Below the pieces are notes generated by a model. It did no database searches. It saw only the letters and a list, made by a program, of their open reading frames with translations, and was not told the DNA's origin. Positions 1 through 64,000 of a stretch of 64,000 nt of DNA are shown here, piece by piece. The translations under genes were made by a program, and so were the position numbers. Source of the stretch: Flavobacteriales bacterium (lineage in GTDB: Bacteria; Bacteroidota; Bacteroidia; Flavobacteriales_F; PHOS-HE28); assembly GCA_016787995.1 (NCBI GenBank), contig JAEUTB010000103.1, forward strand, positions 39,827 to 103,826, read 5' to 3'. Numbering within the stretch: position 1 is the stretch's first letter; each line of letters begins with the position of its first letter.

Positions 1-794
1 TTGGCACGTTTGGCATCGGGGCTGTCCCACTTCACATAATCGCTATAGTCATGGTTCCCTAGGATGCTGTATTTCCCCATTTTGGCTTCCACCTGGGCGA
101 AGATCTCTGTGAAGCGCTCGGCCTCATCCGCATAGTCGTTCACCATATCGCCGGTGAAGAGCACCAGGTCGGGCGATTCGGCATTGATCAGGTCCACGCC
201 GTTCTGCACGATGGAAGCATCGTCGCCAAAGCTGCCCAGGTGCATGTCGCTGATCTGCACGATGCGCAGGCCGTGGAACTCCTCCGGTAGGTTCGGACTG
301 TGTATGGGCACCCGGGCGATGTTGAACTTCCGACGCCCTTTCGTAACCCCGTAGAGCACACCGGCGAAGGGCACCGTGGCCACGATCAGGCCCAATTGGC
401 TCAGGAAGTTCGCACGATCCAGCAATTCACCCGTTCCATCCGGCTTCCCAGGCAGCAATTTTGACCAGCCCCAACGTCCTAGGTGTAGCAGGTCGTCAAG
501 GCCATGGAAGATCACGATCACCAGCTTGGGCAGGAAGAACAGCAGGAAGAGCGCCACCAGCGAGAACACATAGCTGTGGTCGCGGCGCACTTGGGAGCCC
601 TGCATGCTTACCATGGTCCAGATCAGCACGGCCATGATGCCAAGGGACACGATCCAGTACAGGATCCGAACGATACGCCGCAGCACCAGCGAGTGGTTCG
701 CAAGCGCCGTGTTCACACCCTTGTAGGCGTAAAGGTCGATCAATACGAGAAGGACCAGGAAGAGGATGAAGTTGCGGAGGGCAGCGGGGGACAT
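1..794 (-). CDS. membrane-anchored metallophosphoesterase (calcineurin-like), C-terminus beyond window start
   Basis: Reverse-strand translation from ATG at 794 gives N-terminal TM helices, then ...IVQISDMHLG...FTGDMVND...GNHDY phosphoesterase motifs. The plus-strand ORFs in this region look like shadow ORFs. Confidence 0.7.
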   Translation of the reverse strand, partial: MSPAALRNFILFLVLLVLIDLYAYKGVNTALANHSLVLRRIVRILYWIVSLGIMAVLIWTMVSMQGSQVRRDHSYVFSLVALFLLFFLPKLVIVIFHGLDDLLHLGRWGWSKLLPGKPDGTGELLDRANFLSQLGLIVATVPFAGVLYGVTKGRRKFNIARVPIHSPNLPEEFHGLRIVQISDMHLGSFGDDASIVQNGVDLINAESPDLVLFTGDMVNDYADEAERFTEIFAQVEAKMGKYSILGNHDYSDYVKWDSPDAKRA

Positions 795-865
795 GGAACG
801 AAGCTAGGTGGCCGACAAGTGCGATCTTGCACCACTGGGATCTTTAACAAGATCGAGAGCCAACG

Positions 866-2284
866 ATGACCAGAACACTCTTCAGCTGCCTTTGTTCCTG
901 TTTTGCCCTATTCGTCGAGGCGCAAACTTGGCGAAAGGCCTATGGAGCCTACGGTTCCGAAGAGGCACAGGCCATACGTTTGGCAGGGGAGGACTTGATC
1001 GTTGTTGCCGGCTCCACGGGTAGTGGAGGCACGGGCGCCTCGGACATCTATTTGATGGCCTTGGATGGCGCGGGCACACGACTTTGGAGCACCGCCATCG
1101 GTTCGCCCGCTGTGGAGCAAGCCGTGGACCTGCGTGTGCTGCCTGATGGATCCTTCCTCATCGCTGGGAATTCCAATGAAGGTGGCGATTATGATGGGCT
1201 GCTGGTGAAAACGGACCCGAACGGTGTGGTGATCTGGCAGCGAACCTATGGTGGGAGCGACTGGGACTTCTTCCGTGAATTATCAGTGCTTCCCAACGGA
1301 GATCTTATTATCGTCGGGCAAACCTTCCAGCCTAGCGTGGATGGTGAGGTCTGGACCATGCGGTTGAACGATTCCGGCGATGTGATCGAGGAGCATCGTT
1401 ATGGAGGAGCCGGTGAGCAGAACGGACATAGCCTGTGCTTGACTCCCGATGGCTTTGCGATCGCTGGGTCCTCCGGGATCGGTGATGCGACCAATGCCTT
1501 GCTGATCCGGGTGGATGAAGAAGGAGGAGAATTGTGGTCCATGACCTATGGTGGTGACTCACTTGATGTGGCCTATGACGTCGTCCACACAAGCGATGGC
1601 GGATTCTCCATGGTCGGTATCACAAGAAGCTATTCCAACTTCGAAGAAGGTTATCACCTCAAAACGGATGGTGCAGGGGTGTTGCAGTGGTACCGAAGCT
1701 GGGGTCAGGTCAACGATCAGGGCTCCTTTGAACACCTTCAACTCCAGAATGGGGAATATCTCACCGCAGGCTACACGAAGACCTCTGGAGGCGGAGAACG
1801 CGATATGTTCCTATTGAAGAGCGCGGAGAATGGTGATTTTGTCTACGGTCGAACGTTCGGTGGCGCGGCCGATGATGTGGCATTCAGCCTGGATACGGCC
1901 GGTACCGGTTTCCTCTGCGCGGGATGGACGGATAGCTACGGCGCAGGTGGGCGTGATCTATTCGTGGTTCGCACCGATGAGAATGGTACGACCGCGAGCG
2001 AAAGCGTGAATGAGTCCTTCGACCCAGTGAACATCGGCGTAGAGATACGCACGCCCCCCGCCACCATCTTCCCCAATCCCTGCACCAGTACATTCACCTT
2101 GCGCGATATCCCGCCCGGTACGCTGGCCGTGTTCGATGCCCATGGACGCCTGGTCCTGGCCGAGCCTTGGGTCGTTCCGGGTGAGCCGGTACCGGTGGCA
2201 CTGGATGCCGGGCTCTACGTGGTTGAAGTCCGCGACGCACGGGGTGGGATCCAACGGTTGCCCTTGGTGATCGCAGCGGAATGA
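866..2284 (+). CDS. secreted SBBP beta-propeller repeat protein with T9SS-type C-terminal sorting domain
   Basis: Signal peptide; repeated YGGxxxDxxxxxxxxxDGG units; C-terminal ~80 aa resemble a Por secretion tail (…FPNPCTSTFTL…GLYVVEV…). Confidence 0.8.
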   Translation: MTRTLFSCLCSCFALFVEAQTWRKAYGAYGSEEAQAIRLAGEDLIVVAGSTGSGGTGASDIYLMALDGAGTRLWSTAIGSPAVEQAVDLRVLPDGSFLIAGNSNEGGDYDGLLVKTDPNGVVIWQRTYGGSDWDFFRELSVLPNGDLIIVGQTFQPSVDGEVWTMRLNDSGDVIEEHRYGGAGEQNGHSLCLTPDGFAIAGSSGIGDATNALLIRVDEEGGELWSMTYGGDSLDVAYDVVHTSDGGFSMVGITRSYSNFEEGYHLKTDGAGVLQWYRSWGQVNDQGSFEHLQLQNGEYLTAGYTKTSGGGERDMFLLKSAENGDFVYGRTFGGAADDVAFSLDTAGTGFLCAGWTDSYGAGGRDLFVVRTDENGTTASESVNESFDPVNIGVEIRTPPATIFPNPCTSTFTLRDIPPGTLAVFDAHGRLVLAEPWVVPGEPVPVALDAGLYVVEVRDARGGIQRLPLVIAAE

Positions 2285-3696
2285 GCAGCGATCGGAACGC
2301 TCCTGTCCTGCGGGCATACCTCATCTTGGGCCATCTCCTCTTTTTCGGCCTCTTCGCGCTGGCCTACAGCCACATGCCCACCCGCGTGGTGCATGTCGAT
2401 TCGGCTTTCCAGATCTTCAAGTGGATCCATGTGCCGGGTGTGGGCGTGGAGGCCCATCGCTTCACGGCCGTGGTGCCGCAGCTGCTGGTGAAGGCCGTGG
2501 CCACCACCGGTGCGCCGTTGCATGTGCTGCTCACCGTGGCTTCGCTCGCGCATGTGCTGGTGCCTTACCTGATCTTCGTCCTTATCGCGCACGGGCTCCG
2601 GCAGCCGTGGATCGCGTTGGCCCTTGTGCTGGCCCAAGTGCTCTGCACACGGCTCACCTTCTACGGCATCGTGCTGGAGGCGAACTACCTGCTCAGTTAC
2701 CCCTTCCTCCTCGCGGCACTGGTATCAGGGCCCTTGATGCGATCGCGCAAACCACTTGTGCTGGTCGCTGTGCTTGCAGCGTTGTTCTTGGTGCTGCTGG
2801 TGCATCCTGTTGGTTTCATCGCCGCGGTGTTCGTGCTGGTGTTGCTTTACCTGCGTGGCCACACCGCCCGGCCTGTGCTGCTCGCGCTCATCGCTCTTAG
2901 CGGCGTATGGCCCTTGATCTTCCGCGCGCTCTTTCCGCCCACCGCCTACGAGGCCGATCTGTACGCCTCCACAGGAGTGGGTTTGGAAGCCATGGATTCG
3001 TTCTTCACGTTGCCCGGCTGGCGCTTCCTCATCGACCACACCGTCCACTTCACCACGCACTATGTGGCTTTCTGGGTGGCGCTGATCGTACTGCTCGTCG
3101 TGCTCCTTCGTCAACGCGCCTACCTCCAGTTGACTTGGATCGTGGCGAGCGTCACGGGGTTCATTGCCCTGCATGTGCTCACCTATCACGCAGGTGAAAC
3201 GGCCATGATGATGGAGAAGAACTTCGTGCCGATGGCGGCCTTCGTGGCGTTGCCCCTGCTGCTGCAGTTCGAGCGCCTTTCCAACCGCAACGCCTGGATC
3301 GCGCTGGTCCCCTTCACCGTCGTGCTATTCCTGCAATTCCGGGGCATCTCCTTCGCTTCACGCCCCACCGGCGAACGGCTCGCCAAGATCCGCGCGCTCG
3401 TGGATGAGTTGCATGTCAGGGGTGTCCACAAGGCCTGCGCCACCCCACTGCAGCTCGACGAGCGCGGCCTCCACATCCATTGGGCCATGGCCTTCGAGAC
3501 CTTGTTGCTCAGCGCATTGGATGGCCGCGAAGCCAGCTTGACGGTGGTGGTGCGCGAGGAGTGTCCACCCGGCACCACCACCGCCGATCTCTCCGGACTG
3601 ATCCCCGAAGGTGAACTTTGTGGCAACGGTACGTCATGGTTCCGTCTTCCCGTTGGACCCTACGACGTACTTTCAGCCCAAGGTTCAATCAGATAG
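2281..3696 (+). CDS. polytopic membrane protein (possibly a glycosyltransferase or polymerase of the polysaccharide cluster)
   Basis: ATGA overlap with the upstream gene; more than 10 hydrophobic helices followed by a soluble C-terminal domain. Confidence 0.55.
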   Translation: MSSDRNAPVLRAYLILGHLLFFGLFALAYSHMPTRVVHVDSAFQIFKWIHVPGVGVEAHRFTAVVPQLLVKAVATTGAPLHVLLTVASLAHVLVPYLIFVLIAHGLRQPWIALALVLAQVLCTRLTFYGIVLEANYLLSYPFLLAALVSGPLMRSRKPLVLVAVLAALFLVLLVHPVGFIAAVFVLVLLYLRGHTARPVLLALIALSGVWPLIFRALFPPTAYEADLYASTGVGLEAMDSFFTLPGWRFLIDHTVHFTTHYVAFWVALIVLLVVLLRQRAYLQLTWIVASVTGFIALHVLTYHAGETAMMMEKNFVPMAAFVALPLLLQFERLSNRNAWIALVPFTVVLFLQFRGISFASRPTGERLAKIRALVDELHVRGVHKACATPLQLDERGLHIHWAMAFETLLLSALDGREASLTVVVREECPPGTTTADLSGLIPEGELCGNGTSWFRLPVGPYDVLSAQGSIR

Positions 3697-3702
3697 CTAT
3701 CG

Positions 3703-4404
3703 ATGGAGGAGCAGGTGATCGGTATATTCCGGTGGGCGCATATCGCAGCGGGTTTCATCGCGTTGTTCGTGGCGCCCATCGCCATGGTGGTGCGCAAGGG
3801 TGGCGATCAGCACCGCCTCTGGGGCAAGGTCTTCTTCTACGCCATGGCGGTGGTGGCCATCACGGCCATCGTGGTGGGCGTGTGGAAGAACAACCTCTTC
3901 CTGGCCATGCTCGCCGTGCTCAGTTTCCACTTGGTGGCTTCCGGTTACCGGTCGCTGTACCATAAGCGCTTGCACGAAGGACAGAAACCGGACACCATGG
4001 ACGTGGTGGTGCAAGGCACAGCCGGGGTGGTGAACGGAGGGCTCTTCATTTGGGGTTTCGTGAACGTTCTGCTGGGCAACCGGGGTAGCGGCACCATCCT
4101 CTTCCTCGCCTTCGGCCTCATCGGCAGTTTGCTCGTGTGGCGCAACCTGCAACGGTTCTACAAGCGCAGCCATGAGAAGCACGAATGGCTTTACGCCCAC
4201 ATGTCCGGCTTCCTCGGCGGTTACATCGCCACGGTCTCGGCCTTCAGCGCCGTCAACTTCACCTTCATCAAACCGGTGTGGTTGCAGTGGTTGTGGCCTA
4301 CGCTGGTGGGCACGCCGCTGATCATCCTCTGGACGAACCACTACCGCAAGAAGCTCTCCCGCGGCCGCCGCGCCCGCGACGTGGTGGAGGTGCGCATCAA
4401 GTGA
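3703..4404 (+). CDS. integral membrane protein, unknown function
   Basis: 233-aa ORF with about 6 predicted TM helices and clean codon usage. Confidence 0.55.
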   Translation: MEEQVIGIFRWAHIAAGFIALFVAPIAMVVRKGGDQHRLWGKVFFYAMAVVAITAIVVGVWKNNLFLAMLAVLSFHLVASGYRSLYHKRLHEGQKPDTMDVVVQGTAGVVNGGLFIWGFVNVLLGNRGSGTILFLAFGLIGSLLVWRNLQRFYKRSHEKHEWLYAHMSGFLGGYIATVSAFSAVNFTFIKPVWLQWLWPTLVGTPLIILWTNHYRKKLSRGRRARDVVEVRIK

Positions 4405-4408
4405 GCGC

Positions 4409-4735
4409 TCGGTTGGTTCAACCACAGTGCCACGCTACGCTCGCACTGACCATGCGAACTGGTTGTTCTCTACCAAGGATGTACGCGGATCAACACGGAT
4501 AGGAGAGAAGTCTAGCCCTTCACCTTGGGACATGCATTGTCCGTGTCGATCCGTGTCCATCCGTGGTCAACTCATTCAACCCAGCACCGCTTGGTACGGC
4601 CGTTGGCCGGTTTTTCAACCACGGATGCTCACGGATAGACGCGGATCTGGGATCTCCTTGCATCCACCACGGACTAGGCATTATCCGTGTCGATCAGCGT
4701 CCATCCGTGGTTAGTGCATTCAACCACGCATCGCC
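4409..4735. repeat. intergenic cluster of direct and inverted ~20-45 bp repeats (GATCCGTGTCCATCCGTGG / TTCAACCAC motifs)
   Basis: Two ~44-bp direct copies at 4541-4584 and 4685-4729, an inverted copy at 4609-4645, and shorter CACGGAT hits at 4491 and 4667. Confidence 0.6.
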
Positions 4736-5877
4736 AGGTGCCCGCCCACAACGGTACATTTGGCACCTTCGCTTCCAACGTGGAACCTACGCGCAACGAA
4801 ACCCGGGTGCTGGTGCTCTACACCGAGATCGCACCCTATGTGCTCGCCTGCCTCGATGCCCTCGTGGCCCGCACCGGTGCTCGCATCGAACTCGTGCGCT
4901 GGCCGGTGAATGCCGAAGCGCCCTTCGCCCTCGGCGCACACCCCGGCATCACCCTGCACGACCGCCGCGACTTCACCGACGAACGCTTGCTCGCCTTCGC
5001 ACTCGACTTCAAGCCGCAGTTCGTCATCGCCAGCGGTTGGGTGGACAAAGGCTACTTGAAGGTGTGCCGGGCCATGCGCCGACAAGGCATCCCCACGAGC
5101 ATGAACCTCGATACCGCGTGGCGGGGTGATGCCAAACAATGGATCTCCGCTGCGCTCGCACGCCTGTGGATGCCGCGCACCTACAGCCACATCTGGGCCA
5201 CCGGCACACGGCAGGTGGCGTATGCACGCATGCTCGGTCTGCCTGAGAACCGCATCCTCACCGGCCTCTACGCCGCCGACACCACGCCCTTCCGCGCGGC
5301 TTTCCACGCTGCGCGACAGGCTCGCCAGCTGCGCTACCCGCACCGCTTCATCCATGTGGCGCGCTACATCCCCACTAAGGGCCAGCAAGTGCTTTGCGAT
5401 GCTTTCGCCGAACTCTGCGATCAAGGCCGTGCAGGCGATTGGGAACTGCACCTCGTGGGCACCGGTGAACTCCATGATCAGGTGAAGAACAGCACTTCCG
5501 GCCGACACCCGCGCATCGTCCACCGCGGCTTCGTGCAGGCCACGGATATCCCCGCTGTGCTGGCCGAAGCCGGTGCCTCCGTGCTGCCCAGCCTTTACGA
5601 ACCCTGGGGCGTGGTGGTGCAGGAGCATGCCTGCATCGGTCTGCCCCTGCTGCTGAGCGATGCCGTGGGCGCGGGCGAACGCTTCCTCGAACCTGGCGCG
5701 AACGGGGCCCTGCACAAGGCTGGCGACAAGGCCGACCTACAGCGGAGTTTGCTCCAGATCATCGGCACCCCCGACGCGGAACTCCTGCGCATGGGCGACC
5801 GCTCCGCCGAGTTGGGCGCCACCTGGACACCCGAACGCTGGGCCGCATCGGCCGAACGAAATCTCTTGAAGCGGTGA
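4687..5877 (+). CDS. glycosyltransferase family 4 (GT1-fold)
   Basis: C-terminal EPWGVVVQEHACIGLPLLLSD…E motif typical of GT4 retaining glycosyltransferases. The true start is uncertain and possibly a downstream non-ATG codon, because the annotated ATG lies in the repeat region. Confidence 0.8.
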   Translation: MSISVHPWLVHSTTHRQVPAHNGTFGTFASNVEPTRNETRVLVLYTEIAPYVLACLDALVARTGARIELVRWPVNAEAPFALGAHPGITLHDRRDFTDERLLAFALDFKPQFVIASGWVDKGYLKVCRAMRRQGIPTSMNLDTAWRGDAKQWISAALARLWMPRTYSHIWATGTRQVAYARMLGLPENRILTGLYAADTTPFRAAFHAARQARQLRYPHRFIHVARYIPTKGQQVLCDAFAELCDQGRAGDWELHLVGTGELHDQVKNSTSGRHPRIVHRGFVQATDIPAVLAEAGASVLPSLYEPWGVVVQEHACIGLPLLLSDAVGAGERFLEPGANGALHKAGDKADLQRSLLQIIGTPDAELLRMGDRSAELGATWTPERWAASAERNLLKR

Positions 5878-7016
5878 GCACACCCCGCGTACTCGCCTTC
5901 ATCGATTGGTACAAACCGTACTTCAAGGCCGGTGGTCCCGTGCGCAGCATGGTGAACCTCGTGGAGCACCTCGGCACCCGTGTGCAATTCCACATCGTCA
6001 CCGGCGACCGCGACTACACCGCCACCACCAACGAAGCGCAGGTGCCCACCGACCAGTGGACCACCGCCGACGCCGGTGAACAGGTCTACCACGCCTCGCC
6101 CGCGCAACGCACACGCCAGGTGTGGCAACGGCTCATCCACCAGGAACGGTGGGATGTGGTCTACATCAACGGGCTGTTCTCGGTGTGGTCCACCATCGTG
6201 CCGCTGTGGCTATTGCGCGGCAGCGACACCCGGCGCATCGTGGCCGTGCGTGGCATGCTCGCCGCCGGACCCATGGAGCAAAGCCGTCTGAAGAAACGCC
6301 TCTTCCTCTTCGGCATGAAGGCGCTCGGCTGTTTCAAGGGCGTGGAGTTCCAGGCCACCAACGCCGAAGAGGTGGCCGACATCCAGCGTTGGATCGGCAA
6401 GGGCACCCGCATCCATCTGGTGCAGAACCTCGCGCGCAAGACACTGGAACAGGAACCGCTGCCCGTGCAGAAATGCGCCGGCGAACTGCGCCTCATCAGC
6501 CTCGCGCGCATCGCGGAAGAGAAGAATACGCTTTTCGCCATCGAGCGCCTCACCCGGTTGAAGGGCCGGATCCGCTTCGAATTGTACGGCACCATCTACG
6601 ACCAGGCCTATTGGGCCGAATGCCAGCGGGCCATCGCCCAGTTGCCCAGCGGCGTACTCGTAGAATGGCGTGGCCAGTTGCCCAACGACCAAGTGGCCGC
6701 AGCCCTTGCCGATGCCCACTTCCTCTACATGCCCAGCGTGGGCGAGAACTTCGGGCATACCATGCTGGAAGCCCTCACCGCCGGAAGGCCCATGATCATC
6801 AGCGACCGCACGCCGTGGAAGGACCTCGCAGCCCAACAGGCCGGCTGGGACCTGCCGCTCACCGACGAAGCCGCCTTCGAGCGCACCTTGCAGACCGCCG
6901 CAGACCTTGACCAACCCGCCTACGATGCCTTGGTCCATGGTGCCTACGCCATGGGAACCCGATATTTGAACGATCCCGCTCCGGTGGAACGCAGTTTCCG
7001 GATGTTCGCGCCATGA
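5874..7016 (+). CDS. glycosyltransferase family 4
   Basis: 4-bp overlap with the upstream gene; VGENFGHTMLEALTAGRPMIISD motif. Confidence 0.85.
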   Translation: MSTPRVLAFIDWYKPYFKAGGPVRSMVNLVEHLGTRVQFHIVTGDRDYTATTNEAQVPTDQWTTADAGEQVYHASPAQRTRQVWQRLIHQERWDVVYINGLFSVWSTIVPLWLLRGSDTRRIVAVRGMLAAGPMEQSRLKKRLFLFGMKALGCFKGVEFQATNAEEVADIQRWIGKGTRIHLVQNLARKTLEQEPLPVQKCAGELRLISLARIAEEKNTLFAIERLTRLKGRIRFELYGTIYDQAYWAECQRAIAQLPSGVLVEWRGQLPNDQVAAALADAHFLYMPSVGENFGHTMLEALTAGRPMIISDRTPWKDLAAQQAGWDLPLTDEAAFERTLQTAADLDQPAYDALVHGAYAMGTRYLNDPAPVERSFRMFAP

Positions 7017-7585
7017 CCACACGCCACCAGGTAGACCTCAGCCGCTTCGATAACTCGAAGACCTTCCACCCCGGCGCCGGTGTGCTTAAACGCACCCTCT
7101 GGTTCTTCGTCAACGCCCTCATCTTCCAGAACCCGGCCTTTCCGTTCCGCTCGCCGAAACCCGGTTTGCTGCGGCTGTTCGGCGCGCGCGTGGGGCCCGG
7201 TGTGGTCATCCACCCCAGCGTGAACATCAAGTTCCCGTGGAAGCTCAGCATCGGCCACCACAGCTGGATCGGCCAGCGCGCTTGGCTGGACAACCTCGAC
7301 TCACTCACCATCGGCAACAACGTGGTGATCAGCCAGGGCGCTATGATCATCCAGGGCAGCCACGATTACAAGAAGGTGGATTACCCCACCTACACCAAGC
7401 CCGTGGTGCTGGAAGATGGCAGCTGGGTGGGAGCGGGGGCCATCGTCACCTTGGGCGTCACCCTCAAGAGCCACAGCGTGCTCGCCGCCGGCAGCGTGGC
7501 CACCAAGGACCTGGAGCCCTACACCATCTACCAAGGCAACCCCGCCCAGCCCGTGCGCGAGCGGGTGATGGACACCACTGCCTAG
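7013..7585 (+). CDS. hexapeptide-repeat acetyltransferase, WcaF-like (colanic acid type)
   Basis: 4-bp overlap with the upstream gene; left-handed beta-helix hexapeptide repeats with an N-terminus typical of WcaF. Confidence 0.85.
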   Translation: MTTRHQVDLSRFDNSKTFHPGAGVLKRTLWFFVNALIFQNPAFPFRSPKPGLLRLFGARVGPGVVIHPSVNIKFPWKLSIGHHSWIGQRAWLDNLDSLTIGNNVVISQGAMIIQGSHDYKKVDYPTYTKPVVLEDGSWVGAGAIVTLGVTLKSHSVLAAGSVATKDLEPYTIYQGNPAQPVRERVMDTTA

Positions 7586-7595
7586 CCAAACCACC

Positions 7596-7796
7596 ATGAA
7601 GAAGCTCATCGCCGCACCCTTTCCGATCCAGGTCTGCCTGATCATCATCGGCATCTCCCTTTTCCGGGAGTTCGACTTCGAGACCTACCGCTTCCGCCAC
7701 TTGCCCATCGCCTTGGTGTATATGTTCGGTTTTGGCCTTTCGCTGTTCTTCGTTTTCTGGGGGAAGAAGGAGGAAAAGACGGAGAAGAGAGTGTGA
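7596..7796 (+). CDS. small membrane protein (2 TM), low GC
   Basis: 66-aa ORF with two hydrophobic helices. It sits at the edge of a low-GC segment. Confidence 0.4.
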   Translation: MKKLIAAPFPIQVCLIIIGISLFREFDFETYRFRHLPIALVYMFGFGLSLFFVFWGKKEEKTEKRV

Positions 7797-8004
7797 ACCC
7801 TCGGTACTGTGATGCATTCCTAGATGCGAACTCGTGCGAGCTCATATTGAACATGTACAACTGCCTACCCACTCGAAGGCTCACGAGCGTACTTCCCCGG
7901 ATTCCAATCGGACCATCACCATGGATCTACACAAGAGGTGAGTATTAAGACTTCGCGCATCTGATGAAGGGAGCGTAGAAATTTTCGTCCCTGTTCAAAC
8001 CCTT

Positions 8005-8772
8005 ATGCAGGTTCTCATTGAATGGAATCGACCTGCTCTCATCACAATGTCTACCCCACCTATGCAGATTGACAAATCAACTGGCACCGTCATCGCAGTC
8101 GCGTCATTCGCCGCAGGTCTCTCATTGAGTTTAATCACGACCGAGGAATCGCCCCCTGAGCTTAGAAGTCTATACAGCGGTGTCTCAAGCGTTCTTTTCG
8201 CCATTCCTTCCTCCTATCTATTCCTGCTCTTTACCGAAGCCTGGACGACTTACCACCACAAGCGCCAGAACAAGCAGGTCCAATTGAATTTTTACCAACA
8301 GTGCACGAACAAATTCAACATGTTCATCCATGTAACACGGGCGCTCGATCCAAACTTCGACGATTCTCTTGATCCACCCAATTACTATTCGGATTGGACG
8401 TTAGACCAAATCTCCGAAGCACTTGATCTGGCGGTGGAAGGTCGAGCAAGAAGATACGCCAAGACCGTTGAATTGATAGACGCGGAGCGCCAAATGCAGC
8501 ACGCTAAAATTGCCTATTCTTACACAACGCTATTCGCTGACCTGGCCTCGCTTGTCGATATCGAGGTGGCTAAGGGCAATCTCCACACCCATGATTACAT
8601 TAGCCGTCTTTATCGGTTCCGCGATTATCTCAGTCGGTTGACCGACCTTAAAAGTATAGGCTTCATTCAGTCGATGGCCAAGAACAAGCAGGAGCTCGAC
8701 TATCGCGTTCGCATGCTAGATCAGATCCAACTTCGCGAAGAAATCAGGAGGTTTGAGGTTAAATTTCCGTAG
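8005..8772 (+). CDS. hypothetical protein with two N-terminal TM helices and a ~170-aa C-terminal soluble domain; low-GC insertion
   Basis: ORF with GC of about 47% against a background above 62%. No family recognised. Confidence 0.55.
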   Translation: MQVLIEWNRPALITMSTPPMQIDKSTGTVIAVASFAAGLSLSLITTEESPPELRSLYSGVSSVLFAIPSSYLFLLFTEAWTTYHHKRQNKQVQLNFYQQCTNKFNMFIHVTRALDPNFDDSLDPPNYYSDWTLDQISEALDLAVEGRARRYAKTVELIDAERQMQHAKIAYSYTTLFADLASLVDIEVAKGNLHTHDYISRLYRFRDYLSRLTDLKSIGFIQSMAKNKQELDYRVRMLDQIQLREEIRRFEVKFP

Positions 8773-9520
8773 GAATCAGTCAGCCACTCTCTTGTCCGAG
8801 GACATCTACACCCCCACATACGTTCAGCGCTTGTTCGATCGGATGAGCAGTTCGTACGAGCGGATGAACTACCTCACGTCATTCGGTTTCTCTTTGCGCT
8901 GGAGGCGGCAGTTCTTGGCGGGCATCCCGGCCACCACTGCGCCGGTGGTGGTGATCGACCTCCTCACCGGCATGGGGGAGACCTGGGGAGCGGTGCACCG
9001 GCGCTTTCCCAACGCACGACTTTCGGCCTTGGACTTTTCGGAGGGTATGCTGCGCCATGCCCGTGCGAAGAGCGTTGCGCGCTATGGCGGCAGGGTGGAG
9101 GTACTGCACCAAGATGTTCTTCAGAACCACCTACCTTCCGCGCACTTCGACATCGTGACCTGTGCCTTCGGGCTCAAGACATTCAACCCAGAGCAATTAG
9201 CGCGGTTAGCACAAGAGACCCTACGCATTCTGAAACCCGGCGGTCGTTTCGCCTTCGTGGAGGTGTCGGAACCCAATGTGGTCCTGCTCCGCGCGCTTTA
9301 CGGACTGTACCTCGGTTCCGTGATCCCTGTGCTGGGCCGTGTCCTCCTCGGAGATCCGGCGGAGTACAAGATGCTCTGGCGCTATACGTCGGCCTTCGGC
9401 CATGCGAAAGCGGCGATGGCCATCTTCCAGGAAGCTGGCCTTCAGGCTGCGTACACCTCGCACTTCTACGGTTGTGCTACCGGCTTCCACGGCGTGAAGG
9501 CGGTTGCTGCGGTGGGTTGA
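8753..9520 (+). CDS. ubiE: class I SAM-dependent methyltransferase, UbiE/MenG-like
   Basis: N-terminal VQRLFDRMSSSYERMNYLTSFGFSLRWRR resembles UbiE/MenG, with a DLLTGMGE SAM motif. The true start may be the internal Met (~8843). Confidence 0.75.
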   Translation: MRLNFRRNQSATLLSEDIYTPTYVQRLFDRMSSSYERMNYLTSFGFSLRWRRQFLAGIPATTAPVVVIDLLTGMGETWGAVHRRFPNARLSALDFSEGMLRHARAKSVARYGGRVEVLHQDVLQNHLPSAHFDIVTCAFGLKTFNPEQLARLAQETLRILKPGGRFAFVEVSEPNVVLLRALYGLYLGSVIPVLGRVLLGDPAEYKMLWRYTSAFGHAKAAMAIFQEAGLQAAYTSHFYGCATGFHGVKAVAAVG

Positions 9521-9640
9521 ACGCCCGAGGCGGCGCCTTTGCGAGTTGTGGTCCGATCCCTTCTCGAAGATCGTCCTGACGCTTTTGTAGATTATCTTGT
9601 TCGAGATATTAGTGAGAACAACCAGGAGGTTCCTCGGATC

Positions 9641-10093
9641 ATGGCATCCACCCGTTCCAAGCTATTCATGGCCGCATTGTGCATGGCCATGGTGCCGGGC
9701 TGTTGTTGCAAGAAAGGCTGTGTCGATCTGAACAGAGAGGCCATCAAGCTCCAGGGTTTTGTGCCTGAGGAGGTGGACAGTGTGATCGTGGTCACGCGGC
9801 TGAGCGCCAATAGCGCGTTGGCTTCGGATACCGTGTTATCCAGCGCCGGTGAGGGTTCCTATTTCAATGCGCCCGACCTTACGTTGTACGTGGAGGATCT
9901 TGGAAATCCCCTTTTACAGCGCGAGATCATCTTCCCACGCATCGGACGGACCTACTTCGTGGATGGCATAGAAAGTGAGTTGAAGGTCTGCAACGCGTGC
10001 ATAATACCGGGTGGCACCGACCATTATATGGTGCTAGAGAGGCACCGGGTGAATGGGGAACGGAGCACTGGTGTTATCACGTTGGTGCGTTAG
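9641..10093 (+). CDS. lipoprotein, unknown function
   Basis: AGGAGG upstream of the internal ATG; signal peptide with lipobox-like …MVPGCCC. Confidence 0.5.
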   Translation: MASTRSKLFMAALCMAMVPGCCCKKGCVDLNREAIKLQGFVPEEVDSVIVVTRLSANSALASDTVLSSAGEGSYFNAPDLTLYVEDLGNPLLQREIIFPRIGRTYFVDGIESELKVCNACIIPGGTDHYMVLERHRVNGERSTGVITLVR

Positions 10094-10378
10094 TGGTTCA
10101 ATTGGGCGCGGTGTCTTTATCATTTATTCGTGTCGGTTACATCGCGCACTAGAACGGTGGTTCGCTTGAAGCGACCAATTGCCGCTCGGCCCTCGATCGG
10201 GGCGCTCTGACCTTCCGCCCGGGGAGGGCAGTGAGGGCCGCGTTCAGGCTTGTGTGGGAGTCCATTATCGGAAATTCGTACACCGTCCGGTGTGTGGGTA
10301 AGAGCAGGGCAGGTACTGTTGGCATGGCACTGCACCCGGTATCTTCGCAGCGGAGCGTCCGGTACCAGAGAGCATCCC

Positions 10379-10960
10379 ATGCAGAACAGACTCTTCGCCT
10401 TCATCGGCAAGTACATGACCTTGACGGACGAGGAGAAAAGCGTGGTCGGCTCCTTGGACATCTTCCGTACGGTGAAGAAGGGCACGATCCTGCTCAGGGC
10501 CGGTGAGCGGTCACGGGATAGCTACTTCGTGTTGGAGGGCTGCATCCGCACCTACTACATCGTGGATGGCGAGGAGCGGACGACCTCTTTCTACAGCGAA
10601 CTGGAGGCATTGACACCTCCTTGCGTGGTGAGCAGAACTCCCTCCGAGTATTACATCAGCTGTGTGGAAGACACCATCCTGACCGTATCGGACGCGGACC
10701 TGGAGGTGGACATGAACAGCCGCTTCCCGCGCTTCGAGACGCTGTGCAAGGTGCTTTCCGAGGAGATGCTGGCGAAGGAGCGTGTGGAATTCGATTCGTT
10801 CAAGACCTCATCGCCCGAACAGCGGTACTTGAATTTGTTGCGCACACGACCGGACCTCGTGCAACGGGTGCCCCAGCATCAATTGGCGAGCTTTCTCGGT
10901 ATCAAGCCCCAATCGTTGAGCCGGCTAAGAGCTCGGATCATCGAGAAGGAGAGGGGCTGA
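10379..10960 (+). CDS. Crp/Fnr family transcriptional regulator
   Basis: cNMP-binding beta-roll (…RAGERSRDSYFVLEGCIRTYY…) followed by a C-terminal HTH (…QHQLASFLGIKPQSLSRLR…). Confidence 0.8.
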   Translation: MQNRLFAFIGKYMTLTDEEKSVVGSLDIFRTVKKGTILLRAGERSRDSYFVLEGCIRTYYIVDGEERTTSFYSELEALTPPCVVSRTPSEYYISCVEDTILTVSDADLEVDMNSRFPRFETLCKVLSEEMLAKERVEFDSFKTSSPEQRYLNLLRTRPDLVQRVPQHQLASFLGIKPQSLSRLRARIIEKERG

Positions 10961-10967
10961 GAATTCC

Positions 10968-10981
10968 TTCACTTAAGTGAA
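10968..10981. promoter_or_regulatory. perfect 14-bp palindrome TTCACTTAAGTGAA upstream of an OMP paralog; candidate Crp/Fnr-type operator
   Basis: Perfect dyad. It is followed 18 bp downstream by the conserved CGGTCTTGTTTTGCGCC motif, which is shared with the second site. Confidence 0.5.
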
Positions 10982-11038
10982 TGCGGTGGGGTGACCTGCC
11001 GGTCTTGTTTTGCGCCCTCGTTCAACACGTAGGGAAGC

Positions 11039-11656
11039 ATGCAGAAGAGAACCACTCTCATTGGTTTCGTGATCTTGATGGCCAGCACGCTCCAACTCCG
11101 CGCTGCAACTGCCGTGCAGGACAGCACCTATCGGCGGTGGTACGTGGGGAGTTCGCTGTACTTGCTTGGGAATCTTGATCGGGTCAACAAACCTGAGTAT
11201 GTCCAGTTGAACGTGGGCTATCGGCTGACACCGAAGGATGTGATCTCGATCGAGTTCAAACGATCCATCTACGCGTGGCCGATCGGTATCCCATTCGGTC
11301 CTTCATTCGATGCGCCCGGCTTGAACTATCCCGGTCATGCGCGCATACTGGCACCAACGGTGGGCTACCAGCGCTTCTGGTGGAAAGGGGTCTACACTTC
11401 GGTATATGCCTTGAATGCCTTCGAAAAGTACCTGGATGTGGACCGGAAGAAGATCGGTAACGGCTACACGCTCTACCTCAACTTCCATTTCGGTTATCAG
11501 TTCAGGTTCTGGGAGAACCGGTTCTTCTTCGAGCCAGCCATGGGCTGCAGCTATTGGCCGGTACGGACAAAGGTCCCTGAAGCGTTCAAGGCCGTGGAAA
11601 GTAGATGGCCCAATTACTTCATCCAGCCCGGCCTTCATTTCGGGTTCAATTTCTAG
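11039..11656 (+). CDS. outer-membrane beta-barrel-like protein (paralog 1), C-terminal …GLHFGFNF
   Basis: Signal peptide, alternating beta-strand pattern, C-terminal Phe. About 40% identical to the downstream paralog. Confidence 0.7.
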   Translation: MQKRTTLIGFVILMASTLQLRAATAVQDSTYRRWYVGSSLYLLGNLDRVNKPEYVQLNVGYRLTPKDVISIEFKRSIYAWPIGIPFGPSFDAPGLNYPGHARILAPTVGYQRFWWKGVYTSVYALNAFEKYLDVDRKKIGNGYTLYLNFHFGYQFRFWENRFFFEPAMGCSYWPVRTKVPEAFKAVESRWPNYFIQPGLHFGFNF

Positions 11657-11796
11657 CGGACCTGCGGCGGCAGGTAGGCTGTCATCCTCGACGATCATGT
11701 CGAGTTAGTATTCCATGCGGTCCTGCGGAGTCGAGCGTACTGGTGATCCTTACCAGGCGGGAGCATCCGCGAAAAGGCCCGCCTGCGACGCATTCC

Positions 11797-11810
11797 TTCA
11801 CTAAAGTGAA
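11797..11810. promoter_or_regulatory. near-palindrome TTCACTAAAGTGAA upstream of OMP paralog 2
   Basis: Same architecture as 10968-10981, including the conserved downstream CGGTCTTGTTTTGCGCC. Confidence 0.5.
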
Positions 11811-11849
11811 CGACTGGAGGCCCCTCAGCGGTCTTGTTTTGCGCCGTCG

Positions 11850-12503
11850 TTGAGAACAACCAAAGAAGTGATGAAGAAGAACATCGGGCTCATGGGCCTT
11901 GCGCTGGTGATGACCAGCTCGCTCACCCTCCAAGCACAATACGCAGGAACGGACAGCACCTACACGCGGTGGTTCGTGGGAACCAGCTTGTTCGTTCTGG
12001 TGGGCAACCTGGCGCCCACCGACAATCCACCGGATTTCTTTCAACTCAACATCGGATACCGCTTGACCGGTCGAGATGTGATCACCGTGGAACCCAAGAC
12101 CTGGAAGTATGCCTGGCCCAATGGCATCCATCCGTTCCTGAACGATGCTTATGAAAAGCCCGAAGAGAAATTCCCCGGATACGTGCGCGAGTACGGTGTT
12201 TCACTGTCCTACCAACGCTTCTTCTTGAAGGGGCTCTATGCGGAGCTGAACCTGATGCCCACCCTGCAGCATTTCCAGAACGATCAAGGCAAGCGGATCG
12301 ACGATGGGTTCCAGGTCTTCAACACCTACCGGGCTGGCTATCATATCAAGCTCTTCATGGACCGCTTCTTCGTGCAGCCGTCCATCGCGATCACTCACCG
12401 GGCTTACCATACACGCTTGCCGGATGGGTTCAGGCAGCTGGATGACAAGTGGTCCAAGTTCATTTTCGGTGAGCCGGGTTTGCATGTGGGGTTCAATTTC
12501 TGA
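11850..12503 (+). CDS. outer-membrane beta-barrel-like protein (paralog 2), C-terminal …GLHVGFNF
   Basis: Paralog of 11039-11656. The start may be the Met at 11871. Confidence 0.7.
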   Translation: MRTTKEVMKKNIGLMGLALVMTSSLTLQAQYAGTDSTYTRWFVGTSLFVLVGNLAPTDNPPDFFQLNIGYRLTGRDVITVEPKTWKYAWPNGIHPFLNDAYEKPEEKFPGYVREYGVSLSYQRFFLKGLYAELNLMPTLQHFQNDQGKRIDDGFQVFNTYRAGYHIKLFMDRFFVQPSIAITHRAYHTRLPDGFRQLDDKWSKFIFGEPGLHVGFNF

Positions 12504-12616
12504 ATCGGGCTGCCAGATGCACCAAGGGTATCACCCTTCAAGTTGACCGTCGCTGGTTAGGTTCGTGCCGGAACGGATGATTATATTGTCCATCTGATCG
12601 ACCAAAACCAAGGATC

Positions 12617-13672
12617 ATGACACCACGATACCCTTCTTTCAATTCGAACGCTACCCTCTCGACCGAACGCATCGCTCAGCTTGCTCTTTGCATGCTGGTT
12701 CCAGCTGTGTTGCTTGCGCAGCCTACGCTACAATCATCAGATATGGGTTCGGTCGGCTCTACATTCGTTTACCAACAGGCCAATTATGTCACGTTGTCCA
12801 ACTCGGGGCCGAACCAGACGTGGGACTTTAGCAATGTGGTACCTACTGGAGCGTTGACGTTCAATTGGGTGGATGCCGACGATACTCAAGGTGGTAGCAA
12901 TTTTCCAGGTGCTACGGTGGCTGTTTCACCTGTTACCCTTTTCCAGCTCGATCAGTACTTCACCATTACGGCCACCGAGATGAATGATATCGGGACTTAC
13001 ATCCCGTTCATTCTCACCACCTGTTCCAACCCGATCAAGATCCTGAAGTTCCCACTGACTTACGGTGCCACTTGGACGGATCCCTTCACCTGCCTGCGTG
13101 ATGATTCAGGGATCATTTTCTACAATGTCACCGGGAACTTGACCGCCACCGCCGATGGGTACGGTACGGTTATAACCCCGGATGGTCCTATCAGTAACGT
13201 GATCCGGGTATCGATGACGAATACAAGCACGGCTGTTGGTGGTGGCATTACCACGGTCACCACGATCACCGCGCAGTACTACTGGAAGCCTGGTGCGGGA
13301 TCTTATGTCGCATACAATTATATCCAGAACGAAACGGTGAATGGAACACCGACAGGATCAGCCAGCCGGTTGCGTTATCTCGGCGGCAATTCCATCGGGT
13401 TGGATGAGCTGTTCGGTAATTCCATCGGCATCGATCTGGCTCCGAATCCAGCCGACGAAAGTGCATTGGTCACCTTCTCCACCCAGGGCAATTCGACCAT
13501 GGAGGTCTTCAACGACCATGGACAGGTGGTGCAGCTGTTGGCTCTGGGCCACAAGGCTCCGGGCATCCATCAGGAGCGGATCGACACGAGCTCGTTACCC
13601 GCTGGTCTCTACACCGTGGTGATCCGTTCGGCGACCGGTGACCAAGGCGTGAAGCGCCTGATGGTGCAGTGA
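12617..13672 (+). CDS. secreted protein with T9SS-type C-terminal sorting domain
   Basis: Signal peptide and a Thr/Gly-rich beta-rich body. C-terminal …LAPNPADESALVTF…GLYTVVIRS… resembles a Por_Secre_tail. Confidence 0.75.
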   Translation: MTPRYPSFNSNATLSTERIAQLALCMLVPAVLLAQPTLQSSDMGSVGSTFVYQQANYVTLSNSGPNQTWDFSNVVPTGALTFNWVDADDTQGGSNFPGATVAVSPVTLFQLDQYFTITATEMNDIGTYIPFILTTCSNPIKILKFPLTYGATWTDPFTCLRDDSGIIFYNVTGNLTATADGYGTVITPDGPISNVIRVSMTNTSTAVGGGITTVTTITAQYYWKPGAGSYVAYNYIQNETVNGTPTGSASRLRYLGGNSIGLDELFGNSIGIDLAPNPADESALVTFSTQGNSTMEVFNDHGQVVQLLALGHKAPGIHQERIDTSSLPAGLYTVVIRSATGDQGVKRLMVQ

Positions 13673-13856
13673 TCCGGGTGTTCTGCACTTCGGTTCCTTG
13701 GAATGGCAGGTATTCGGTGGCTTTAGGTCCGGAGAGCCGGAGGCACCGTGCTGACTTGTGGAGTAAACCATACTTCACTGTGGTGTGCATTGATCCTTGA
13801 TCAGCATTCGAGCAGACTTCGCATCTTCGCACGGAAGCAGTTGGAGTAGTGGTCGC

Positions 13857-14603
13857 ATGAAAGTCACCCTCATCACCGTATGCCGCAACGCGGCGGCCGT
13901 TATCGGCGCTTCGTTGGAAAGCGTGTTCGCGCAGACGCATGCCGACATCGAGGTGATCGTGATCGATGGGGCCAGCACTGACGGCACCCAACAGGTGGTG
14001 GAACGCTACCGCGAACGGCTGGCGCACTACGTAAGCGAGCCGGACAAGGGGATCTACGATGCCATGAACAAGGGGCTGCGTGCGGCCACCGGCGAGGTGA
14101 TCGGTTTCGTGAACGCTGGTGATCTGCTGATGACGCCGCAGGTGATCTCCCAGGTAGTGGACGCCTTCCAGCGCGCGCATGTGGATGCGGTGTACGGCGA
14201 CATCATCATGGTGGATGAGCATGACATCCACAAGGTGCACCGGACTTGGCTCAGTGGAACCTATCACCGCGCCAACTTCCGCAAGGGCTGGATGCCGCCG
14301 CACGTGGGCACCTTCATCCGCAAGAGCGCCTATGACCGCTTCGGGCATTTCAATACCGACCTGCGCATCGCCGCGGATTATGAGATCCTCCTGCGCATGC
14401 TCTACAAAAACGAGATCCGCACCATCCACCTGCGCGAGGTGCTGGTGCGCTTCCGCCTGGGAGGCATGAGCAATGGCAGCTTGAAGCACATCCTGAAGGC
14501 GAACCGTGAAGTGCGCGCCTCATGGGGGTTGAACGGCCTGAGCGCACCGCCCTTGCTGGTGACGCGCAAACTCTGGAGCAAGGTGATGCAGTTCTTCCAC
14601 TGA
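13857..14603 (+). CDS. glycosyltransferase family 2
   Basis: N-terminal VTLITVCRNAAAVIGASLESVFAQTHADIEVIVIDGASTDGT, with DxD-type motifs. Confidence 0.85.
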   Translation: MKVTLITVCRNAAAVIGASLESVFAQTHADIEVIVIDGASTDGTQQVVERYRERLAHYVSEPDKGIYDAMNKGLRAATGEVIGFVNAGDLLMTPQVISQVVDAFQRAHVDAVYGDIIMVDEHDIHKVHRTWLSGTYHRANFRKGWMPPHVGTFIRKSAYDRFGHFNTDLRIAADYEILLRMLYKNEIRTIHLREVLVRFRLGGMSNGSLKHILKANREVRASWGLNGLSAPPLLVTRKLWSKVMQFFH

Positions 14604-14631
14604 TCATGCTTCACCGAGAAGAACCGGTGGG

Positions 14632-14964
14632 CTATCGTCGGGCGTACTCCACAGCCATCGCCAGTGCCTCGGTGAAGAGCTTCACGGACAAGCCCTGCAG
14701 CTCTGCGATAGTGGCCCCTTTCGCACCCCACTTGCTCGGGTGAGGCCTGAACTGCACGGGATGTGCGGCGAGCAGCATGGTTTGTCGTTCCACATCGAGC
14801 ATCAACACCGCGTAGCCTTCGTCCAGCCACAAGGTCATGAAGGTGCGTCCGGGCTTGCCAACGATCTTCTTCGGTGCTATGCGGTAGGCTGGCTTGTCGA
14901 AGTGATCGTACTCGTCGCCCGCGAACCGTTCCAACGCGATGGTGCGCGCATCTTCGACGTTCAT
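14632..14964 (-). CDS. MmcQ/YjbR-like small DNA-binding protein
   Basis: 110-aa ORF with the …KPGRTFMTLWLDEGYAVLMLD… pattern typical of the YjbR family. Confidence 0.55.
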   Translation of the reverse strand: MNVEDARTIALERFAGDEYDHFDKPAYRIAPKKIVGKPGRTFMTLWLDEGYAVLMLDVERQTMLLAAHPVQFRPHPSKWGAKGATIAELQGLSVKLFTEALAMAVEYARR

Positions 14965-14995
14965 GGAGCCGAATCTAGCCGAACTCCGGATCGGT

Positions 14996-16009
14996 TCACT
15001 TCACTACCTGGATGACCAACGGCAGCTGGCCCTCCGTGCGCAACCAGTAACGACCTTGCTGTACGCTGGACAGGTCAATGACCTCGACGGCGGATCCGCT
15101 CTGACTTCCTTCGCGGATACGCCGTCCAACTGCATCAACGAGTTCCCATCGCTCACCGGCACGTGGCGCTGGCCAACGCACGGTGACGGCGTCCTTCGCT
15201 GGAACAGGGTAGAGCTGCGGAACACCGAGGCGTGCAGCTTCATCCAGACCGGTGCTCACATAGGGTGAGGAGGTCATGCTGCAATCGATCCCATACGTGA
15301 CATCCACGGTATAGCTGCCGGCTGTGGTGGCTTCGATGCATGCCGTATTGGACCCGAACGGTTCGCCGTTGCGGTACCACTGGTAGGCTTCTCCTTCTGG
15401 TGAGGCGCATAACTGACCATCCACCAGCACCACCTCGGGTTGAATGACCGGGTTGAAGACGAAGGGGATCTCAAGGCCAAGGGGCTGAATGAAGTTGGGG
15501 CAGAGATCCGGAGCACCCGATGCCGTGTAGTTGCCCGTAGTGGTGACGATCAGGGTATCGTCGTTGGCGCCAGGGATGAGCTGTCCGTTCTGGAACCACT
15601 CGATGTTCTCGTCATAACTGAAGATCAGCAGCACGGTGTCGCCATCACATTGGTTGCTCGTTCCTTCGAAGTCGATGAAGAGCGGTTCGTCGCCCGCGTG
15701 GGCCACGAAGGGGAGGAGGAAGACCCATCCATCGACGATCACGGGTGCGCTCATTTCCGTGCATCCGTCCAGCGTCGCTTCTACGGTGACCTCAGCGTAG
15801 GGCTCCATGGTGAGTGTCTGGGACGTGGCCCCGTCGATGGCCGCACCATCCGCATACCATTGGTAGCTATCGTAGGGCTGGGTTGCCAGTTCCACGCTTT
15901 CGCCGGGGCAGAGGATCACCTGGTCCGGTTCGATGGTGGGGGTGAATGGGCACTGCGCGTTGACCGCAAGGGAGAGCAGGAGGGCGGGGAGCGTATAGAA
16001 TATCCGCAT
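14996..16009 (-). CDS. secreted protein with T9SS-type C-terminal sorting domain
   Basis: Start at MRIFYTLPALLLSLAVNAQ (signal peptide). C-terminus …LYPVPAKDAVTVRW…GRYWLRTEGQLPLVIQVVK. Confidence 0.75.
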   Translation of the reverse strand: MRIFYTLPALLLSLAVNAQCPFTPTIEPDQVILCPGESVELATQPYDSYQWYADGAAIDGATSQTLTMEPYAEVTVEATLDGCTEMSAPVIVDGWVFLLPFVAHAGDEPLFIDFEGTSNQCDGDTVLLIFSYDENIEWFQNGQLIPGANDDTLIVTTTGNYTASGAPDLCPNFIQPLGLEIPFVFNPVIQPEVVLVDGQLCASPEGEAYQWYRNGEPFGSNTACIEATTAGSYTVDVTYGIDCSMTSSPYVSTGLDEAARLGVPQLYPVPAKDAVTVRWPAPRAGERWELVDAVGRRIREGSQSGSAVEVIDLSSVQQGRYWLRTEGQLPLVIQVVK

Positions 16010-16073
16010 GGTGAAGTGTTGCTGTTCCCCATAAAGACGACGCTCAGCACCAGAACGATGCCTCGATGCATCC

Positions 16074-17546
16074 TCAGAATAAACGGATCGCAAGTGATGC
16101 GTTCCATTGCCAGCGGTCCAGGAGGTTCTCCATCGTGGAGAAGCGCTTATCCAGCTCCGTGACATCGATGGCCCCGATCGGCACGGAGCCATCTCGAGCA
16201 ATGGATCCGAGGATGGACGGATCGTCCAACCCGGAACCATGGAGCAAGGCAATGGCCACCGGATCGCCCTGCACCACCTTGGAGTTCGTAGCGGCGGCGG
16301 TGAATGGATCGGTGTAGGTATTGGTGATGCTGCGATGCAAGGAGCGTTGCCCGCTCAGGGAAAGCCCGAGGCGACCCCATTCCACTCCGATCCCGAAGCC
16401 TGCATTCCAGAAGAGCGCGACATTCGATGTCCGGTCATTGAACGGTCCTTCCGTGGTGTATCGATCCACCTGGAACTCTATTCCTTCAGGACCATTCGTT
16501 CCCCAGATACGGTTGACCACATAGGATGCCTTGAACGCATGGAGATCAGCGCCAATGGAGAACTCGGTATGGAAGATCGGTCTACGATGGTCCGTGCGTG
16601 GCCCCCAGTACAACCGAACAGGTGCTGATAGGCTCCAACGTTCGGCGGTGAACTCGATGGGTCTGATCTGTTCCCATTGCGCCTGAAGGTTACCCTTGTC
16701 GAGTTCGGCCAGAACAGCCAAGGCTCCAAAAGTGGGATCGTTGGCAGCGACAAGGTGTAGGGCATCGCCAGCACCATCGATGACAGTAGAAGGAACGAAG
16801 GCTCCACTGATGGGGTCCACCACGGGGCCGCTGGTGTGAAGTCTGCCGAGTTCAACAGCGCCCGGGAGGCCATTGTCGGCCTGTGGCATGAAGCGCAACC
16901 GAAGGCCGATAGCCAGGCGATCGCCACGCGTGAAAAGGTCCACTTGACCGAAAGGATGAAGTCCACCATACGACTCACCGATCCCTCCACCGATGTAGAC
17001 CCCCCCTCGAAGTGGATCAACGTTACTTTTAGTGTCCTTTTCGTTGGGTGCATTGGAGTGATCCGGGCGATCGAAGCCTGGCGGCACGTCGACTGGGATC
17101 CGCTCCATACCTTCCAGTGATCCACTGCTGGTGTTGAGCAGCTTGAACTCCACCAGCACCCTCCGTTTGTCCTTGGGCTGCACATTGACCGTGATGATGG
17201 CCGATGCGCAGGCCAGCTCTCCCAGCTGAAGGGCGTTCGTACTGGAGGTCATGCCGGTGGCGTTGAGCTGATGCTCACGCAACAACACCTCAAGTTGCGA
17301 GCGCTCCACGACGCTGATCCGGCCCTGGTGGTTCACCAAATGGAAGGTCAATTCGCTCGCGATCTCGGTGGTCAATGCCGATGGAGCTTCCTGATCAACA
17401 CCGATGACCGCGACCGTCGTGTGGCCACCACGTACGAGCCGCTCCCCTAAACGATCAGCTGCGAGGCGTAGGCTATCGGTGAACGCACTGCCGGTTGAAG
17501 CGCCGGAAAAGGCGCAGCACAGGAGAAGGAAGGTCGAGCGCAACAT
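16074..17546 (-). CDS. outer-membrane protein: N-terminal periplasmic CsgG/TolB-N-like domain plus C-terminal beta-barrel ending in Phe
   Basis: Signal peptide MLRSTFLLLCCAFSGA; ISVVERSQLEVLLREHQL motif; C-terminal …LAIRLF. Confidence 0.6.
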   Translation of the reverse strand: MLRSTFLLLCCAFSGASTGSAFTDSLRLAADRLGERLVRGGHTTVAVIGVDQEAPSALTTEIASELTFHLVNHQGRISVVERSQLEVLLREHQLNATGMTSSTNALQLGELACASAIITVNVQPKDKRRVLVEFKLLNTSSGSLEGMERIPVDVPPGFDRPDHSNAPNEKDTKSNVDPLRGGVYIGGGIGESYGGLHPFGQVDLFTRGDRLAIGLRLRFMPQADNGLPGAVELGRLHTSGPVVDPISGAFVPSTVIDGAGDALHLVAANDPTFGALAVLAELDKGNLQAQWEQIRPIEFTAERWSLSAPVRLYWGPRTDHRRPIFHTEFSIGADLHAFKASYVVNRIWGTNGPEGIEFQVDRYTTEGPFNDRTSNVALFWNAGFGIGVEWGRLGLSLSGQRSLHRSITNTYTDPFTAAATNSKVVQGDPVAIALLHGSGLDDPSILGSIARDGSVPIGAIDVTELDKRFSTMENLLDRWQWNASLAIRLF

Positions 17547-17610
17547 GGTCGGTGGTGTCACATACACGCCACCAGCCAATTATCGGGCCGATCGTCAAAG
17601 CACTATGAAG

Positions 17611-18444
17611 TCAACCCATCCACACCACGCCATCCTCGCCGATGCGCACCAGCCGCTCCTTGTAGAGTGCACCCAGGGCCTTCTTGAAGGCCTTCTTGCT
17701 GATGCCGAACTCCTCGTAGATCTCTTCCGCGGAGCTCTTGTCGGTGAGTGCGAGGTACCCCTTGGCCTCGAGTCGCTTTGCTAGCAGGGTGGTGTGGGCA
17801 TCGATGTATTGGCGGTACCCGATAGGTTGCAACACGATGTCCAGCTTGTTGTCCGGTCGAACGGTCTTCACGAAACCTATGAGGCGATCGCCTACGGTGA
17901 CGGGCTTGAATACATCATTGGCGTGCACGAGGCCTTGGTGCGTGTTATTCACGATCACCGAGAGGCCCAGGTCACTCTTGCCGAAGACGAGCAGGTCCAC
18001 CTTGTCCTTCTCCTTTACGGTGATCTCGGTGTTGTCGAGCAACTCCTCGATGCGGGTGCTCCCGTGCAGTCGCTTGGCCTCCTTGTCGTAGTAGGCGCCC
18101 ATCACATACCAGCGCCCTTCTTCCATGGGCTTCTTCTGGTCGTCATGCGGAATAAGCAGGGGAGTGTCCATGCCCCAATCCACATGGGCACCAGCTCCGC
18201 GGATGGCCACCACACGCAGTTTGGCGAAGGTGCCGGCCTCGATCTTCGGCGATCGTGTGGTGGCGGTTAGTTTGCCATCCACGTTGGGGTTCACGAATAC
18301 ACGAAGGTGTCCATCCTCGCTGCCATCGCGAGGGGCTTCGCTCAAGTGAAGCACCACTTCAAGAGCATCGTCATCGCCCAACACCAGCCCTTCGCGGGTG
18401 CGACGAAGGATGCGGAGCAACTGGGTACGACCAGGTCGGATCAT
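17611..18444 (-). CDS. S1-like RNA-binding domain protein, CvfB/YitL family
   Basis: 277-aa ORF with tandem S1-like domains and a C-terminal winged helix (…GISKKAFKKALGALYKERLV…). Confidence 0.8.
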   Translation of the reverse strand: MIRPGRTQLLRILRRTREGLVLGDDDALEVVLHLSEAPRDGSEDGHLRVFVNPNVDGKLTATTRSPKIEAGTFAKLRVVAIRGAGAHVDWGMDTPLLIPHDDQKKPMEEGRWYVMGAYYDKEAKRLHGSTRIEELLDNTEITVKEKDKVDLLVFGKSDLGLSVIVNNTHQGLVHANDVFKPVTVGDRLIGFVKTVRPDNKLDIVLQPIGYRQYIDAHTTLLAKRLEAKGYLALTDKSSAEEIYEEFGISKKAFKKALGALYKERLVRIGEDGVVWMG

Positions 18445-18600
18445 GCCCGAAAGGTAGGGCTTGGGTGTCGGGTGCCCCGAGCAGGGTCATGTCCGGATAC
18501 CATGGTCGCCCGGTTCGGCATCCCGTATTGCCGCTTCGTCCGCTTCGTCCCATGGTGGTCCATTCCATGGAAATAGTTTCGGTCCGCAAGCCACCACACC

Positions 18601-21600
18601 ATGCCAGTGATCGGATCCACCACCACGACCAACGGGTCCTTTCGGTTGGGTTTAGCCGCTGTTCTCCTCGCCCTGTCCTTCATCCGAACGAATGCGACCC
18701 AAGCGCAGCTCTGTGCCCTCGATGTATTCGTTGCCAACGACCAGAGCGGCTCGGTGAGCGCCTTGGAGAATACCCAGAGCCGTCAGTTCATCAGCGCACT
18801 GTTCATGGGCATGCAGCCCTGGGGCACGGGCGCCGGGGAAAGCCGCATGGCCATCGCCGATTGGGACAGTCCGAACGTTTGGCAGCAATTCAGCTTTCCG
18901 TCTGTAGGCGCCAGCTATACCACGGAGATGAGCGACGTGCTGGCCTATCAGAACGCGACCCGTGCCTTGCTCGGCGGCACTGATCCGGTGACGGCGCTAT
19001 CGCGGTCCTTCCAGCAGATAGGCCAGGCACCCATCGCCGGTCGTACGGCCAAGCCCATCATCGTATTGATGACCGATGCGGATTGCTCCCAAGTGCCTGC
19101 GGGATTGACCACCCTGGCGACGCAGATCAAGAATGCGGGCGTCACCATCGTGGTGGTGGCCATCGAAGCGGCTTCGCTGTGCACATCGCTCATGGGCGCG
19201 CAGGTCGCAAGCCCGGGTGCGTACTTCAGCGCTCCCACTTACGCACAACTGGTGCAAGCCAACGTGCAGCTCGTGCAAGCCATGATCAACGCGGGATGCA
19301 GCGTAGGGGTGGATCCGAGCTACGATCTCAGCATCGCCTTCGACAGCTTCACCGCCTCGGGTTGCATCACGGGTATTCCGGCGTTCCAAGCGAACTACAC
19401 GGTGACCAACAACGCCGCCACGGACTTCAATGGTCCTTTGATGATCTCTTTCTATAGTGGAGACCCCGCGATAAGCACGAGCGCCTTCCTTACCACTCAG
19501 AACCTCGGTACGGTATCCCTACCGGCAGGAGCTAGCATGAGTGGAAGCCTCTCTGGTGGGGTGCTCGCCTCCACCACCGCGCTTTACGCGATCGTCAACT
19601 TCAACGGTGCTATTGCTGGGCATGCGCCGCCCATCGGCTATCTGCCACCGAGCGAGACCTTCGTCCCGGACGAATGGGCCACCTTCAACAACGTGAGCCC
19701 GCGGATCTCCCGGGTGAACGATCCGGTGACCTGCCCACCCCAGGCGCTTCTTTCCACTACTGTGGTCAACCTCGGCGTAGGCTGTGATGACCTCGTGCCA
19801 TATGAAGTGAGCATCTGCAACACCGGCGATGCGGCTGCCTACATCGTTCCATCGCTACCCATAGCCGTGCCGGGCGCAGTACCAGTGACCAACCTGAACG
19901 AGACCGGTACCTATGCGGCGGACCTCGACTGGGCTACCTACTATGGCGGTACCCTGCTTGACGAAGGCCAGGCCGTAGCCACGGACGCTTCGGGGAATGT
20001 GTACCTGGCTGGTCTTACACGCAGCACTGGCTCGATCTCCACAGCCGGGGCGCATCTCGTTGCTGCACCGGGTGGTCGTAATGCATTCTTGGCAAAGTTC
20101 AACAACGCAGGTGTACGTCAATGGGCTACCTACTACGGTGGAACCGGCAATGATTTCGGGCTTTCTGTGGCTACAGACGCTGCGGGCAATGTGTACCTCG
20201 CCGGCTATACCTCGAGCACTACAGGAATCTCAACGGCGGGTTCTCACCAAGCCGCTTTAGGGGGCAGCGATGATGCCTTCTTGGTGAAGTTCAACGCGGC
20301 AGGGGTGAGGCAGTGGGGCACCTACTATGGCGGCACCGGAGCGGATGTAGGATATTCGGTGACCACGGATGCTGCCGGAAACGTATACCTCGCGGGAACT
20401 ACGGAAAGTGCGGGGGGGATCGCGACGGCGGGCGCACATCAAGCGGCGAATGGCGGCTTGGGTGACAACTTCTTGGTGAAGTTCAATGCTGCCGGTGTGC
20501 GGCAATGGGGCACCTACTATGGCGGCAGCGATACGGAGGATCTGGCCAATGTGGCGTGTGATCCCGCAGGCAACGTGCATCTGGTGGGGCAGACGTTGAG
20601 CAACACGGGTATCGCAACAGTCGGCGCGTTCCAACCGAACAACAATAGTGACGATGTGTACCTCGTCCGCTTCAATGGCGCGGGTGTGCGCCAATGGGCC
20701 ACCTATTTCGGCGGCACGGGCGTGGAGACTTTCCCCTCGGTGGCCTGTGATCCCCTTGGGAACATCTTTTTAAGCGGTACGACGAACAGCACGGATGTGA
20801 TCGACATCAACGCGCCTTACCAGCCTTTCAGCAATGGCGGCGATGATGGATTCTTGACGAAGTTCGATGCTGCCGGTTCGCCTGCCTGGAGCACCTACGT
20901 GAGTGGTGAAGATGATGAGGTGATGAACGATGTGGCCGTGGATGCCGTAGGTCGTGTCACCGTGGCTGGGTTCACCAAAAGCGTTTCGGGTATCTCCACG
21001 TCCGGGTCATTCAAGGAGTCCATCGATGGCACCAACCGGGATGCGTTCGCGATGAAATTCAACAACGATGGCATCCTGCTCTGGGGTACCTATTTCGGTG
21101 GTGAGGATGATGATGAGAATTACGCTGTGGCCGTTGATCCCGCAGGGGACGTGTACGTGGTAGGGCTCACCGCCAGTCTGGTCGATCTGGCCACTACGGG
21201 TGCACACCAAACGGTGAACAACGACAACGATGATGCCTACCTGGCCAAGTTCGGTGAGCATGAGCTGCCTCGCATCCTCTATCCCGGTGATTGTTTCGTG
21301 CGCCAGTACATCTACGACTACAGTGCGCTCGGGGCAGGCACGTACAACTTGAGCCTGGGGCTTACTGCTTCGGTGTTCGATCCGGGTGATCCGTTACCCT
21401 TGATCATGCCCGATCAGCACTTCAATGCGGGAACCTTCACCGACATCAGCGGCTTCAATGGGGCCGCCCATACCAGCGACAACGCGGTGATCCCCGCTGC
21501 AGGCAGCCCTTGTGCCACCGGTGATCGGATCAGTGTGAGCGTGAACATCCCCACCGTCAGCAGCTGCGGCAACGGCAACTACGCACAGGCTACCATCACC

Positions 21601-23274
21601 ATCACCAACCTCAGCGGGATCACCGTCACCGGTGCGGACCTTGACATGGACCTGACCGGGCTCGGTGCCACCTATGTGGGTGAACCCTACAATGTGAGTG
21701 CGGGGTTGGACCTTGCCGCGCCCAACCTCCTTGATCCGGCTTATCCGTTCATCCTCCACGCCATCAACGGTCACTCCGGTGCAGTTCAGTTGCCGATATT
21801 GTCACTACCACCCGGTGTGAGCACGTTCCAAGTGGATATCAACATCGGCAGTACGCTCACCAACCTGCTCGTGCAGGTCATCAACATCCACACCGCCATC
21901 AATTCCAGCGGACTCAGCAATACGGGCAGCGATGCTTCGGGTGTGTCGGCGCTTACGGTCCCGGTCATCGCCAACTTCACGTGCCCGGGTGCGATCAATG
22001 CCGGCGGGAACATCTCGCTTGGTGGCATCTCCGTGACGGGTGCGTCGTCCGTGCAATGGGCCAGTACCACGGTAGCTTCCCTCGCCGGTGGCGGTACGTT
22101 GGCCAGCCCCACGATCACCTATGTACCCACGCCGCTCGATATCGCCAATGGCTTCGTAGCCATCAGCCTCACCGCGCTTAGCGCCAGCGGCTGCGATGCT
22201 ACGGTGAGTTGCCAGATCGATATCGCCAACGTGCAATACGACTACGGTGATGCGCCGGTGGTATATGACATGAACATCAACTACCAGCCGCCAGCTGCAG
22301 CATCCACACTGCTTAGTGGTCTGGTCCTGGGTATTTCAGGTCCTACTACGGAGACCATCGCACACAACAGCGTGATGGCCGATGGCGATGGCAACGAGGA
22401 GGACGCGCTGGTCACCAATCCCTATACGGCGCCATGGCCGGGTGTAGGTGGGGTTTTCGACCTTCAGATACGGGCTACCAACAACACGGCTACGGAGAGT
22501 TTCGTACATGCTTTCGTGGATTGGAACGCCGACGGTGATTTCCTGGACTCCTTGGAGAGTTCATCCAACACCGTGGTGAAGATGCCCTTCAGCGGACTGG
22601 GTTCGCACCTGATGCACTTCGTAGTGCCGCCTTTCGCGAACCCCTTCGGACTGTTCTACATCCGCCTGCGCCTTTCCGCGGATAGCATGGCCGTGACCTT
22701 CCCTTACATGGCCGCACCACTGGGCGAAACGGAGGACTACGTATGGGAGTCCGTGGGTATCCTTCCTGTTGAACTGCTTTCGTTCACCGGCACGGATGAA
22801 GGCCCTTCGGTACGCTTGGAGTGGACCACGGCGACTGAGCATAACACCAGTCACTTCGAGCTGGAACGTGGGCGGGATGGAGTGAACTACACATCCATCG
22901 GCACCTTGGCGGCAGCTGGCTTCAGTGCAGCTGTACTTGACTATTCGTTCACGGATCCCTCACCATTGGATGGTCTTTCCTTTTACCGGCTCGTTCAGGT
23001 CGACCTTGATGGTTCGGTGGCTTACCATGGTCCGGTGGCGATCGAACATCGCGCATCCGCCCAAGTGTGGGCACAACCTCTCCCCGGAGATGGAGTTTTG
23101 TTGCACGGTGTTGGCTGGGAGGAGGTCCACGTGCATGATCACAACGGAAGGCTTGTCGCATCAGGTCCACTGACCGACGGGCAGTGGCATTTCAGCGGTG
23201 GTGTATCCGGTGTCTATGTGGCCATTCTACGCCATGAAAGCCGCTCGGAGACCTTGCGCTTCGTGATCCCCTGA
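18601..23274 (+). CDS. giant secreted protein: N-terminal vWA domain, ~8 SBBP beta-propeller repeats, Ig-like regions, C-terminal sorting-type domain
   Basis: Signal peptide; DxSGS MIDAS motif (DQSGS); repeated …GVRQW(A/G)TYYGG(T/S)… units of ~57 aa spanning 19.9-21.3 kb; C-terminus …ELLSFTGTDEGPSVRLEWTTATEHNTSHFELERGRDG…. Confidence 0.85.
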   Translation: MPVIGSTTTTNGSFRLGLAAVLLALSFIRTNATQAQLCALDVFVANDQSGSVSALENTQSRQFISALFMGMQPWGTGAGESRMAIADWDSPNVWQQFSFPSVGASYTTEMSDVLAYQNATRALLGGTDPVTALSRSFQQIGQAPIAGRTAKPIIVLMTDADCSQVPAGLTTLATQIKNAGVTIVVVAIEAASLCTSLMGAQVASPGAYFSAPTYAQLVQANVQLVQAMINAGCSVGVDPSYDLSIAFDSFTASGCITGIPAFQANYTVTNNAATDFNGPLMISFYSGDPAISTSAFLTTQNLGTVSLPAGASMSGSLSGGVLASTTALYAIVNFNGAIAGHAPPIGYLPPSETFVPDEWATFNNVSPRISRVNDPVTCPPQALLSTTVVNLGVGCDDLVPYEVSICNTGDAAAYIVPSLPIAVPGAVPVTNLNETGTYAADLDWATYYGGTLLDEGQAVATDASGNVYLAGLTRSTGSISTAGAHLVAAPGGRNAFLAKFNNAGVRQWATYYGGTGNDFGLSVATDAAGNVYLAGYTSSTTGISTAGSHQAALGGSDDAFLVKFNAAGVRQWGTYYGGTGADVGYSVTTDAAGNVYLAGTTESAGGIATAGAHQAANGGLGDNFLVKFNAAGVRQWGTYYGGSDTEDLANVACDPAGNVHLVGQTLSNTGIATVGAFQPNNNSDDVYLVRFNGAGVRQWATYFGGTGVETFPSVACDPLGNIFLSGTTNSTDVIDINAPYQPFSNGGDDGFLTKFDAAGSPAWSTYVSGEDDEVMNDVAVDAVGRVTVAGFTKSVSGISTSGSFKESIDGTNRDAFAMKFNNDGILLWGTYFGGEDDDENYAVAVDPAGDVYVVGLTASLVDLATTGAHQTVNNDNDDAYLAKFGEHELPRILYPGDCFVRQYIYDYSALGAGTYNLSLGLTASVFDPGDPLPLIMPDQHFNAGTFTDISGFNGAAHTSDNAVIPAAGSPCATGDRISVSVNIPTVSSCGNGNYAQATITITNLSGITVTGADLDMDLTGLGATYVGEPYNVSAGLDLAAPNLLDPAYPFILHAINGHSGAVQLPILSLPPGVSTFQVDINIGSTLTNLLVQVINIHTAINSSGLSNTGSDASGVSALTVPVIANFTCPGAINAGGNISLGGISVTGASSVQWASTTVASLAGGGTLASPTITYVPTPLDIANGFVAISLTALSASGCDATVSCQIDIANVQYDYGDAPVVYDMNINYQPPAAASTLLSGLVLGISGPTTETIAHNSVMADGDGNEEDALVTNPYTAPWPGVGGVFDLQIRATNNTATESFVHAFVDWNADGDFLDSLESSSNTVVKMPFSGLGSHLMHFVVPPFANPFGLFYIRLRLSADSMAVTFPYMAAPLGETEDYVWESVGILPVELLSFTGTDEGPSVRLEWTTATEHNTSHFELERGRDGVNYTSIGTLAAAGFSAAVLDYSFTDPSPLDGLSFYRLVQVDLDGSVAYHGPVAIEHRASAQVWAQPLPGDGVLLHGVGWEEVHVHDHNGRLVASGPLTDGQWHFSGGVSGVYVAILRHESRSETLRFVIP

Positions 23275-23278
23275 CGGT

Positions 23279-23611
23279 TCAACCCCAGTGACCACCAAGG
23301 TCCGGCGTGGCCAGCCACCCGATACCCACGGCGAGTAACAAGAGCAGGACAAGCCACAAGTGGATCGTCCGCCAAGTGCGCCAGAACGCCGACCATTTGA
23401 CGTTGCGGCTCAGCCACCAATAGAGCGGGTAGGCCAGCTGGGCAAAGAGTAGGGAGAATTCTGGCTGCCCTTCCAGGTCATGCCACCAGCGCAGGAAGCC
23501 ACCTTCCGGAGGGTAACCGTGTCCCACGTGTTCCAACATCCACCACAACCAGAAGCCGCCGACCAAGGATATGGAGAAGAGCACCTGAAGGAGGCGGAGT
23601 AGGTGGACCAT
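23279..23611 (-). CDS. small Trp-rich membrane protein
   Basis: 110-aa ORF with three hydrophobic helices, convergent with the giant gene. Confidence 0.4.
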   Translation of the reverse strand: MVHLLRLLQVLFSISLVGGFWLWWMLEHVGHGYPPEGGFLRWWHDLEGQPEFSLLFAQLAYPLYWWLSRNVKWSAFWRTWRTIHLWLVLLLLLAVGIGWLATPDLGGHWG

Positions 23612-23723
23612 TTGGCTTTGAACGTAATGGGTCTGTTTTCATTGCACACACCTTTGGCCTGCATAGTGCAATCTTGGGCTTCCGTCCCAGCGAACGGATA
23701 CCTTCGCCGCTGGATCGAACACC

Positions 23724-24062
23724 ATGCCTGATACCCAGCCCTGCCCCGAGTGTCGCTCTACCATCACCTATCCCACCGGGACATCTCAGATGTGCGCAGA
23801 ATGCGGCCATGAGTGGAACCCGGCGGAAGTAGCGGCGGAAGCGGCCGGTCCAGTGGTGAAGGATGCCAATGGCAACATCCTGAAGGATGGTGATGATGTG
23901 GTGATGGTGAAGGACCTGGCCGTGAAAGGCGCTCCAAAAGCGCTCAAGGCTGGAACGAAAGTGCGGGGTATCAAACTCGTGGAAGGCGACCATAACATCG
24001 ATTGCCGCATCGATGGCTTCGGCGCCATGGCCTTGAAAAGCGAGTTCGTGAAGAAGGCTTAG
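23724..24062 (+). CDS. phnA: PhnA/YjdC-family zinc-ribbon protein
   Basis: N-terminal CPxC…CxxC zinc ribbon, and a C-terminal …[67 protein letters not shown] signature. Confidence 0.85.
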
Positions 24063-24751
24063 GCTCCGTTGCCGTCCGAGGTCAGCACCGCCGTCATGTG
24101 GTCGAACCATGGCCGCACGGCGCGGTAGGTGGTCAGCACCTCATCCAAGAATCCCGGCGCCATCACTTGCTTGTCCGTGAGGGTGCGGCGCAACAGGAAT
24201 TGTTTCTTGCGCAAGAGATCCGCGGCAGGATGGTCTTTCGCATATCCACGAGGGACCGTGGCCAATTCCTCACCGAAAAGTTCTCCGAAGTGGGTGCGCA
24301 GGTTCTTGCCGCGTAGGATCTTCCGCCAAGTGGCGTGGTCGTAGGCGATGTCCTGTCGGATCAAGCGAAGATCGTCCGGTTCCGGCCCCATGAATCCACA
24401 GGTGACGTGCGACCGATCACCGGGCTGGATCCGGTAGAAGTATCCGCCGCGAAGGGCCGGCTTCACCCGTGCCAGGCGACCTCCGAAACGCGGTGCATAG
24501 GGCGGCTTGTCCTTGTGGAAACGCTGATCCGTATAGATGCGCATCAGGCTCTTCGCGCCGCTGGGTGTGCTCAGCTTGTCATGCACCCGCATCCGTTCCA
24601 ACAGCGCATCGGCGAAGTCCACCATGTTCCCGTGTGCCGTCTGGTACCTGGACTTATTCGCTTCGAACCAGGGCTTTTCGTTGTGCGCTTCCAGCTCGGC
24701 AAGGAAGCTGAGGGTCGACTTCGGGATGATGACCGATGGCGTCGTGGGCAT
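24059..24751 (-). CDS. DUF2461 (TIGR02453) family protein
   Basis: …[22 protein letters not shown]… N-terminal signature; 4-bp overlap with phnA on the opposite strand. Confidence 0.65.
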
Positions 24752-24793
24752 GCGGCGAAGTTCGATACTCCTGAGCCACTCCACGGCGTACCA

Positions 24794-26038
24794 TCAAGGC
24801 TCGGTCTCCATCTGTTGCCATTGTTCCCCCGACTGGCTGCCAACGTTCGGGTCGTACATGACGTCGTTGGTCCCGAAGTACTGGCCATCGCCGTTCACCC
24901 AATAATTGTTGTACCCGGCTTCCACCTTGCCTTGCTCACCGGTCTGCGGGTTCCAAGCGTTCTGCTCCCCTCGGATACCATTGATGGTCGCATCCTGCAT
25001 GCGGTCCATGGTAGCGTTGGTGTTGTTCCAGGTCCCCATCATGGAATTGTTCACGCCGTTCACCATGTCGCGGTGCGCGGCCTGGCTGGCATCGAAAGCG
25101 GCTTGGTTGCTGCGCATGCGGGCGTTGTGGGCGTTCCAGCTCTGCTGGTTGTTCATCATCTGCTGCTGGTGTGCGGCCATGCTTTCTTGCTCCTTCTGTC
25201 TGGCTTGGCGGTGCTGTGCCGCGAAGTAGGCGGGGTTGAAGCGCATGGTGGATAGACCATTGAGCAATCCGCTCTTCTCGCGTTCGTAGCTGCCTTCGGT
25301 GGCCTCCAGCTCCGTGGTGTAGTAGCCCCAGTTCGCCATGTCCGCGCTGCTGATGCTGAACCAATGCAGCACTACGGCAAGCCGCTTGTCGCCGCGCCGC
25401 CATTCGCTCAGGTTGGCTTTGCAGGTCTTCTGTGCCTGCCCCGATACGTACAAGCCGTTCATGCCACGCTGATCGACCTGTTCCACGCCGGGTGCTGGCG
25501 CCTGGCCGACCAGTTCGTAGCCCTGCTGACGCATCCGCGGAGCCAGGTCCTGCATCACCACTTGTTCCGGGGATACCGGGGCACGCATCTGCTGTCCGTT
25601 CGCTTGGTAGAATTGTCCGAGCTGGCCACCCACCATCATGAAACTGGCCGGCTTCGTGTTCTTCACGTTCGCTCCAGGGGCCGTCGCGGTCCAATCGCCC
25701 CTTTCCATGCCTTGCACGTTCCAATGTGCAGGCAGGTCCAGTTGTGCGAAGGGTACGTTGTAGGTGGAACTGTTGAGGGTATGTGTGCGCATGCCGGCTG
25801 CTGTTGTGGCCTGTTGTCCGAAGCCTGGTCCACCTTCCGCAGCACCTTGTTGGTCCCAGCCACCTGCTGCCTGGCCTTCTGGTACGGGTTGGCCGGTGAT
25901 CTCCGCCATCCGTGCTTCCAATTCGCTCATCCGTGGGTCCTGGCCTTGGCCGTATTGGTCCATGGTGTTCTCGCCGCTTTCGCCGCAAGAGAAGAGCAGG
26001 GCGCTGAAACCGATCAAGAGGTAGACGGGGCGGTTCAT
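24794..26038 (-). CDS. lipoprotein with Q/N/M-rich low-complexity C-terminal half
   Basis: Signal peptide plus lipobox (LLFSCG), then a long Gln/Asn/Met-rich region (…AHQQQMMNNQQSWNAHNARMRSNQ…). Confidence 0.6.
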   Translation of the reverse strand: MNRPVYLLIGFSALLFSCGESGENTMDQYGQGQDPRMSELEARMAEITGQPVPEGQAAGGWDQQGAAEGGPGFGQQATTAAGMRTHTLNSSTYNVPFAQLDLPAHWNVQGMERGDWTATAPGANVKNTKPASFMMVGGQLGQFYQANGQQMRAPVSPEQVVMQDLAPRMRQQGYELVGQAPAPGVEQVDQRGMNGLYVSGQAQKTCKANLSEWRRGDKRLAVVLHWFSISSADMANWGYYTTELEATEGSYEREKSGLLNGLSTMRFNPAYFAAQHRQARQKEQESMAAHQQQMMNNQQSWNAHNARMRSNQAAFDASQAAHRDMVNGVNNSMMGTWNNTNATMDRMQDATINGIRGEQNAWNPQTGEQGKVEAGYNNYWVNGDGQYFGTNDVMYDPNVGSQSGEQWQQMETEP

Positions 26039-26177
26039 TTTCCGGGGTGTTTTCCTCCTATCGGGGATCCGGGTGGAATGTGAACACCCTTCCTCTGGTA
26101 TGGACGATTGGCGACATCAATTCACCCCTTTGCCCTCTGTCGTTGAACTTCACCTCCGGTATCGTGTACCGGTAGCC

Positions 26178-27047
26178 ATGACACGGATCTTCGCCCTTCT
26201 GTTATTCCTCATGGCCGGTACATGCAAGGCATCGGCCCAGTGCTGCTGTTCGGACATCCTGGTCCATATTTCCTTGAAGGACCTGGCCTACGTACACTCG
26301 GAGCGCGAGTTCGAGGTGCAGGCCTTGGATGAACATCACGGATCATACCTATCCGACCGCGATAGGACCGATGGCAGGTTGATGGTGCGAATGGATGTAG
26401 GCTGCGGCGTTATGGAAAGGCGTTTCACGATCACTCGTAGCACTACCGGCGAAAGGATGGAATTGAACGTGCTGATCGTCGGTTTCGACGGGGGGCATCC
26501 GGCCCTGCGCGTTCCGTTCCTACCCGGGCGGCACGAGGTGGACTTCACCCGGCTGCGGGAGTCCGCCAGAGCGTTGCTCCCCAAGGACCTCTTACCGAGC
26601 GATACCGCCACCAGTCGGACCGTGCATTGTGGTGCTTGTGCTGTTCGTGTGGATCGTGATAGTACCGGAGTGACCTTGGAGCCGCTCAACCTGAGCGAAG
26701 GTGGCTGCGGTCCGGGGCGCGTACGAATGAGCGGCGCTGGCCTGGCCTATTGTCCCGATGGACAGGGTGCTTTTCAAGCGAACGTTCAGGCATCGCTGGA
26801 TCGGAAACTGGGTTTGCATGCCCGAGGATCGGTGCTTTATCACGGCATCGCCAGCATCAACGATAGCGGCCGCTTCTATGGTCGCATCCATCACGAACAG
26901 ACCGACCGCGTATATGCGATGGAAATAGCCCTGATGGACGGGCCGCTTTGGGTACCCGCGCGGGTGGTGGATGCCGACGCACCAGGTGGCGAGCGCGAGG
27001 TCAGTTCCATGGTGCGGTTCACGCTGGTGGCAGGGAGGGTCGAGTGA
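26178..27047 (+). CDS. secreted hypothetical protein (Cys cluster after the signal peptide)
   Basis: MTRIFALLLFLMAGTCKASAQCCCSD…; no family recognised. Confidence 0.5.
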   Translation: MTRIFALLLFLMAGTCKASAQCCCSDILVHISLKDLAYVHSEREFEVQALDEHHGSYLSDRDRTDGRLMVRMDVGCGVMERRFTITRSTTGERMELNVLIVGFDGGHPALRVPFLPGRHEVDFTRLRESARALLPKDLLPSDTATSRTVHCGACAVRVDRDSTGVTLEPLNLSEGGCGPGRVRMSGAGLAYCPDGQGAFQANVQASLDRKLGLHARGSVLYHGIASINDSGRFYGRIHHEQTDRVYAMEIALMDGPLWVPARVVDADAPGGEREVSSMVRFTLVAGRVE

Positions 27048-27242
27048 GCTCCGCGGTCAGGTCGCCGTCATCAGGAGCCTCGTTCGACGATTTTCGAGGG
27101 CAGGCACGGGTTGCCCAACCCTTGGTTGCCGCCTTACAACCATAGGTAGCGGGATACAACTAAGAAGGACCATTCCTGCGAACCGACCGGCATGGCGCTC
27201 CGCCAACTTTGCATCGTCCAGAACGAACGGACGAACACACCC

Positions 27243-28160
27243 ATGGAACCCAACTTCACAGGCACCCGTATCGCCGTAGCGCGCAAAGCGAAGAACCTGT
27301 CGCAAGCGCAATTGGCCCAACAGCTTTTCATCAGCCCTCAAGCCGTGGGTAAATGGGAGCGGGGCGAGTCCATCCCCGACATCGTTACCGTGGGCAAGCT
27401 GGCCCATTTGCTCGGAGTGGACCTGAACTACTTCTCCGAGCGATCCGCATCCACCCCGGCACCCATCCCGGTCGCGCTGCCAACGGAACGGCAGATGTCC
27501 GCAACTCCGATGAAGGAGCCACCCAATCCCACCCGCGACATGTCGCGCTTCAAGTGGGTCGATGCGGACTTTTCCGGCTTAAAGGATATCCACGAGAAGT
27601 TCAGCGGCTCCCTCTTGAAGAACTGCAAATTCATCGACTCGGACCTTGCTGGGGTGCTTCTGGAGCACAACCATATGGAAGGGTGCGACTTCCGAGGTGC
27701 GAACCTGAACGGGAGCCGGTTGCGTTCGACGCATGTCGCCAACACCCGTTTCAACGATTGTGGACTGAAGGAGGCCGAGTTCAACGAAAGCGTGCTCAAG
27801 GGTTGTGACTTCTCCGGCGCAGACCTTACCGATGTGGTCGTTCGATCGAGCAGTTTCCAAAAGAACACCTTGACCCAAACTGTTCTTGTGCGCACCACCT
27901 TCCGGGACACGGACTTGACCGATGTGCTCTTCGAGGGGACTTTGGAGGACTGTACCTTCGAGGATTGCGGCTTCACCCGGGTGACCTTCCAGAACGCCAC
28001 GCTGCATAACACCTTCTTCAAGAGCCAGCGTCTCAGGCACATACGCTTCATCGGGTGCACTGCCGACCGCCTTACCTATGAATTCCTGAAGAATGGCAAG
28101 GCGGATGTGAGTGGTATCGTGGTAAGGGTCCCCGAACGAAAGGGACAACGCCCACAATAA
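27243..28160 (+). CDS. XRE-family HTH domain fused to pentapeptide-repeat domain
   Basis: N-terminal …LSQAQLAQQLFISPQAVGKWERGESIPD… HTH_3 domain. C-terminal tandem A(D/N)LxG-type pentapeptide repeats (…DFSGADLTDVVVRSSSFQKNTLTQ…). Confidence 0.75.
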   Translation: MEPNFTGTRIAVARKAKNLSQAQLAQQLFISPQAVGKWERGESIPDIVTVGKLAHLLGVDLNYFSERSASTPAPIPVALPTERQMSATPMKEPPNPTRDMSRFKWVDADFSGLKDIHEKFSGSLLKNCKFIDSDLAGVLLEHNHMEGCDFRGANLNGSRLRSTHVANTRFNDCGLKEAEFNESVLKGCDFSGADLTDVVVRSSSFQKNTLTQTVLVRTTFRDTDLTDVLFEGTLEDCTFEDCGFTRVTFQNATLHNTFFKSQRLRHIRFIGCTADRLTYEFLKNGKADVSGIVVRVPERKGQRPQ

Positions 28161-28504
28161 CCCCGAAAAGCCGGTAAACCCGCGTCACTCTAGCACAATT
28201 GGCCCGAAACAACGGGTAGGCCTGTGCAGTTCGAACCGGACAAGCCCGCTGATCAGGCGCCATTTGAGCGCCTCTTCAAAGGCTGTGCACCGCCATTGAA
28301 TCGCCGTTACCGCCTCCCACGGCCTTCGTGCGGCCCCGTAGCGCCATTGGCGGCCCTATACCCCGGACTGCTGGAGAACGCCCGGCAGGATCGTGCAGAA
28401 CGAATCGTACAGATCCCTGGCTGGTTTGATCAGAACGAACCGTACAAGTCGCCTCCAGGCCACCCGCTTCCGGCCCCGGTCGGCTTGGAAGCCCAAAACG
28501 AAGA

Positions 28505-28528
28505 AGGCCCGCCATTTGGCGGGCCTTC
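28505..28528. terminator. perfect GC-rich hairpin AAGGCCCGCC-ATTT-GGCGGGCCTT
   Basis: 10-bp stem with a 4-nt loop, 20 bp downstream of the minus-strand gene 28547-29104. It may also terminate the converging plus-strand gene. Confidence 0.55.
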
Positions 28529-28546
28529 AACCGGGCGACTTGGAGG

Positions 28547-29104
28547 CTACCGGCTGGGCTGAATGGTCAGCATGCGGAAGGCCTGCGTCGGAGCATACAA
28601 GGTAAAGGTGGCACCCCCGATACTGGTGGTGGCGCTGTCATTGTCGAAGTTGGCAAGGAGCCAATCGTGGGCCACCTGAGGCTGTGCTCCCGTGTAGGGA
28701 ACGCTGGCCACCAGTAAGAGGTAATCCCTTCCTGCCAGGGCCGTCTTGTTGACCCCATCGGCGGTGACGGTTGCACGCACAAGGCTTGCCCTGTCCACCT
28801 CGGGTCCGAAGGTCTCTGCAACGAACTCAACGGACGGCCAGGTCTGCCTACAGGTCCAGGATAGCTGGCCCGGCTTTAGGTTCTTCGTGACCGTGAATCC
28901 ACGCTGCTCCAGGTTCAGGTAGACATCGACCGGGTTGAGGTCGGAGATGACTGTCGGTGCGGGTTGCGCCTCAGGTTCCGAGGCAGCTTCAGGGGTCGTC
29001 GGTACCTCCGATTGTGTGGTGTCCGGCCCGGCCAAGTTCCCTACGATGAGGCCGAGTGCGATGATGCCGAGGATGACGGCTCCGATGATCTTCAGTGCTT
29101 TCAT
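28547..29104 (-). CDS. membrane-anchored hypothetical protein (last gene of the prophage early operon)
   Basis: N-terminal TM anchor, Pro/Glu/Ala-rich linker, beta-rich domain. 16 bp downstream of the preceding early gene. Confidence 0.5.
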   Translation of the reverse strand: MKALKIIGAVILGIIALGLIVGNLAGPDTTQSEVPTTPEAASEPEAQPAPTVISDLNPVDVYLNLEQRGFTVTKNLKPGQLSWTCRQTWPSVEFVAETFGPEVDRASLVRATVTADGVNKTALAGRDYLLLVASVPYTGAQPQVAHDWLLANFDNDSATTSIGGATFTLYAPTQAFRMLTIQPSR

Positions 29105-29120
29105 GGTTGGTTGGGTGAAG

Positions 29121-29483
29121 TTAGGGTTTGCCCGATGTACGACCGCTCGGGCGCGGATTGTAGGTTCGCTTGAATTCGATGCAGCTGTCCAGCGTGACTG
29201 TAGCTGGCAGCGTACCGCGCTTCAGATCTCCTTTGTGGGCGTAATAGCGCACAGATTCATCAGGACATCCGATCAAAATGGCAGCTGCCGCGTAGTTCAG
29301 GTCGCCTTCGGCTGCTGGCTTCGGTCTTGGACGCACCAAGCGCTCCAGTCGCGCCCACATGGTCGCGAAGGCGCGCGCCGCTACATCCTGGGCGACACGC
29401 TCTGCTGCCCGCTCCGCTACACGCTCCAAGTAGGCGCGTACACGCGGATGGCTCAACAGCTCGCTCAGCTCCTGGTCGCTCAT
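29121..29483 (-). CDS. phage early protein, unknown
   Basis: 120-aa ORF, 4-bp overlap with the upstream gene. Confidence 0.45.
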   Translation of the reverse strand: MSDQELSELLSHPRVRAYLERVAERAAERVAQDVAARAFATMWARLERLVRPRPKPAAEGDLNYAAAAILIGCPDESVRYYAHKGDLKRGTLPATVTLDSCIEFKRTYNPRPSGRTSGKP

Positions 29484-29791
29484 AGCGGCAGTTCGACAGG
29501 GAAGTTTGAAATGAACCGGATCGCGGTGACCGCAGTCTGCTCGGCTTCCTTCTTAGCCAGGTCCCTTCTAGTGCCTTTGAAGTGCGCGTTCAGGGTAGCC
29601 TGGACCAGCTCGCCCGCCTCTTCGGCTACAACGGCTGCGCCGTACACGAGGTCCTTCGGCCACTCCGGCCAGGCGCGCTTGGCGGCAAGCAGCTCGTTCA
29701 GGACCAGGCCAACGGCGACCATCTCTTCGTGGCTCAGTTTGTCCAAGAGCTCATGCGTGAGCTGTCGCGCGGTGTTATGGTGTGGTGCCAT
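29480..29791 (-). CDS. possible MazG-like NTP pyrophosphohydrolase-fold protein
   Basis: ~100-aa all-alpha ORF with an EEAGEL…E…D-type acidic motif. Weak. Confidence 0.4.
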   Translation of the reverse strand: MAPHHNTARQLTHELLDKLSHEEMVAVGLVLNELLAAKRAWPEWPKDLVYGAAVVAEEAGELVQATLNAHFKGTRRDLAKKEAEQTAVTAIRFISNFPVELPL

Positions 29792-29794
29792 GGC

Positions 29795-30145
29795 TTAGCC
29801 TAATGTAAAATCAGCGTTCCTGAGCTTTTCCAATAGAACATCGACCACTTTGCCCTTGATGTCGTGAATCTCATCATGGTCGTATCTCTCCAGGCGGACC
29901 ATGCATCCGAATTGAACAAGCCCGGTAATGAACTCATAATCCCAGAGGCGGGCCGTGATGACGACTCCATTCTTGACCATCACTCCGTTAAGGAAGGCAA
30001 TCATTCCAGTGCCGGTTACCTCCATCCGAATTGGATTGCCGTCTTCCTTCAACCAGACCTTTCCGCAGTCGTTGGAATATGCAGGATGGTGGATGGTCGC
30101 GATGATGTTCTTGTAGGGCATGTTCTTGTTGTTTGAGGGATTCAT
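29795..30145 (-). CDS. phage early protein, unknown (lower GC)
   Basis: 116-aa ORF. Confidence 0.45.
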   Translation of the reverse strand: MNPSNNKNMPYKNIIATIHHPAYSNDCGKVWLKEDGNPIRMEVTGTGMIAFLNGVMVKNGVVITARLWDYEFITGLVQFGCMVRLERYDHDEIHDIKGKVVDVLLEKLRNADFTLG

Positions 30146-30148
30146 GGC

Positions 30149-30556
30149 TCAGGTGTGATCAATCCAGCGCTCGGCGCGCAGGTAGGATGCTGGGTACTGC
30201 ATGCGGATGCCCTCGCGATTACACTTCGCGCGGTAGCTGTCGACGTACGAGAAGGCCAGTTGGTGCTTGGCCTCGGGCATACGTTCCCAGAAGGCCATGG
30301 TCTCCTTCTTTCCCTCCTTGACTCCGTACTTGCGCCAGAACTCGTCGAAGGTGACTTTGAGTACCTGGAACTTCAGGTGCGCAGCACGGAAAACTGCCTG
30401 AACGTCCTGCTCCCGCAAGGGTGCGTTGCGGAATGGCCACTCCTGGGCGGCATCGCTGGGCATGTCTTCGACCTGTACCTCGCACAGGAGGCCATTGCCG
30501 TCGTAGCCCAGGATGACGCGACCAGGGGACTTGGTGCCGGTGATGAGGTAGCGCAT
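30149..30556 (-). CDS. phage early protein, unknown
   Basis: 135-aa ORF. Confidence 0.45.
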   Translation of the reverse strand: MRYLITGTKSPGRVILGYDGNGLLCEVQVEDMPSDAAQEWPFRNAPLREQDVQAVFRAAHLKFQVLKVTFDEFWRKYGVKEGKKETMAFWERMPEAKHQLAFSYVDSYRAKCNREGIRMQYPASYLRAERWIDHT

Positions 30557-30559
30557 GGC

Positions 30560-31126
30560 TCAGAACTTATAGAGCGCGGTGAACCGTGCATTGATCGCTT
30601 CGAGCTTCGTCGTCGCGTTCAGGTCGTAGCCGTAGATGTTCAGGCCGGAGAAGGCATCGGACGGCAGGTTGTCACTGATCCACCCAATGAACTCCCATTC
30701 CGCCATGTCCCCGGTGGATAGCGTCTTCCTCGTTTCGATGATCTCGTAGGCGTCCGGCACATCCTTTGGTGCGGCCTCCTTGACGTATTCATCCAGCCAC
30801 GCGATGGCCATGTCGGGGCGGAACACGCGATCCTGTCCGAACTTCTCCATCAGGTACTCGCCGCCCTGCTCCTGAGCGAACCATTCAATGCCGTACCCAA
30901 TATTGCTCACCATGCCGGTTCTCGTAGGCGCATGGTCTCCAGCGATCACAATGCCTTCAGGGGTGAAGAGTATCATCACACTGTTGATACGTCCGCCTTT
31001 CTCCTGTCTCAGCATGTAGCCGCTAAATGCTGGCTCCGCTCCAAGGATCTTTTCCAAGGTGTGGTCCTCGAATACCTTGTCGTACATCTTGCGCAGTTCT
31101 TCACGTGTCATAGGTGGCAGGGGCAA
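30560..31126 (-). CDS. phage early protein, unknown
   Basis: 188-aa ORF. Confidence 0.5.
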   Translation of the reverse strand: MPLPPMTREELRKMYDKVFEDHTLEKILGAEPAFSGYMLRQEKGGRINSVMILFTPEGIVIAGDHAPTRTGMVSNIGYGIEWFAQEQGGEYLMEKFGQDRVFRPDMAIAWLDEYVKEAAPKDVPDAYEIIETRKTLSTGDMAEWEFIGWISDNLPSDAFSGLNIYGYDLNATTKLEAINARFTALYKF

Positions 31127-31226
31127 TGGTTGAACGGAGCTGGTGTGTTGGCAACGACCCAGGCGCCGAGGGCTAGGATGGCTGCCACCAGTGCGGCAGC
31201 CATCAGGGTTACAACAAGCTGGCGTT

Positions 31227-31706
31227 TCATGCCTCGGCCTTGGTTTGGGTCCAACTCACGCGGCCCGCTGCGATGGCATCGCGTAGCTCACTCGCTCCAT
31301 CGCTTTCGCAGGTGCGGCATCCGCAACGGAATGGCGTCTTGAATAGCAACGAGCACACCGAGCGCATGATCTCCGTAGCGGCTGTGCGCATGGTATTTCC
31401 TGCATGCTCGGGCAGGTCCTTTGTCACCGCAAGGGGGCGGATCACCCCGGTGCGTTCAACGATAGTCGTCACCACGGCAATGACATCCGGGTTCTCGCCC
31501 ATGGCCTTGCGAGCCGTGAGCGCCCAGGTGAATTCGGTGATGCTCAGCGGTCGGCCCTGCTTATCCACACAGGTGGTCGCGTGTTCCAGCAGGAGGTTCA
31601 GTAGTTCAATGGCCGTGGTTTCGTTCTTACCCAAGCGGTCCAGTGCATCGTCGAACGTGTCGAAGATGTGCGCGGCCGCTGCCTTGAGTTGTTCGCTGGT
31701 GTGCAT
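31227..31706 (-). CDS. phage early protein with C-terminal Cys cluster
   Basis: 159-aa ORF with …CSLLFKTPFRCGCRTCE…. Confidence 0.45.
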   Translation of the reverse strand: MHTSEQLKAAAAHIFDTFDDALDRLGKNETTAIELLNLLLEHATTCVDKQGRPLSITEFTWALTARKAMGENPDVIAVVTTIVERTGVIRPLAVTKDLPEHAGNTMRTAATEIMRSVCSLLFKTPFRCGCRTCESDGASELRDAIAAGRVSWTQTKAEA

Positions 31707-31709
31707 GGC

Positions 31710-31931
31710 TTAAGCGTTGGTGGTGTTGGTGTCAGCCACGCCGAGTCGTACGAGCTTGTGCTCGCCTGCGGCGATGGTGTCGGCAACGTCTTCAGGATTG
31801 CGGCCATTCAGCCAGTCGAGTTCTACCAGGACGAAGTCTCTGTCAAAGTCAAGGGCAATGCGAACGTTGCGCTTACCGAGGTCTTCGTTCAGCTCGGTGA
31901 GCCAGTCGGGCTTGGAAAGGAAGTGATGCAT
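31710..31931 (-). CDS. phage early small protein
   Basis: 73-aa ORF. Confidence 0.4.
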   Translation of the reverse strand: MHHFLSKPDWLTELNEDLGKRNVRIALDFDRDFVLVELDWLNGRNPEDVADTIAAGEHKLVRLGVADTNTTNA

Positions 31932-31958
31932 GGTCGTCTTTGGGTTTGGGGTTTGGTT

Positions 31959-32279
31959 CTAGTTGGTGTACTGCGTGAGCTTGGGGTCGAGGACCATGAG
32001 CACCATGCGCAGCTCGTTCACATGGCGCTGGTCGGTCATGAATTCCTGGCCTGCGATGGCCATGCGCCGCAGGGCGAGGGCCTGGTACACGGTGAGGATG
32101 AGCTGGTACTCCAGGCGACGAGCAGCGCGGCGCACACGGAGCCGTTCAACCAGCCTTTCAATGATGCTCCACACCATGTTGAGCGCCTCGCCACGGACCT
32201 TGTCCTGTAGCGCTTCCTCCATCACCGCGATGAGGATGCCGAGTTGGTCGTGGTCGACCTTGATGCGTACGTCAGCCAT
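31959..32279 (-). CDS. phage early protein
   Basis: 106-aa ORF. Confidence 0.45.
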   Translation of the reverse strand: MADVRIKVDHDQLGILIAVMEEALQDKVRGEALNMVWSIIERLVERLRVRRAARRLEYQLILTVYQALALRRMAIAGQEFMTDQRHVNELRMVLMVLDPKLTQYTN

Positions 32280-32694
32280 GGTTTGCGAGTAGGGCTTTGA
32301 GGTCGCTTGCCAGGATGGCCTCGGCCTGCGATACCAGCTTGGGTAGCTCGGTCACCGTGTATGCGTTCAACTCCTTCTTGAGGTAGCCGTACTTCCGCAC
32401 CCAGCCGTACACGCGCGGCATGTCGGGTTTGCCTTGGGTGTTGATTACACCTCGGTCCGCGAGGATGGCGATCACCTTGCGCCGCATGCGCTGTGGCGCC
32501 AGCTTCTTCGGGTCGAGATTCATTTCTTCGATGCGGCGCTCCAGGCGCCGCAGTTCGGTATCGTTCAGCTTGCGCAGGCTGTCCGTGGCGCCTTGGGTGA
32601 ACTCGCTGACCAGCTCACCGTGTGTCTCGTATGGCCAGTGCGGGTCGCGCTTCGCGTCGTTCCACAACAGGAAGAATCGTTTGTAGGAGCTCAT
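32272..32694 (-). CDS. phage early protein
   Basis: Start at MSSYKRFFLLW…; ATGA-coupled to the upstream gene 32691-32939. Confidence 0.45.
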   Translation of the reverse strand: MSSYKRFFLLWNDAKRDPHWPYETHGELVSEFTQGATDSLRKLNDTELRRLERRIEEMNLDPKKLAPQRMRRKVIAILADRGVINTQGKPDMPRVYGWVRKYGYLKKELNAYTVTELPKLVSQAEAILASDLKALLANHG

Positions 32695-32939
32695 GATCTC
32701 TGGTCTGGGTTCAAAGAGTTCTTCGATGGCTTTGATGCGGCTGGCGTGGATGGCTGCGGCTCGCTGTGCGCTGCTGTCCAGCTCTGTATCGCCAGCTCCA
32801 GCTCGCGGCGTTCCTCTGGTGTTGATGCCTCGTTCAACTGCCGTTGGAACTGCGCGATCATGTCCGCCACGGCCTGCTGGTACTCCGTGTCGAACAGCGT
32901 GAGGTGAGCCGTGCCAGTTGCCTTCGGTTTGCGAGCCAT
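32691..32939 (-). CDS. phage early small protein
   Basis: 82-aa ORF. Confidence 0.4.
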   Translation of the reverse strand: MARKPKATGTAHLTLFDTEYQQAVADMIAQFQRQLNEASTPEERRELELAIQSWTAAHSEPQPSTPAASKPSKNSLNPDQRS

Positions 32940-32969
32940 GTGTGGTCACGATGTGCTGGCGCCAGTCGT

Positions 32970-33194
32970 TCATCGCACGTTGCTGGCATCAAGCCATTTC
33001 ATCAGAGCCGTGTGGATGCGTTCGCGCGTTTCCGGCCCCTTCTTCACAGGCCCCTGGAAGGTGTTCGGGCCAGAGTCGCGCAGGGTCCAGTTGCGCGGCC
33101 CCACGGTTAGGGTGAGCACGCCGATGGTGTGTGTGCCCAGGATGGGCTTGCTACGCAGTGCGTGGAATTCGCCGATGTACTCGTCGCGGGTCAT
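32970..33194 (-). CDS. phage early small protein
   Basis: Start at MTRDEYIGEF…. Confidence 0.4.
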   Translation of the reverse strand: MTRDEYIGEFHALRSKPILGTHTIGVLTLTVGPRNWTLRDSGPNTFQGPVKKGPETRERIHTALMKWLDASNVR

Positions 33195-33379
33195 TGTAGG
33201 TAGGCTAGGGTTTGGGTAAGGAGGTCGGATAGCGAGGCGAGCTCTGCGGCCAGCTCGGCCTTGCGGTCTGGGTCTGTCTCTTGCTCCCACACGTACTGCT
33301 TCCGCTCGATGAGCTCGCGGTACTGCTCCACATCGCGCTCGATGCGCGTACGGTCGAAGGGTCCTAGTTCGGCGGGCAT
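33191..33379 (-). CDS. phage early small protein
   Basis: 62-aa ORF. Confidence 0.4.
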   Translation of the reverse strand: MPAELGPFDRTRIERDVEQYRELIERKQYVWEQETDPDRKAELAAELASLSDLLTQTLAYLQ

Positions 33380-33394
33380 TTTTCTTCAGTTGAG

Positions 33395-33467
33395 GGGTCA
33401 GAACAGGATTCGAACCTGTATCGTGAGGTGCTACCTCACCGCCTATCCATTTCAGCCATCTGACCCA
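33395..33467 (-). tRNA. tRNA-like gene (phage-encoded) with an extra 5' G(-1):C73 pair; anticodon-loop assignment ambiguous
   Basis: The reverse strand gives GGGTCAGATGGCTGAAATGGATAGGCGGTGAGGTAGCACCTCACGATACAGGTTCGAATCCTGTTCTGACCCC. The T-arm is perfect (ACAGG-TTCGAAT-CCTGT), the acceptor stem is 7 bp, G18G19 sit in the D-loop, and the anticodon stem is GTGAG/CTCAC with loop GTAGCAC. Confidence 0.55.
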
Positions 33468-33597
33468 TGTGGCCGGGGTTCATTCGCCATGACTTCCCCC
33501 CGGCCTGTCCGTGCTGTTCCGGACCGTCACGTGATTCTTGATCTCTTTGATGAATGGGCTGAAAGGATCACGGAACCGTTGACCATTGCGTTGGTTT

Positions 33598-34239
33598 CTA
33601 CATGGCGCTCCAGTTCATCACCACGTCGCGCCACTTTCCTCCCGGCTCGCGGCGGTACGCTCGGATGTACATCTGGCTCGTGGTCGGCTTGTAGGCCTTG
33701 GCCAGAATGTCCAGGGCCTCGCTGAACCGCTTATCGTCGACCGCTTCCTCATGCTTACGCAGGCGAGCCACCAGGCGCTCGTCGTAATCGCCTGTGCCGT
33801 TCTTGCTGAGGATGTCGTCGATGATCCTGTACATCGACTTGTTGCGGCCTTCGAACTTGTCGCGCAGCACGGCCTTGATTGTGTCGATGGCAACCGTGCT
33901 GGTCTCGTCGTATTCACAGCGCCACTGACGTTCGATGCTGACCCTTCGCAGGCCATCGGCACTGGTGAGCGTGTAGCTGTCGATACCGTCCTTCGGTTCA
34001 CGACCCAGCGTCTGGTACATCTTGGTGTGCAACTCGATCCCCAGCTTCACGCTTTCGCCTTTGAAGTCGCGGAGCTGAGCGCTCAGATCCTCCATCTTGG
34101 AGAACACGGTATCGATGTAGCTATCGCGCAGTTGGTCGTAGCCTTTCTTGGCGTTCGCTTTCGCGGCCTTCTCCTCGGCCTTCTTCTTCTTGAGCAGGGC
34201 CTGCAATTCGGCCGCGCTCATGGTCTCAACACTCGACAT
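33598..34239 (-). CDS. phage early protein, Lys/Glu-rich N-terminus
   Basis: 213-aa ORF. Confidence 0.5.
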   Translation of the reverse strand: MSSVETMSAAELQALLKKKKAEEKAAKANAKKGYDQLRDSYIDTVFSKMEDLSAQLRDFKGESVKLGIELHTKMYQTLGREPKDGIDSYTLTSADGLRRVSIERQWRCEYDETSTVAIDTIKAVLRDKFEGRNKSMYRIIDDILSKNGTGDYDERLVARLRKHEEAVDDKRFSEALDILAKAYKPTTSQMYIRAYRREPGGKWRDVVMNWSAM

Positions 34240-34681
34240 GGTTGGTAGGGGTTTGTTGGGGTTGCATTACAGGGGGCAGGACTAGCACGCGCTTCTCCTC
34301 CACGAGCTTCATCCAGGTATCGAAGGCGCGCTGGTAGTGTGCGGTGTACCGAAGGCTGTAGGCCTCATCGAGCATGCGCTTGCGCAGCCATTCCTGGGGC
34401 TGTAACCGCTCCAGGCTCTCAGGCCCGAACCATTCAGCCGCCAGCCGCACTTCGAACGCGCGGAACGTGTGCTCGTACCAGGTCCACCAGCCAATGGCAC
34501 CGAGGTGGTTGCGGTACAGGTCGCATGCGTCCTTGCTGATCGTGCCCACGGGGCGCACCAGGTCATCAAGGCACTGGCACCCGCTCTCCAGGATAAGGAG
34601 GTGGTACTCCAGCTCATCCATGCCGGTGGCCGCTTGCAGCTGCGCACGGGCTTCGTTGCTCAGTTTGATCAGGGCGTTCAT
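34226..34681 (-). CDS. phage early protein
   Basis: 151-aa ORF overlapping the start of the B-like gene. Confidence 0.5.
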   Translation of the reverse strand: MNALIKLSNEARAQLQAATGMDELEYHLLILESGCQCLDDLVRPVGTISKDACDLYRNHLGAIGWWTWYEHTFRAFEVRLAAEWFGPESLERLQPQEWLRKRMLDEAYSLRYTAHYQRAFDTWMKLVEEKRVLVLPPVMQPQQTPTNHVEC

Positions 34682-35580
34682 GCGGCGATGCGGGATTTGA
34701 GGACTTCACGTCGGACCGTACGCATGTCGAACTCGCGGGACAGCATACGGTTGGTGCGTTCGGGGTCGGTGAGGCCGTTAGCCTCGGCCACGAGTAGAGC
34801 CTCAGCTCGGAGGAACTCCTTGCGCTCCTTGGCACCTTCGGGCAGCACGGTAGTGAAGCGGCTACCAAAGCGGCTAAACACCTCTTCAAAGCCGTTCGTG
34901 CGGTTGCGAATGGCGCTGTCGATGCGCTTCTTCAATCCACGCGCACCAACCAGGTACATGCCGCAGCGGAACTCCAGTTCGTTGTAGATGCGCTTGAGGA
35001 GGAGGTAGGTATTGTTGTGCAGGTCACCAGCCTCGTCGATGACGATCACCGGATTCGGCAGCGCGCTCAGGTAGGCAATGGTGTCCAGGAGAACATCCTC
35101 CACCTTGCTCTTGTCGGGGTTGATGCCCACCGCCTGCGCCAGGGCGCGGATGAAGGCCACCTTGCGCGGGAAGCTGCCGCCGTTGATGTAGAAGGCGTTC
35201 GGCGTGTTGGCACAGAACTCCTTGGCCGCATGTGTCTTGCCCAGGCCAGCCTCGTCGCAGAAGATGGCGCTCAGGCCATCCTTGGCGCACATCTCAAGCT
35301 GGCGACGGATGGCACGGTAGGTCATTGTCTCCGCCGTTACCCAGGACTGGCGTGGGCTGAACTCGTAGCCCACCGTGCGTGCGATGCGGATCCACTTCTG
35401 CACGCTCAGCAGCTTGTCATTCGCGCGCCACTTGGCATTCTCGATGTTGCTGAAGTCGCTGCTGGTGATGCCGATGGAGACGGCATACTTGTTCCTGCTG
35501 GTGAAGCCGCTGGCGCGGTATGCCGATAGCAGCTTGCGTGCAATGCCTTCCTTGTGCTGTGTGCTGAGTGCTGGATTCAT
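34678..35580 (-). CDS. MuB-like AAA+ transposition ATPase
   Basis: Walker A CDEAGLGKTHAAKEF and Walker B VIVIDEAGDL. Positioned immediately downstream of the transposase. Confidence 0.8.
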   Translation of the reverse strand: MNPALSTQHKEGIARKLLSAYRASGFTSRNKYAVSIGITSSDFSNIENAKWRANDKLLSVQKWIRIARTVGYEFSPRQSWVTAETMTYRAIRRQLEMCAKDGLSAIFCDEAGLGKTHAAKEFCANTPNAFYINGGSFPRKVAFIRALAQAVGINPDKSKVEDVLLDTIAYLSALPNPVIVIDEAGDLHNNTYLLLKRIYNELEFRCGMYLVGARGLKKRIDSAIRNRTNGFEEVFSRFGSRFTTVLPEGAKERKEFLRAEALLVAEANGLTDPERTNRMLSREFDMRTVRREVLKSRIAA

Positions 35581-35600
35581 CGTTCGGGGGTCTGCTGGTT

Positions 35601-37649
35601 TTAGAAGTTCTCCTCGGCCCAGCGCTCGATGTCTTTGCGCTGTTGGGCTTCGGTGCGTGCGGTATCGAGTGCGGCCTTGTGGCTGCCTTTCTCGGTGAAG
35701 TATCCCTTGGTCACGGCCTCCTCTTCAGGGGCCATCGTGATCAGGTCATCGGTCGTGCGATTCGGCTTGCGGCGCGTGTGCGCCAGCGCATCGGCCAGGA
35801 GCATCTCGGCGAGCTGCTGCACCTGCTCGCGGTCATCGAGTACCTGGTTGATGGCCTCTTGGCTCAAGTCCCTCTTGAAGGCCTCGATGCTGGCGAGGTG
35901 AGCGTGGGTGTCCGGCGTGTGGTCCATCAGCGCCATCGGCACGTGCTGCACGGCTGGCACCAGGTATCGAAGGCTGCCTTCGTTGGCCGTGGCCAGCACG
36001 TCGCTCAGGTCGGCCGGGTCGAAGTAGACCTGGAAGCTGGTGCCGATGTGGCGCTGGAACTCGCGGGTGAGCAGCTGGTAGGGACGTGCTTCGCCGAGTA
36101 GCGTTGGGCAAAGGCCAGCGTTCGTGAGTTCGTTCGTCCATGGGTGGACGCTACCGAAACGCTCCAGGAATACAGGTCGGTCGATGGTGCGCAGGCTTCC
36201 GGCTGGCATCGCCTTCAGTGCGGCCTGGAATGCCTGGACCTTGTCGGCTCGCTCGCGGCCGATGGCTTCGTGTATCTGCTCGATCACCGAGGCTTCGTTC
36301 GGGAAGTCCTTACGGTGCAGGTTCAGCGCATCAGGGTTCGGCTGGTTCTCCTTGCGGCTGGTCACGTTGTGCCCGCTCCAGTTGAAGTTGCGGTTCACGT
36401 AGTGATCGTTGTGCTGCTTGAACCAGGGCTCGATCACCTTGGCGCGTGCGTTGCGTGCTGCGGCTGGCGTGTACTTCACGCCCATGCTGTCGTACCATTC
36501 GCCCAGCGCCTTGTGTCCGAGTCGGTCAGATTGCACTTGGTAGGGCAGTGCGTAGGTGCCGGTGATCTCGCGCATGTGGCGCACCGCGTTGGCCACTGCC
36601 TGCTTGCTCAGTTCGATGGTGTCCTCTTCACCGATGGCGTAGCCTACAGGGTACCAGCTGTGTGGGTCTAGCACCACGGCCACCTTCTTGCGGTGGTGGT
36701 AGGTTCGCTTGCCGCCCACCTCGCGTTGGAAGAGTAGCTCGTAGTCTGTGGCGTCGTGCACCCACAGGTACGTTGGCTGGGATGGGCGGCTGCGGTGAAC
36801 GACCACGCCGTAGGTGTTGTGGTACTGAGCGCTTCCCTTGGCGTAGACCGCTGCCGCGCGGCCGTTGGCGCCATCGCTGAGGAAGGCCTTAACGGTGTTA
36901 GCGCTGATGGTCTGCCAGCCGCGCGTTGCTGCGATCGCGTTGTAGTCCGATGCGATGGTGCGGAGCGGGTAGTTCTGTGGCCTTGCGGCCAGTAGGCGTA
37001 GCACCTTGCGCTGGTCATCGTCAGCCACCTTCGCGCGGTTGGCGTTGCCGTGGCCACCATGGATAAGCGAGGAGGCGCCAGCTTCACCCGACGTGCGTGC
37101 TTTGAGGTAGGCACGCTTGCGCGCCTCCAGTCGGGCGAACGAGGTGGGGAACTTGCTCGGCAGCTTGGCCTTGTTCAGCTTGATGTATTCAAGCACCAGG
37201 GCCTTCAGCGCCATCACGCTCATGCCGTAGTGCATCTGCACAGCCGCGCTCCCTCCCTCCTTGGTCACCGCATCAACGGTGGCCAGCATGGCCATGATGC
37301 GCGATGCGAGGAGCAGCTCGGCACGGCTCTCGGTGGAAAGACCCATGCCGTTGCCGCTGCGGAAGTCATTCAGGTGTGCCTCGTCCTTGGGGTCGAGAAC
37401 GAGCCAGCGCTCTACCATCTGCACGGCCACCACCTGTTCAGGCGTGCCGCCCAGGTGAGCGATGGCCATTGCCTTGATGGCCTCGGGCAGCGATGCCCAG
37501 TCCACCAGCTCTGCGGCGCTGCCCTTCGCCTTCTGTGCGATGGTGATCAGCCCAGCCTTCACCGCGTTCTCGTACGCGGCCTGCCCAAGGCACGCATCGT
37601 TCACCAACTCGTGGCGTTCGATGAGGTATGTGCCGTTGCGGTTGATCAT
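35601..37649 (-). CDS. Mu-type DDE transposase (MuA-like)
   Basis: 682-aa ORF with an N-terminal DNA-binding region and an rve-type catalytic core (…YLWVHDATDYELLF…, D-D-35-E spacing), plus the Mu transposase C-terminal region. Confidence 0.85.
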   Translation of the reverse strand: MINRNGTYLIERHELVNDACLGQAAYENAVKAGLITIAQKAKGSAAELVDWASLPEAIKAMAIAHLGGTPEQVVAVQMVERWLVLDPKDEAHLNDFRSGNGMGLSTESRAELLLASRIMAMLATVDAVTKEGGSAAVQMHYGMSVMALKALVLEYIKLNKAKLPSKFPTSFARLEARKRAYLKARTSGEAGASSLIHGGHGNANRAKVADDDQRKVLRLLAARPQNYPLRTIASDYNAIAATRGWQTISANTVKAFLSDGANGRAAAVYAKGSAQYHNTYGVVVHRSRPSQPTYLWVHDATDYELLFQREVGGKRTYHHRKKVAVVLDPHSWYPVGYAIGEEDTIELSKQAVANAVRHMREITGTYALPYQVQSDRLGHKALGEWYDSMGVKYTPAAARNARAKVIEPWFKQHNDHYVNRNFNWSGHNVTSRKENQPNPDALNLHRKDFPNEASVIEQIHEAIGRERADKVQAFQAALKAMPAGSLRTIDRPVFLERFGSVHPWTNELTNAGLCPTLLGEARPYQLLTREFQRHIGTSFQVYFDPADLSDVLATANEGSLRYLVPAVQHVPMALMDHTPDTHAHLASIEAFKRDLSQEAINQVLDDREQVQQLAEMLLADALAHTRRKPNRTTDDLITMAPEEEAVTKGYFTEKGSHKAALDTARTEAQQRKDIERWAEENF

Positions 37650-37894
37650 GCGCCCAGCTCGCCCTTCAGGCGGTTACGGTCCGTGGTGATGCGGTGAGCG
37701 GCCAGCCAAATGCGACGGGCCAGGGTCGAGTTGTCCGCGCGCCTTTCGGTGATCACCTTGCGCACGTAGTCCGGCGTGGTGCGTGCCACTTCGGCTATCA
37801 CAGGGCGGTCGCCCTTGCGCAGGTCGCGCCTAACCCTGGCCTTGGCGGCAGGGGTTAGCTCGTGAATGCTGCGGGTTGTTACTTTGTCCCTCAT
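37646..37894 (-). CDS. Ner-like small HTH DNA-binding protein
   Basis: 82-aa basic HTH protein immediately upstream of the transposase, overlapping it by 4 bp. Confidence 0.55.
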   Translation of the reverse strand: MRDKVTTRSIHELTPAAKARVRRDLRKGDRPVIAEVARTTPDYVRKVITERRADNSTLARRIWLAAHRITTDRNRLKGELGA

Positions 37895-37968
37895 AAGTGG
37901 GACAAACGTATTGAGGATCCTCTATACTGTCAAGAGGTATCTCAATAGATAGTTTTCAACATCGAAAG

Positions 37969-38385
37969 GTGGGAAGCATCATAGACCGGCTCCAGCAGTT
38001 CATTGAGGCGTATGGCCTCAATAACAACAGCCTCACGGTGAAGGCCGGTCTTAGCGTGGGCCTACTCGGCCAGGCCATCAAAAGCCGGAAGGGCCTGCAC
38101 AGCGACACCATACAGAAAATCCTCAATACCTACCCCGAGGTCAGCGCGGAGTGGTTCGTGATGGGAAGGGGCCGGATGTTGCGCGATGGGCCGAGCGTGC
38201 TGATTGCCGCAGAGCCTCACTCGCCCTATGGCCAGTCCAGGGAGGAGATTATCGAGGCAGCCAAGGAGGCTGCCCGCATAGCAGCTCGTGAAGAGCTCGC
38301 GGCCCTACAAGGGCGAAAACGACAAAGCCCCGTCGCCGTGAGTGACAACGGCGTCGGGGCTACCAAGAGGGATGCCGGGGAATAA
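37969..38385 (+). CDS. phage repressor-like HTH protein (divergent from the early operon)
   Basis: N-terminal HTH_3-like (…YGLNNNSLTVKAGLSVGLLGQAIKSRKGLHSDTIQKIL…), divergent from the ner/A/B operon with a 74-bp spacer. Confidence 0.6.
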   Translation: MGSIIDRLQQFIEAYGLNNNSLTVKAGLSVGLLGQAIKSRKGLHSDTIQKILNTYPEVSAEWFVMGRGRMLRDGPSVLIAAEPHSPYGQSREEIIEAAKEAARIAAREELAALQGRKRQSPVAVSDNGVGATKRDAGE

Positions 38386-38791
38386 CCTACCGCCTCGAAT
38401 GCGTGATGCGTTCGGCCTGGTGTGCGCGATCGCCGCTGCCGCCTGGTCTTTGCTGCGCAAGTTGCTGGGCGCTCGTTAGGTCTGCGGCTGGTGCGCTACT
38501 GCTGCGGGCGGCGAGCTACTCCTAGTTGGCTCCATGCATGGTGCTTTGCGCCATGACCAGACCGATACTATCGAAGGCCAGAGCGCGCAATGTGCGGAGG
38601 TCTCAAGTGTTGTTTTTCGCTCTTCGTCGGAGCAGTGCCTTTGCTCCGTGGTCTACCATGACCACCCGAAGACACATGTTCCGCAGATTCTTGATAGCGC
38701 TGGCGTTCTCCTTATTCCTACGATACCTGGTGAAGCGTAGGAGACCCTGATAGAATGGCTGCTGGCTTATAGCTTTGCAGCATGTTCATCT

Positions 38792-38961
38792 CGCTCACTC
38801 GTCAGATCGACCAGGTTGGGTTCTATGTGAACCCCTTCTACATCATCGCCTTGGTTCCTCTTACCAAAGGATGTAAAGTGGTTGTTACTGGCCAAGAGTT
38901 CAATGTGACGCAGACCGAGGACGAGGTCTTGACGTTGATCGACATGCAGCGCAATCGATGA
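38792..38961 (+). CDS. 59-aa protein with FlbD-like sequence pattern
   Basis: MFISLTRQIDQVGFYVNPFYI…LTKGCKVVVTGQE… resembles the LTRLNG..FYVN…LT.GKK.VV.E pattern of the FlbD family. ATGA-coupled to the next ORF. Confidence 0.4.
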
Positions 38962-39329
38962 AATGGGATAACGTCAAGATCATGGTGCTAGGCCGAGAGG
39001 TTGAGGTGCGGTCCATTGCCATGGACTCGGACCGGCCCATCGACCCCACGTACCTCGGTAGTGTAGTGCTGGAGGCAAATAGGCAATGGGAAGCTATCCT
39101 GCGTTCGATGCCTTCAACGAAACAGGTTGACCTCACGCATGCTATCTTCTCACCAGGTAACCTCGAAGAACCACGCGCATGGCTTTTGAAATGGGCCGCG
39201 ATGAATGGATTGGAGATAGTCTCCGATGTCCAGTTCGTCAATGATGACCGCTGGGTCGTAGGCTTTGCTGGTGAATTCCCCAAGAGCTATCCGGAGCAGC
39301 TGGTTCGAGTGACCCTTGAGCTGACATAA
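38958..39329 (+). CDS. hypothetical protein, low-GC cassette gene 2
   Basis: 123-aa ORF, GC about 53%. Confidence 0.5.
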   Translation: MKWDNVKIMVLGREVEVRSIAMDSDRPIDPTYLGSVVLEANRQWEAILRSMPSTKQVDLTHAIFSPGNLEEPRAWLLKWAAMNGLEIVSDVQFVNDDRWVVGFAGEFPKSYPEQLVRVTLELT

Positions 39330-39341
39330 ACCACAGAAGCA

Positions 39342-39686
39342 ATGTACCTCGATGACAAGATCCTTGATGCTGTAAGCCTCGCATCTAGATGTTATCCAGG
39401 GGCAATGTTGTCCATTGGTGTTTCAAAGAAGAGTGTGTTGGCGGGATGCCTGCGTGGGGTTGAAGCAGTGATAGAAGTGGAAACAAATAGCCCGAGCTAT
39501 CAGTTGGTGGCACATATTGGGGGGCTGCCAGTTGTTGTCGTTGCAGATGGGTTGCCCATCCACATCATTGCAGAGTTCGATGTTGTGATTGATGGTCAAC
39601 GGTCCATGGCACTTGAACGCATTCCTGTTGAGAAAGAGTTAACACTGGAAGAAATACTCGCAATCGAAGGCCTCGCTAGAGAGTAG
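39342..39686 (+). CDS. hypothetical protein, low-GC cassette gene 3
   Basis: 114-aa ORF, GC about 49%. Confidence 0.5.
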   Translation: MYLDDKILDAVSLASRCYPGAMLSIGVSKKSVLAGCLRGVEAVIEVETNSPSYQLVAHIGGLPVVVVADGLPIHIIAEFDVVIDGQRSMALERIPVEKELTLEEILAIEGLARE

Positions 39687-39722
39687 CGCAACCCGCAACA
39701 TGCCCGGCACGTACCACGTGCT

Positions 39723-39983
39723 ATGAGCAGAAAGACGTGTGTGGTAGTGCGCTGGAAGAAGAACGATCTCTGGGAAGCCTGGTCAAGTGTGGCCGCTTTC
39801 AGCAGCTTCAACCCAAGCTATCCAACTCACTACATCAGGCGCAGAACTGTCAATGGCGTGTTCGAGAACTATAGGCTTGAGATGCGCCGTGTCGAATGGC
39901 GCAACAGCCCTGTGAGGCTACGCATCAAAGGCGTTGCACGTCGCAAACCAGGCCCCAAGGGACCCCGGAAGAAGGCGCCTTGA
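39723..39983 (+). CDS. small basic protein, unknown
   Basis: 86-aa ORF, Arg/Lys-rich C-terminus. Confidence 0.4.
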   Translation: MSRKTCVVVRWKKNDLWEAWSSVAAFSSFNPSYPTHYIRRRTVNGVFENYRLEMRRVEWRNSPVRLRIKGVARRKPGPKGPRKKAP

Positions 39984-40021
39984 TTCTGCGTTGAAGTGCC
40001 GACGATGGCTGCTTCGCGGCC

Positions 40022-40768
40022 ATGATACTCACTCGACTCGGCAACAAGAGGCGCATGGCCTCGAAGCTGTTGCCACACATTCCCGAGCACCAACTTTGGG
40101 TGGAGCTCTTCTTCGGCGCCGGTGGCATGTACTTCAATAAGCCACGCGCACCGCGCAGCATCGTCAACGATCTGGACAGCGAGGTCTACAACCTCTTCTG
40201 CGTGATCCAGGATCGATCCAAGGAGCTGGAGGAGGCGTGGTGCAGCACACCCATACACGACGATCTCTGGAAGGCTTGGAAGAAGAGCGCGCCGACCGAT
40301 CCAGTGTGGCGAGCGGTGCGGTTCCTCTTGGTGAGCAACTTCGGCTTCCTCGGCCTGCCGCAAACGCTCAAGCTGAACAACAAGAACGCGAAGCGACTGC
40401 TATACCATCGCATCGGCCAAACGCGCGATGCATTCTTCGATACCGAGTTCCTGCATTGCGACTTCCGCCAGGTGCTCTGCCGTATCCCGATGAGCAAGAG
40501 CGAGCGCATGAACGCCTTCGTGTATGCCGACCCTCCATACCTGGACACCAAGTGCAACTACAACGATGCATCAACGTGGAAAGAGAAGGACACTCGTGAC
40601 CTCTTCGAAGAGCTTGTATCGAGCGGCCTGCGCTTCGGCATCTCCGAGTTTGATCATCCGGTGGTACTAGCGTTGGCGAAGCAGTACGGACTGCGCGTGA
40701 TCACCATCGGAGAGCGACACAACCTGCGGAACAAGCGAACGGAAATCTACATCACGAACGTTGATTGA
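40022..40768 (+). CDS. Dam-like N6-adenine DNA methyltransferase (D12 class)
   Basis: N-terminal FFGAGGMYF SAM motif and catalytic YADPPY. Confidence 0.85.
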   Translation: MILTRLGNKRRMASKLLPHIPEHQLWVELFFGAGGMYFNKPRAPRSIVNDLDSEVYNLFCVIQDRSKELEEAWCSTPIHDDLWKAWKKSAPTDPVWRAVRFLLVSNFGFLGLPQTLKLNNKNAKRLLYHRIGQTRDAFFDTEFLHCDFRQVLCRIPMSKSERMNAFVYADPPYLDTKCNYNDASTWKEKDTRDLFEELVSSGLRFGISEFDHPVVLALAKQYGLRVITIGERHNLRNKRTEIYITNVD

Positions 40769-40820
40769 ACCGTTCGCTGTGAATTGATACGCATGGCTTC
40801 GATCGGTTCTTTGTTGCTCA

Positions 40821-41369
40821 ATGGATTCGTCAACGGGTAATCTGCTGCGGGGGGCGCCCTTAACGGGGCGCCCCTGTCCCGTTGACCAGCATGCGTTGGA
40901 GTACCTCAAGCTCTACGCAGGTGCTATCCGGTACTGTATCAATGCGCACCATGTACCAGACCACGCTCGTGCAGATGTACATCAGGACGTGAGCGTGCGC
41001 GTGATCCGTCGCTTCAGGAAGTTCGGTCCTGTAACAGGGGCATCGAGCAGTTGGATCTACAGGGTGACGCGCTGCGCATGCATCAGCTTCTGGCGCGATC
41101 ACCGCAAGGGGTCGGAACCCAGCGACAAGCTGGACCTGGTAGCCGCTGAAACGACTCCGGCCGATGAGTGGCTCGATAGGCAGGATGCGCACCAACGACT
41201 CCACCTGGCCGTGGCCACGCTGCCACCGATGAGCAAGGAGATCATGCGCCGTGTGCTCTTGGGACAATCGCTGGTGGAGATCGCTCACGCGCTGGAGATC
41301 GAACATGGAACCGCTAAGGTGGCCGCGCATCGTGCCCGCCTTCTCTTGCGCAAGCGCCTTATCCGATGA
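40821..41369 (+). CDS. sigma-70 family (ECF-like) RNA polymerase sigma factor
   Basis: Region 2 and a C-terminal region 4 HTH (…SKEIMRRVLLGQSLVEIAHALEIEHGTAKVAAHRARLLLRKRL). The start may be downstream of the annotated Met. Confidence 0.7.
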   Translation: MDSSTGNLLRGAPLTGRPCPVDQHALEYLKLYAGAIRYCINAHHVPDHARADVHQDVSVRVIRRFRKFGPVTGASSSWIYRVTRCACISFWRDHRKGSEPSDKLDLVAAETTPADEWLDRQDAHQRLHLAVATLPPMSKEIMRRVLLGQSLVEIAHALEIEHGTAKVAAHRARLLLRKRLIR

Positions 41370-41461
41370 ACGCAGAGACACGTCGACTCACCTGGTTGGC
41401 CTTCGTGGCCTTCGTCTTCGCAGTGGTGGCGCTGGTGCTCTGTGGCTGCACCCTACTCTGA
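41366..41461 (+). CDS. 31-aa single-TM peptide, ATGA-coupled to the sigma factor gene
   Basis: MNAETRRLTWLAFVAFVFAVVALVLCGCTLL; too short to assert. Confidence 0.3.
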   Translation: MNAETRRLTWLAFVAFVFAVVALVLCGCTLL

Positions 41462-41472
41462 TCCATCTTACC

Positions 41473-41661
41473 ATGGCACGCAACCCCGAGATCACCAAAC
41501 GTCGCAACGCCGAGATCGTGAAGGAGTACGACCGGCTCCGCTCCATCCGCGTGGGCCGTGCGCGGAAGTATACTCCCGATTACTGCATCACGCAGCTCGC
41601 AGAGAAGTTCTTCCTAAGCGAACGCACCATCGAGGATATCGTCTGGAAGAAGCGCGACTAG
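41473..41661 (+). CDS. small HTH/Mor-like regulator candidate
   Basis: 62-aa basic protein (…RRNAEIVKEYDRLRSIRVGRARKY…LSERTIEDIV…). Confidence 0.45.
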   Translation: MARNPEITKRRNAEIVKEYDRLRSIRVGRARKYTPDYCITQLAEKFFLSERTIEDIVWKKRD

Positions 41662-43307
41662 GCTGGTCGTCGGCAGAGGATGTAGCCCAGCGTCGATGTC
41701 TTGTTGGTCGACTGGCTCGCTCCAGTGGCCAGGATCGGTAACGCTGCTGCCGTGCTGCTGGGTGTGGTGGTACTGGTCCACACACTGATCGAGATGTTGA
41801 ATGGCGCGTAGTTCAGCACAACACCGCCCTGTCCGTTCACTATGGTCCTGTGCAATCCCAAAGGCGGCACGAACCAATCGTCAAACCCTTCGATCACCGC
41901 ATTCGCACCTGCGCTTATCGCAGTGGACCAGTTAGCGGTGGGTATGGTCGGCGCCCTGTAGTACCACGTCTCGGTCAGGTGGTCCACAATGATGCCATCC
42001 GCGTAGGTGTTTCCGCCCAAGCGGTCTGTGAAACGCCGGTTGTCACCATACATGTTCAGGCTCAAGAGCGTTCCCCATGTGTTGCCCGGAAGCGCAACCT
42101 GCAATGGGTATGGATGCACGATGCTCCGAAACTTCAGCAGCGCGTAGAACGTGCCCTCGTCGCCGAACTGGAATGCTGTGGTCTGGCCTGAGTGGAAGGT
42201 CTCGCTCATCGCGTAGTTGATGCCACTGCGATAGTTGCTGACGTCGAGCGGCTGCGTTGCACGGAGGCCAATGGTCGTACCGTCTGGCCTGGTGATGATG
42301 CTGTCGGCGATGGTGCGATCGCGATTGGCCGCAGACGGAACCTCCAGCGGCGAGCCAATGGGATCGCCTCGGCTGTCCAAGATGGTGACCACACCATCGG
42401 GCACCGTTGCGATAACGCTCTGTCCTGACATCGGGAATGCCTGAGCCACCTCCGCACCTCCAGTGTTGCGGATACTCACTCCTCCGTTAGGCGCCGTTAT
42501 GGACACCACCGCGCCACTTGCCACCGGTATGTCCCCACCGATCTGTGCACCTCCGGTCTGCCTGAGCTGCGCGATGCCAGGTGGCGGTGAAGTCGGGCAC
42601 GCCGTGGCCACGAACGGCGTCATCGCGGGTAGCGTCACCGGCAGGCCATCGCTGTTCGTATGCGTCACGTCGGGCAGCACGTGCTCGTCTGGGCCTTCCA
42701 GCTCCACGCGGTAGGTACCGTTGCTGTTGCGCACTACTACCAGGTTATCCTCTGGCGGTGCGGTGTACGGTTCTATCTCCAGGCCAAGCGTACCGGCCTC
42801 TGCGAAGTTGTACTGCTTGCTGGTGGAGTTGTCCAGGAGCACGCACCGGTACGTTTGCGCGTACATGTACATGTAAGGCGGTGCATCGGCCTTCTTCTGT
42901 AGCCCCACGCGGCTGAGAGGACTGAAGTGGTCACCGCTGGCGCCGTGCATCTGCATGTGCAGCTTCCGCAAGAGGCCGATGAACTCCATTCCCCTGCGCT
43001 GGCCAGCAGCGCCGTGGTTCGTGTCCTGCACGGTCTCCACGCTCAGGTATATGGTGATATCCATGGTGAGCTGCTGCGTATTGTCTCCGATATCGTCGAC
43101 CTTGGCAGCGTCGAACTGGAGGAATACCGCAGGGGCACGGTACGGGATCCAGTTGCCGTTCTGGTCCACCACCTGGTCCTGTCCGTAGTACAGGTCGATG
43201 TGCTTGATCTCCGGCACCTTCTCCTTGATGATGGCGCAGAGCTCTTGGTAGGCCTTGCCCCAATCCTGAAGCGTGGGGTCTAGGTTCTGGTCAATGATCC
43301 AGCTCAT
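41658..43307 (-). CDS. phage structural protein (549 aa), Ser/Thr/Gly-rich C-terminal half
   Basis: Last gene of the minus-strand late operon. Confidence 0.5.
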   Translation of the reverse strand: MSWIIDQNLDPTLQDWGKAYQELCAIIKEKVPEIKHIDLYYGQDQVVDQNGNWIPYRAPAVFLQFDAAKVDDIGDNTQQLTMDITIYLSVETVQDTNHGAAGQRRGMEFIGLLRKLHMQMHGASGDHFSPLSRVGLQKKADAPPYMYMYAQTYRCVLLDNSTSKQYNFAEAGTLGLEIEPYTAPPEDNLVVVRNSNGTYRVELEGPDEHVLPDVTHTNSDGLPVTLPAMTPFVATACPTSPPPGIAQLRQTGGAQIGGDIPVASGAVVSITAPNGGVSIRNTGGAEVAQAFPMSGQSVIATVPDGVVTILDSRGDPIGSPLEVPSAANRDRTIADSIITRPDGTTIGLRATQPLDVSNYRSGINYAMSETFHSGQTTAFQFGDEGTFYALLKFRSIVHPYPLQVALPGNTWGTLLSLNMYGDNRRFTDRLGGNTYADGIIVDHLTETWYYRAPTIPTANWSTAISAGANAVIEGFDDWFVPPLGLHRTIVNGQGGVVLNYAPFNISISVWTSTTTPSSTAAALPILATGASQSTNKTSTLGYILCRRPA

Positions 43308-43858
43308 TTAACAAGGGTTTGAACGACGGTTTTGAGGATGGTCTCGCGCATGGTGTTGACCAGCACGGCCGAGCGGCCCATGTACTGGCGCTTCGGCATG
43401 TAGGTGAGCATGCGTCTGGTGTGCGCCTTCACTGCACCGCCACGGCGTAGCACCTTGCCGGTGCGCAGCCTGGCCGCGTGGTCGCGCCTGGTGTGCGCGC
43501 GAACGCTCGCAGTGGTCTCGATGGTGCCGCCTTCGTTGTGGATCTTGGCATAGGGCACCTGCGGGCCACCAGCGGCCAGCTGAATGCCGTTCCAGTCCGA
43601 GCGGGTGATGCGTAGGCTGTTCATCAACAGGCCTCGCCCTTTCAGGATGCGCCCCTGCACAGCTCTGCCGCCAACGGTGCGCGGAGCCTTGGTCTTCGGC
43701 CAAAGCACCAGGCGCTCGTCGGTGAAGCCCTGGTTGCGGAAGCTCATGAGGAAGTGGCGCAGGGCATCGTTGCCCATTCGCTTGGGCACAGTGGTAAGCA
43801 GCGCCTTCTTGAGGTTGCTCACCTTGGCGTTCAGTTGCTGTACTCCGCGTGCTGGCAT
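43304..43858 (-). CDS. virion morphogenesis protein, Mu gpG-like
   Basis: Position immediately after the portal/F gene, with a basic C-terminal half. Confidence 0.5.
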   Translation of the reverse strand: MPARGVQQLNAKVSNLKKALLTTVPKRMGNDALRHFLMSFRNQGFTDERLVLWPKTKAPRTVGGRAVQGRILKGRGLLMNSLRITRSDWNGIQLAAGGPQVPYAKIHNEGGTIETTASVRAHTRRDHAARLRTGKVLRRGGAVKAHTRRMLTYMPKRQYMGRSAVLVNTMRETILKTVVQTLVK

Positions 43859-43946
43859 ATCTTTGACGCGTTCAAGCGCTCAGCGTCAGGTCCGGAAGAA
43901 TCCCTGAAGAAGGGATTCGATGTACGGTTGATGTCTGGGCGCTTGT

Positions 43947-46820
43947 TCATTGGTAGCGCTTCACAAGGATCCCGGCTCGCTGCTTGTCCAGGTTCTCGTC
44001 GTACGCATCCAGATAGAAGGTTCGCACCTGCAACGAGCTTCCCATCTGCACCCGCACAGGTACCCGCAGTGCACCTGCATCGGTGAACTTGATGTAGAGG
44101 CGATCGCCTTTCTGGTCCACCCACACCTCGTCCGGATCCAGCAGCACGTTAGGTAGTTGGTCTACCAGCGAGGCGCGTTGCGGTTCCTTGTTCAGCTTCC
44201 TATCCAGGGTCTGGCTATCTAGCTGAATGGGCCTGCCCGAGAAGTCGTTGATGACCACCACGCCCTTGTCGTTGGCATTACGAGCAAACCAACGCTGCGC
44301 TTCTTGCACCGATTCGGTATTGCTCTGTATCGGCGGCAGCGGGGAGGATGCAATGGCCTTCCATGTTCTGCTCTCCGCATCCGACCCATAGCTGTCTCGA
44401 ACGCCAAGCGTGGGCACCTTGCGCTCGCTGCTATCAAGCTCCTTGAGGTAGCTTCGGTTCAGGTCGAACACCTCGCCAGTGATGGCTTTGTTCTTGTCGA
44501 AGCCGCGCTTCTTCATTCTCGCCAGTTCGCCGCTCACCTCCAGCTGCTCCCACGCGTTGCGGGTCTGTTGCGTTAGCTCGTCGCCGGCTGGGCCATCGGG
44601 CGAGCTCACTAGCGTGCAGCGGCAGCCGTCGCCGTTGGGTGGCGCGATCACCTTGAGGATCGGATCGTTCACCGGCCATCGCTTGCCATCGAGCGCGGCG
44701 TGTGCGGGCCGAACTTGCGCATCGCCTTGCGTCCAGTACTCCACGAAGGGTAGTGCATCCGCGTTGCGTTGGATGTCGAACCAGCGGCTCGCTTGCAGGC
44801 CGGTGTTAACGGCGGTCTGGTACTCCGTGGCCAGGTATCGCTTGGTGTACTTCCCCACCACGCCGCTTTCGTCCACCAGGCGTTTGAAGTCCGAGAAGCC
44901 TGTGCTTTTGCGGACCATCGCGTTCAGTTCGGTCGCCTGTGCCAGCGTCTTGACCGCACTGAATCGCGCGATGTTCTGCTCCATGGCCGCGTAGGCCACA
45001 TGGTCCGGTTGGTCGTAGGCCACCTGTTGCAGCCCGCTGCGGAACCGAAGGGCCAGGCCATCGCTCAGGATGCCACGTACCTCTTCGAAGTAGCTCTGCG
45101 ACCAGGCTGCACCACCGTGGGTATCGCGCAGCAGTTGCTCCAGGGCTTCGGCCGCCACCTCTGGTGTGTTCTCCGCACGCACGTTCAGGCGTCCACCGCA
45201 CATGCCACAGCTGCCCAGCTCGGCGCGTGGCCACTGAGCTGTGGCCCCGTCTTCATCTTCGTCCTCGGTGCTAGGCGTGTCCTCGCCCTCGCCCTTCTTC
45301 TTGCCGCTCTGCCTGCCGTTGCCAGGTGGGTTGGCTTCGGGCGCTGGCTTCGGTGGCAAGTCCTTCATGCCGTTGAGCATCTCGTTGATCCGCTCCTCGC
45401 TCACCTTGGGGAAGGCCGTTCGGATGATCGGGCGTGCCACGCTCTCGGGGATCTCGCCGTTGGCCACCTTGGTGATCAGCTCCAACAGGCTCTGCACTTG
45501 TGCGCCGTTCATCGCCGTGTCCTGGATACTCAGGTCGCCGGTGATGGGCAAGGCCGGGTCGGCTGGTTTGTCCGGGTCGGCAGGGGTGTTAGGGTCAGCG
45601 CCAGGCCCCAGCTCCCCAGGCATGCGTCGCGCACCCAGGATGCGGATACCGGTGCGTGCCTCGATGTGCTCGGGGTCGATATCGTAGTGGACAGCCAGCT
45701 TGGCCACGGCGTCCACCAGCTCACCGGCGCTCATGTCGCGGAACTCGTCCCACTCGAACCGCAGGCCTGCGAAGGGGTACCCCAACGCCACCAGGCGCGG
45801 CATCAGCTCCTCGTTGATGACGTGCTGCACGAAGGTCTTATCGCTCTCGTGCCGGTCCTCGGCCACACCCTCAAGCACCTTCATGCTGCCGTAGGTGCCG
45901 CTGGCGTCCTTGTTGTCCGTGGTGCCGTCCTGGCCCATTAGACGCTTGCTCATCTCGGAGTTCATCCGGCTGATGAGCTTGTCGAACAGGTCCGCCGGTG
46001 ATGTGCTCGGCGTGGGTGCGATGCCGAACTCCTCATCGCCCTGGATCACGGCGTAGGCGCTGCTCATCATGTTCTGCATCACCGTCTCCAGCTGGCGTAC
46101 GCGCTTGGCATCGTTGCCGCGTGTCTTCACCCACCGGGCTGGGATGCCGTAGGTGCCGGTGTAGGCGCTCCAGCTGCCGATGGCGTACTTCTTCACCACG
46201 GCCACCGGCGCCACGCGCTCCAGCAGGCCCAGGTCCTCGGGTCGGCCCACTTCGATCAGGTAGGTGCGCAGCGGTTCCTCGCGGAACTGGTAGCCCGTCT
46301 CTTCGCCCTGGCGCCTGGCCACGATGCCCGAGTAGGGCAGGACGTTGCGCGGGTCGATGAGGTTCACCATGCGCAGCTGGCCAGGTGCGCGCAGCTCGCC
46401 CAGCTCTATCAGGCTGTGCCCGACGAAGCGAGCGCCCACCACGTACTTCACGAAGTCCAGGAACCAGGGTGCCTCCAGCAGCCGGGCGAGTTCCGGCTTG
46501 CTATCCCCCTTGGCATCCACCAGCTTGAACTTGGCACCCTGCACGCGCAGCTCCCTGGTCTCGATCAGGCTGCCCAGGTGGGCGTCCTTCAGGATGGAGT
46601 CGTACAGGTCCATGAGCTTCGCACGGTCTGGCCGGTAGAGGTTCTTGGCCATGTTCAGCGCCACGTTCCAATCCGCCATGTCCACCGTGCGGTGGGGCAT
46701 GTTCCACCGCTCCAGGTCGGGCATGCGGTAGCTCTGCATCTGGGCGGGGTGGATCAGGCTCGGCGAGAAAACCGCCCTGAGGCGCTGGATCATGTTCGGA
46801 CGTGTCATTGTGCCACTCAT
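43947..46820 (-). CDS. portal protein (DUF935/Mu gp29-like) fused to Mu gpF-like head morphogenesis domain
   Basis: 957-aa ORF with a portal-like N-terminal ~480 aa and an acidic linker. The C-terminal region carries the Phage_Mu_F signature …YWTQGDAQVRPAHAALDGKRW…PPNGDGCRCTL…. Confidence 0.8.
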   Translation of the reverse strand: MSGTMTRPNMIQRLRAVFSPSLIHPAQMQSYRMPDLERWNMPHRTVDMADWNVALNMAKNLYRPDRAKLMDLYDSILKDAHLGSLIETRELRVQGAKFKLVDAKGDSKPELARLLEAPWFLDFVKYVVGARFVGHSLIELGELRAPGQLRMVNLIDPRNVLPYSGIVARRQGEETGYQFREEPLRTYLIEVGRPEDLGLLERVAPVAVVKKYAIGSWSAYTGTYGIPARWVKTRGNDAKRVRQLETVMQNMMSSAYAVIQGDEEFGIAPTPSTSPADLFDKLISRMNSEMSKRLMGQDGTTDNKDASGTYGSMKVLEGVAEDRHESDKTFVQHVINEELMPRLVALGYPFAGLRFEWDEFRDMSAGELVDAVAKLAVHYDIDPEHIEARTGIRILGARRMPGELGPGADPNTPADPDKPADPALPITGDLSIQDTAMNGAQVQSLLELITKVANGEIPESVARPIIRTAFPKVSEERINEMLNGMKDLPPKPAPEANPPGNGRQSGKKKGEGEDTPSTEDEDEDGATAQWPRAELGSCGMCGGRLNVRAENTPEVAAEALEQLLRDTHGGAAWSQSYFEEVRGILSDGLALRFRSGLQQVAYDQPDHVAYAAMEQNIARFSAVKTLAQATELNAMVRKSTGFSDFKRLVDESGVVGKYTKRYLATEYQTAVNTGLQASRWFDIQRNADALPFVEYWTQGDAQVRPAHAALDGKRWPVNDPILKVIAPPNGDGCRCTLVSSPDGPAGDELTQQTRNAWEQLEVSGELARMKKRGFDKNKAITGEVFDLNRSYLKELDSSERKVPTLGVRDSYGSDAESRTWKAIASSPLPPIQSNTESVQEAQRWFARNANDKGVVVINDFSGRPIQLDSQTLDRKLNKEPQRASLVDQLPNVLLDPDEVWVDQKGDRLYIKFTDAGALRVPVRVQMGSSLQVRTFYLDAYDENLDKQRAGILVKRYQ

Positions 46821-46883
46821 TGGGGTGTCGTGCGTCAGCGGCTTTGAAATGCCGTTTAAGTGGGGCGTCGTTTCGGTGGTCGG

Positions 46884-47399
46884 TTAGAAGTAATGACCGT
46901 TGGGGATGTACGCGCCCCCGACTCGGGGTATTCCGGCGTTGTCCTCGGGGGCTTCGACTGCTGGAAAGTCCGGAGCCTCGTTCCCGACTGCCACCCTGTC
47001 CAGCCAGGCTAGCGTCTCATCGTGGTCATCCTTCACCTGCTCCGGTATCTTCCGGGGGTTGATCCGGCGGTGCACCAGGTAGGTGAAGATGTTGAGCACG
47101 TGAAGGATCAGAAGGCTGTTCCGCGCACCTGCGGTGGCACTGAACAGCGCGGTGGTGTTGTAGCGGTTGTTCAGCACGCTACGGATCTGGGCGATGGCCA
47201 TGCTCTCGCAGCTCACCTTCACGGTCTCGCTGGCGGCAACGGCGGCCTGGTAAGCGGCATACGCCTCCGGCTCGGTGGTCTGGTTCGGTATCTCGGCACC
47301 GGGGTCAAAGTCGACCAGGTCGTGGAGGTGCTCGTCGCGCAGGCGGCTGCGCACGTCGGTCTCGGTGAGGAAGGTGTAAGCTGTTGGCATGGCTACCAA
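46884..47399 (-). CDS. phage protein, unknown (171 aa)
   Basis: Lies between the terminase large subunit and the portal. Confidence 0.45.
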   Translation of the reverse strand: MVAMPTAYTFLTETDVRSRLRDEHLHDLVDFDPGAEIPNQTTEPEAYAAYQAAVAASETVKVSCESMAIAQIRSVLNNRYNTTALFSATAGARNSLLILHVLNIFTYLVHRRINPRKIPEQVKDDHDETLAWLDRVAVGNEAPDFPAVEAPEDNAGIPRVGGAYIPNGHYF

Positions 47400-48928
47400 A
47401 CGTTAGTTGGGCGTGGGCGTTGGCCGAAGACGGGATCGCTGTACTCGGCCTGTTCCACGTAAAGGCTGAGGATGGAGATCGCTGCCTCGTCGGCGTCGGG
47501 CGCATCGTCGTGCGTGTCGTAGCCTGGCTCGATGCCTTTGAGCTGCTCCAAGGCCACCATGCTGTCCGAGTGGTTCTTCAGCTTCTCGCTGAACCATACA
47601 CGGCCGGTCTGGTAGAAGGGGTGCATGGAGAGGATGCGGTCGTACTTCGCCGCCTTGCTTCGGTCGGCCTGGCCCAGGCGCAACTCGTACTTCTCCTCCT
47701 TGCACACCGCGCGGATGGTCTGTGCGAGTGCATCGTTCCAGAACTGGCTCTCGTATTGCCAATGCACGATGGCGCTGTCGGGCAGATTGCGGTCGTACTC
47801 GATCATCCACCGCACGGCATCGGCCATCTTGCTCTGCTTGCAATAGGTGGCGATGAGCCAGTACTGATTGTCGGCGTCAAGGCCCCACACGCGCACGGCG
47901 TTGTAGTCAGCCGTAGCCGTTCCGGCATAGGCCACATCCCAGTGGCCCACGATGTGCTTGAAGTGGTCGATCCGTGGCGGCTTACCCCAGTTGAACAGCT
48001 CGTCCTTGAACATGGCACCCTCGGTGTGGGGTTCATGCTGGTACTCCGCGCGGGTGGGAATGATGCCGTCCTCGGCCTCCTTCTTCTTCCAGTAGGCCGC
48101 TGTGTACTTGTCGGGCCAAGAAGGCTCGTAGGTCACCGGGTCGTAAGCCTTCACCTCGTGACACTTCCACGTGGGGTGCTTCTCCAAGAGGCGCGTCTGG
48201 ATCATGTCCGGCGCGAAGCGGTTGTTCGCGATCACCAGCCGTTGCACAGGTCCGTCGAAGCAGCCGATCACGTCGGTCTCTATCCATCGGGCCATCTCGG
48301 CCAGGCGCTTAGGGTTCTTGCAGAGCTGGCGCGTCTCGCAATCATCCGGTACGATGTACGTAGGCCGCAGGCTGCGACGGCGCAGGCCGCGTACGCTTTG
48401 GCCCATACCGAGCGCGGCACCAACGAAGCCGCCACGCGTGGCGAAGAAGCCATCGGTCCAGTCCCCATCGGTCTGCTGGTCGCCAAAGTCATGGAGCAGT
48501 CTGGGGTTGGCCTCGAACTCGGCTTGAACGTCGCTTAGAAGCGTCTTCGCCTTGTCGAAGTTGCTGCCAATGATGACTAAGTACATCGGCTCGCCACGTG
48601 CCCACAGCCACAAGGGTATGATCACCGTGGCCCATACGCTCTTGGCATGGCCACGCGCCCAGCGCAGTACGATACGGATGTCCTGGGTTCGGAGCACCTT
48701 CAGTGCTGCCTCACGTTGGAACGCGGCCGACGGGCTGGTGCAGTAGTGCGGCAGGTAGGTCTCGGCGAAGGTGACCGGGTCGGCCTTGGTCGCTTCGATC
48801 CTGGCTCGCTGTTCATCGGCCGTTTCATGCACGTTGAAGCCCTTGCTCGCGCGCAGGATCTCCAGCTTGCGCCGGTACTGCTCAAGCTCTCGCAGGCCGC
48901 GCTTATGGTCGCGTGACTTCTTGCTCAT
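47393..48928 (-). CDS. terminase large subunit
   Basis: 511-aa ORF with an ATPase region (…LRWARGHAKSVWATVIIPLWLW… Walker A-like) and a C-terminal RNaseH-like nuclease. Confidence 0.85.
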   Translation of the reverse strand: MSKKSRDHKRGLRELEQYRRKLEILRASKGFNVHETADEQRARIEATKADPVTFAETYLPHYCTSPSAAFQREAALKVLRTQDIRIVLRWARGHAKSVWATVIIPLWLWARGEPMYLVIIGSNFDKAKTLLSDVQAEFEANPRLLHDFGDQQTDGDWTDGFFATRGGFVGAALGMGQSVRGLRRRSLRPTYIVPDDCETRQLCKNPKRLAEMARWIETDVIGCFDGPVQRLVIANNRFAPDMIQTRLLEKHPTWKCHEVKAYDPVTYEPSWPDKYTAAYWKKKEAEDGIIPTRAEYQHEPHTEGAMFKDELFNWGKPPRIDHFKHIVGHWDVAYAGTATADYNAVRVWGLDADNQYWLIATYCKQSKMADAVRWMIEYDRNLPDSAIVHWQYESQFWNDALAQTIRAVCKEEKYELRLGQADRSKAAKYDRILSMHPFYQTGRVWFSEKLKNHSDSMVALEQLKGIEPGYDTHDDAPDADEAAISILSLYVEQAEYSDPVFGQRPRPTNVW

Positions 48929-49125
48929 TACATACCGAAGAAGCGTGAAACGATACGGTATCCGAGCGCTGTGCCGAGGATAGCGCCGCCAAGGATGAAT
49001 ACTGCTGCGATCAGAGCCATGCAGCCTTGGAACAAGTCGCGCGCGTGATCACCGACGGTCATCGGGCGGAACTCATCGGCGACGTTGTCCGGGTCTTCTG
49101 GTCGGTGTTGACGTGCGGTCCACAT
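48928..49125 (-). CDS. small membrane protein
   Basis: 65-aa ORF with one TM helix. Confidence 0.35.
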   Translation of the reverse strand: MWTARQHRPEDPDNVADEFRPMTVGDHARDLFQGCMALIAAVFILGGAILGTALGYRIVSRFFGM

Positions 49126-49134
49126 GTGGGCTGG

Positions 49135-49617
49135 TCATTCGTGTAGGCGTGCAGCCTCCTCCAGCATCATGCTCTGGAAGTCCAGGAGCTGGGCATGGAG
49201 ACCAGGGTTGTGCTTCTGTAGACCCGAGCAGAACCAGTCCATCACGCGCACGCGATGGCTCAGCGTGATGTCGTTCTCGCTTCGCACCACCTCCAGCGTC
49301 TTGCTCGTCTTCACCAGCGCGTCGACAAGGCGAGCCTTCTCCTTCGGGTTGCTGCCTTGCTCACGTTCCATCTGCGTGAGCTGCTCGGTGTAGGTCTGGA
49401 TCAGGCCACGCAGGGCGTTCTCCACGTTCTGCGAGTTGGTCAGGTGCGCAGCTCGCAAGCCTTCCCAGTTGCCCTTGGTGGCCCATTCGCCCACTGTCTT
49501 TTCGCGGACGTTCAGTTGCTCGGCGATCTCCTTGCGGGTCTTGCCTTGCTCAACGAACATGATGCGCGCAACACCGCGCTCTGCGTCCTTCGCCATGGCC
49601 ACGAAGGTGCCGTGCAT
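49135..49617 (-). CDS. HTH protein, terminase small subunit candidate
   Basis: N-terminal HTH (…GKTRKEIAEQLNVREKTVGEWA…), immediately upstream of the large terminase subunit. Confidence 0.55.
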   Translation of the reverse strand: MHGTFVAMAKDAERGVARIMFVEQGKTRKEIAEQLNVREKTVGEWATKGNWEGLRAAHLTNSQNVENALRGLIQTYTEQLTQMEREQGSNPKEKARLVDALVKTSKTLEVVRSENDITLSHRVRVMDWFCSGLQKHNPGLHAQLLDFQSMMLEEAARLHE

Positions 49618-49708
49618 CAGATCGCGCGCGCGCGAATTTCTCGCATGGTACGGGGTACGTACCCCGTTACATGGTTTCTCCTTTTGGTGGCGGGTTCATC
49701 GGCGGTGA

Positions 49709-50851
49709 ATGTTTGCCGCCGTCATGAGCAAACGCCGCCCTCTCGTACTCACCGCACAGCGCAACGGCCGCAGGGCCGATGTGCGTATCGAGGGCATGAT
49801 CGCGTCCTACGAGCAGGCCAACGCCCGCGAGTTCGAGGCGCAGGTATCGCAGCTGGTCGCTGCTGGCGTTACGGACGCCCACGTGTACATCGACAGTGAA
49901 GGTGGCAGCGTGTTAGAGGCCAAGCGTCTGGTCAACGCGCTGCGTAAGTTCTCGGGCCGGATCACGGGCGAAGGAGGTCCTGCCGTGATGAGCGCTGCCA
50001 CCTACGTGGGTCTGAAGCTGGACGAGTTCAAGCTCTCGCGAACGACCTCCTACATGTTCCATAAGCCGAAAGGGCGCGTGGAGGGTAATGAGGACGAGGT
50101 TGAAGCCGACCTGAAGGGCCTGCGCGACATCACCAAGGAGTACCGCACCGCCTACGCCAAGAAGACCGGCAAGAGCGAGGACGAGATCGAGCAACTGTGG
50201 AGCAAGGGCGACCGCTGGTATACCGGCGAGGAAGCCGTTGCCGAAGGCTTCGTGGATGGTCTGGTGGAGGATGAACAGGACGAGCTCGATGAGGAGACCG
50301 TGATGCGCATCGCCGCGTGCGGTTGCCCTGCCAACAAGTTACCCAAGGCCGCATCGGCCACAACTCAATCAACGATGGACATCAAAGCCTTGCGTACCGT
50401 GTTCGGTATGCCCGAAACCGCGACCGAAGCCGAAGTGATCGCTCGCGCCAATGACCTCAAGCAAGCGAACGACCGGCACGTGGCTGCCGCTGCCGAGCTG
50501 CGCAAGAACGAGGTGAAGTCCATCCTGGACAAGGCGATCGCCGAGCGCAAGCTCACCGAGGCGCACCGCGCCAGCTACGAGAGCAAGTTCACCGCTGCCT
50601 TCGATGCCACCAAGGCCGAAGTGGAAGCCCTATCACCGGCACCTAACGTGGCCGCCGAAGTGGCCGCCGGTGGCGCTGCCGATGCATCTGGTGCAGCCGC
50701 TGCGACCGCACAGGCTCGCAAGGACAAGGACTACGCCTGGTGGGCGAAGAACGACCCGAAAGGCCTCCAGGAAATGATGACCAAGGACAAGGCCGGATTC
50801 ACGGCGCTCTTCCAGGCGCACTACGGCAAGGCTCCTGTCTTCCCCGCCTGA
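49709..50851 (+). CDS. prohead protease (ClpP/S14-like) with C-terminal scaffold region (Mu gpI-like)
   Basis: N-terminal ClpP-like fold (…VYIDSEGGSV…MSAATYVGL…HKPKG) and a C-terminal Ala/Glu/Lys-rich coiled coil. Confidence 0.7.
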   Translation: MFAAVMSKRRPLVLTAQRNGRRADVRIEGMIASYEQANAREFEAQVSQLVAAGVTDAHVYIDSEGGSVLEAKRLVNALRKFSGRITGEGGPAVMSAATYVGLKLDEFKLSRTTSYMFHKPKGRVEGNEDEVEADLKGLRDITKEYRTAYAKKTGKSEDEIEQLWSKGDRWYTGEEAVAEGFVDGLVEDEQDELDEETVMRIAACGCPANKLPKAASATTQSTMDIKALRTVFGMPETATEAEVIARANDLKQANDRHVAAAAELRKNEVKSILDKAIAERKLTEAHRASYESKFTAAFDATKAEVEALSPAPNVAAEVAAGGAADASGAAAATAQARKDKDYAWWAKNDPKGLQEMMTKDKAGFTALFQAHYGKAPVFPA

Positions 50852-50916
50852 TCCAACGATCACCCCGAACTCCAACAGAGTACTCACACGCACAACACGG
50901 CACAGCCGAACTACCA

Positions 50917-51966
50917 ATGAAGCACATCCTCAATTTCATCAGCGCACTGTTCCTCGTCCTGTTGGTCTCGGCCGCAGTGAGTCACGTGGCGGACATCGAA
51001 TTCGCTCACGCCTTCGCCGGTACCCTGGTGGGTTCGGTGGCGCTCTCCTTCGTGCCCATGCCGCAGGGTGTGGTGCCTGCTCTCGTCCTGAAGGAGATGT
51101 GGGAGGCCGAGTTGATCCGAGCGTTCCGCGCCAACCGATCCTGGAACGGTCGCATCCCGCGCAAGGATGCGTACGTAGGGAACAACGCCATCAATCTACA
51201 GGAGATCGGCGCGGACCCAACGGTACTCATCAACAACATCACCTATCCCATCGCGGTGGCTCAGCGTACGGACGACACCACGGTGCTTGCGCTGAACAAG
51301 TACGACACCACCAACACGGCCATCCGTCGCGACGAGTTGTACGCCATCCCCTACGATAAGGAGGGCAGCGTGATCACCCAGCACAAGGAGGTCCTTCTGG
51401 AGAAGACCGGCGAGCACGGCCTGCACATCCTCGCACCCGCTGGCAACACGGCCAATACGCCGGTGATCGCCACCACCGGTGTGGACAACGGCAACGCACG
51501 CCGTCGTTTGAAGAGCGCCGACCTGATCACGTTGAAGAACCGCCTGGACAACCTGAAGGTGCCCAAGGAGGGCCGCATCCTGGTGCTCTGCTCTGATCAC
51601 GTGGCCGACCTGCTCCTGGAAGACCAGAGCTTCCAGTTGCGCTACAACGGCAACACGGAGAAGGGTGTTATCATCGGCATGTTCTACGGCTTCGAGATCT
51701 TCGAGGACGTATACAACCCGGTCTACAACGCAGGCACGACCAAGGTGGGCTATGGCGTGGCCGCTGCACCCAGCACGGACCGCAACGCCAGTGTGTGCTT
51801 CTACGCACCGCGCGCCTTCCAGGCCAGCGGCACCACGGAGATGTTCTTCCGCGACAAGTCGATCGACCCGGAGAACCGTCAGTCGGTGGTCGGCTTCCAG
51901 CAGTACCACATCATCGCACCAATGAAGAACATCGGCTTCGGTGCCATCGCCAGCGCCATCATCTAA
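50917..51966 (+). CDS. major capsid protein candidate
   Basis: ~350-aa ORF directly after the protease/scaffold gene. Its composition is beta-rich. Confidence 0.6.
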   Translation: MKHILNFISALFLVLLVSAAVSHVADIEFAHAFAGTLVGSVALSFVPMPQGVVPALVLKEMWEAELIRAFRANRSWNGRIPRKDAYVGNNAINLQEIGADPTVLINNITYPIAVAQRTDDTTVLALNKYDTTNTAIRRDELYAIPYDKEGSVITQHKEVLLEKTGEHGLHILAPAGNTANTPVIATTGVDNGNARRRLKSADLITLKNRLDNLKVPKEGRILVLCSDHVADLLLEDQSFQLRYNGNTEKGVIIGMFYGFEIFEDVYNPVYNAGTTKVGYGVAAAPSTDRNASVCFYAPRAFQASGTTEMFFRDKSIDPENRQSVVGFQQYHIIAPMKNIGFGAIASAII

Positions 51967-52038
51967 GCGCCTCACACTTCCTCCGCCCCGCTCCGCCATA
52001 CGGCGGATGCGGGGTTGGGGTGGTGAAAACGGACTGCA

Positions 52039-53364
52039 ATGCGCGAACTGAAGGGGTACAAAGAGGAACTCGCCGCAATCGGCCTCCTCTCCATTGTGTT
52101 GCTTCTGATCCGGTGGGTCAGCTCCACCATCTGGCCGACGACTGGACAGTACGACCTGGCCGCGCAGACCGAGACGGTGTTCTTCGTTGTGTTGCGCTTG
52201 GTGATCTACATATTGGCCGCATGCTTGGGTCTTCGCATTGTATCGCCAAAGGCATACACCCACCTGAAGCATCGCCTTCTAGATCGGTTCGATACCCTTC
52301 CCGAGGAGAAGAAGGACAGCTACTCGCTACGAATCTTCGCGGTCATCTTCTTCGGCCTCATCGGACTCGCCGTTGCAGGCTCGCCGGTCGCACCTACCTC
52401 ATCCTTTGTTCGCACGTGTATTGTCGATGCCGCGATGTCCGACGTGGGCGTGCGCGAAGCCACAGGCCGCAATGACGGACCTGCGGTGGAGCGCTACCTC
52501 GCCCACGTCGGCCTCGGCAAGGGCAACCCATGGTGCGCAGCATTCGTGAGCTACCACCTGGATGGATGTGGGGTGAAGAACCCCAGGAGTGCGTGGAGCC
52601 CCGCATTCGCCACTGCCGCGGATCGGGTGTGGACGCCCCGTAAGGCGTCTCGCTCCCCACTTCCAGGGGACGTCTTCAGCATCTACTACCCCAACCTCAA
52701 GCGCGTCGGCCACGTCGGCTTCGTGCGCGGCATTGAGGGTAAGTACCTGCTCACCATCGAAGGCAACACCAGCGGACCGGGCAGCCGCGAAGGAGATGGT
52801 GTCTACGCCCGCAAACGAGAACTCGCCAAGATCCATGCTATCACGTCTTACACCTCGCCAGCGCCTCGGAATTCTGGTGCTACTCGTACTGGTAGCATTC
52901 GCAATGGGCGCCTGCAAACGCAAACAGCAGCTCGTAAGTACCGCGACCACCAACTCCGAGGTGCAGAAGGAGCAAGGCGTTACACCGCGCGACTCGAACG
53001 TGACAGTGCCTGGTGCGCGCGTGGAGGGAAGCATTCCCTTGCCACTGCCTGGTCAGGACATACCCACCGAGACAGTGCGCAGCGATCGCGCTTGGAGTTC
53101 GGTGGCCGTGACCAACGGCCGCATAGTCCACTCCGGTGGCTGCGACTCTGCCTCGTTCGTGGCCAAGCTCTACGATCGATGGAGTCGCGAGCACAGCTCC
53201 AAGGCCAGCACGGAGGTCGTTCAGCAGGTGACCGAGAAGGAAGTGCCTTACACGCCGAAGTGGGTGTGGTGGTCACTGCTCCTCGGTATCGCTGGAGCCG
53301 TGAAGCTGCTGTGGCCGATCGTGGCCAAGGTCCTCAAGTTCCTCAAACCCCTGTTCTAGCATGA
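52039..53364 (+). CDS. membrane-anchored (3 TM) CHAP-domain peptidoglycan hydrolase; the C-terminal ~170 aa of the ORF are probably not real protein
   Basis: CHAP motifs (…GNPWCAAFVSYHL…GHVGFVRGIEG…TIEGNTS…). After about 52860 the frame becomes Arg-rich junk and has no stop until 53364. Confidence 0.55.
   Translation: MRELKGYKEELAAIGLLSIVLLLIRWVSSTIWPTTGQYDLAAQTETVFFVVLRLVIYILAACLGLRIVSPKAYTHLKHRLLDRFDTLPEEKKDSYSLRIFAVIFFGLIGLAVAGSPVAPTSSFVRTCIVDAAMSDVGVREATGRNDGPAVERYLAHVGLGKGNPWCAAFVSYHLDGCGVKNPRSAWSPAFATAADRVWTPRKASRSPLPGDVFSIYYPNLKRVGHVGFVRGIEGKYLLTIEGNTSGPGSREGDGVYARKRELAKIHAITSYTSPAPRNSGATRTGSIRNGRLQTQTAARKYRDHQLRGAEGARRYTARLERDSAWCARGGKHSLATAWSGHTHRDSAQRSRLEFGGRDQRPHSPLRWLRLCLVRGQALRSMESRAQLQGQHGGRSAGDREGSALHAEVGVVVTAPRYRWSREAAVADRGQGPQVPQTPVLA
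52835..53359 (+). CDS. unimolecular-spanin-like protein (N-terminal lipoprotein signal, C-terminal TM), embedded in an alternative frame of the CHAP ORF
   Basis: MLSRLTPRQRLGILVLLVLVAFAMGAC (lipobox) … C-terminal WVWWSLLLGIAGAVKLLWPIVAKVL TM. Confidence 0.5.
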   Translation: MLSRLTPRQRLGILVLLVLVAFAMGACKRKQQLVSTATTNSEVQKEQGVTPRDSNVTVPGARVEGSIPLPLPGQDIPTETVRSDRAWSSVAVTNGRIVHSGGCDSASFVAKLYDRWSREHSSKASTEVVQQVTEKEVPYTPKWVWWSLLLGIAGAVKLLWPIVAKVLKFLKPLF

Positions 53365-53909
53365 ACAAGTCATTCCTTGCCTCCGTAGTTGAGGTCTTCG
53401 CTACCTATCCCGAAGCCAATGCCGTGTACCTATGCGAGGATGGCAGTGTCTTCTTGGAAGAGCGCATCAACCTGGCTCAGAACTACAGCCGCGAGAACCG
53501 CTTCGGCGCACCGCAGCTGGTGACGCGCGAAGATGCGGAAGCCATGGACAAGGCCACCGGTAAAGTGCAGGAAGTGGTCGACGACATCAAGGCGCGCAAG
53601 GATGCCGAAGCCGCTGCCGCTGACCAGGCTGCAAAGGCCGTAGCTGAGCAGGAAGCCAAGGACATCGCAGCTGCTGCGGCGGATGGCGTGATCGTGAAGA
53701 AGGATGGCGACGCTTGGCTCGCTCACCGGAACGACTTCATCAACCTGCAAGAAAGTCCGGCAGGATACGGCGACAGCATCGCGAAAGCGGTAGAGAACCT
53801 GAAGGCGCGTGAGGCTTCGCTGGAGGAAGCCGCCGCCAATCAGACCGCCCAGGATGCGGCCCGTCAGGCTGAGAAGGACAACAAGCCGAACAACGGCAAG
53901 CGCCGGTAA
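53361..53909 (+). CDS. phage protein, Ala/Lys/Glu-rich coiled coil
   Basis: 182-aa ORF. Confidence 0.5.
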   Translation: MNKSFLASVVEVFATYPEANAVYLCEDGSVFLEERINLAQNYSRENRFGAPQLVTREDAEAMDKATGKVQEVVDDIKARKDAEAAAADQAAKAVAEQEAKDIAAAAADGVIVKKDGDAWLAHRNDFINLQESPAGYGDSIAKAVENLKAREASLEEAAANQTAQDAARQAEKDNKPNNGKRR

Positions 53910-53972
53910 CCCGAACGCCACCAGGTCACAGAACATCAACCGCGCTTCAACGCGCATTGAACACAGGTTAGA

Positions 53973-55244
53973 ATGAGCTTTCGCGGACCAGTCATCAACA
54001 AGATCAACGGAGGTCTCGGCCAACAAGCGCCGAGCGACCGCAACGTCGCTGCGTTGATCATCGCCAGCGGTTACGCGGTGGGTACCACCTTCCCGCTCGG
54101 TGCCACAGTGGAGCTCGATAGCATCGACGATGCTGCTGCGCTTGGTCTTACGCCAGCCACCGATGCCAACGCCGCTGGTGATACCACGGCGCTCACCTGG
54201 TACCACATCAGCGAATTCTTCCGGCTGAACCCGGACGGTAAGCTGTTCGTCCATAACGGTAGTGCGGTGGCCGCTGCGAACATCTTCGCGGCCAACGGTC
54301 CGGCCGATGCCATCATGACCGCGAGCGCCAACAGCGTCCGGTTCATGGGAGTCGTGTTCGGCTTCGATCCCGATGCGACCCTCACCATCACCGGAGGCTT
54401 CGCCAACTTCGTGCCCACGGTGCAGGCTGCTGCCCAGGTGTGGGTTGATGCACGCGCTCAGGATCACGTCTTCGTGGACTGCGTGGTGGTGGAAGGTGTG
54501 GCTGCGAGCACCACGCTGGTGGACCTCAAGACGCTCGACAGCCCGCAGGTCCACATCACGGTCGCTTGCGACCATGGTTACCTGGCCGAATACCCAGCCG
54601 CGTTCTTGAAGACCGCTGCTGTAGGTACGGTGCTCGGTAGCATCGGCGTTCGCATGCTCAGCGAGAGCATCGGTAGCGCCGTGCTGGAGCGCTACCCGAG
54701 CGGCAAGCGTGGCTCGGCCAACTACAGCCTGGTGGACACCCGCCAGAACCGCTGGCTCAAGCCAGGCCTGAGCACCGGCGTGTTGTTCGATGCGCTCAGC
54801 CAGGCTGTGCGCGATGAGCTCACCACGAAGGCCTACGGCTATGCCGGTCGCTTCGAAGGTTATCCCGGCGTCTACTTCAACGCCGAGGCCACCTGCACCA
54901 CGGTGGTGGATGACTTCAATACCATCCATGCCAACCGCGTGTGGAACGAGTGTGCTCGTCGCTTGCGTCGCGCCCTCATTCCGCGCATCAACAGCCGCAT
55001 CCGGATCGATTCCGCCACCGGCCGCATCGCACCCGAGACCATCGCCGACTGGGACGCAGCATCCAAGCGCGAGCTGGAGGCGCTCCTGGCCGAAGGCGAG
55101 CTGGCCGACTTCACGTTCACCCTCAACCCTGAGCAGGATGTGATCGCCCAGGGCAAAGTGGTCTGCTCTGTCCGGGTGGTGCCACAAGGCATCGCCAAGG
55201 TCATCGAGGCCGACCTCGGATTCACCAACCCAGCACAAGCCTAA
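53973..55244 (+). CDS. tail sheath protein candidate
   Basis: 423-aa ORF just upstream of the tube-like gene. The opposite-strand 607-aa ORF is a shadow. Confidence 0.55.
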   Translation: MSFRGPVINKINGGLGQQAPSDRNVAALIIASGYAVGTTFPLGATVELDSIDDAAALGLTPATDANAAGDTTALTWYHISEFFRLNPDGKLFVHNGSAVAAANIFAANGPADAIMTASANSVRFMGVVFGFDPDATLTITGGFANFVPTVQAAAQVWVDARAQDHVFVDCVVVEGVAASTTLVDLKTLDSPQVHITVACDHGYLAEYPAAFLKTAAVGTVLGSIGVRMLSESIGSAVLERYPSGKRGSANYSLVDTRQNRWLKPGLSTGVLFDALSQAVRDELTTKAYGYAGRFEGYPGVYFNAEATCTTVVDDFNTIHANRVWNECARRLRRALIPRINSRIRIDSATGRIAPETIADWDAASKRELEALLAEGELADFTFTLNPEQDVIAQGKVVCSVRVVPQGIAKVIEADLGFTNPAQA

Positions 55245-55246
55245 CC

Positions 55247-55678
55247 ATGGCAACAGAGATCATCAACAACTTCGGCCAGGTGGCCGGTTGGAACCAGCAC
55301 AGCGTTGTGCTGCTCGGTCGCAAGCTCGTAGGTATCTCCAAGATCTCCTACAAGGACAGCACCGAAGTGGAGGCCATCTACGGAGCTGGTGGATACCCCG
55401 TAGGTACCGGCGACGGCAACTACAGCGCCGAGTGCGGCATGACGCTCCTGAAGGAGGAGGTGGAAGCACTGCTCGGCAGCTTGCCAGCTGGCAGCCGCCT
55501 ACAGGACATCCCCGCTACGGACATCCCGATCCTTACCATCCGCAACGGCCGCACCACCAAGGACGTGATCCGGAACTTCCGGTTCACCGGCCTCGGTAAG
55601 GAGGTGAGCCAAGGCGACAAGAGCGTGTACCTGGAGATGCCGTGCTTCTGCACGCACATCGACTGGAACGTGCAGTAA
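55247..55678 (+). CDS. tail tube protein candidate
   Basis: 143-aa ORF whose position and size match a myovirus tube. Confidence 0.5.
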   Translation: MATEIINNFGQVAGWNQHSVVLLGRKLVGISKISYKDSTEVEAIYGAGGYPVGTGDGNYSAECGMTLLKEEVEALLGSLPAGSRLQDIPATDIPILTIRNGRTTKDVIRNFRFTGLGKEVSQGDKSVYLEMPCFCTHIDWNVQ

Positions 55679-55735
55679 GAGCCGTTGCGACCGCGCTGAA
55701 GAGGCACCTGAATACCCCGAACCCAAACCAAACCA

Positions 55736-56083
55736 ATGGCCAAGAAGAACGACGTATCGCGCCTCCCAGAAGGCGTCACCGAAGAGAAGCTCAAGCAGCT
55801 GATCGCCAAGCACGGCACCGTATACCCCATCCGCCAGGTGGATGGGGACAAGATGTATCGCGGCCTGTTCCGCAAGCCGAACCTGGCCGACATGAGCGCA
55901 GCCTCGAGCCTGGGTAATGACCAGATCGCGGCAGGTCGATTGGTGTACGAGAGCTGCAAGCTCGCCGTGGACCCTGGCGTTGAGGATAACGACGAAGTGT
56001 TGCTCGCGTTCATCAAGGGCGTGAACAAGCTCTTTCGCAGCCTCGAAGCAGAAGTGGGGGAACCATTCGGCGCCGCGCAATAA
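55736..56083 (+). CDS. tail assembly chaperone (with -1 frameshift extension to 56259)
   Basis: 115-aa ORF. An overlapping -1 frame ORF ends exactly at the tape-measure start. A G-run at 56055-56060 is a candidate slip site. Confidence 0.55.
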   Translation: MAKKNDVSRLPEGVTEEKLKQLIAKHGTVYPIRQVDGDKMYRGLFRKPNLADMSAASSLGNDQIAAGRLVYESCKLAVDPGVEDNDEVLLAFIKGVNKLFRSLEAEVGEPFGAAQ

Positions 56084-56259
56084 GCCACAGCGCGGGCGCC
56101 GACCAACTGCGAAAGGGGCGAGCGCTGGTCAGAAGCGAGTTCGGCATCGATCCGGATTCGCTTACCGATAGGCAGTTCATAGAGTACTGGATCGAAGCCG
56201 ACTGGCTTCTGCATTACAAGGCCGAGCTGCTCGGTAAGCGGCTCGGCCTCATCAAGTAA

Positions 56260-58401
56260 ATGGCCGACCGCATCACCATAGACATCTCGATCCTGCAAGG
56301 GATCTTCGGCGACCTCAACAAGCTGCAACAGCAGCTCGTTGGGGTCTCCGGCGGTGCCATGGCGGTGGACAGCGCGGCCAGCAAGGGATTCGGCGGCATG
56401 CGCACAGCGGTCACCGGTGCCACCACTGCCGTGAATGGTCTGGACCGCTCGGTGGATGCCAGCATGCGCAACATCGTCGGCGATATCATGGCGCCGATCG
56501 CGAAGACCCAGGAGCTGGAGAACAAGCTCCGCACCCTGGGTGACCAGGTACGCACCTCCAAGAGCGTGCGGGAGATCGTAGCGCTGAAGAAGGAAATCGC
56601 CGCTACCCAACGCGAGCTGGATGGCGTGAACCCCTCGGGGATGGAGCAGAAGGTGAGCGGCTCCTTTGGTCGCATCCGCAGCATGGTAGGTTCAATGGCA
56701 GCGCCACTTGTGGGCGCTTTCGCTGTGAGCGGCCTTACCATGTTCGCCGGTGACCTAGTGCGCTCCGCTGGAGCGGCCCAGCAGTTCGATACGGCGCTCA
56801 CCAACATGCTCCAAAGCAAGGAACGTGCGAACGAGCTGAGTGCCGATGTGAAGGCCTTTGCCGCGACCACGCCATTCGAACTGCCCGAGGTACAGGACGC
56901 CACGAAGAAGATGCTCGCCTTCGGCTTTGGTGCCGAGGACACCATACCCACGCTACGGCGCCTAGGTGACGTCGCTGCGGGCCTCGGACAGCCGGTTGGG
57001 GACCTGGCCTACCTGTACGGCACGACGCGCGTCCAGGGGCGTCTGTACACGAACGACCTGATGCAGTTCGCCAACCGTGGCATCCCCATCATTGAGGAGC
57101 TGGGGAAGGTGCTCGGCGTTAGCCAGGCTGAGGTGAAGAACCTGGTGGAGAAAGGCAAGGTCGGCTTCCCTCAAGTGGAGCAGGTCTTCGCCAACCTCAC
57201 CGCTCAGGGCAGCAAGTTCGGTGGGCTGATGGCCGCGCAGAGCTTGACCATCACTGGTCAGATCAGCAACCTGAGCGATGCCTGGGGGCAATTCAAGACG
57301 GACATGGGCCTGGCCATGGCCCCGCTCATCACCGGCATCATCGGCGGTCTTTCGGGCGGCATCGGATACCTCCGCGAAACGTTCGCCTGGGTAAGCGACA
57401 ATGGCGGTCTCGTCCTGGGTATCCTGCAAGGGGTAGCCGTGGCCGTTGGTGTGTACACCGCAGCCTTGGCCATCAACAGCGCAGCCACCTTCGTGAATAC
57501 GCTGGCCCAAAGTGGTGCAGTGGCCGCACTTGGCCTTACCGCCACGTGGACAACGCTCACTACCGCTGCAACGAACATCGCGGCCGCCGCCCAGTGGGCA
57601 TGGAACGCTGCGCTGAGCGCTAACCCGATCGGCCTGGTCGTAGTGGCCATCGCTGGTCTCGTCGCCGGTATTGTTTGGGCCTGGAACAACTTCGAAGGAT
57701 TCCGTGGTGTGGTGATGGGTGTGTGGGAGGTGCTCAAGGCAACGTTCGCCTGGATCATGGACTTCATCTCGCCGGTTATCGATGCGCTCGTATTCCAGTG
57801 GAATCTGTTCCGCGTCGGGCTAGAGCTTACCTGGGAAACGTTCGTCTCCGGCATCACAACCGTTGGCGAATGGCTCAATGTGTTCTGGGGATGGATCAAA
57901 GGCTTCGTCAGTAAGGTCGTGTCCGTGTGGAGTGCGATGGCTGATATCCTCCTCGCTCCATTCCGCACACTGTTCAGTGTACTGGCCAAGATCCCAGGCA
58001 TGGACAAGTTCATTGGCGCCGCCAAGGAACTCGGCGGCAAAGTGGGCGAAGCGTTCAGCCGTGGCCAGGAGGAAGGCCTCGCCACCTTCAACGGCGACAA
58101 GGCCGTGGAGAAGGGCGCACTCGCAACGCCTGGCATCTCAGCAGCCGCTCTCGCTAAGCCTGGTCAGGATATAGGCGCAGCGGCCTTGGTGGGCGGTGCT
58201 CCGAAGGCGGGCGCAAAGACCGAAGGTGTCACGGTCGGTGGCGATGCGAAGGGCAGCGGCCGCACGATCACCATGGACATCAAGATCACGAACAACATCG
58301 CCATGCCACGTGATGGCAACATGGGCGTGCGTGAGCTGGCAGAGAAGGTGACAGCCGCCATCGTGAACAAGATGAACGACGCGCAATTCGCGATGGGCTA
58401 A
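56260..58401 (+). CDS. tail tape measure protein
   Basis: 713-aa ORF with coiled coil and Gly/Ala-rich hydrophobic segments typical of a TMP. Confidence 0.8.
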   Translation: MADRITIDISILQGIFGDLNKLQQQLVGVSGGAMAVDSAASKGFGGMRTAVTGATTAVNGLDRSVDASMRNIVGDIMAPIAKTQELENKLRTLGDQVRTSKSVREIVALKKEIAATQRELDGVNPSGMEQKVSGSFGRIRSMVGSMAAPLVGAFAVSGLTMFAGDLVRSAGAAQQFDTALTNMLQSKERANELSADVKAFAATTPFELPEVQDATKKMLAFGFGAEDTIPTLRRLGDVAAGLGQPVGDLAYLYGTTRVQGRLYTNDLMQFANRGIPIIEELGKVLGVSQAEVKNLVEKGKVGFPQVEQVFANLTAQGSKFGGLMAAQSLTITGQISNLSDAWGQFKTDMGLAMAPLITGIIGGLSGGIGYLRETFAWVSDNGGLVLGILQGVAVAVGVYTAALAINSAATFVNTLAQSGAVAALGLTATWTTLTTAATNIAAAAQWAWNAALSANPIGLVVVAIAGLVAGIVWAWNNFEGFRGVVMGVWEVLKATFAWIMDFISPVIDALVFQWNLFRVGLELTWETFVSGITTVGEWLNVFWGWIKGFVSKVVSVWSAMADILLAPFRTLFSVLAKIPGMDKFIGAAKELGGKVGEAFSRGQEEGLATFNGDKAVEKGALATPGISAAALAKPGQDIGAAALVGGAPKAGAKTEGVTVGGDAKGSGRTITMDIKITNNIAMPRDGNMGVRELAEKVTAAIVNKMNDAQFAMG

Positions 58402-59042
58402 TGGAACTGCCTCGCTTCAATATTCCATCCGCGCTAGCGCTGCTCTACGGCATCGTTCGTCCGATCACGTTCCCCGGCCTCGCAACTGAAGCCGAGCAGC
58501 AGAATCCGGACATCAGTTTTAGTGGCGTGCAAGTCGTGCCGGACGAAGAGGCGCGTGCGACAAGCCACATCGGCACACCCATCTTCTATCCCATCACCCT
58601 GCGCGGTGGTACGTACAAGAGCTACGACCACCAGGGTAAGGTGGTGGATACTCAGCTTGGCGATCTCCGCCTACCGATCAGCTCGGTGGTGGAGATGAGT
58701 AGCACCAAGGTGATCACGAAGACACAGGTGAGCGCCAGCGGTGCCAGCGTGAAGGAGGTGTATGGCTTTGGCGACTGGGATATCCGCATCACCGGTATCC
58801 TGTTCGATGAGCAGACACATCCGAACGGCGCCAATACCGTGGAAACGATGGAAGCGCGTCTGCTGGAGTTCGATGAGCTGGCTGACAGCATTGGAGTGGA
58901 TGCAGATCTGTTCAACCGCCGTGGCATCGACCGCCTAGTGATCCGCTCCATCAACTTCCAAGCGATCCCGGGAAAGCCTCGCCTTATCGGCTACCAAATG
59001 CAGTGTGAATCTGACGCACCTATCGAGCTCCTGATCCAATGA
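58401..59042 (+). CDS. tail protein, unknown (213 aa)
   Basis: ATGA-coupled to the TMP gene. Confidence 0.45.
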   Translation: MELPRFNIPSALALLYGIVRPITFPGLATEAEQQNPDISFSGVQVVPDEEARATSHIGTPIFYPITLRGGTYKSYDHQGKVVDTQLGDLRLPISSVVEMSSTKVITKTQVSASGASVKEVYGFGDWDIRITGILFDEQTHPNGANTVETMEARLLEFDELADSIGVDADLFNRRGIDRLVIRSINFQAIPGKPRLIGYQMQCESDAPIELLIQ

Positions 59043-59239
59043 TGCACCACCACGACGAACATGCGACCATTGCGCTGAGCATCTTGGCAGGCACTGCTAC
59101 CTGGATCGCCGACCCGAACGTTTGGCGTGCGCTGGCAGTTGCTGCCGCCTGCGGCTTCGTTGGTGGTGTAGCGAAGGCGGCAGGCTTCTGGGCGTGGAAC
59201 AAGGTGCGCGAGCACCGCAACAAGACGAAGAAGGGATGA
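59039..59239 (+). CDS. small membrane protein
   Basis: 66-aa ORF with two hydrophobic helices. Confidence 0.35.
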   Translation: MMHHHDEHATIALSILAGTATWIADPNVWRALAVAAACGFVGGVAKAAGFWAWNKVREHRNKTKKG

Positions 59240-60204
59240 CGCTGGCCATGTGCTGTCATATCGTCTTCGCGGCTAACGACCGGCGTGGCGCCATTGAGCT
59301 GCGCCAGGTGTCGAGCGTGGAGGTCAGTAGCAGCATCCAGGATGTTTGCCAGTCGGCCACCATCACACTGCCGCGCAACATCCCGGCCTTCCTCAATACT
59401 GAATTGAAGCAGCTCATTCGTCGCGGCGACGAGGTGAGCATTTCGTTGGGCTACGACGGCGACCTGCGCGTGGTGGAGTTTTCTGGTTTGGCCACCCGCG
59501 TGGGCGCCGACGTTCCCGTCGTCATCGAGTGCAAGGATCGGCTCTGGAAGGTTCTTCAAGAGCCGTTTCACAAGGCCTACAAGAATGCCTGGATACCCGA
59601 GGTCTTAGAAGACATGGTGGGAGGCAAGTTGAAGTACGAGGCTATCGATGCGCGCGTGGGGCCGATGCGCGTGGTGAAGGGGAAGAAGGCCGATGTGTTC
59701 AAGGCCCTCAAGGACGAGTTCGGACTGGTCACCTACCTGAAGGGCGACACGGTCTTTTGCGGCGTGCTGTTCGACGCCAACGCACGCACCGCCACCTACG
59801 CTCTAGAGCGCAACGTGAAGAGCAGCGACCTGGTGTACAGAACTGCCGATGAGGTGAGCCTGAAGGTGACCGCTACGAGCATCAAAAGGGACGGCACCAA
59901 GATCGAGGCGGTTGTGGGTGATCCGGAAGGCGAAACGCGTACGCTCAACTACTACGGCATCACCTCTAAGGAGGAGCTGGAGAAGATAGCGACCGTCGAC
60001 CTTGAGCGGTTCAAGTTCGACGGCTACGAGGGAGGCCTGAAGGGCTTCGGCATTCCGGTATGTCAGCACGGCGACAAGGTGCAACTCACCAGCTCTGACC
60101 ACCCGGAACGCGACGGCCTCTACCTGGCCGAATCGGTCGTCGTTTCCTTCGGCCCTGATGGGTTCCAACGTGACATCAAATTGGCGCAGCAATGGACAGC
60201 TTAG
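59236..60204 (+). CDS. tail/baseplate hub protein, late control D (GPD)-like
   Basis: 322-aa ORF. Size and position after the TMP match Mu gpP / P2 gpD. Confidence 0.55.
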   Translation: MTLAMCCHIVFAANDRRGAIELRQVSSVEVSSSIQDVCQSATITLPRNIPAFLNTELKQLIRRGDEVSISLGYDGDLRVVEFSGLATRVGADVPVVIECKDRLWKVLQEPFHKAYKNAWIPEVLEDMVGGKLKYEAIDARVGPMRVVKGKKADVFKALKDEFGLVTYLKGDTVFCGVLFDANARTATYALERNVKSSDLVYRTADEVSLKVTATSIKRDGTKIEAVVGDPEGETRTLNYYGITSKEELEKIATVDLERFKFDGYEGGLKGFGIPVCQHGDKVQLTSSDHPERDGLYLAESVVVSFGPDGFQRDIKLAQQWTA

Positions 60205-60692
60205 AGAAGCTCAAGCTCGCCATCATCGAGTCCATCAAGTCCCGCATTCCGGTGCAGACGATCTGGGCCGAATGTGTCAGCACGAACATCGAGGACGGCA
60301 CCATGGTCGCCAAAGCCGACGAGCTGGAGTACGATGACGTGCTCCTTGGCCTCGGTCCCGATATCACGGTGCCCGAGGTAGGCGCAAAGGTGCTCCTCGG
60401 CCTGGTGGCCAACCAGCGCGAGGCCACTTATCTGCTCTACACAGACCGCATATCTCTACGTCGTATCAATGGCGACGTGTTCGGCGGCCTGGTAAAGGTC
60501 GAAGAGCTGGTGATGGAGCTGAACAGCATCAAGCAGGACTTGAACACGCTGAAGGCTTCCATCACAGCATGGGTTCCCGTGCCGAGTGATGGTGGTGCTG
60601 CACTCAAGGCATCGGTCACGGCTTGGTCGTCACAATCGTTGCAGCCTGCCGTTTCTGCTCAACTCCAGAACCCCATCGTTACCCATGGCTGA
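60192..60692 (+). CDS. baseplate protein (166 aa)
   Basis: Overlaps its neighbours. Confidence 0.45.
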   Translation: MDSLEKLKLAIIESIKSRIPVQTIWAECVSTNIEDGTMVAKADELEYDDVLLGLGPDITVPEVGAKVLLGLVANQREATYLLYTDRISLRRINGDVFGGLVKVEELVMELNSIKQDLNTLKASITAWVPVPSDGGAALKASVTAWSSQSLQPAVSAQLQNPIVTHG

Positions 60693-60966
60693 GCGCGACT
60701 TCATTCTGGGTGATGACGGGGACATTCAGGTCCGCAACGGTGACTTCGTCGCAGGCGAGAGCCTCACTCAAGAGGTGGCGCTGATCATGCTCACCAACAA
60801 GGGCGAGATCCGCCATGATCCTCTGTGCGGCTGCGACCTGCTGAAGATGACCAACGCTCGCATGAACAGGGCGCAGCTCGAACGCCTGGTGCGCGTGCAG
60901 CTGGAGCGCGATGGCAAGAACTGGAGCGACGTGAAAGACGGTATCAATCTGCGCACCAATGGCTAG
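60685..60966 (+). CDS. baseplate wedge protein, GPW/gp25-like
   Basis: 93-aa ORF with …EIRHDPLCGCDL… resembling the gp25/W family. Confidence 0.6.
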   Translation: MAERDFILGDDGDIQVRNGDFVAGESLTQEVALIMLTNKGEIRHDPLCGCDLLKMTNARMNRAQLERLVRVQLERDGKNWSDVKDGINLRTNG

Positions 60967-61270
60967 CACAGTGATCGTACAGCCAGGACAGAGCTTGGAG
61001 GATATCGCCCTTCAGGAATACGGCAGTATCGACGGCGTGCGTGAAGTCGTGATGGATAACGAGGACGTCTTCGTCGATGGCTTCAATACTCGGCTGTTGC
61101 CAGGGACGACTCTCGTAGTTCGCGACGTGCCGCTGAACCGCGTCGTGTATTCCACCATGCGCAAACTGCGCATTGTTCCTGCTACGCTCGGCGACAATGG
61201 CCCTGACCCACTCGGGACACAGGGCGACTATAACGGGGACTTCAACGGCGACCACTTCATCACTACCTAA
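60959..61270 (+). CDS. tail protein (103 aa)
   Basis: Overlapping start. Confidence 0.4.
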   Translation: MASTVIVQPGQSLEDIALQEYGSIDGVREVVMDNEDVFVDGFNTRLLPGTTLVVRDVPLNRVVYSTMRKLRIVPATLGDNGPDPLGTQGDYNGDFNGDHFITT

Positions 61271-62373
61271 TGGCAACGTTCATCTTTAATACCCTGCCCG
61301 AGCTGATCACGTACCTGACAGGACAGATCGGCCCGAACGGTGATCAGGAGATCACCGGTCAGCGCCATCAGGATGTGGTGGTCACCATCGCGCAGAGCCT
61401 CGTCAACATCGTCGCGTCCATCCCGCCGACGACCGTCAACCAGTTTCCTCCGTACAACGCGGGCACGGTGTACACCGGCGGTCTGGAAGTCGTGGTGCGC
61501 CACTCGGGCAAGCTGTGGCTCTTTGTGAGCTCTACCAACCAGCTCGCCGTTACGCCAGGCACCAACGCCCTTGTGTGGCAAGAACTCACAGCCGTGCAGC
61601 TGGCGCACTTCCGCAACCAGGATCAGATGCTGGACCAAGGCGGTCCGAATCAGGTCACCGCAGCCGAGCTAAAGGCGCTTCTCGGTGCGCAGAGTACGTT
61701 GACCTGGAAGCCGCCATTCGATGATGTGGGCGCAACTCCGCCGGTAACGCCCGAGGCTGACTTTGTATGGTTGGTCGATGTTGGTGCGACCGGTGCCTGG
61801 GCAGGCCATGAACTGACGCTCGCCAAGTGGGTGCTCGGTGCGTGGCAATACACTCAGCTGGTCGATGGTGACGTGACGCGTTGGACCGGAGGTGGCTTCA
61901 TCGTGTTCGTGACCGGTGGTGCTTTGGAGCTGTTCGACCTCAATATGCTGGCCACGCCTCCGGCTGCCACTCTTGCGCAGGTACTTGAGCAAGGACGGAG
62001 CAGTGGACCTTATCGCCCTATCCTTCAAAGGAGCTTCCATCTTCCGCCAACCTCGATAAATCACAGCGCGTCTGGAACGCTTACGTTGGACCCGGCCACT
62101 TCTGCATCCTGGGCCATCACCCTTACGGCCAATCTTACCCTGGCGGCAAATAGCACAGCGGCTACAGGGCTCTACTTCATCGATCTGTATGGCAGCACAG
62201 GGACCTCATTCACGTTCGGCGTGAACTCTACCATAGTCGTTGGCCTTGGTGTGTCATTACCCAGCACCATACTCAACGGTGAGCACTACAAGCTCGTTTG
62301 CACCAGCCAGTATGTGGGTGGTGAAGCGACCTCGAATGCTCTGGTCATCATCGGCTGTTACAAGATCAACTGA
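61270..62373 (+). CDS. tail/baseplate protein (367 aa)
   Basis: Thr/Gly/Ala-rich. Confidence 0.45.
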   Translation: MATFIFNTLPELITYLTGQIGPNGDQEITGQRHQDVVVTIAQSLVNIVASIPPTTVNQFPPYNAGTVYTGGLEVVVRHSGKLWLFVSSTNQLAVTPGTNALVWQELTAVQLAHFRNQDQMLDQGGPNQVTAAELKALLGAQSTLTWKPPFDDVGATPPVTPEADFVWLVDVGATGAWAGHELTLAKWVLGAWQYTQLVDGDVTRWTGGGFIVFVTGGALELFDLNMLATPPAATLAQVLEQGRSSGPYRPILQRSFHLPPTSINHSASGTLTLDPATSASWAITLTANLTLAANSTAATGLYFIDLYGSTGTSFTFGVNSTIVVGLGVSLPSTILNGEHYKLVCTSQYVGGEATSNALVIIGCYKIN

Positions 62374-62375
62374 CC

Positions 62376-63218
62376 ATGGCAATCACAAGCGAAGAGATCT
62401 ATAACCAGCTGGCGCAAAAGGTAGCCGAGCAGCCTGGTCTTGCTGGTTTGTCCCCAGCGCCTGATTCGGCCGCACAGCTGGCCACGGCCTTGTCCTCGAA
62501 CAGCCGCGTGTCCATCTGGCGGTTGCTGATGCGCGCGGTGAGCTATGTCCATAAGACCCAGCAGGACAACTTCGACCGCTTCCGGCTGGAGGTGGTCGGT
62601 CTGGCCAGGGACAACATGTACGGGACGCGCCGCTGGTTCATCGCCCGAGCGAAGGCCTTTCAGATCGGACACAGCCTGGTGTTCACCTCGAACGATGCTC
62701 AGTACGCCACGGATGATCCTGCGGCACGTATCGTGACACATGCGGCCGTGGTGGAACTCGCCAACGTGGTGGTGGTGAAGGTGGCAAAGGCAGCGGGAAC
62801 GGGCCTGGCCAAGCTCACTAGCGCCGAGCAGGTGGCCATCAACGACTACTTCCAGGAGCTGCGCCCACCGGTGCAAGTTGCCGTGCTTACGGCCGACCCA
62901 GATCGCATCAAGCTCAATGGTTCCGTCGTGTACGATGGCCAGACGCCTCTCGGAGGTGTTCAGTCGGCCGTCCAGTTCGAACTGGCACAGTACCTCAAGT
63001 CCCTCGACTTCGGCGGCGTCGTGCGGCTTACCGACCTGCGCGAGGCCATTCTGCGCGCCTCCGGCGTGGTCGATGTACGACTGGACCTAGTTGAGGTGCG
63101 TACGACCGGCCCGTACACCACGATCCCGCGCGTACACTACACCTACGCTGGCCACGCAATCATCGATCCAGCCTGGCCAATAACGAGCAGCCTGCAATGG
63201 GCGGTCGGTAACGTCTGA
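62376..63218 (+). CDS. baseplate J-like protein candidate (280 aa)
   Basis: Position after the W-like gene. Confidence 0.45.
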   Translation: MAITSEEIYNQLAQKVAEQPGLAGLSPAPDSAAQLATALSSNSRVSIWRLLMRAVSYVHKTQQDNFDRFRLEVVGLARDNMYGTRRWFIARAKAFQIGHSLVFTSNDAQYATDDPAARIVTHAAVVELANVVVVKVAKAAGTGLAKLTSAEQVAINDYFQELRPPVQVAVLTADPDRIKLNGSVVYDGQTPLGGVQSAVQFELAQYLKSLDFGGVVRLTDLREAILRASGVVDVRLDLVEVRTTGPYTTIPRVHYTYAGHAIIDPAWPITSSLQWAVGNV

Positions 63219-63772
63219 TGACCTACGACTTCGACATACCCACCATCATCCGCCGGTTCGTTCCGGTGTGGTTCCGCCGACCGCGCAACCTTCAGTACGC
63301 CTATGCGCTGGCCAGCTGGTGCGAACGCATGCATCAGCAGTTCCTCACATGGCGCGAACAGGAGGTCCTGAGTCACTGGCGGTACAATGGCCTGGTGCAT
63401 TCGTTGGAATGGCTGATGAACGATGCATGGGACACAATCCAACGCCGCATCTACATCACCGTGGCCGACCAGGTGCCTGTGGTGTACCACGCGACTGAAG
63501 GCGACCCTGTGGTGGCCAACTACCTGACGGAGGGCGTTCTGAGCGGCTATTACCACTTGGACGAGTCGGCGATCTCGGAGCCGTACCGATACGAGTTCCT
63601 GGTCAACATCCCGGTCGCCTTGGGGGGCATCCCTACGACCATTCTCTTCCAGCAACTCGACATCTTCCGTTTCGCGGGTCGTCGACCTGCCATCCGCTTC
63701 TTCGACCCCGATGACAACACGGTGTCGATGGTCTACTACGACGCCACTGAACCACCGTTTAACCAGCTCTGA
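63218..63772 (+). CDS. tail protein (184 aa)
   Basis: Start overlaps the upstream stop. Confidence 0.45.
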   Translation: MTYDFDIPTIIRRFVPVWFRRPRNLQYAYALASWCERMHQQFLTWREQEVLSHWRYNGLVHSLEWLMNDAWDTIQRRIYITVADQVPVVYHATEGDPVVANYLTEGVLSGYYHLDESAISEPYRYEFLVNIPVALGGIPTTILFQQLDIFRFAGRRPAIRFFDPDDNTVSMVYYDATEPPFNQL

Positions 63773-64000
63773 TGGATCGTTTCAAACCTCGCTCAGGCAC
63801 GCCCGCTCCCTACTGGCGGCACATGACCTACATCGCCGACAGCTACGACCGCGCCATCCGCTCGGCCTTTGCTGACTACCTGGCCATTGCCGACTCGTTC
63901 ATCATCCAAGGTGGCCTTATCACGGAGACGCCATCGGGAACGAGTACGGTCTACAGCGTCACCGCTGGCCACGCCTTCTACAAAGGCGAGCTGCTATACT
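63772..64000 (+). CDS. tail protein, 5' part only (continues beyond the window)
   Basis: Open frame running to the window end. Confidence 0.35.
   Translation, partial: MDRFKPRSGTPAPYWRHMTYIADSYDRAIRSAFADYLAIADSFIIQGGLITETPSGTSTVYSVTAGHAFYKGELLY

Follow-up and report, generated by a model that had tools for sequence, protein, structure and literature searches.

The right-hand part of the window (the whole stretch of 64,000 nucleotides that was analysed) carries, from left to right, an attL-type end, an early operon read leftward, a divergent control region, a plus-strand block with a methyltransferase and a sigma factor, a packaging block on the minus strand, and a capsid, lysin and contractile-tail block on the plus strand that runs past the edge of the window (Table 1). 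All of the genes and strands given by an earlier interpretation made from the letters alone (the sequence-only reading) were found where it had placed them.

Table 1. Features of the element and its left junction, in window positions
Feature	Position	Strand	Remarks
Flanking direct repeat GTGGT, left copy	28119..28123	.	target-site duplication; from empty sites and contig L020
Left end (attL-type)	28123..28546	.	tip 5'-TAAGGG and four direct motif copies
Left-end motif copies	28132-28147, 28227-28242, 28396-28411, 28431-28446	direct	putative; transposase-binding-like
Intrinsic-terminator-like hairpin	28503..28528	-	11 pairs, 9 of them G-C
Early operon	28547..37894	-	transcribed towards left end; synteny with relatives
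tRNA gene, anticodon AGC	33395..33465	-	ARAGORN; Rfam RF00005, 41.1 bits (gathering score 29)
MuB-like AAA+ transposition ATPase	34678..35580	-	AAA_22 E=4.4e-10; phrog_296 'DNA transposition protein' 1.2e-34
DDE transposase, MuA/TnsB fold, 682 aa	35601..37649	-	structure model and Foldseek
ner-position ORF	37646-37894	-	role from position only
Divergent control region, 74 bp	37895..37968	.	between early operon and repressor-position ORF; read from sequence
Immunity-repressor-position ORF, 138 aa	37969..38385	+	divergent from early operon; function from position only
Plus-strand block	38534..41661	+	small ORFs, methyltransferase, sigma factor, 62-aa ORF
Dam-type methyltransferase	40022-40768	+	plus-strand block
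ECF-type sigma factor	40821-41369	+	plus-strand block
62-aa ORF	41473-41661	+	plus-strand block
Packaging/head-accessory block	41658..49617	-	profile matches
549-aa protein	41658-43307	-	packaging block
Mu G-like gene	43304-43858	-	Phage_tail_S (Mu G) 1.4e-5
Portal-MuF-PBECR2 fusion, 957 aa	43947-46820	-	Portal_Mu 3e-61, Phage_Mu_F 8.8e-11, PBECR2 8.5e-12
Mu gp36-like	46884-47399	-	Phage_Mu_Gp36 6.9e-6
TerL	47393-48928	-	packaging block
65-aa ORF	48928-49125	-	packaging block
DUF1804/TerS-like	49135-49617	-	packaging block
Divergent region, 92-bp	49618-49708	.	between packaging and capsid/tail blocks
Capsid, lysin, contractile-tail block	49709..64000	+	continues 1,009 bp beyond window
ClpP protease	49709-50851	+	capsid/tail block
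Major capsid	50740-51966	+	ORF as listed; true start uncertain
CHAP lysin	52039-53364	+	capsid/tail block
Sheath	53973-55244	+	capsid/tail block
Tube	55247-55678	+	capsid/tail block
Tape measure	56260-58401	+	capsid/tail block
Baseplate genes	to 63772	+	capsid/tail block

Gene content

The early operon contains the ner-position ORF, the transposase gene with the MuB-like ATPase gene directly downstream, a DUF3164 gene, a tRNA gene and ~13 small ORFs, and is closed before attL by a terminator-like hairpin that is conserved in the relative L007. The tRNA lacks a G3:U70 pair. The transposase was not recognisable as MuA by its sequence; PHROG gave no match, a PDB profile search returned nothing and the only Pfam match, to rve (E=4.5e-4), was below threshold. 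Its AlphaFold model (pLDDT 84.9) was matched by Foldseek to TnsB (9bw1_M, 1.8e-14), the MuA transpososome (4fcy_A, 9e-12) and the MuA core (1bcm, 1e-8), and as modelled the 682-aa protein is a DDE transposase of the MuA/TnsB fold. The candidate catalytic residues D299, D375 and E407, spaced by 76 and 32 residues in the alignment, were invariant across 31 sequences. No homologue of GemA or Mor was found among the early ORFs with Pfam or PHROG. Both are described as core genes of the 'Saltoviridae' in a passage of PMC7761591 that cites Hulo 2015, and GemA was likewise undetected in the Bacteroidota phage fF4 (PMC7761591).

The control region holds an imperfect inverted repeat, TTGAGGATCCTC / GAGGTATCTCAA, which may serve as an operator. 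The ORFs on either side of it had been read as Ner-like and repressor HTH proteins; neither matched a Pfam, NCBIfam or PDB profile, and a single-sequence model of the repressor-position ORF was unusable (pLDDT 43.8). Their positions suggest that they may have these roles, and relatives carry S24 LexA/CI-like (Peptidase_S24) repressors at the same position as the 138-aa ORF. The ECF-type sigma factor, in a prophage with no detected GemA or Mor, may drive late transcription from the 92-bp region between the packaging and capsid/tail blocks.

The Portal_Mu, Phage_Mu_F, Phage_tail_S and Phage_Mu_Gp36 matches in the packaging block all exceeded the Pfam cut-offs. A fusion of a DUF935-like portal with a Mu gpF-like domain, pointed out previously, is indeed present in the 957-aa ORF, but a C-terminal PBECR2 nuclease-like domain had been missed, and the fusion is not unusual, since a portal, MuF and C-terminal PBECR in one polypeptide is a published architecture (Iyer 2017, PMC5512222). 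By its three domains and its place in the packaging module the predicted product is a portal-MuF-PBECR virion protein. A single frame or gene likewise encodes the fusion in L003, L004, L007, L025, L029, L030 and a JGI contig.

Ends and insertion site

Empty insertion sites were found on five contigs from near-identical genomes (L017, L018, L019, L021 and L022), in which the host flank was 98-100% identical up to 28123 and not beyond; alignment to an uninterrupted homologous chromosome had been proposed by the sequence-only reading. L017, L019 and L021 aligned to window positions 17188/18217/18222-28123 at 98.1-98.8%, with nothing rightward. At base level the window departs from the empty sites, which read TATCGTGGTGCTGGAATAG, after ...ATCGTGGT. 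The element had been thought to begin at 28540, whereas its true start is at 28123/28124 and the extra c. 420 bp are the left end with its four repeats.

The right junction lies ~1,009 bp beyond the window and was inferred via two contigs from other sequencing runs, linked by overlaps of 100% identity and by the same host flank: L001 corresponds to window positions 62006-64000 and L020 to positions 2226-3003 of L001. Past the window they carry genes for products of 307 and 73 aa, as well as the right end. On L020 the junction reads ...GCCGTTTATA|GTGGT|GCTGGAATAGGG (in another excerpt, ...TGTACGATTCGTTTTGCACGATCTGTGCGATTCGTTTTGCCGTTTATA GTGGT GCTGGAATAGGG), entering the host gene in which the empty site lies. 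The insertion point is four codons upstream of the stop of this gene, which encodes an HTH-pentapeptide protein. The expected target duplication was borne out by GTGGT, present at both junctions and as a single copy in the empty sites, with a length of 3-5 bp. Relatives of the prophage were inserted in unrelated host contexts.

A search for the end motif CAGAACGAANCGTACA with up to 3 mismatches returned six matches against 1.08 expected, a count reached in 0/100 shuffles, and four of the six fell within 28132-28446. Two adjacent copies at the right end, on L001/L020, are inverted relative to the left-hand four. Read as its reverse complement, TATAAACGGCAAAACGAATCGCACA, the right end falls into register with the left end, TAAGGGTCCCCGAACGAAAGGGACA. 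These repeated, mutually inverted sites are predicted to be bound by the transposase. The tips read 5'-TAAGGG...TTTATA-3' (the left one AAGGG if the duplication is 5 bp) instead of the TG...CA that had been anticipated. Tips with TA were also found in eight relatives and the hankyphage record, with the form TA(A/T/G)GGG in L005, L006, L027, L028, L029 and L030. Homologues of the left-end region lie at the ends of L005, L006, L007, L027, L028, L029 and L030, and the hankyphage record opens with another; relatives carry co-varying versions of the motif, e.g. TGTACGCTTTGATTTGAAC three times in L006, and contigs L027 and L006 terminate exactly at the tip.

The empty site, the right junction, the paired inverted ends and the transposase fold bear out the earlier view of one Mu-like transposable prophage. 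The region from 28123/28124 to 65009 on the window scale, c. 36,887 bp (c. 36.9 kb), is thus very probably a single intact Mu-like transposable myovirus prophage in a Flavobacteriales chromosome. It groups with hankyphage p00 and Elizabethkingia phage TCUEAP3 among the transposable phages of Bacteroidota.

An inverted early segment

The arrangement had been called non-canonical on three counts. The outward early operon and the internal position of the repressor-position ORF, 9.85 kb inward from the left tip, were both confirmed as such. The inverted packaging block was confirmed in its orientation but not as an anomaly, since a packaging block on the opposite strand to, and divergent from, protease, capsid and lysin is canonical for Bacteroidota Mu-like phages and is found in hankyphage p00 and TCUEAP3. 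A trait of this group is a repressor at the extreme left with an inward-directed early operon (ner-position gene, A, B). Compared with that plan only a c. 12-kb segment is inverted here, and therefore the early operon reads outward to the left end. The same layout recurred in L003, L004, L006, L007, L008, L025/L026, L029, L030 and the JGI contig, and ten independent assemblies have it; the ordinary layout was found in L005, L027, L028, TCUEAP3 and hankyphage. Relatives were found on contigs 35.8-38.9 kb long, close to the size of a whole genome.

In trees L005, with the ordinary layout, was sister to L006, which has that of the window; their transposases were 80% and their MuB proteins 93% identical, and nucleotide identity was 85% across the A-B-early genes. 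Orientation has therefore changed at least twice, provided that the assembly of L005, a single 13.8-kb MAG contig, is correct. The inversion is an evolutionary rearrangement that has become fixed in a sub-lineage.

The occurrence of both orientations in such close relatives could also point to a programmed switch, like the G segment of Mu, spanning the whole early/immunity region and turned by a site-specific recombinase. This is unlikely, as the ORFs scanned yielded no invertase or recombinase gene, the segment borders (28.45-28.55 kb and 40.77-40.82 kb) are without inverted repeats, and the genes adjacent to them differ between layouts, which fits old rearrangements and not a switch. The scan also returned no integrase, in answer to an integrase-type alternative raised by the sequence-only reading.

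That reading had also allowed for two separate elements. These would be a c. 13-kb transposon-like one (28.1-41.5 kb) with the transposase block and, beside or around it, an unrelated tailed prophage, possibly defective, from 41.6 kb onwards. The halves do converge at 41.4-41.7 kb, and the early block, with an end at 28.1 kb, resembles a self-contained unit. However, there is no second pair of ends and no end motif elsewhere in the window, where the only other minus-strand match, at 42764, has 3 mismatches and is coding; the matching inverted end lies beyond the tail genes, with the duplicated target and then the host gene next to it; both halves are absent together from the empty site; and the junction between them was kept in more than nine relatives, genome-length contigs included. 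Neither genomes with a single half at this site nor transposase-binding repeats near 41.5 kb were seen, and two elements are very unlikely. Least likely is an assembly or binning artefact, for although the source is a MAG (P0226) and assemblies are often broken by phage-end repeats, a layout recurrent in ten independent assemblies is not one, the same order and orientation being found in independent NCBI MAG, IMG/VR, JGI and Logan assemblies at 58-84% transposase identity, with coding sequence continuous over both segment borders in each.

Comparison with known transposable phages

Hankyphage (Bacteroides phage p00, BK010646) shares a MuB-like ATPase and a MuA-like transposase, which has 23% identity to that in the window across 81% of the latter. 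The packaging block (MuF, portal, gp36-position gene, TerL, TerS) is inverted in the same way and diverges from ClpP protease, capsid, lysin and then tail genes, and the hankyphage genome record begins TAAGGG like the left tip of the prophage. Hankyphage inserts at random, flanked by 5-bp direct repeats, and host DNA is packaged at both ends in its virions (Benler 2018, PMC6199706; PMC12135933). In contrast to the Flavobacteriales prophage, hankyphage has its repressor at the extreme left with the early operon inward, separate portal and MuF genes, and a diversity-generating retroelement, of which none was seen in the prophage; its hosts are gut Bacteroides and not an environmental Flavobacteriales MAG of ~60% G+C. 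Among phages the transposase was matched best by that of an isolated phage, TCUEAP3 (OK632026; 28% identity, 90% coverage, E=9e-64), which shares the packaging-block inversion, has an amidase directly after the capsid gene, and has a right end whose reverse complement, TATAATCGCCAAAATTGAATTTCACA, resembles that of the prophage. It differs in its ordinary early orientation, separate portal and minor head protein, and a right end that carries a Mom-like gene.

Escherichia phage Mu shares the DDE transposase fold, though sequence similarity was undetectable by profile search, as well as a MuB-type ATPase, a short target duplication, a contractile tail, a portal (gpH), and F, G and gp36 homologues. 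Both have multiple binding sites at each end, set apart from one another at the left and side by side at the right, those of the prophage being putative. Mu gp30 (F) itself has a terminal PBECR-type domain (PMC5512222). Unlike the prophage, Mu has its lytic genes all left-to-right, ends in TG...CA rather than TA...TA, and uses the activators Mor and C, in place of which the prophage has its sigma factor.

The MuA/TnsB-fold transposase and MuB-like ATPase would act on the repeated tip sites, four at the left and two, inverted, at the right, and insertion has duplicated 3-5 bp of target just ahead of the host stop codon. Transposition may be replicative, and packaging may be headful with variable host flanks, starting at the left end; that contigs of relatives (L006, L027) stop exactly at the tips is an indirect hint of this. 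The gene plan runs from attL through the leftward early operon to the divergent control region, then through the repressor-position ORF, methylase and ECF sigma factor (rightward) to the packaging block (leftward), and finally through the capsid, lysin and tail block (rightward) to attR.

Such rearrangement has a precedent in Burkholderia phage KS10 and BcepMu-like phages. Compared with Mu, the left part of these transposable phage genomes is inverted, and their head module is split, which shows that changes of this kind are tolerated (PMC2628397); the title of Toussaint and Van Gijsegem 2018, as cited in PMC7761591, describes 'two genomic organisations'. These phages have a different, Tn552-related transposase lineage, no Burkholderia phage was among the matches of the transposase search, and KS10 has its packaging genes at the far left, where the prophage has its early operon. 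The only novelty of the Flavobacteriales prophage is the flipped early/immunity segment, which reaches from the left end to the sigma-factor gene.

Ends of the element and its insertion site

Prophage-free contigs were located by a search with the host protein that flanks the element, of which they carry a 313-aa version. On alignment the window was identical to these contigs up to ...TATCGTGGT (base 28123) and unrelated to them beyond it, and megablast matched three of them to the window only as far as the same base; compared with near-identical genomes, all of 28124-64000 is therefore an insertion. Comparison with an uninterrupted chromosome, as the sequence-only reading had proposed, thus moved the start of the element from 28540 to 28123/28124. 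The native HTH-pentapeptide-repeat protein of the host ends in ...VVLE, while the ORF of the lysogen runs into the phage tip to give 322 aa, the insertion swapping only the last residues. Proteins encoded in the host flank have T9SS sorting domains and the host is therefore a member of the Bacteroidota; an identical transposase has been recorded in a Flavobacteriales MAG. Base composition passes from host flank to prophage without a break.

A 16-nt motif is repeated at the left end, upstream of the start first assigned, and was matched six times in the window against an expectation of 1.08, with six or more matches in none of 100 shuffles. Homology with L007, the nearest of the relatives found (transposase identity 84%), spans these repeats and breaks off at ...CCTTAC. 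The right end lies beyond the window and was reached through two contigs. The first (L001) matches window 62006-64000 at 100% identity and adds 1,008 bp; the second (L020), retrieved with the host gene on the far side of the empty site as query, shares 778 identical bases with the first and then reads GATCTGTACGATTCGTTTTGCACGATCTGTGCGATTCGTTTTGCCGTTTATA GTGGT GCTGGAATAGGGAGG..., directly into that host gene. Searches of IMG/VR and the JGI metagenomes with tail or protease proteins yielded nothing useful for the right end. Two adjacent motif copies are present there, inverted with respect to those on the left. The element consequently extends from 28123/28124 to window-equivalent 65009, about 36,887 bp, a length in agreement with the contigs of 35.8-38.9 kb that carry many of the relatives. 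At window-equivalent 65009 the source contig, on which the transposase has the locus tag JNJ91_05205, would be expected to read ...GCCGTTTATA, followed by GTGGTGCTGGAATAG and a 441-aa T9SS-domain gene.

Starting from a TA tip, the left end (TAAGGGTCCCCGAACGAAAGGGACA) is in register with the right end read as its reverse complement (TATAAACGGCAAAACGAATCGCACA), the relatives have tips of TAAGGG, TATGGG or TAGGGG and the contigs of two of them stop exactly at TA. The record of the Bacteroides hankyphage p00 opens with TAAGGG, and the right end of the Elizabethkingia phage TCUEAP3 is similar to that of the window element. The terminal TG...CA of Mu had been anticipated; however, since the two ends register from TA, which the relatives and the hankyphage record share, the tips of this group differ from those of Mu. 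The anticipated 5-bp target duplication was found in so far as GTGGT is present at both junctions and the maximal flanking repeat is 5 bp, the length of the hankyphage duplication (PMC6199706), but with GTGGTG in the host sequence at this point the exact length may be 3, 4 or 5 bp. TA tips would imply 4 bp, and this combination is favoured by the tip register and the contig termini.

The host base directly outside the left tip was G in all six junctions scored (window 28122, L005 55, L007, L028, L029 18679 and L030 20215). Because two contigs end exactly at TA, this points to a preference in the target and not to an additional base of the phage. Between the first and second left-end sites lies a spacer motif, AACCCCGAAAA(G/T)CCGG(T/G)AAACCCGCG, which is kept with slight variation in L007, L027, L028, L029 and L030, relatives of both layouts described below, and may be a host-factor or packaging site. 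A 112-aa ORF overlapping the left-end repeats has a translated match in L007; it was rejected as a gene, the DNA alignment with L007 suggesting conserved non-coding end sequence.

Gene content and the transposase

The gene map was confirmed by ORF listing and profile scans (see table). The early operon contains an 82-aa ORF, a 682-aa protein weakly matched by rve in the profile scan, a MuB-like AAA ATPase (phrog_296, E=1.2e-34), a DUF3164 protein and many small ORFs. Divergent from it, across a 74-bp gap, is a plus-strand ORF of 138 aa, 3' of which are small ORFs and then a Dam-type methylase and an ECF-type sigma factor. PADLOC detected no defence genes among 10 proteins without family assignment, of which eight were small ORFs of the early or plus-strand groups and the other two were the 549-aa protein and the product of the repressor-position ORF.

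Features of the prophage and its flank, with S24 repressor loci of relatives
Feature	Position	Strand	Content or basis
Host HTH-pentapeptide-repeat ORF	27192-28160	plus	
Left-end 16-nt motif copies	28132, 28227, 28396, 28431		
Spacer motif	28157-28182		
Rejected 112-aa ORF	28224-28562	plus	
Hairpin	28503-28528		
Early operon	37894 to 28547	minus	ORF listing and profile scans
tRNA gene	33395-33465	minus	Rfam 41.1 bits
Ner-position ORF	37646-37894	minus	
Repressor-position ORF	37969-38385	plus	138 aa
Packaging block	49617 to 41658	minus	DUF1804/small-terminase-like, TerL, Mu gp36-like, 957-aa fusion, Mu G-like, 549-aa protein
549-aa protein	41658-43307	minus	
Palindrome	49650-49667		ACGGGGTACGTACCCCGT, perfect, 18 nt
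Capsid/tail block	49709 to window end	plus	ClpP protease, major capsid, CHAP lysin, sheath, tube, tape measure, baseplate genes
Peptidase_S24 repressor, L025	8881-9672		
Peptidase_S24 repressor, L027	193-1059		
Peptidase_S24 repressor, L028	481-1023		
Peptidase_S24 repressor, L030	8168-8968		

Assignment of the transposase to the MuA family, made in the sequence-only reading, proved difficult to corroborate by sequence methods. There was no PHROG match, and neither phmmer nor a 7-sequence profile returned anything significant against the PDB. An AlphaFold model (pLDDT 84.9) could be matched, along most of its length, to TnsB and MuA transpososome chains (E=1e-14 to 1e-11), and D299, D375 and E407 were invariant in a 31-sequence alignment. 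Membership is thus settled by the fold search with the predicted structure. The nearest phage relatives by translated search all come from phages of Bacteroidota hosts, at 23-28% identity, and megablast found nothing for window 28-52 kb among 50,697 phage records. About 55 relatives of the transposase at 43-100% identity were found mostly in Flavobacteriales MAGs and Logan assemblies; where the source gives a name it is only 'hypothetical protein', and most are without a precomputed Pfam domain.

The single 957-aa ORF in which a portal-MuF fusion had been recognised is a fusion of Portal_Mu, Phage_Mu_F and PBECR2, conserved in the clade of the window element. This architecture has already been described, and the F protein of Mu itself ends in a PBECR-type domain (PMC5512222).

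Conservation of the 549-aa protein is confined to its N-terminal c. 160 residues (phrog_6911), which have 145-185-aa homologues in L003, L005, L030 and TCUEAP3. The C-terminal c. 390 residues differ from relative to relative, a pattern that suggests a swappable cargo domain. The tRNA gene within the early operon was assigned by ARAGORN to Ala (anticodon AGC). A G3:U70 pair is the alanine identity mark of tRNA and the acceptor stem here has U3:A70 in its place, so this identity is doubtful. ARAGORN found no counterpart in relatives L003-L008; its sole match in L007 was a Pro(TGG) on the opposite strand and at another position.

Orientation of the packaging block and the early module

The packaging block is inverted relative to the capsid/tail block, as first read, but this is not non-canonical. 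In hankyphage p00 and TCUEAP3 the packaging block likewise lies on the minus strand and diverges from ClpP, capsid, lysin and then tail genes, and the inversion is the normal plan of the Bacteroidota group.

The early operon pointing away from the late genes, with the repressor-position ORF in the middle of the element, is in contrast a real difference from the ordinary plan. In hankyphage, TCUEAP3 and the relatives L005, L027 and L028 the tip is followed by the repressor (leftwards), ner-position gene, transposase (A), ATPase (B) and early genes (rightwards), sigma factor and packaging block. A stretch of c. 12 kb in the window, from the last early gene to the methylase, is reversed, with the attL-type end and the sigma-factor gene on either side of it the same in both plans. 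The flipped layout was also seen in L003, L004, L006, L007, L008, L025/L026, L029, L030 and one JGI contig, and the attL regions of the two layouts are homologous beyond the binding sites. Transposase and MuB trees placed ordinary-layout L005 as sister to flipped L006 within the flipped clade, which implies at least two changes of orientation.

In Mu the control region doubles as a transposition enhancer. A tentative and rather unlikely proposal is that the early/immunity segment flipped together with its control region, between the left end and the late genes, more than once in close relatives, so that transpososome assembly and the lysis-lysogeny circuit would be indifferent to how that region is oriented and how far it lies from the ends (0.3 vs 9.8 kb); alternatively, the transposase itself may make inversions by intramolecular events.

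A programmed invertible switch would also place one segment in both orientations; it was rejected, as no inverted repeats were found at the borders of the flipped segment. No invertase was found among the ORFs scanned either, and the flipped early module therefore looks like a repeated evolutionary rearrangement rather than a switch. A comparable large rearrangement is known in other transposable phages, with KS10 as the example (PMC2628397). The readings as two elements or as an assembly artefact were both rejected, and the single transposable phage first proposed is upheld by the empty site, the inverted end copies, GTGGT at both junctions, the lack of a further end-like site inside the window in a motif search and the failure to find an integrase among the ORFs scanned.

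Regulation and significance

Less can be said of the Ner-like and repressor HTH proteins that had been named. Both ORFs are present, but profiles of them against the PDB gave nothing, a single-sequence AlphaFold model of the repressor-position ORF was unusable (pLDDT 43.8) and their roles rest on position only. The 138-aa ORF at the immunity position in the window and L007 is without an S24 domain; elsewhere the position is held by Peptidase_S24 (LexA/CI-like) repressors of 180-288 aa. Such differing proteins imply exchange of immunity modules.

As in Mu and hankyphage, the transposase and ATPase would be expected to insert and replicate the genome via the end repeats, and packaging would take host flanks along. 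The strong hairpin would stop early transcription ahead of attL, and the phage ECF sigma factor would probably drive both divergent late blocks. The palindrome is located in the 92 bp that separate the divergent small-terminase-like and ClpP protease genes, and may serve as a regulator site for both late transcription units.

The element is a new arrangement variant inside a known transposable-phage group, not a new kind of system. It gives environmental Flavobacteriales a transposable prophage that is fully delimited, with ends, flanking repeat and empty site defined, and apparently intact. The inverted packaging block, the lysin after the capsid gene and the TA tips are traits of the Bacteroidota plan, the flipped early module being lineage-specific. 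Commonly used prophage search methods have been reported to miss such prophages (PMC7761591), and the end motifs and tips could sharpen their automated detection. The arrangement is useful both for annotation and for the question of enhancer/operator geometry, pairs of close relatives with opposite early-module orientation being natural material for asking whether, outside the Mu paradigm, position and orientation matter to the functions of Mu-type enhancers and operators.

Follow-up and report, generated by a model that had tools for sequence, protein, structure and literature searches.

Base composition falls between the repressor gene and the methylase gene of a prophage in a Flavobacteriales bacterium, and a group of small genes occupies the interval. 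Do these genes form one acquired module, and what could their products do? An earlier note had read the group as a horizontally acquired moron and had offered defence, superinfection exclusion and toxin–antitoxin systems among its possible functions. The locus was analysed within the surrounding 64,000 nucleotides (the window), to which the positions refer unless another locus is named, and was compared with related phage loci.

Location and base composition

Four closely packed ORFs on the + strand are flanked by a CI-like repressor gene on the left and a Dam-type methylase gene on the right: A (38782–38961; 59 aa), B (38958–39329; 123 aa), C (39342–39686; 114 aa) and D (39723–39983; 86 aa). 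The earlier note had listed small genes of these lengths, beginning at 38792; the start of gene A is at 38782. Both of its observations on spacing were reproduced: the ATG of B overlaps the stop codon of A (ATGA), and 12 nt separate the stop codon of B from the start codon of C.

The locus lies inside a Mu-like prophage of a Flavobacteriales-type Bacteroidota host. MuA-like and MuB-like genes (34678–37649, −) are situated to its left and genes for TerL, portal-MuF, sheath and tape-measure proteins to its right, and homology to related phages spans from about 28 kb to more than 50 kb of the window. The repressor gene (Rep; 37969–38385, +) gives weak PHROG repressor matches and has homologues at the same place in L002, L012, L014, L015 and L016; the L016 homologue is 241 aa long, with an S24-type GDSMEP motif (seen by eye only) towards its C-terminus. 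Downstream of Rep a candidate 24-codon ORF (38676–38750, +) would encode a small hydrophobic peptide, MFRRFLIALAFSLFLRYLVKRRRP, with a basic C-terminus. It differs from its L004 counterpart by five synonymous and three conservative changes (alignment read by eye), and peptide ends like it occur at the same place in L012 (9774–9950) and L015 (5726–5559). We regard this candidate gene as part of the conserved backbone, outside the variable cargo. To the right of Dam are the gene for an ECF-type sigma factor (40821–41369, +) and, among the same neighbours, a weak Mor-like ORF.

The GC content is 52.5% over 38782–39983 and 50.9% over A–C (range 49–53%), compared with 60.5% for the prophage. In 1.2 kb windows (mean 59.9%, s.d. 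2.7) the dip at A–D amounts to about 2.8 s.d.; no other stretch of the prophage has a lower GC content, and only one in the whole window does. The GC drop described in the earlier note was thus recovered, while its figure of 62–66% for the background was too high (58–64% measured). GC3 is 0.68 in A, 0.62 in B, 0.47 in C and 0.66 in D, against 0.76–0.83 in core phage genes; the deviation from core genes is strongest in C and in the gene that replaces C in relatives. In B, a low GC3 (0.60–0.64) is kept in three lineages that share only 33–35% identity, so that the low GC of this gene cannot simply be taken as a sign of recent acquisition.

Comparison with related loci

Seven related loci (L002, L003, L004, L012, L014, L015 and L016) made up the comparison set. 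In metagenome and genome scans relatives were recovered only with MuA as the query: neither B nor D drew a match from IMG/VR, JGI metagenomes or GTDB genomes. In addition, tblastn with A, C and D detected nothing in phage records, megablast with 35000–43500 gave no match, and no record of the exact D product was present in the collection searched.

The interval between Rep and D is a hypervariable slot of about 1–1.6 kb. It holds A, B and C in the window; a 155-aa membrane protein, A, B and an unrelated 88-aa gene in L002 and L003; A and B only in L004; a Sie-like 218-aa protein and B in L012; the Sie-like protein only in L015; unrelated ORFs in L014; and two membrane proteins in L016. Five different cargo sets were counted between Rep and D (window, L002/L003, L004, L012, L014, L015). 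A is absent from L012, L014, L015 and L016, the last three of which also lack B. The cargo of L012 and L015 matches phrog_8545 (`superinfection exclusion Sie-like', E = 4e-15); A–C have no PHROG match to this family and no hydrophobic anchor.

Homology to L002, L003 and L004 in blastn ends at 39314–39317 and restarts at 39684–39687, which delimits a swapped segment (39315–39686) consisting of the last five codons of B, the 12 nt spacer and C. This segment is exchanged for the unrelated 88-aa gene, packed in the same way, in L002 and L003. In L004 C is cleanly absent, and the end of B and the element upstream of D are only 6 nt apart. Cargo turnover among the relatives proceeds gene by gene.

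The right edge of the slot is formed by a 36-nt boundary element, CGCAACCCGC...GCACGT-ACC-ACGTGC (39687–39722, +), which ends 1 nt before the start codon of D. It is kept in the window, L002, L004 and L012 and is present in a diverged form in L014 and L015; its exact palindrome, CACGTNNNACGTG, occurs once in the window. The conserved flanks of the slot can be described as the Rep C-terminus with the hydrophobic peptide on the left and CGCAACCCGC..CACGTACCACG with D on the right.

By these comparisons the slot is bounded by a left flank of repressor and hydrophobic-peptide ORF and by a right flank of 36-nt element, D, Dam, sigma factor and Mor-like ORF. It is very probable that this is a hypervariable site for accessory genes, a moron hot spot in a Mu-like prophage, and that A–C are what it carries at present. 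The comparison of related prophages suggested in the earlier note gave a divided result, A–C varying and D remaining constant beside Dam. The moron claim accordingly stands for A–C (atypical composition; presence, absence and replacement; a Sie-like protein in the slot of two relatives) and falls for D.

Gene D and the methylase gene

D is a very basic protein (pI 11.6), as had been claimed. Its homologues (39–84% identity) are encoded directly upstream of Dam in L002, L003, L012, L014, L015 and L016; in the L016 genome the D–Dam pair has been relocated elsewhere and is still adjacent. D is under purifying selection (pN/pS 0.26). Neither an HTH nor any other family match was detected for D in Pfam, PHROGs, PADLOC, NCBIfam or a PDB sequence search. 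The earlier note had joined D to A–C in one unit and had named conservation as a core gene of related Mu-like phages as one finding that would speak against its reading. For D this is what was found, since it is conserved with Dam in all relatives having the pair; the loci of the relatives show it to be a separate core gene, coupled to Dam and outside the accessory cargo.

Dam (40022–40768, +) is a D12-family N6-adenine DNA methyltransferase (PF02086, E = 3.7e-15; PHROG 56, E = 1.3e-46) that also matches the PADLOC MTase_II and orphan-MTase models. It is an orphan, with no nuclease gene adjacent in the ORF list of the window, and belongs to the conserved right flank. Dam relatives in IMG/VR were tried as a guide to context and discarded as uninformative (unrelated phages of 30–38% GC).

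Two bases of the Dam start codon, A and U, are paired within a hairpin, ATGGCTGC-TTC-GCGGCCAT (40005–40023, +), which is overlapped by a 6-codon upstream ORF. The sequence of the hairpin is conserved in five loci (L002, L012, L014, L015 and L016), among which no compensatory changes and no covariation were found. In phage Mu a small basic regulator, Com, activates translation of the DNA-modification gene mom through an RNA hairpin at its start. The arrangement here is similar in having a small basic protein directly upstream of a modification gene and a conserved hairpin over the start codon of that gene; it differs in that D lacks the cysteines of a zinc finger, the modification enzyme is a D12 methyltransferase instead of Mom, and the hairpin shows no covariation. 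As a side possibility, by analogy, D might activate translation of the phage Dam in the manner of Com, via the start-codon hairpin.

Proteins A, B and C

All three cargo products are acidic (pI 5.0, 4.8 and 4.6 for A, B and C, respectively), soluble and free of hydrophobic membrane segments. None of them has an above-threshold match in Pfam, PHROGs, PADLOC or NCBIfam, which bears out the earlier statement that the 123-aa and 114-aa proteins have no recognizable family; PDB sequence searches with A, B, C and D gave nothing significant, and no homologue of A–C has a known role. The PADLOC defence models matched neither A–D nor ten cargo proteins of the related loci, Dam alone being matched as a methyltransferase, which leaves the proposed defence module without a recognizable member here or in the relatives.

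Protein A is 100% identical in four loci, with four to six synonymous and no non-synonymous differences, and is thus under purifying selection. No homologue was found beyond these four loci, and the word-indexed search returned only A itself. The FlbD-like pattern that the earlier note had seen in A has no statistical support: Pfam scans at E ≤ 1 and E ≤ 10, in which HMMER filters may hide very weak matches, returned no FlbD/SwrD (PF06289) and only DUF3955 (E = 0.19).

The B family has five members, two close relatives having been added by the word-indexed search and two distant full-length ones by an exhaustive profile search. Helical-repeat matches to the B profile (PPR/TPR, `PSAW..AGA' repeats) were rejected because their scores had built up from repeats of a single helix motif. 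Invariant positions in the family are occupied by W, F, P, G, L, I, V and M and by one S and one T; none has a charged residue, His or Cys, and no conserved catalytic residue was seen. B, too, is under purifying selection (pN/pS 0.3). AlphaFold2 modelling from three near-identical sequences was poor (pLDDT 57.5), and with five sequences (pLDDT 68) it predicted a generic ACT/ferredoxin-like sandwich, a soft assignment because the confidence of the model is only moderate.

C is a singleton orphan. The homology search returned C alone, and the sole other copy, an identical one, is present on the Logan contig L001.

Expression signals

The box TAGCTTTG (38770–38777, +) matches the Bacteroidota −7 box TAnnTTTG and is separated by 4 nt from the start codon of A, its last base being 5 nt upstream. 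Six matches to TAnnTTTG occur in the window, two of them directly before operon-first genes, namely A and a ner-like gene (box at 37910–37903, −). The box is a candidate promoter of A–B–C, consisting of one 8-nt motif with no good −33 element seen near it. Operator-like inverted repeats (ATTGAG-N3-CCTC) are present in the Rep–ner intergenic region, and no such repressor-operator-like site was found near A. No terminator-like site was found between the repressor gene and A or after C, the scan for sigma-70-type promoters and terminators performing at chance level. The RNA fold of the Rep–A intergenic region is ordinary (z = −1.3), and an Rfam scan of 37800–41800 gave nothing above threshold.

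A–B–C may form one short operon that is transcribed from the host-type promoter box directly upstream of A, with transcription running on from the repressor gene as a further possible source. Expression from either source would be independent of the late regulators and would probably occur in the lysogen as well.

Proposed function and alternatives

As small, acidic and soluble products without catalytic signatures, the A–C proteins may act by binding and blocking another protein and not by catalysis; we consider this mode of action as probable as not. Their target would be a defence system of the host or, alternatively, a host function required by competing phages, and we divide our expectation roughly evenly between the two. 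In the first case the slot and the adjacent orphan Dam would constitute an anti-defence cluster; in the second the proteins would serve exclusion, a role suggested by the Sie-like proteins that relatives carry in this slot. Taken as a whole, the proposal of a moron-type accessory operon whose products are non-enzymatic binders or inhibitors has in our estimate an even chance of being correct. Small acidic proteins may also be regulators or assembly factors.

It is unlikely that A–C are developmental or regulatory genes with lineage-specific core functions, acting for instance on the repressor, on the phage sigma factor or on transposition. Their location between the immunity region and the sigma and Mor regulators would suit such a role, as would the perfect conservation of protein A in its four loci; moreover, ECF sigma factors usually have partner anti-sigma proteins. 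However, the same Rep/D/Dam/sigma/Mor backbone exists without A, B and C in L014 and L015 and without A and C in L012, the cargo is swapped at precise junctions and its composition is atypical.

A type II toxin–antitoxin pair, serving addiction or abortive infection, with A as the labile antitoxin and B as the toxin, appears distinctly improbable. The gene order of small then larger (59 and 123 aa) and the ATGA overlap are as expected of such a pair, and A has a match to the NCBIfam MazE/PemI antitoxin model, but a sub-threshold one (E = 0.011; 15.5 bits against a cut-off of 50), while Pfam has no MazE/AbrB match and BLASTP against unverified MazE and AbrB sequences was not significant. B, moreover, is present without A in L012 and L013, carries no conserved polar or catalytic residue and matches no toxin family or toxin fold; the toxin–antitoxin suggestion of the earlier note is weakened to this extent.

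That part of the cassette is non-functional, C in particular being a decaying insertion remnant or a chance ORF, appears similarly improbable: the most deviant GC3 of the set and the lack of any copy but one, which is identical and offers no changes for gauging selection, would allow it, but C keeps a 114-codon frame open in DNA of 49% GC, begins 12 nt after B, stops exactly where the conserved boundary element starts, was predicted as a gene in each of two independent assemblies and has an equally packed 88-aa replacement in L002 and L003. ORF length, tight packing and independent gene calls are the grounds for regarding C as coding.

Relation to known systems

A close parallel to the slot is found in the Mu-like phages of Pseudomonas aeruginosa (D3112/DMS3/PaMx73 group), which carry accessory slots (regions of genomic plasticity, RGPs) with GC valleys, RGP G holding anti-CRISPR genes (Cazares et al., 2014; PMC4378225). 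Common to both are transposable Mu-like phages with fixed sites at which short accessory ORFs differ between syntenic genomes, a GC valley (46% versus 64% there, 51% versus 60% here), cargo that is mostly ORFan and junctions at which no recombinase target is recognizable (PMC4378225). A block of non-homologous short ORFs at the same map position in syntenic genomes, by which an RGP is recognized, is what the slot contains. The host here is a member of the Bacteroidota, the slot lies downstream of the repressor and upstream of the D–Dam–sigma–Mor block, and the cargo has no sequence similarity to any described cargo. The acr–aca layout, in which variable small genes precede a conserved HTH regulator (Aca) in one operon, is not reproduced either: D, next to the slot, is conserved but, unlike aca1, has no detectable HTH and follows Dam rather than the cargo. 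Judged by the moron definition (Hendrix/Juhala sense) quoted in PMC4378225, the locus has DNA between genes that are adjacent in relatives (C is gone in L004, and A–C are gone in L014 and L015) and this DNA is of deviant composition.

In anti-defence clusters of mobile elements, small unknown genes occur together with orphan methyltransferases (Pinilla-Redondo et al., 2020; PMC7648647). The locus resembles these clusters in its small hypothetical genes beside an orphan DNA methyltransferase; it differs in that the scans of Pfam, PHROGs, PADLOC and NCBIfam revealed no known anti-CRISPR, anti-CRISPR-associated or anti-restriction gene as an anchor.

A third likeness is to lambdoid morons. The lysogenic-conversion genes of lambdoid immunity regions include rexAB of lambda and sieB of P22. 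These, too, are extra genes of deviant composition between neighbours, placed next to the repressor gene and in its orientation; in two relatives of the present phage the slot is occupied by a Sie-like protein. The cargo of the window, in contrast, is soluble and acidic and not membrane-bound, its promoter is only a candidate and no terminator was found.

Two Mu-like phages of Pseudomonas, D3112 and DMS3, encode small exclusion proteins (Tip and Aqs1, respectively) that block type IV pilus function. Like A–C, these proteins are small and soluble, come from Mu-like phages and have their genes near the immunity or early region, and they bind a host protein; they share no sequence or fold similarity with A–C, and the host here does not offer the same target context, so that the analogy is one of mode of action only.

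Significance

Accessory-gene hot spots of temperate phages were the first source of anti-CRISPRs, exclusion proteins and many defence systems. To our knowledge, almost nothing has been reported on such hot spots in Mu-like phages of Bacteroidota. The present locus is an ordinary kind of phage moron hot spot, without a recognizable defence or toxin system; as it stands it is a typical phage ORFan region, and its value is that of a candidate list and not of a discovery. It offers three or four compact candidate genes, and the slot, being precisely delimited by conserved flanks, can serve for collecting further cargo from metagenomes. It is possible, if somewhat short of probable, that among A, B, C and the 88-aa alternative there is at least one founder of a new family of Bacteroidota phage inhibitors, directed against a host defence system or against a host function on which competing phages depend. 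If so, the slot between Rep and D–Dam would be a discovery hot spot for inhibitor genes in the Mu-like phages of Bacteroidota.

Gene arrangement and base composition

Four small plus-strand ORFs are located between a CI-like repressor gene (Rep, 37969-38385, +) and a gene for a D12/Dam methyltransferase (Dam, 40022-40768, +): A (38782-38961, 59 aa), B (38958-39329, 123 aa), C (39342-39686, 114 aa) and D (39723-39983, 86 aa). They are arranged as described in the earlier note, the ATG of B overlapping the stop codon of A as ATGA and C starting 12 nt after B, except that A starts at 38782 and not at 38792. On the left, divergent from Rep, are the genes for a MuA-like transposase (35601-37649, -), a ner-like protein and a MuB-like ATPase. 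On the right, Dam is followed by an ECF-type sigma factor gene (40821-41369; TIGR02937 at 63 bits, cut-off 43) and a weak Mor-like ORF (41473-41661). Beyond these, small-terminase-like, TerL, portal-MuF fusion and neck genes form a block on the minus strand, and after it protease, sheath, tape-measure and baseplate genes form one on the plus strand. Homology to related phages (tblastx) extends from about 28 kb to past 50 kb of the window, which places the cassette well within the Mu-like prophage.

The GC content is 52.5% over 38782-39983 and 50.9% over A-C, compared with a mean of 59.9% (s.d. 2.7) for 1.2-kb windows. The GC dip reported earlier is thus real, the background of 62-66% given with it being somewhat too high. 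The cassette is the lowest-GC stretch of the prophage. The host part of the window contains two further low-GC stretches, at 7400-8900 (49-51%), the only region of the window below the cassette, and at 12000-13000 (53%). The genes are better told apart by GC3 (A, 0.68; B, 0.62; C, 0.47; D, 0.66; core phage genes, 0.76-0.83) than by GC.

Related loci and slot content

Loci L001-L004 were recovered by exact and near look-ups; their DNA is identical (L001), about 93% identical (L002 and L003) and about 87% identical (L004) to the window. L012 was recovered through a distant B homologue, and L014 (MAG 'Flavobacteriales bacterium UBA7690'), L015 ('Bacteroidota bacterium KLAP54') and L016 (IMG/VR) through MuA. 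The backbone Rep, variable slot, D, Dam, sigma factor, Mor-like ORF and structural genes is common to all relatives except L016.

The slot holds A, B and C in the window; a 155-aa membrane protein (its end Zn-ribbon-like), followed by A, B and, instead of C, an unrelated 88-aa gene in L002/L003; and A and B in L004, where B ends 6 nt from the element preceding D. L012 carries a 218-aa membrane-anchored OB-fold protein on the opposite strand, together with a small ORF of hydrophobic sequence and a B of 35% identity, with neither A nor C; L015 carries a homologue of the 218-aa protein alone; and L014 carries unrelated 77-aa and 161-aa ORFs with a truncated D paralogue. The swapped unit around C corresponds to 39315-39686, which explains the differing C-termini of B. 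In L016 the repressor gene is followed by two membrane proteins, and D and Dam are still paired about 9 kb away, beyond the MuA/MuB early genes. From these sequence comparisons it follows that A, B and C are accessory cargo of a slot of about 1-1.6 kb and D is a core gene coupled to Dam. The horizontally acquired moron proposed in the earlier note, which also suggested comparing relatives at this locus, is thus supported in part, as accessory cargo for A-C, since slot content differs on the same backbone; D, constant with Dam even in L016, has to be removed from the proposed four-gene unit.

For the 218-aa protein in the slot of L012 and L015 there is a match (E = 4e-15) to phrog_8545, 'superinfection exclusion Sie-like' (category moron/host takeover), and also one to Pfam tRNA_anti-like; by the former, the same slot carries in relatives a protein matching the PHROG Sie-like family. 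Directly after the repressor gene, the otherwise divergent relatives L002 (2466-2933) and L016 (6506-6955, -) encode a membrane protein of some 150 aa that has a Cys/His motif at its C-terminus and is missing from the window. This protein gives weak Ada_Zn_binding and DUF6233 matches and is further accessory cargo at the left edge of the slot region. The nearest IMG/VR relatives of Dam (L005-L011), 43-47% identical to it, come without exception from phage contigs with a GC content of 30-38%; these contigs share no other gene with the 60% GC prophage.

Coding status

The A protein is identical in all four of the closest loci (4-6 synonymous and no nonsynonymous differences), and pN/pS is about 0.3 for B and 0.26 for D (Dam, 0.10; sigma factor, 0.28). 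Selection thus maintains A, B and D as coding sequences. No diverged copy of C was present among the loci found; that it is a gene is supported by the length of its open frame (114 codons in DNA of 49% GC), by its tight packing and by gene calls made independently, but it could instead be a decaying remnant.

Protein families and predicted properties

No significant match to A, B, C or D was obtained in Pfam, PHROGs, NCBIfam or PADLOC, the last a check suggested in the earlier note. The only weak family signal was that of A to MazE/PemI (E = 0.011, 15.5 bits, cut-off 50). The FlbD resemblance attributed to A was not borne out, with no Pfam profile match at E <= 10. PDB sequence searches with A-D and tblastn searches against phage records were empty. 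Among 5.8 billion protein clusters A and C matched nothing beyond themselves and B had two close relatives; an exhaustive profile search of 1.84 billion representatives yielded two further full-length B relatives (33-35% identity). The same search drew multi-repeat helical proteins (P0007-P0012: 'NPSAWVxKAALNAGA' repeats, PPR, TPR/Sel1) through the B helix motif P(R/M)(A/E)WL(L/V)xW; these were regarded as spurious, most likely owing to score accumulation over repeats and not to homology.

The AF2 model of B, calculated with five sequences, has a pLDDT of 68 (above 80 in the C-terminal half) and a pTM of 0.62. In the B family 21 positions are invariant, occupied by W, F, P, G, L, I, V and M with one S and one T; the absence from the alignment of any invariant acidic, basic, His or Cys residue argues against an enzyme. 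The A, B and C proteins are acidic (pI 5.0, 4.8 and 4.6), none of them with a membrane segment; D, at pI 11.6, is very basic.

Candidate expression signals and regulatory elements

A sigma-70-type scan remained at chance level, and no terminator was found between the repressor gene and A. Because the host belongs to the Bacteroidota, the -7 box of this phylum, TAnnTTTG, was searched for in the window. Two of the six matches (8.4 expected) directly precede the first genes of operons, namely A (5 nt before the start codon) and the ner-like gene (9 nt before the start). The latter forms part of an early promoter region (37903-37947) consisting of TTGACA, a spacer of about 16 nt (our count) and TACGTTTG. 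It is overlapped by the inverted 13-mers ATTGAGGATCCTC and GAGGTATCTCAAT, likely repressor operators as judged from sequence, with a third, weaker copy within the repressor gene (38111-38129). Operator-like ATTGAG-N3-CCTC sites are confined to the Rep-ner region, with none near A. Together with the -7 box before A, this fits transcription of A-B-C from a host-type promoter outside repressor control, by read-through from the repressor gene, or by both. Whichever the route, A-B-C would be expressed in the lysogen, as is tentatively predicted.

A mini-ORF (38676-38750, +) encoding a hydrophobic peptide (about 24 aa) that is strongly basic at the C-terminus (MFRRFLIALAFSLFLRYLVKRRRP) is conserved between the repressor gene and the slot (L012, 9774-9950; L015, 5726-5559, -); changes relative to L004 are mostly synonymous or conservative. 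A small membrane peptide, perhaps with a toxin-like or exclusion-related role, is one possibility for its product. On the right, the slot is bounded by a conserved 36-nt element (39687-39722) in which CGCAACCCGC is followed by the perfect hairpin/palindrome GCACGT-ACC-ACGTGC and which ends 1 nt before the D start codon; L014 has TCACGT..ACGTGA, with pairing kept. The element could be an operator, promoter or translational control element. The hairpin ATGGCTGC-TTC-GCGGCCAT (40005-40025) reaches into the Dam start codon, whose first two bases are paired in it, and a six-codon upstream ORF (MAASRP), fused in frame to Dam in L014, overlaps the Dam ATG. The hairpin sequence is conserved in all relatives, with no covariation among them; by analogy, the hairpin and the invariable D-Dam linkage suggest com-mom-like control.

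Further observations concern the late genes. The prophage has its own ECF-type sigma factor gene next to the Mor-like ORF, an arrangement conserved in L002, L012, L014 and L015; to our knowledge, late regulation of this kind is unusual in a transposable phage. The divergent late operons (small-terminase-like gene leftwards, protease rightwards) are separated by a short intergenic region with a perfect 18-nt palindrome, ACGGGGTACGTACCCCGT (49650-49667), a site that the phage sigma/Mor-type late regulators might bind. In the 957-aa fusion (43947-46820, -) a Mu-type portal is joined to a Mu F-like head-morphogenesis domain; for its L002 homologue, the precomputed Pfam matches also include PBECR2.

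Function

The best-supported reading is that A-B-C would be an accessory operon of the moron type, occupying a hot spot that follows the repressor gene, the products being small non-enzymatic binder or inhibitor proteins. Most of the features of morons were found for A-C; as to a promoter and terminator of their own, there is the candidate -7 box before A and no terminator after C. The remnant reading of C is weaker than this. So is a toxin-antitoxin pair with A as antitoxin and B as toxin, which the gene order and overlap fit, but two lineages have B and no A, and B bears no toxin signature; tests of the A-D locus for a toxin-antitoxin system (toxin family and pairing), an acr-aca operon and a PADLOC defence system were negative. 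A core regulatory role of A-C is likewise disfavoured by same-backbone relatives that have none of these genes.

Under the moron-operon reading, the targets might be host functions needed by competing phages, resulting in exclusion; this would fit the Sie-like cargo of the slot in relatives and also Tip and Aqs1, small exclusion proteins of Pseudomonas Mu-like phages. They might equally be host defence systems, A-B-C and the adjacent orphan Dam forming an anti-defence cluster; similar clusters, with an orphan methyltransferase, occur on other mobile elements (PMC7648647).

Among phenomena described before, those most like this slot are the 'regions of genomic plasticity' in Mu-like phages of P. 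aeruginosa, which are fixed sites with short accessory ORFs, GC valleys and no recognisable recombinase target, one of them holding anti-CRISPR genes (PMC4378225). The present locus is of this kind, but in another phylum and at another map position, and its cargo is in no known family. It looks as phage accessory regions normally do; the useful yield is a slot that has sharp limits and conserved flanks, and a short list of genes that could be tested.

Follow-up and report, generated by a model that had tools for sequence, protein, structure and literature searches.

A putative lysis module of Mu-like Bacteroidota prophages in which a spanin-like lipoprotein gene lies within the open 3' extension of a membrane-anchored CHAP hydrolase gene

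The 64,000-nt stretch of DNA analysed here (the window) carries a Mu-like prophage, an element of ~40 kb of dsDNA in a Flavobacteriales-type bacterium, in which the gene for a CHAP domain hydrolase with three predicted N-terminal transmembrane (TM) helices runs on past its enzymatic domain and over a second gene, read in the +1 frame, for a lipoprotein with the predicted layout of a unimolecular spanin (u-spanin). Comparison with relatives of this locus leads us to propose, with a probability of roughly 0.55, that the pair constitutes a dual-coding lysis module, conserved among Mu-like Bacteroidota prophages, whose extension would be held open for the sake of translation.

A protein database search returned the product of the long ORF as a 100% match to 'MAG: CHAP domain-containing protein [Flavobacteriales bacterium]', together with ~47 homologs of 422-458 aa each. 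The initial annotation had described this ORF as lacking an in-frame stop; a TGA is present, however, and it lies on the ATG of the next gene (Table 1), an arrangement that the first reading missed, as it did the selection on the open CHAP frame. The stop codon of the lipoprotein gene (TAG) is located 2 nt upstream of this ATGA junction, and an ATG at 52796 may offer an alternative start upstream of the one at 52835. The 182-aa product of the next gene gave no family match in Pfam, PHROGs or NCBIfam. In the relatives compared, this gene always follows the CHAP/lipoprotein module with its position and junction conserved, and it is probably translationally coupled to the module. The locus adjoins the major capsid gene, which ends at 51966, and the sheath gene, which starts at 53973, in agreement with the placement between capsid and tail genes that had been noted. 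A scan of the + strand from 51700 to 54100 found no terminator-like sites.

Table 1. Coordinates of the CHAP/lipoprotein locus in the window
Feature	Position	Strand	Description	Basis
Long CHAP ORF	52039..53364	+	441 aa, then TGA stop; 3 TM helices, CHAP peptidase, 169-aa tail	ORF listing
N-terminal membrane domain	52042..52377	+	predicted helices at aa 2-31, 40-68 and 89-113	AF2 secondary structure
CHAP domain (NlpC/P60-type cysteine peptidase)	52399..52854	+	aa 121-272	
CHAP-frame 3' extension (tail)	52855..53361	+	aa 273-441, 169 aa; no predicted fold, stop-free	
Embedded +1-frame gene	52835..53359	+	174-aa lipoprotein with C-terminal TM helix, u-spanin-like; stop 53357-53359	
Putative lipoprotein signal peptide and lipobox Cys27	52835..52915	+	MLSRLTPRQRLGILVLLVLVAFAMGA; Cys27 codon 52913-52915	
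Predicted C-terminal TM helix of lipoprotein	53258..53344	+	aa 142-170; follows conserved P-K-W-V-W-W motif	AF2, pLDDT >90
ATGA junction	53361..53364	+	CHAP-frame TGA (53362-53364) overlaps ATG of next gene (53361-53363)	
Next gene	53361..53909	+	182 aa; conserved N-terminal domain, Ala/Glu/Lys-rich tail	

The loop between helices 2 and 3 of the CHAP protein is positively charged which, by the positive-inside rule, suggests an N-in topology with the CHAP domain in the periplasm. A lipobox-like L-[AS]-G-C sequence closes helix 3 in approximately two-thirds of the homologs and is absent from the window protein. The CHAP domain was recognised by Pfam (PF05257 over aa 160-243, 35.6 bits against a cut-off of 26, E=1.4e-8) and also matched the PHROG endolysin families phrog_9589, 21825 and 21357 (E=1e-15 to 7e-10). 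AF2 modelled aa 121-271 with pLDDT values of ~88-91 and, because this is the well-folded region, we place the end of the domain near nt 52854; the three N-terminal helices and the clear CHAP domain ending near 52860 of the initial annotation are thereby borne out. The catalytic Cys166 (codon 52534-52536, in WCAAFV) and His225 (codon 52711-52713, in RVGHVG) are invariant among 27 homologs, as are Glu241 and Asn243. Altogether, the gene probably encodes a membrane-anchored cell-wall peptidase that faces the periplasm from the inner membrane.

The embedded ORF, as judged from a dN/dS of 0.18-0.58 in its frame, is a genuine conserved protein under purifying selection. Its N terminus combines a positively charged n-region and a 14-residue hydrophobic core (helix at aa 7-26 in the AF2 model) with the sequence A-M-G-A-C, and the Cys of this motif, Cys27, is the only invariant column in a 75-sequence family alignment; the embedded genes of relatives begin M[KR]-hydrophobic-[AG]C. 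The C-terminal TM helix is hydrophobic and conserved in family alignments, the AF2 model as a whole has a pLDDT of 84.6, and the periplasmic domain carries a conserved Cys103 in a GGCD or CxCD motif. The well-formed +1-frame ORF with a lipoprotein signal and a C-terminal TM helix that had first been described is thus present, and the dN/dS values, the lipobox Cys, the TM helix and the linkage to CHAP together support its interpretation as a genuine Rz1-style gene beside a putative membrane-tethered endolysin. The family comprises 192 cluster representatives. Members are carried by 48 CHAP loci, and in most of these the lipoprotein gene lies directly 3' of the CHAP gene or within it; CHAP and lipoprotein were also seen paired in many IMG/VR phage contigs. 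Nothing informative about its family or fold was returned by Pfam, PHROGs, NCBIfam, PDB sequences or Foldseek searches of the PDB and BFVD, and tblastn against 50,697 phage records (INPHARED) gave no match. Although dozens of loci encode the family, only seven entries occur among the 5.8 billion of a predicted-protein collection.

The evidence that both frames are kept open comes from a long-form set of 27 loci, i.e., the window and 26 relatives with 31-85% protein identity, of which 24 are of high and three of low GC content (40-69% overall). These were drawn from NCBI MAGs, JGI, ENA and Logan and represent unrelated samples and assemblers; a metagenome scan gave only three further long-form loci and exact-protein look-ups yielded more. 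In every one of the 27 loci with an embedded lipoprotein the CHAP tail measures 137-186 codons, and in 219 of the 239 scored CHAP loci a stop occurs within 21 codons of the domain, with no intermediate tail lengths. Across the 136-169 codons of overlap the CHAP frame is free of stops in all 27 loci, against 1-12 expected per locus, the expectation being derived from stop rates in the same relative frame of neighbouring genes and, separately, from an exact dynamic-programming calculation over synonymous codons. For 19 representatives (<60% lipoprotein identity) both approaches predicted ~84 stops, and the summed log10 P was approximately -37 to -42, a multiplied probability that overstates independence because the loci are phylogenetically related.

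Two further results are independent of the assumption that the loci are unrelated. One is given by the low-GC lineages: taken singly, the three low-GC loci had a P(no stop) of ~1e-5, 1e-6 and 1e-4, and loci at 40, 42, 45 and 55% GC are open despite 6-12 expected stops. The other is a site-specific test of T at position 3 of lipoprotein codons that precede AA, AG or GA, where it creates a stop in the CHAP frame. Such a T was found at 0 of 113 junctions at low GC and 0 of 471 at high GC, compared with 26.3% and 8.5% of the same junctions in neighbouring genes (Fisher 1e-14 and 9e-18, respectively). At junctions where T is harmless its use was normal or close to normal: it occurred in 28% of lipoprotein versus 31% of neighbouring-gene sites at low GC (p=0.33), and in 8.6% versus 11.4% at high GC (p=1e-4). 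When the lipoprotein family occurs as a separate gene, the frame equivalent to CHAP contains 219 stops in 3259 codons (0.067 per codon); when embedded, it contains seven in 4370, which are apparently the CHAP terminator and positions beyond. The window by itself gave a P(no stop) of ~0.01-0.03 and p=0.095 in the site test, and the significance of the open frame therefore rests on the comparative data, the window alone being only mildly improbable. At one locus (L099), CHAP and lipoprotein stand in the same +1-frame overlap. Taken together, the stop counts make it very likely that dual coding, with both frames open, is maintained by selection.

The amino acid sequence of the tail, in contrast to that of the lipoprotein, is unconstrained by the measures available from its alignments and model: the tail frame has a dN/dS of 0.83-3.0, no conserved columns were found in the homolog alignment, and AF2 gave a pLDDT of ~30. 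The initial annotation had also considered that CHAP homologs might extend through this region with conserved sequence; the homologs do extend, but their sequence there is not conserved. Constraint at the amino acid level was thus not found in both frames. GC3 periodicity in the overlap tracks the lipoprotein frame, and in a 96%-identical relative 19 of the 26 differences fall at lipoprotein position 3, with seven amino acid changes in the lipoprotein versus 21 in the tail. Within the overlap, dS of the lipoprotein frame is similar to that of the flanking genes and is not consistently depressed, giving no consistent sign of constraint on the residues of the tail. The extension had been described as Arg-rich and non-protein-like. 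Its Arg content is indeed 17% in the window, but this is not special and represents a generic off-frame trait of GC-rich DNA; because -1-frame translations of neighbouring genes contain ~20% Arg, the average tail is less basic than this off-frame control, with a net charge per residue of +0.04 (mean; range -0.05 to +0.11 among homologs) against +0.13 for generic off-frame translation. A cationic, Arg-rich tail acting as an outer-membrane-disrupting peptide was rejected as a general property on the basis of the same charge comparison.

The position at which the open frame ends was compared across the loci. In 20 of the 24 high-GC loci the next ATG is found at most 7 nt from the CHAP-frame stop, 14 of these loci having the ATGA arrangement, and the junction is kept despite spacer lengths of 1, 4, 10, 12, 16, 18, 19 or 35 nt; in all 24, the embedded gene lies wholly inside the CHAP ORF in the +1 frame. 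The three low-GC loci are different: 79-88 nt separate the end of the CHAP frame from the next gene, whose ATG is abutted by the lipoprotein stop, and the lipoprotein gene runs 76-91 nt beyond the CHAP stop, i.e., it is overlapped and not fully embedded. A coupling between the CHAP frame and the next gene thus does not extend to every locus, and what is common to all loci is the coverage of most of the embedded gene by the CHAP frame.

As a mechanism, we propose that the three N-terminal helices would hold the CHAP peptidase at the periplasmic face of the inner membrane, and that the gene usually located 3' of such CHAP genes would supply a lipoprotein of ~170 aa that bridges the inner and outer membranes. 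Both frames would be translated, the lipoprotein from its own start codon. With no stop following the domain in the CHAP frame, ribosomes translating CHAP would read on for ~169 codons, crossing the embedded gene, and would be released where the next cistron starts (ATGA). Since the late mRNA would stay covered by ribosomes, no polarity would arise. Selection would hold the extension open with indifference to the sequence that it encodes, downstream expression would thereby be coupled to CHAP, the spanin-like gene would be left to its own internal initiation, probably at a lower level, and the disordered C-terminal tail of the enzyme would be a by-product. We advance only tentatively that coupling or anti-polarity is the reason for the open extension, and it is a similarly tentative suggestion that the extension serves as a 'translated spacer' which ferries ribosomes over the nested spanin-like gene to the next cistron. 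If true, such a spacer would protect the late transcript against polarity and would set how strongly endolysin, spanin and downstream genes are expressed relative to one another, in a phylum that is largely without Shine-Dalgarno-led initiation. Against a benefit to translation stands the observation that ~140 or more codons are kept open, although strong initiation of the lipoprotein gene could evolve instead.

An alternative is that the tail itself is functional, with at least ~140 residues acting through length or bulk as a periplasm-spanning tether, as a steric brake or pro-region by which CHAP, once exported, would stay inactive up to lysis, or as a partner of the lipoprotein following the logic of Rz-Rz1. 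Selection would then oppose truncation, consistent with the bimodal tail lengths (<=21 or >=137 codons). The tail also always spans the entire periplasmic part of the embedded gene, and in the low-GC loci its stop falls where the TM-coding region begins. Since export of the enzyme seems to occur early, some restraint on CHAP would be needed. Disorder is typical of overprinted viral proteins. The endolysin tail and the lipoprotein from the same DNA may form an endolysin-spanin complex in which the enzyme is the inner-membrane partner, a functional analogue of Rz-Rz1. We nevertheless consider a functional tail unlikely, given its dN/dS, the absence of conserved columns, the low pLDDT and the lack of a common physico-chemical signature, as illustrated by the range of net charge given above; in addition, close CHAP relatives work without any tail.

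Assignment of CHAP and lipoprotein to a lysis module, in which the role of the lipoprotein as a spanin is read from its architecture, is in our view probable. The same nested architecture could also serve a different function in the envelope, for example local remodelling of the cell wall, superinfection exclusion or the anchoring of assembly to the envelope. A position between the capsid and sheath genes, that is, between head and tail genes and not in a classical lysis cassette, is atypical of lysis genes, and the lipoprotein, which carries a conserved Cys in its periplasmic domain, shows no homology to spanins described so far. A non-lysis role of this kind is nevertheless improbable, as the CHAP protein has matches among the PHROG endolysin families, the part of the prophage examined showed no further peptidoglycan hydrolase, and the CHAP/lipoprotein pairing recurs in phage contigs of IMG/VR. 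Furthermore, an exported murein hydrolase combined with a protein that is both an outer-membrane lipoprotein and an inner-membrane TM protein corresponds to the logic of an endolysin plus a u-spanin (PMC6139136).

The open frame could, in principle, be a neutral by-product of GC-rich composition: because the 3-1-2 frame seldom has stops at high GC, the CHAP ORF would simply run to the first chance stop. Long off-frame ORFs are frequent in the window (e.g., an antisense ORF of 607 aa at 53430-55253), the values for the window by itself are modest, and the GC-richest loci have a P of 0.1-0.3. This explanation is very improbable when confronted with 27 of 27 open loci that include those of low GC, the absence of intermediate tail lengths, the avoidance of T only at stop-creating junctions and the normal stop density of family members encoded as separate genes. 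We attach as little weight to programmed ribosomal frameshifting (+1 or -2) that would fuse CHAP to the lipoprotein, possibly with cleavage by signal peptidase II. The frames overlap by ~20 nt at the junction, and the internal lipobox after CHAP TM3 in many homologs makes lipoprotein-type processing conceivable, but in each of the embedded genes an ATG stands directly at a canonical M-[KR]-hydrophobic-[AG]-C signal peptide, and the zero frame would not need to stay open for ~160 further codons. Finally, an assembly or sequencing frameshift near 52820-52880 that conceals the real CHAP stop, an option raised initially and to which more distant short-form relatives that finish at ...RYIK directly after the domain might point, is refuted because 27 independently assembled loci (40-69% GC), none with a CHAP-frame stop near the domain end, and ~47 database proteins share the same stop-less layout.

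The dual-coding lysis module that we favour would add a different nested architecture, a spanin-like gene inside an endolysin gene. To our knowledge, the only nested lysis genes described so far pair an o-spanin gene with the i-spanin gene that contains it, and the literature searched, which was incomplete, gave no precedent either for an endolysin gene that contains a u-spanin gene or for Bacteroidota CHAP endolysins with several TM helices. The locus is also an unusually clean comparative case of a 'junk' frame that is open without amino acid constraint, which bears on the meaning of selection on overlapping frames. In a recent survey of viral lytic proteins, any endolysin with a TM region was discarded (PMC12596118). 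The present comparison defines a class of putative membrane-anchored CHAP endolysins in phages of Bacteroidota, whose lysis systems are poorly known, as well as an uncharacterised family of ~190 u-spanin-like clusters. It also points to a blind spot of annotation, in that gene finders almost always miss the embedded lipoprotein and database records of the endolysin carry ~170 spurious-looking residues.

Out-of-frame lysis genes, such as E within D of phiX174 and L of MS2, belong to tiny ssDNA and ssRNA phages in which genome size is under pressure. As in these phages, a putative lysis-related gene here shares its DNA out of frame with another gene, and constraint is weak in one of the two frames; the present overlap, in contrast, covers ~500 nt in a ~40-kb dsDNA Mu-like prophage and its weak frame is an extension of the larger gene. 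SAR and signal-peptide endolysins (P1 Lyz, phage 21 R21) are Sec-exported murein hydrolases that are held at the membrane before lysis, and CHAP is likewise predicted to be an exported murein hydrolase held at the membrane. It differs from SAR endolysins in having three predicted helices of 25-30 residues instead of one weakly hydrophobic signal-anchor-release helix, a CHAP instead of a lysozyme catalytic domain and, in many homologs, a lipobox after helix 3. u-spanins are often found together with SAR or signal-peptide endolysins (29 of 46; PMC6139136).

The lipoprotein resembles u-spanins such as T1 gp11 (PMC6139136) in its predicted N-terminal lipoprotein signal with a lipobox Cys, its C-terminal TM helix, its periplasmic domain of ~115 aa with beta strands, its size (150-180 aa) and the association of its gene with that of an adjoining exported or membrane-anchored endolysin. 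The signal, the TM helix and the association with an endolysin gene are features by which u-spanins are recognised; homology to known members such as T1 gp11, a further one, was not found in PHROGs, Pfam, the PDB or INPHARED. The conserved Cys103 also sets the lipoprotein apart from the 58 catalogued u-spanins, none of which has a periplasmic Cys (PMC6139136), although this absence is a shared trait of catalogued members and not a formal criterion. The hosts here are Bacteroidota, and the function is predicted from the layout.

With lambda Rz/Rz1 (Kongari et al. 2018, PMC6139136) the locus shares a lipoprotein gene that lies in the +1 frame wholly within another gene, itself putatively an envelope-acting lysis gene, an embedded part that coincides with the sequence-tolerant region of the host gene, and an embedded gene that is missed by gene callers. 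There is no sequence similarity between the two systems, and the host gene here would encode a 3-TM CHAP endolysin and not an i-spanin with an N-terminal TM helix and a periplasmic coiled coil; moreover, the overlapped part of CHAP is without amino acid constraint or predicted structure. Because a C-terminal TM helix forms part of the embedded protein, as expected of the u-spanin layout, no i-spanin partner would be needed. Embedded spanin architectures have been proposed to originate from an upstream gene that lost its stop (PMC6139136), and such an origin fits the CHAP/lipoprotein locus described here.

Comparison of related loci indicates that the 3' extension of the CHAP reading frame is kept open by selection across a nested lipoprotein gene, a result that we did not expect. 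The initial annotation had reported no in-frame stop in the long CHAP ORF; however, a TGA is present at 53362-53364 and overlaps the ATG of the next gene (53361-53363) in an ATGA junction. A protein search returned the entry 'MAG: CHAP domain-containing protein [Flavobacteriales bacterium]' at 100% identity to the window protein, about 47 homologs (422-458 aa, 44-67% identical) that span the tail as well, and more distant CHAP relatives of about 271 aa that stop at ...RYIK. We collected the DNA of 27 long-form loci, those with the extended tail, from GTDB genomes, IMG/VR, JGI, ENA and Logan assemblies, and the recurrence of the long form in these separate sources and in the homologs disfavours the assembly frameshift that had been proposed to hide the CHAP stop. 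Over 239 CHAP-family loci, ORF length beyond the domain is bimodal, with 21 codons or fewer in 219 and 137 or more (up to 186) wherever the +1-frame lipoprotein is present; no intermediate lengths (between 21 and 137 codons) were found among the loci scored. Locus L147 has 140 tail codons, yet no lipoprotein gene was detected in it.

Coordinates of the CHAP-lipoprotein module, its neighbours and the divided relative L099
Feature	Coordinates	Strand	Description
Long CHAP ORF	52039-53364	+	441 aa
Embedded lipoprotein ORF	ATG 52835 to TAG 53357-53359	+	+1 frame, 174 aa
Next gene after module	53361-53909	+	small protein, always 3' of module
Portal-MuF-nuclease fusion	43947-46820	-	single 956-aa ORF (PF06074 + PF04233 + PF18810): Mu-type portal, MuF-like head morphogenesis, C-terminal PBECR2 barnase/EndoU-like nuclease
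rve-like (MuA-type) transposase	35601-37649	-	left part of prophage (35601-41369)
D12 N6-adenine methyltransferase	40022-40768		left part of prophage
ECF-type sigma factor	40821-41369		left part of prophage
L099 TM part	3983-4384		terminates in lipobox-like LLSSC
L099 CHAP part	4420-5250		

The embedded lipoprotein begins with MLSRLTPRQRLGILVLLVLVAFAMGA-C and ends in a conserved PKWVWW motif followed by a hydrophobic helix. A homologous +1-frame protein is encoded in 27/27 long-form loci, and both the lipoprotein signal and the C-terminal TM helix recognized initially are common to all of them: the homologs carry a canonical Met-[Lys/Arg]-hydrophobic-[Ala/Gly]-Cys signal, a PRDT motif and a GGCD or CxCD motif, and finish in P-x-W plus the terminal TM helix. 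That this is a genuine embedded gene, as first suggested, is borne out by these homologs, by a lipoprotein-frame dN/dS of 0.18-0.58, comparable to flanking genes, and by a 96%-identical relative in which 19/26 nucleotide differences fall at lipoprotein third codon positions. The GC pattern by codon position in the overlap also tracks the lipoprotein frame and not the CHAP frame. AlphaFold2 (AF2) modeled the protein confidently (pLDDT 84.6), with a signal helix that leads through an extended segment to a three-stranded sheet, then a helix and the TM helix. Among 1.84 billion representatives, a profile search recovered 192 family members, mostly stand-alone proteins of 150-180 aa, and the lipobox Cys is the sole invariant column in a 75-sequence family alignment. 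Pfam, PHROGs, NCBIfam and the PDB (searched by sequence and by fold) gave no match, and neither did 50,697 deposited phage genomes. Gene callers give the 441-aa ORF and leave out the lipoprotein in 10/10 contigs found via a long CHAP protein, and only 7 copies of the embedded form occur among 5.8 billion predicted proteins. One family member, P0162 (285 aa), has an N-terminal extension of ~120 aa with several hydrophobic segments before the lipobox, explained either by a mis-called start or by fusion to a holin-like membrane domain. When every locus was scanned with an HMM, the gene was embedded in all long forms; in about 20 loci it lies directly downstream of a short CHAP gene, one that stops just after the domain, and these stand-alone copies are in frame +2 or 0, their starts overlapping the CHAP stop by a few bases.

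No CHAP-frame stop occurs in any of the 27 loci over 136-169 overlapping codons. When neighbouring real genes are read in this relative frame (codon positions 3-1-2), stops make up 0.7-3% of codons at high GC and 6-9% in the three low-GC loci, L095 (45% GC), L099 (40%) and L241 (42%), and an exact calculation, with each lipoprotein sequence fixed and synonymous codons drawn from local usage, agrees with these rates. Among 19 representatives whose lipoproteins are less than 60% identical, 0 stops were seen against about 84 expected (summed log10 P -37 to -42). L095, L099 and L241, whose lipoproteins share only about 30% mutual identity, each gave a P of about 1e-4 to 1e-7 for a stop-free CHAP frame. 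T occupies lipoprotein position 3 at 28% (low GC) and 8.6% (high GC) of harmless sites and at 0/113 and 0/471, respectively, of sites where it would create a CHAP-frame TAA, TAG or TGA; neighbouring genes carry it at 26.3% and 8.5% of stop-creating junctions (Fisher 1e-14 and 9e-18, embedded versus neighbouring genes). A GC artefact as the cause of the open frame is thus disfavoured by the low-GC loci and by this site-specific avoidance of T. Where the family is encoded by separate genes, the CHAP-equivalent frame has 219 stops in 3259 codons; where it is embedded, there are 7 in 4370, and these appear to be the CHAP terminator or to follow it. At L109 (4402-5028 of a Flavobacteriales MAG, 67% GC) the CHAP gene has a normal stop and is followed, in frame +2, by the lipoprotein gene, whose -1 frame contains 2 stops in 178 codons; the embedded, stop-free state is therefore not produced by high GC alone. 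The window by itself gives only a weak signal (P about 0.01-0.03; site test p=0.095), and the conclusion is therefore a comparative one.

The CHAP protein is predicted to be structured only upstream of this extension. Using an AlphaFold2 model built with a 27-sequence alignment, we confirmed the three expected N-terminal TM helices (aa 2-31, 40-68 and 89-113) and the CHAP domain, which also matches Pfam CHAP above threshold and folds confidently over aa 121-271 (pLDDT about 88-91), whereas residues 276 to 441 are without structure (pLDDT about 30). The protein matches PHROG endolysin families, and Cys166 and His225 are invariant in homologs. The loop between helices 2 and 3 is strongly basic, which suggests an N-in topology with the enzyme on the periplasmic side. 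In about 2/3 of long-form homologs a lipobox-like LLAMSGC or LLALSGC closes the third TM helix (window 52303-52395; alignment A1 columns around 140-150), suggesting a predicted signal-peptidase-II cut into a lipid-anchored CHAP and a two-TM N-terminal fragment, perhaps holin-like; the window protein has LAVAGS, without Cys, at this position. In L099 (3983-5332 of Chitinophagales MAG JAXLTW010000022.1) the TM and CHAP parts are separate ORFs divided within a conserved VREATGxNDG motif, reflecting a genuine split or else a frameshift or pseudogene, and CHAP-frame read-through across the lipoprotein gene is kept despite the split.

Homolog alignment revealed no conserved tail columns apart from those dictated by the lipoprotein frame. 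Tail-frame dN/dS is 0.83-3.0, the 96%-identical relative shows 21 amino-acid changes in the tail versus 7 in the lipoprotein, AlphaFold2 predicts no fold for the tails, and the amino-acid content of the extension does not appear to matter. The tails are less basic in composition than off-frame sequence in general, leaving a cationic, membrane-active tail unsupported as a shared property. Two frames are maintained here, one a normal protein gene and the other constrained only for readability. The latter usually ends on the next start codon: in 20/24 high-GC loci the CHAP-frame stop lies <=7 nt from the next ATG (ATGA in 14, TGAnATG or TGATG in others). The stop keeps this place despite a variable spacer from lipoprotein stop to next ATG (1, 4, 10, 12, 16, 18, 19 or 35 nt), which is congruent to 1 mod 3 in 17/24. 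At low GC the CHAP frame closes 79-88 nt before the next gene, at the start of the TM-coding region, and the lipoprotein stop, not the CHAP stop, abuts the next ATG.

The simplest explanation for the open extension would be translational. Ribosomes finishing the CHAP enzyme would run on across the nested gene and pass to the next cistron, sparing the late operon an untranslated region and the polarity it would bring, while the spanin-like gene would rely on its own internal initiation. Such a mechanism is consistent with Bacteroidota, in which Shine-Dalgarno-led initiation is largely missing. In the main rival explanation, the CHAP enzyme itself benefits from a long C-terminal tail whatever its sequence, and the low-GC loci, where the frame ends short of the next gene, fit this at least as well. 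Programmed frameshifting is disfavoured, with specific results going against it.

Domain and family matches identify the region as a Mu-like prophage encoding an rve-type transposase, Mu gp36, the portal fusion, TerS (DUF1804) and TerL, then a ClpP-like protease or scaffold, the major capsid protein, the CHAP ORF, the small conserved protein, sheath (DUF2586), a probable tube protein of the tail, tape measure and baseplate. The siting between capsid and tail genes had seemed odd, but the order protease-capsid-CHAP-small protein-sheath is kept in every related locus retrieved and is therefore a stable trait of this phage group. The small protein has a conserved N-terminal domain of ~60 aa (Y-[VL]-x-E-D-G-x-x-F-L...N-L-A...H) followed by an Ala/Glu/Lys-rich low-complexity stretch, and matches nothing in Pfam, PHROG or NCBIfam. 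Between the capsid stop and CHAP start lies a GC-rich RNA hairpin (51967-52025, +; -43 kcal/mol, z = -3.7, 0/200 shuffles equally stable, no U tract), which may be mRNA-stabilising or attenuating, possibly keeping module expression below that of the capsid protein. The + strand of 51700-54100 yielded no terminator-like site. A 607-aa ORF antisense to the sheath gene (53430-55253, -) and other off-frame ORFs of 200-350 aa (51196-52272, -; 51795-52475, +) illustrate that long spurious ORFs form readily in DNA of this GC content (60%). A very long ORF of 1557 aa (18601-23274, +) lies in the part of the window that is presumably bacterial.

Unimolecular spanins are defined by an outer-membrane lipoprotein signal and an inner-membrane anchor adjoining an exported murein hydrolase (PMC6139136). 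The initial u-spanin reading holds in architecture and genomic context, but the embedded lipoprotein lacks homology to u-spanins and its conserved periplasmic Cys is atypical (PMC6139136). A recent survey of viral lytic proteins drops endolysins with TM regions by design (PMC12596118), and the literature searched gave no description of a u-spanin-layout gene nested in an endolysin gene. The closest precedent is the embedded architecture of lambda Rz/Rz1, for which stop loss in the upstream gene has been proposed as the evolutionary route, one that fits the CHAP/lipoprotein arrangement too (PMC6139136). In contrast to Rz/Rz1, the host gene here is an endolysin, the embedded gene is organised like a u-spanin, and the part of the host gene that it overlaps shows no amino-acid constraint.
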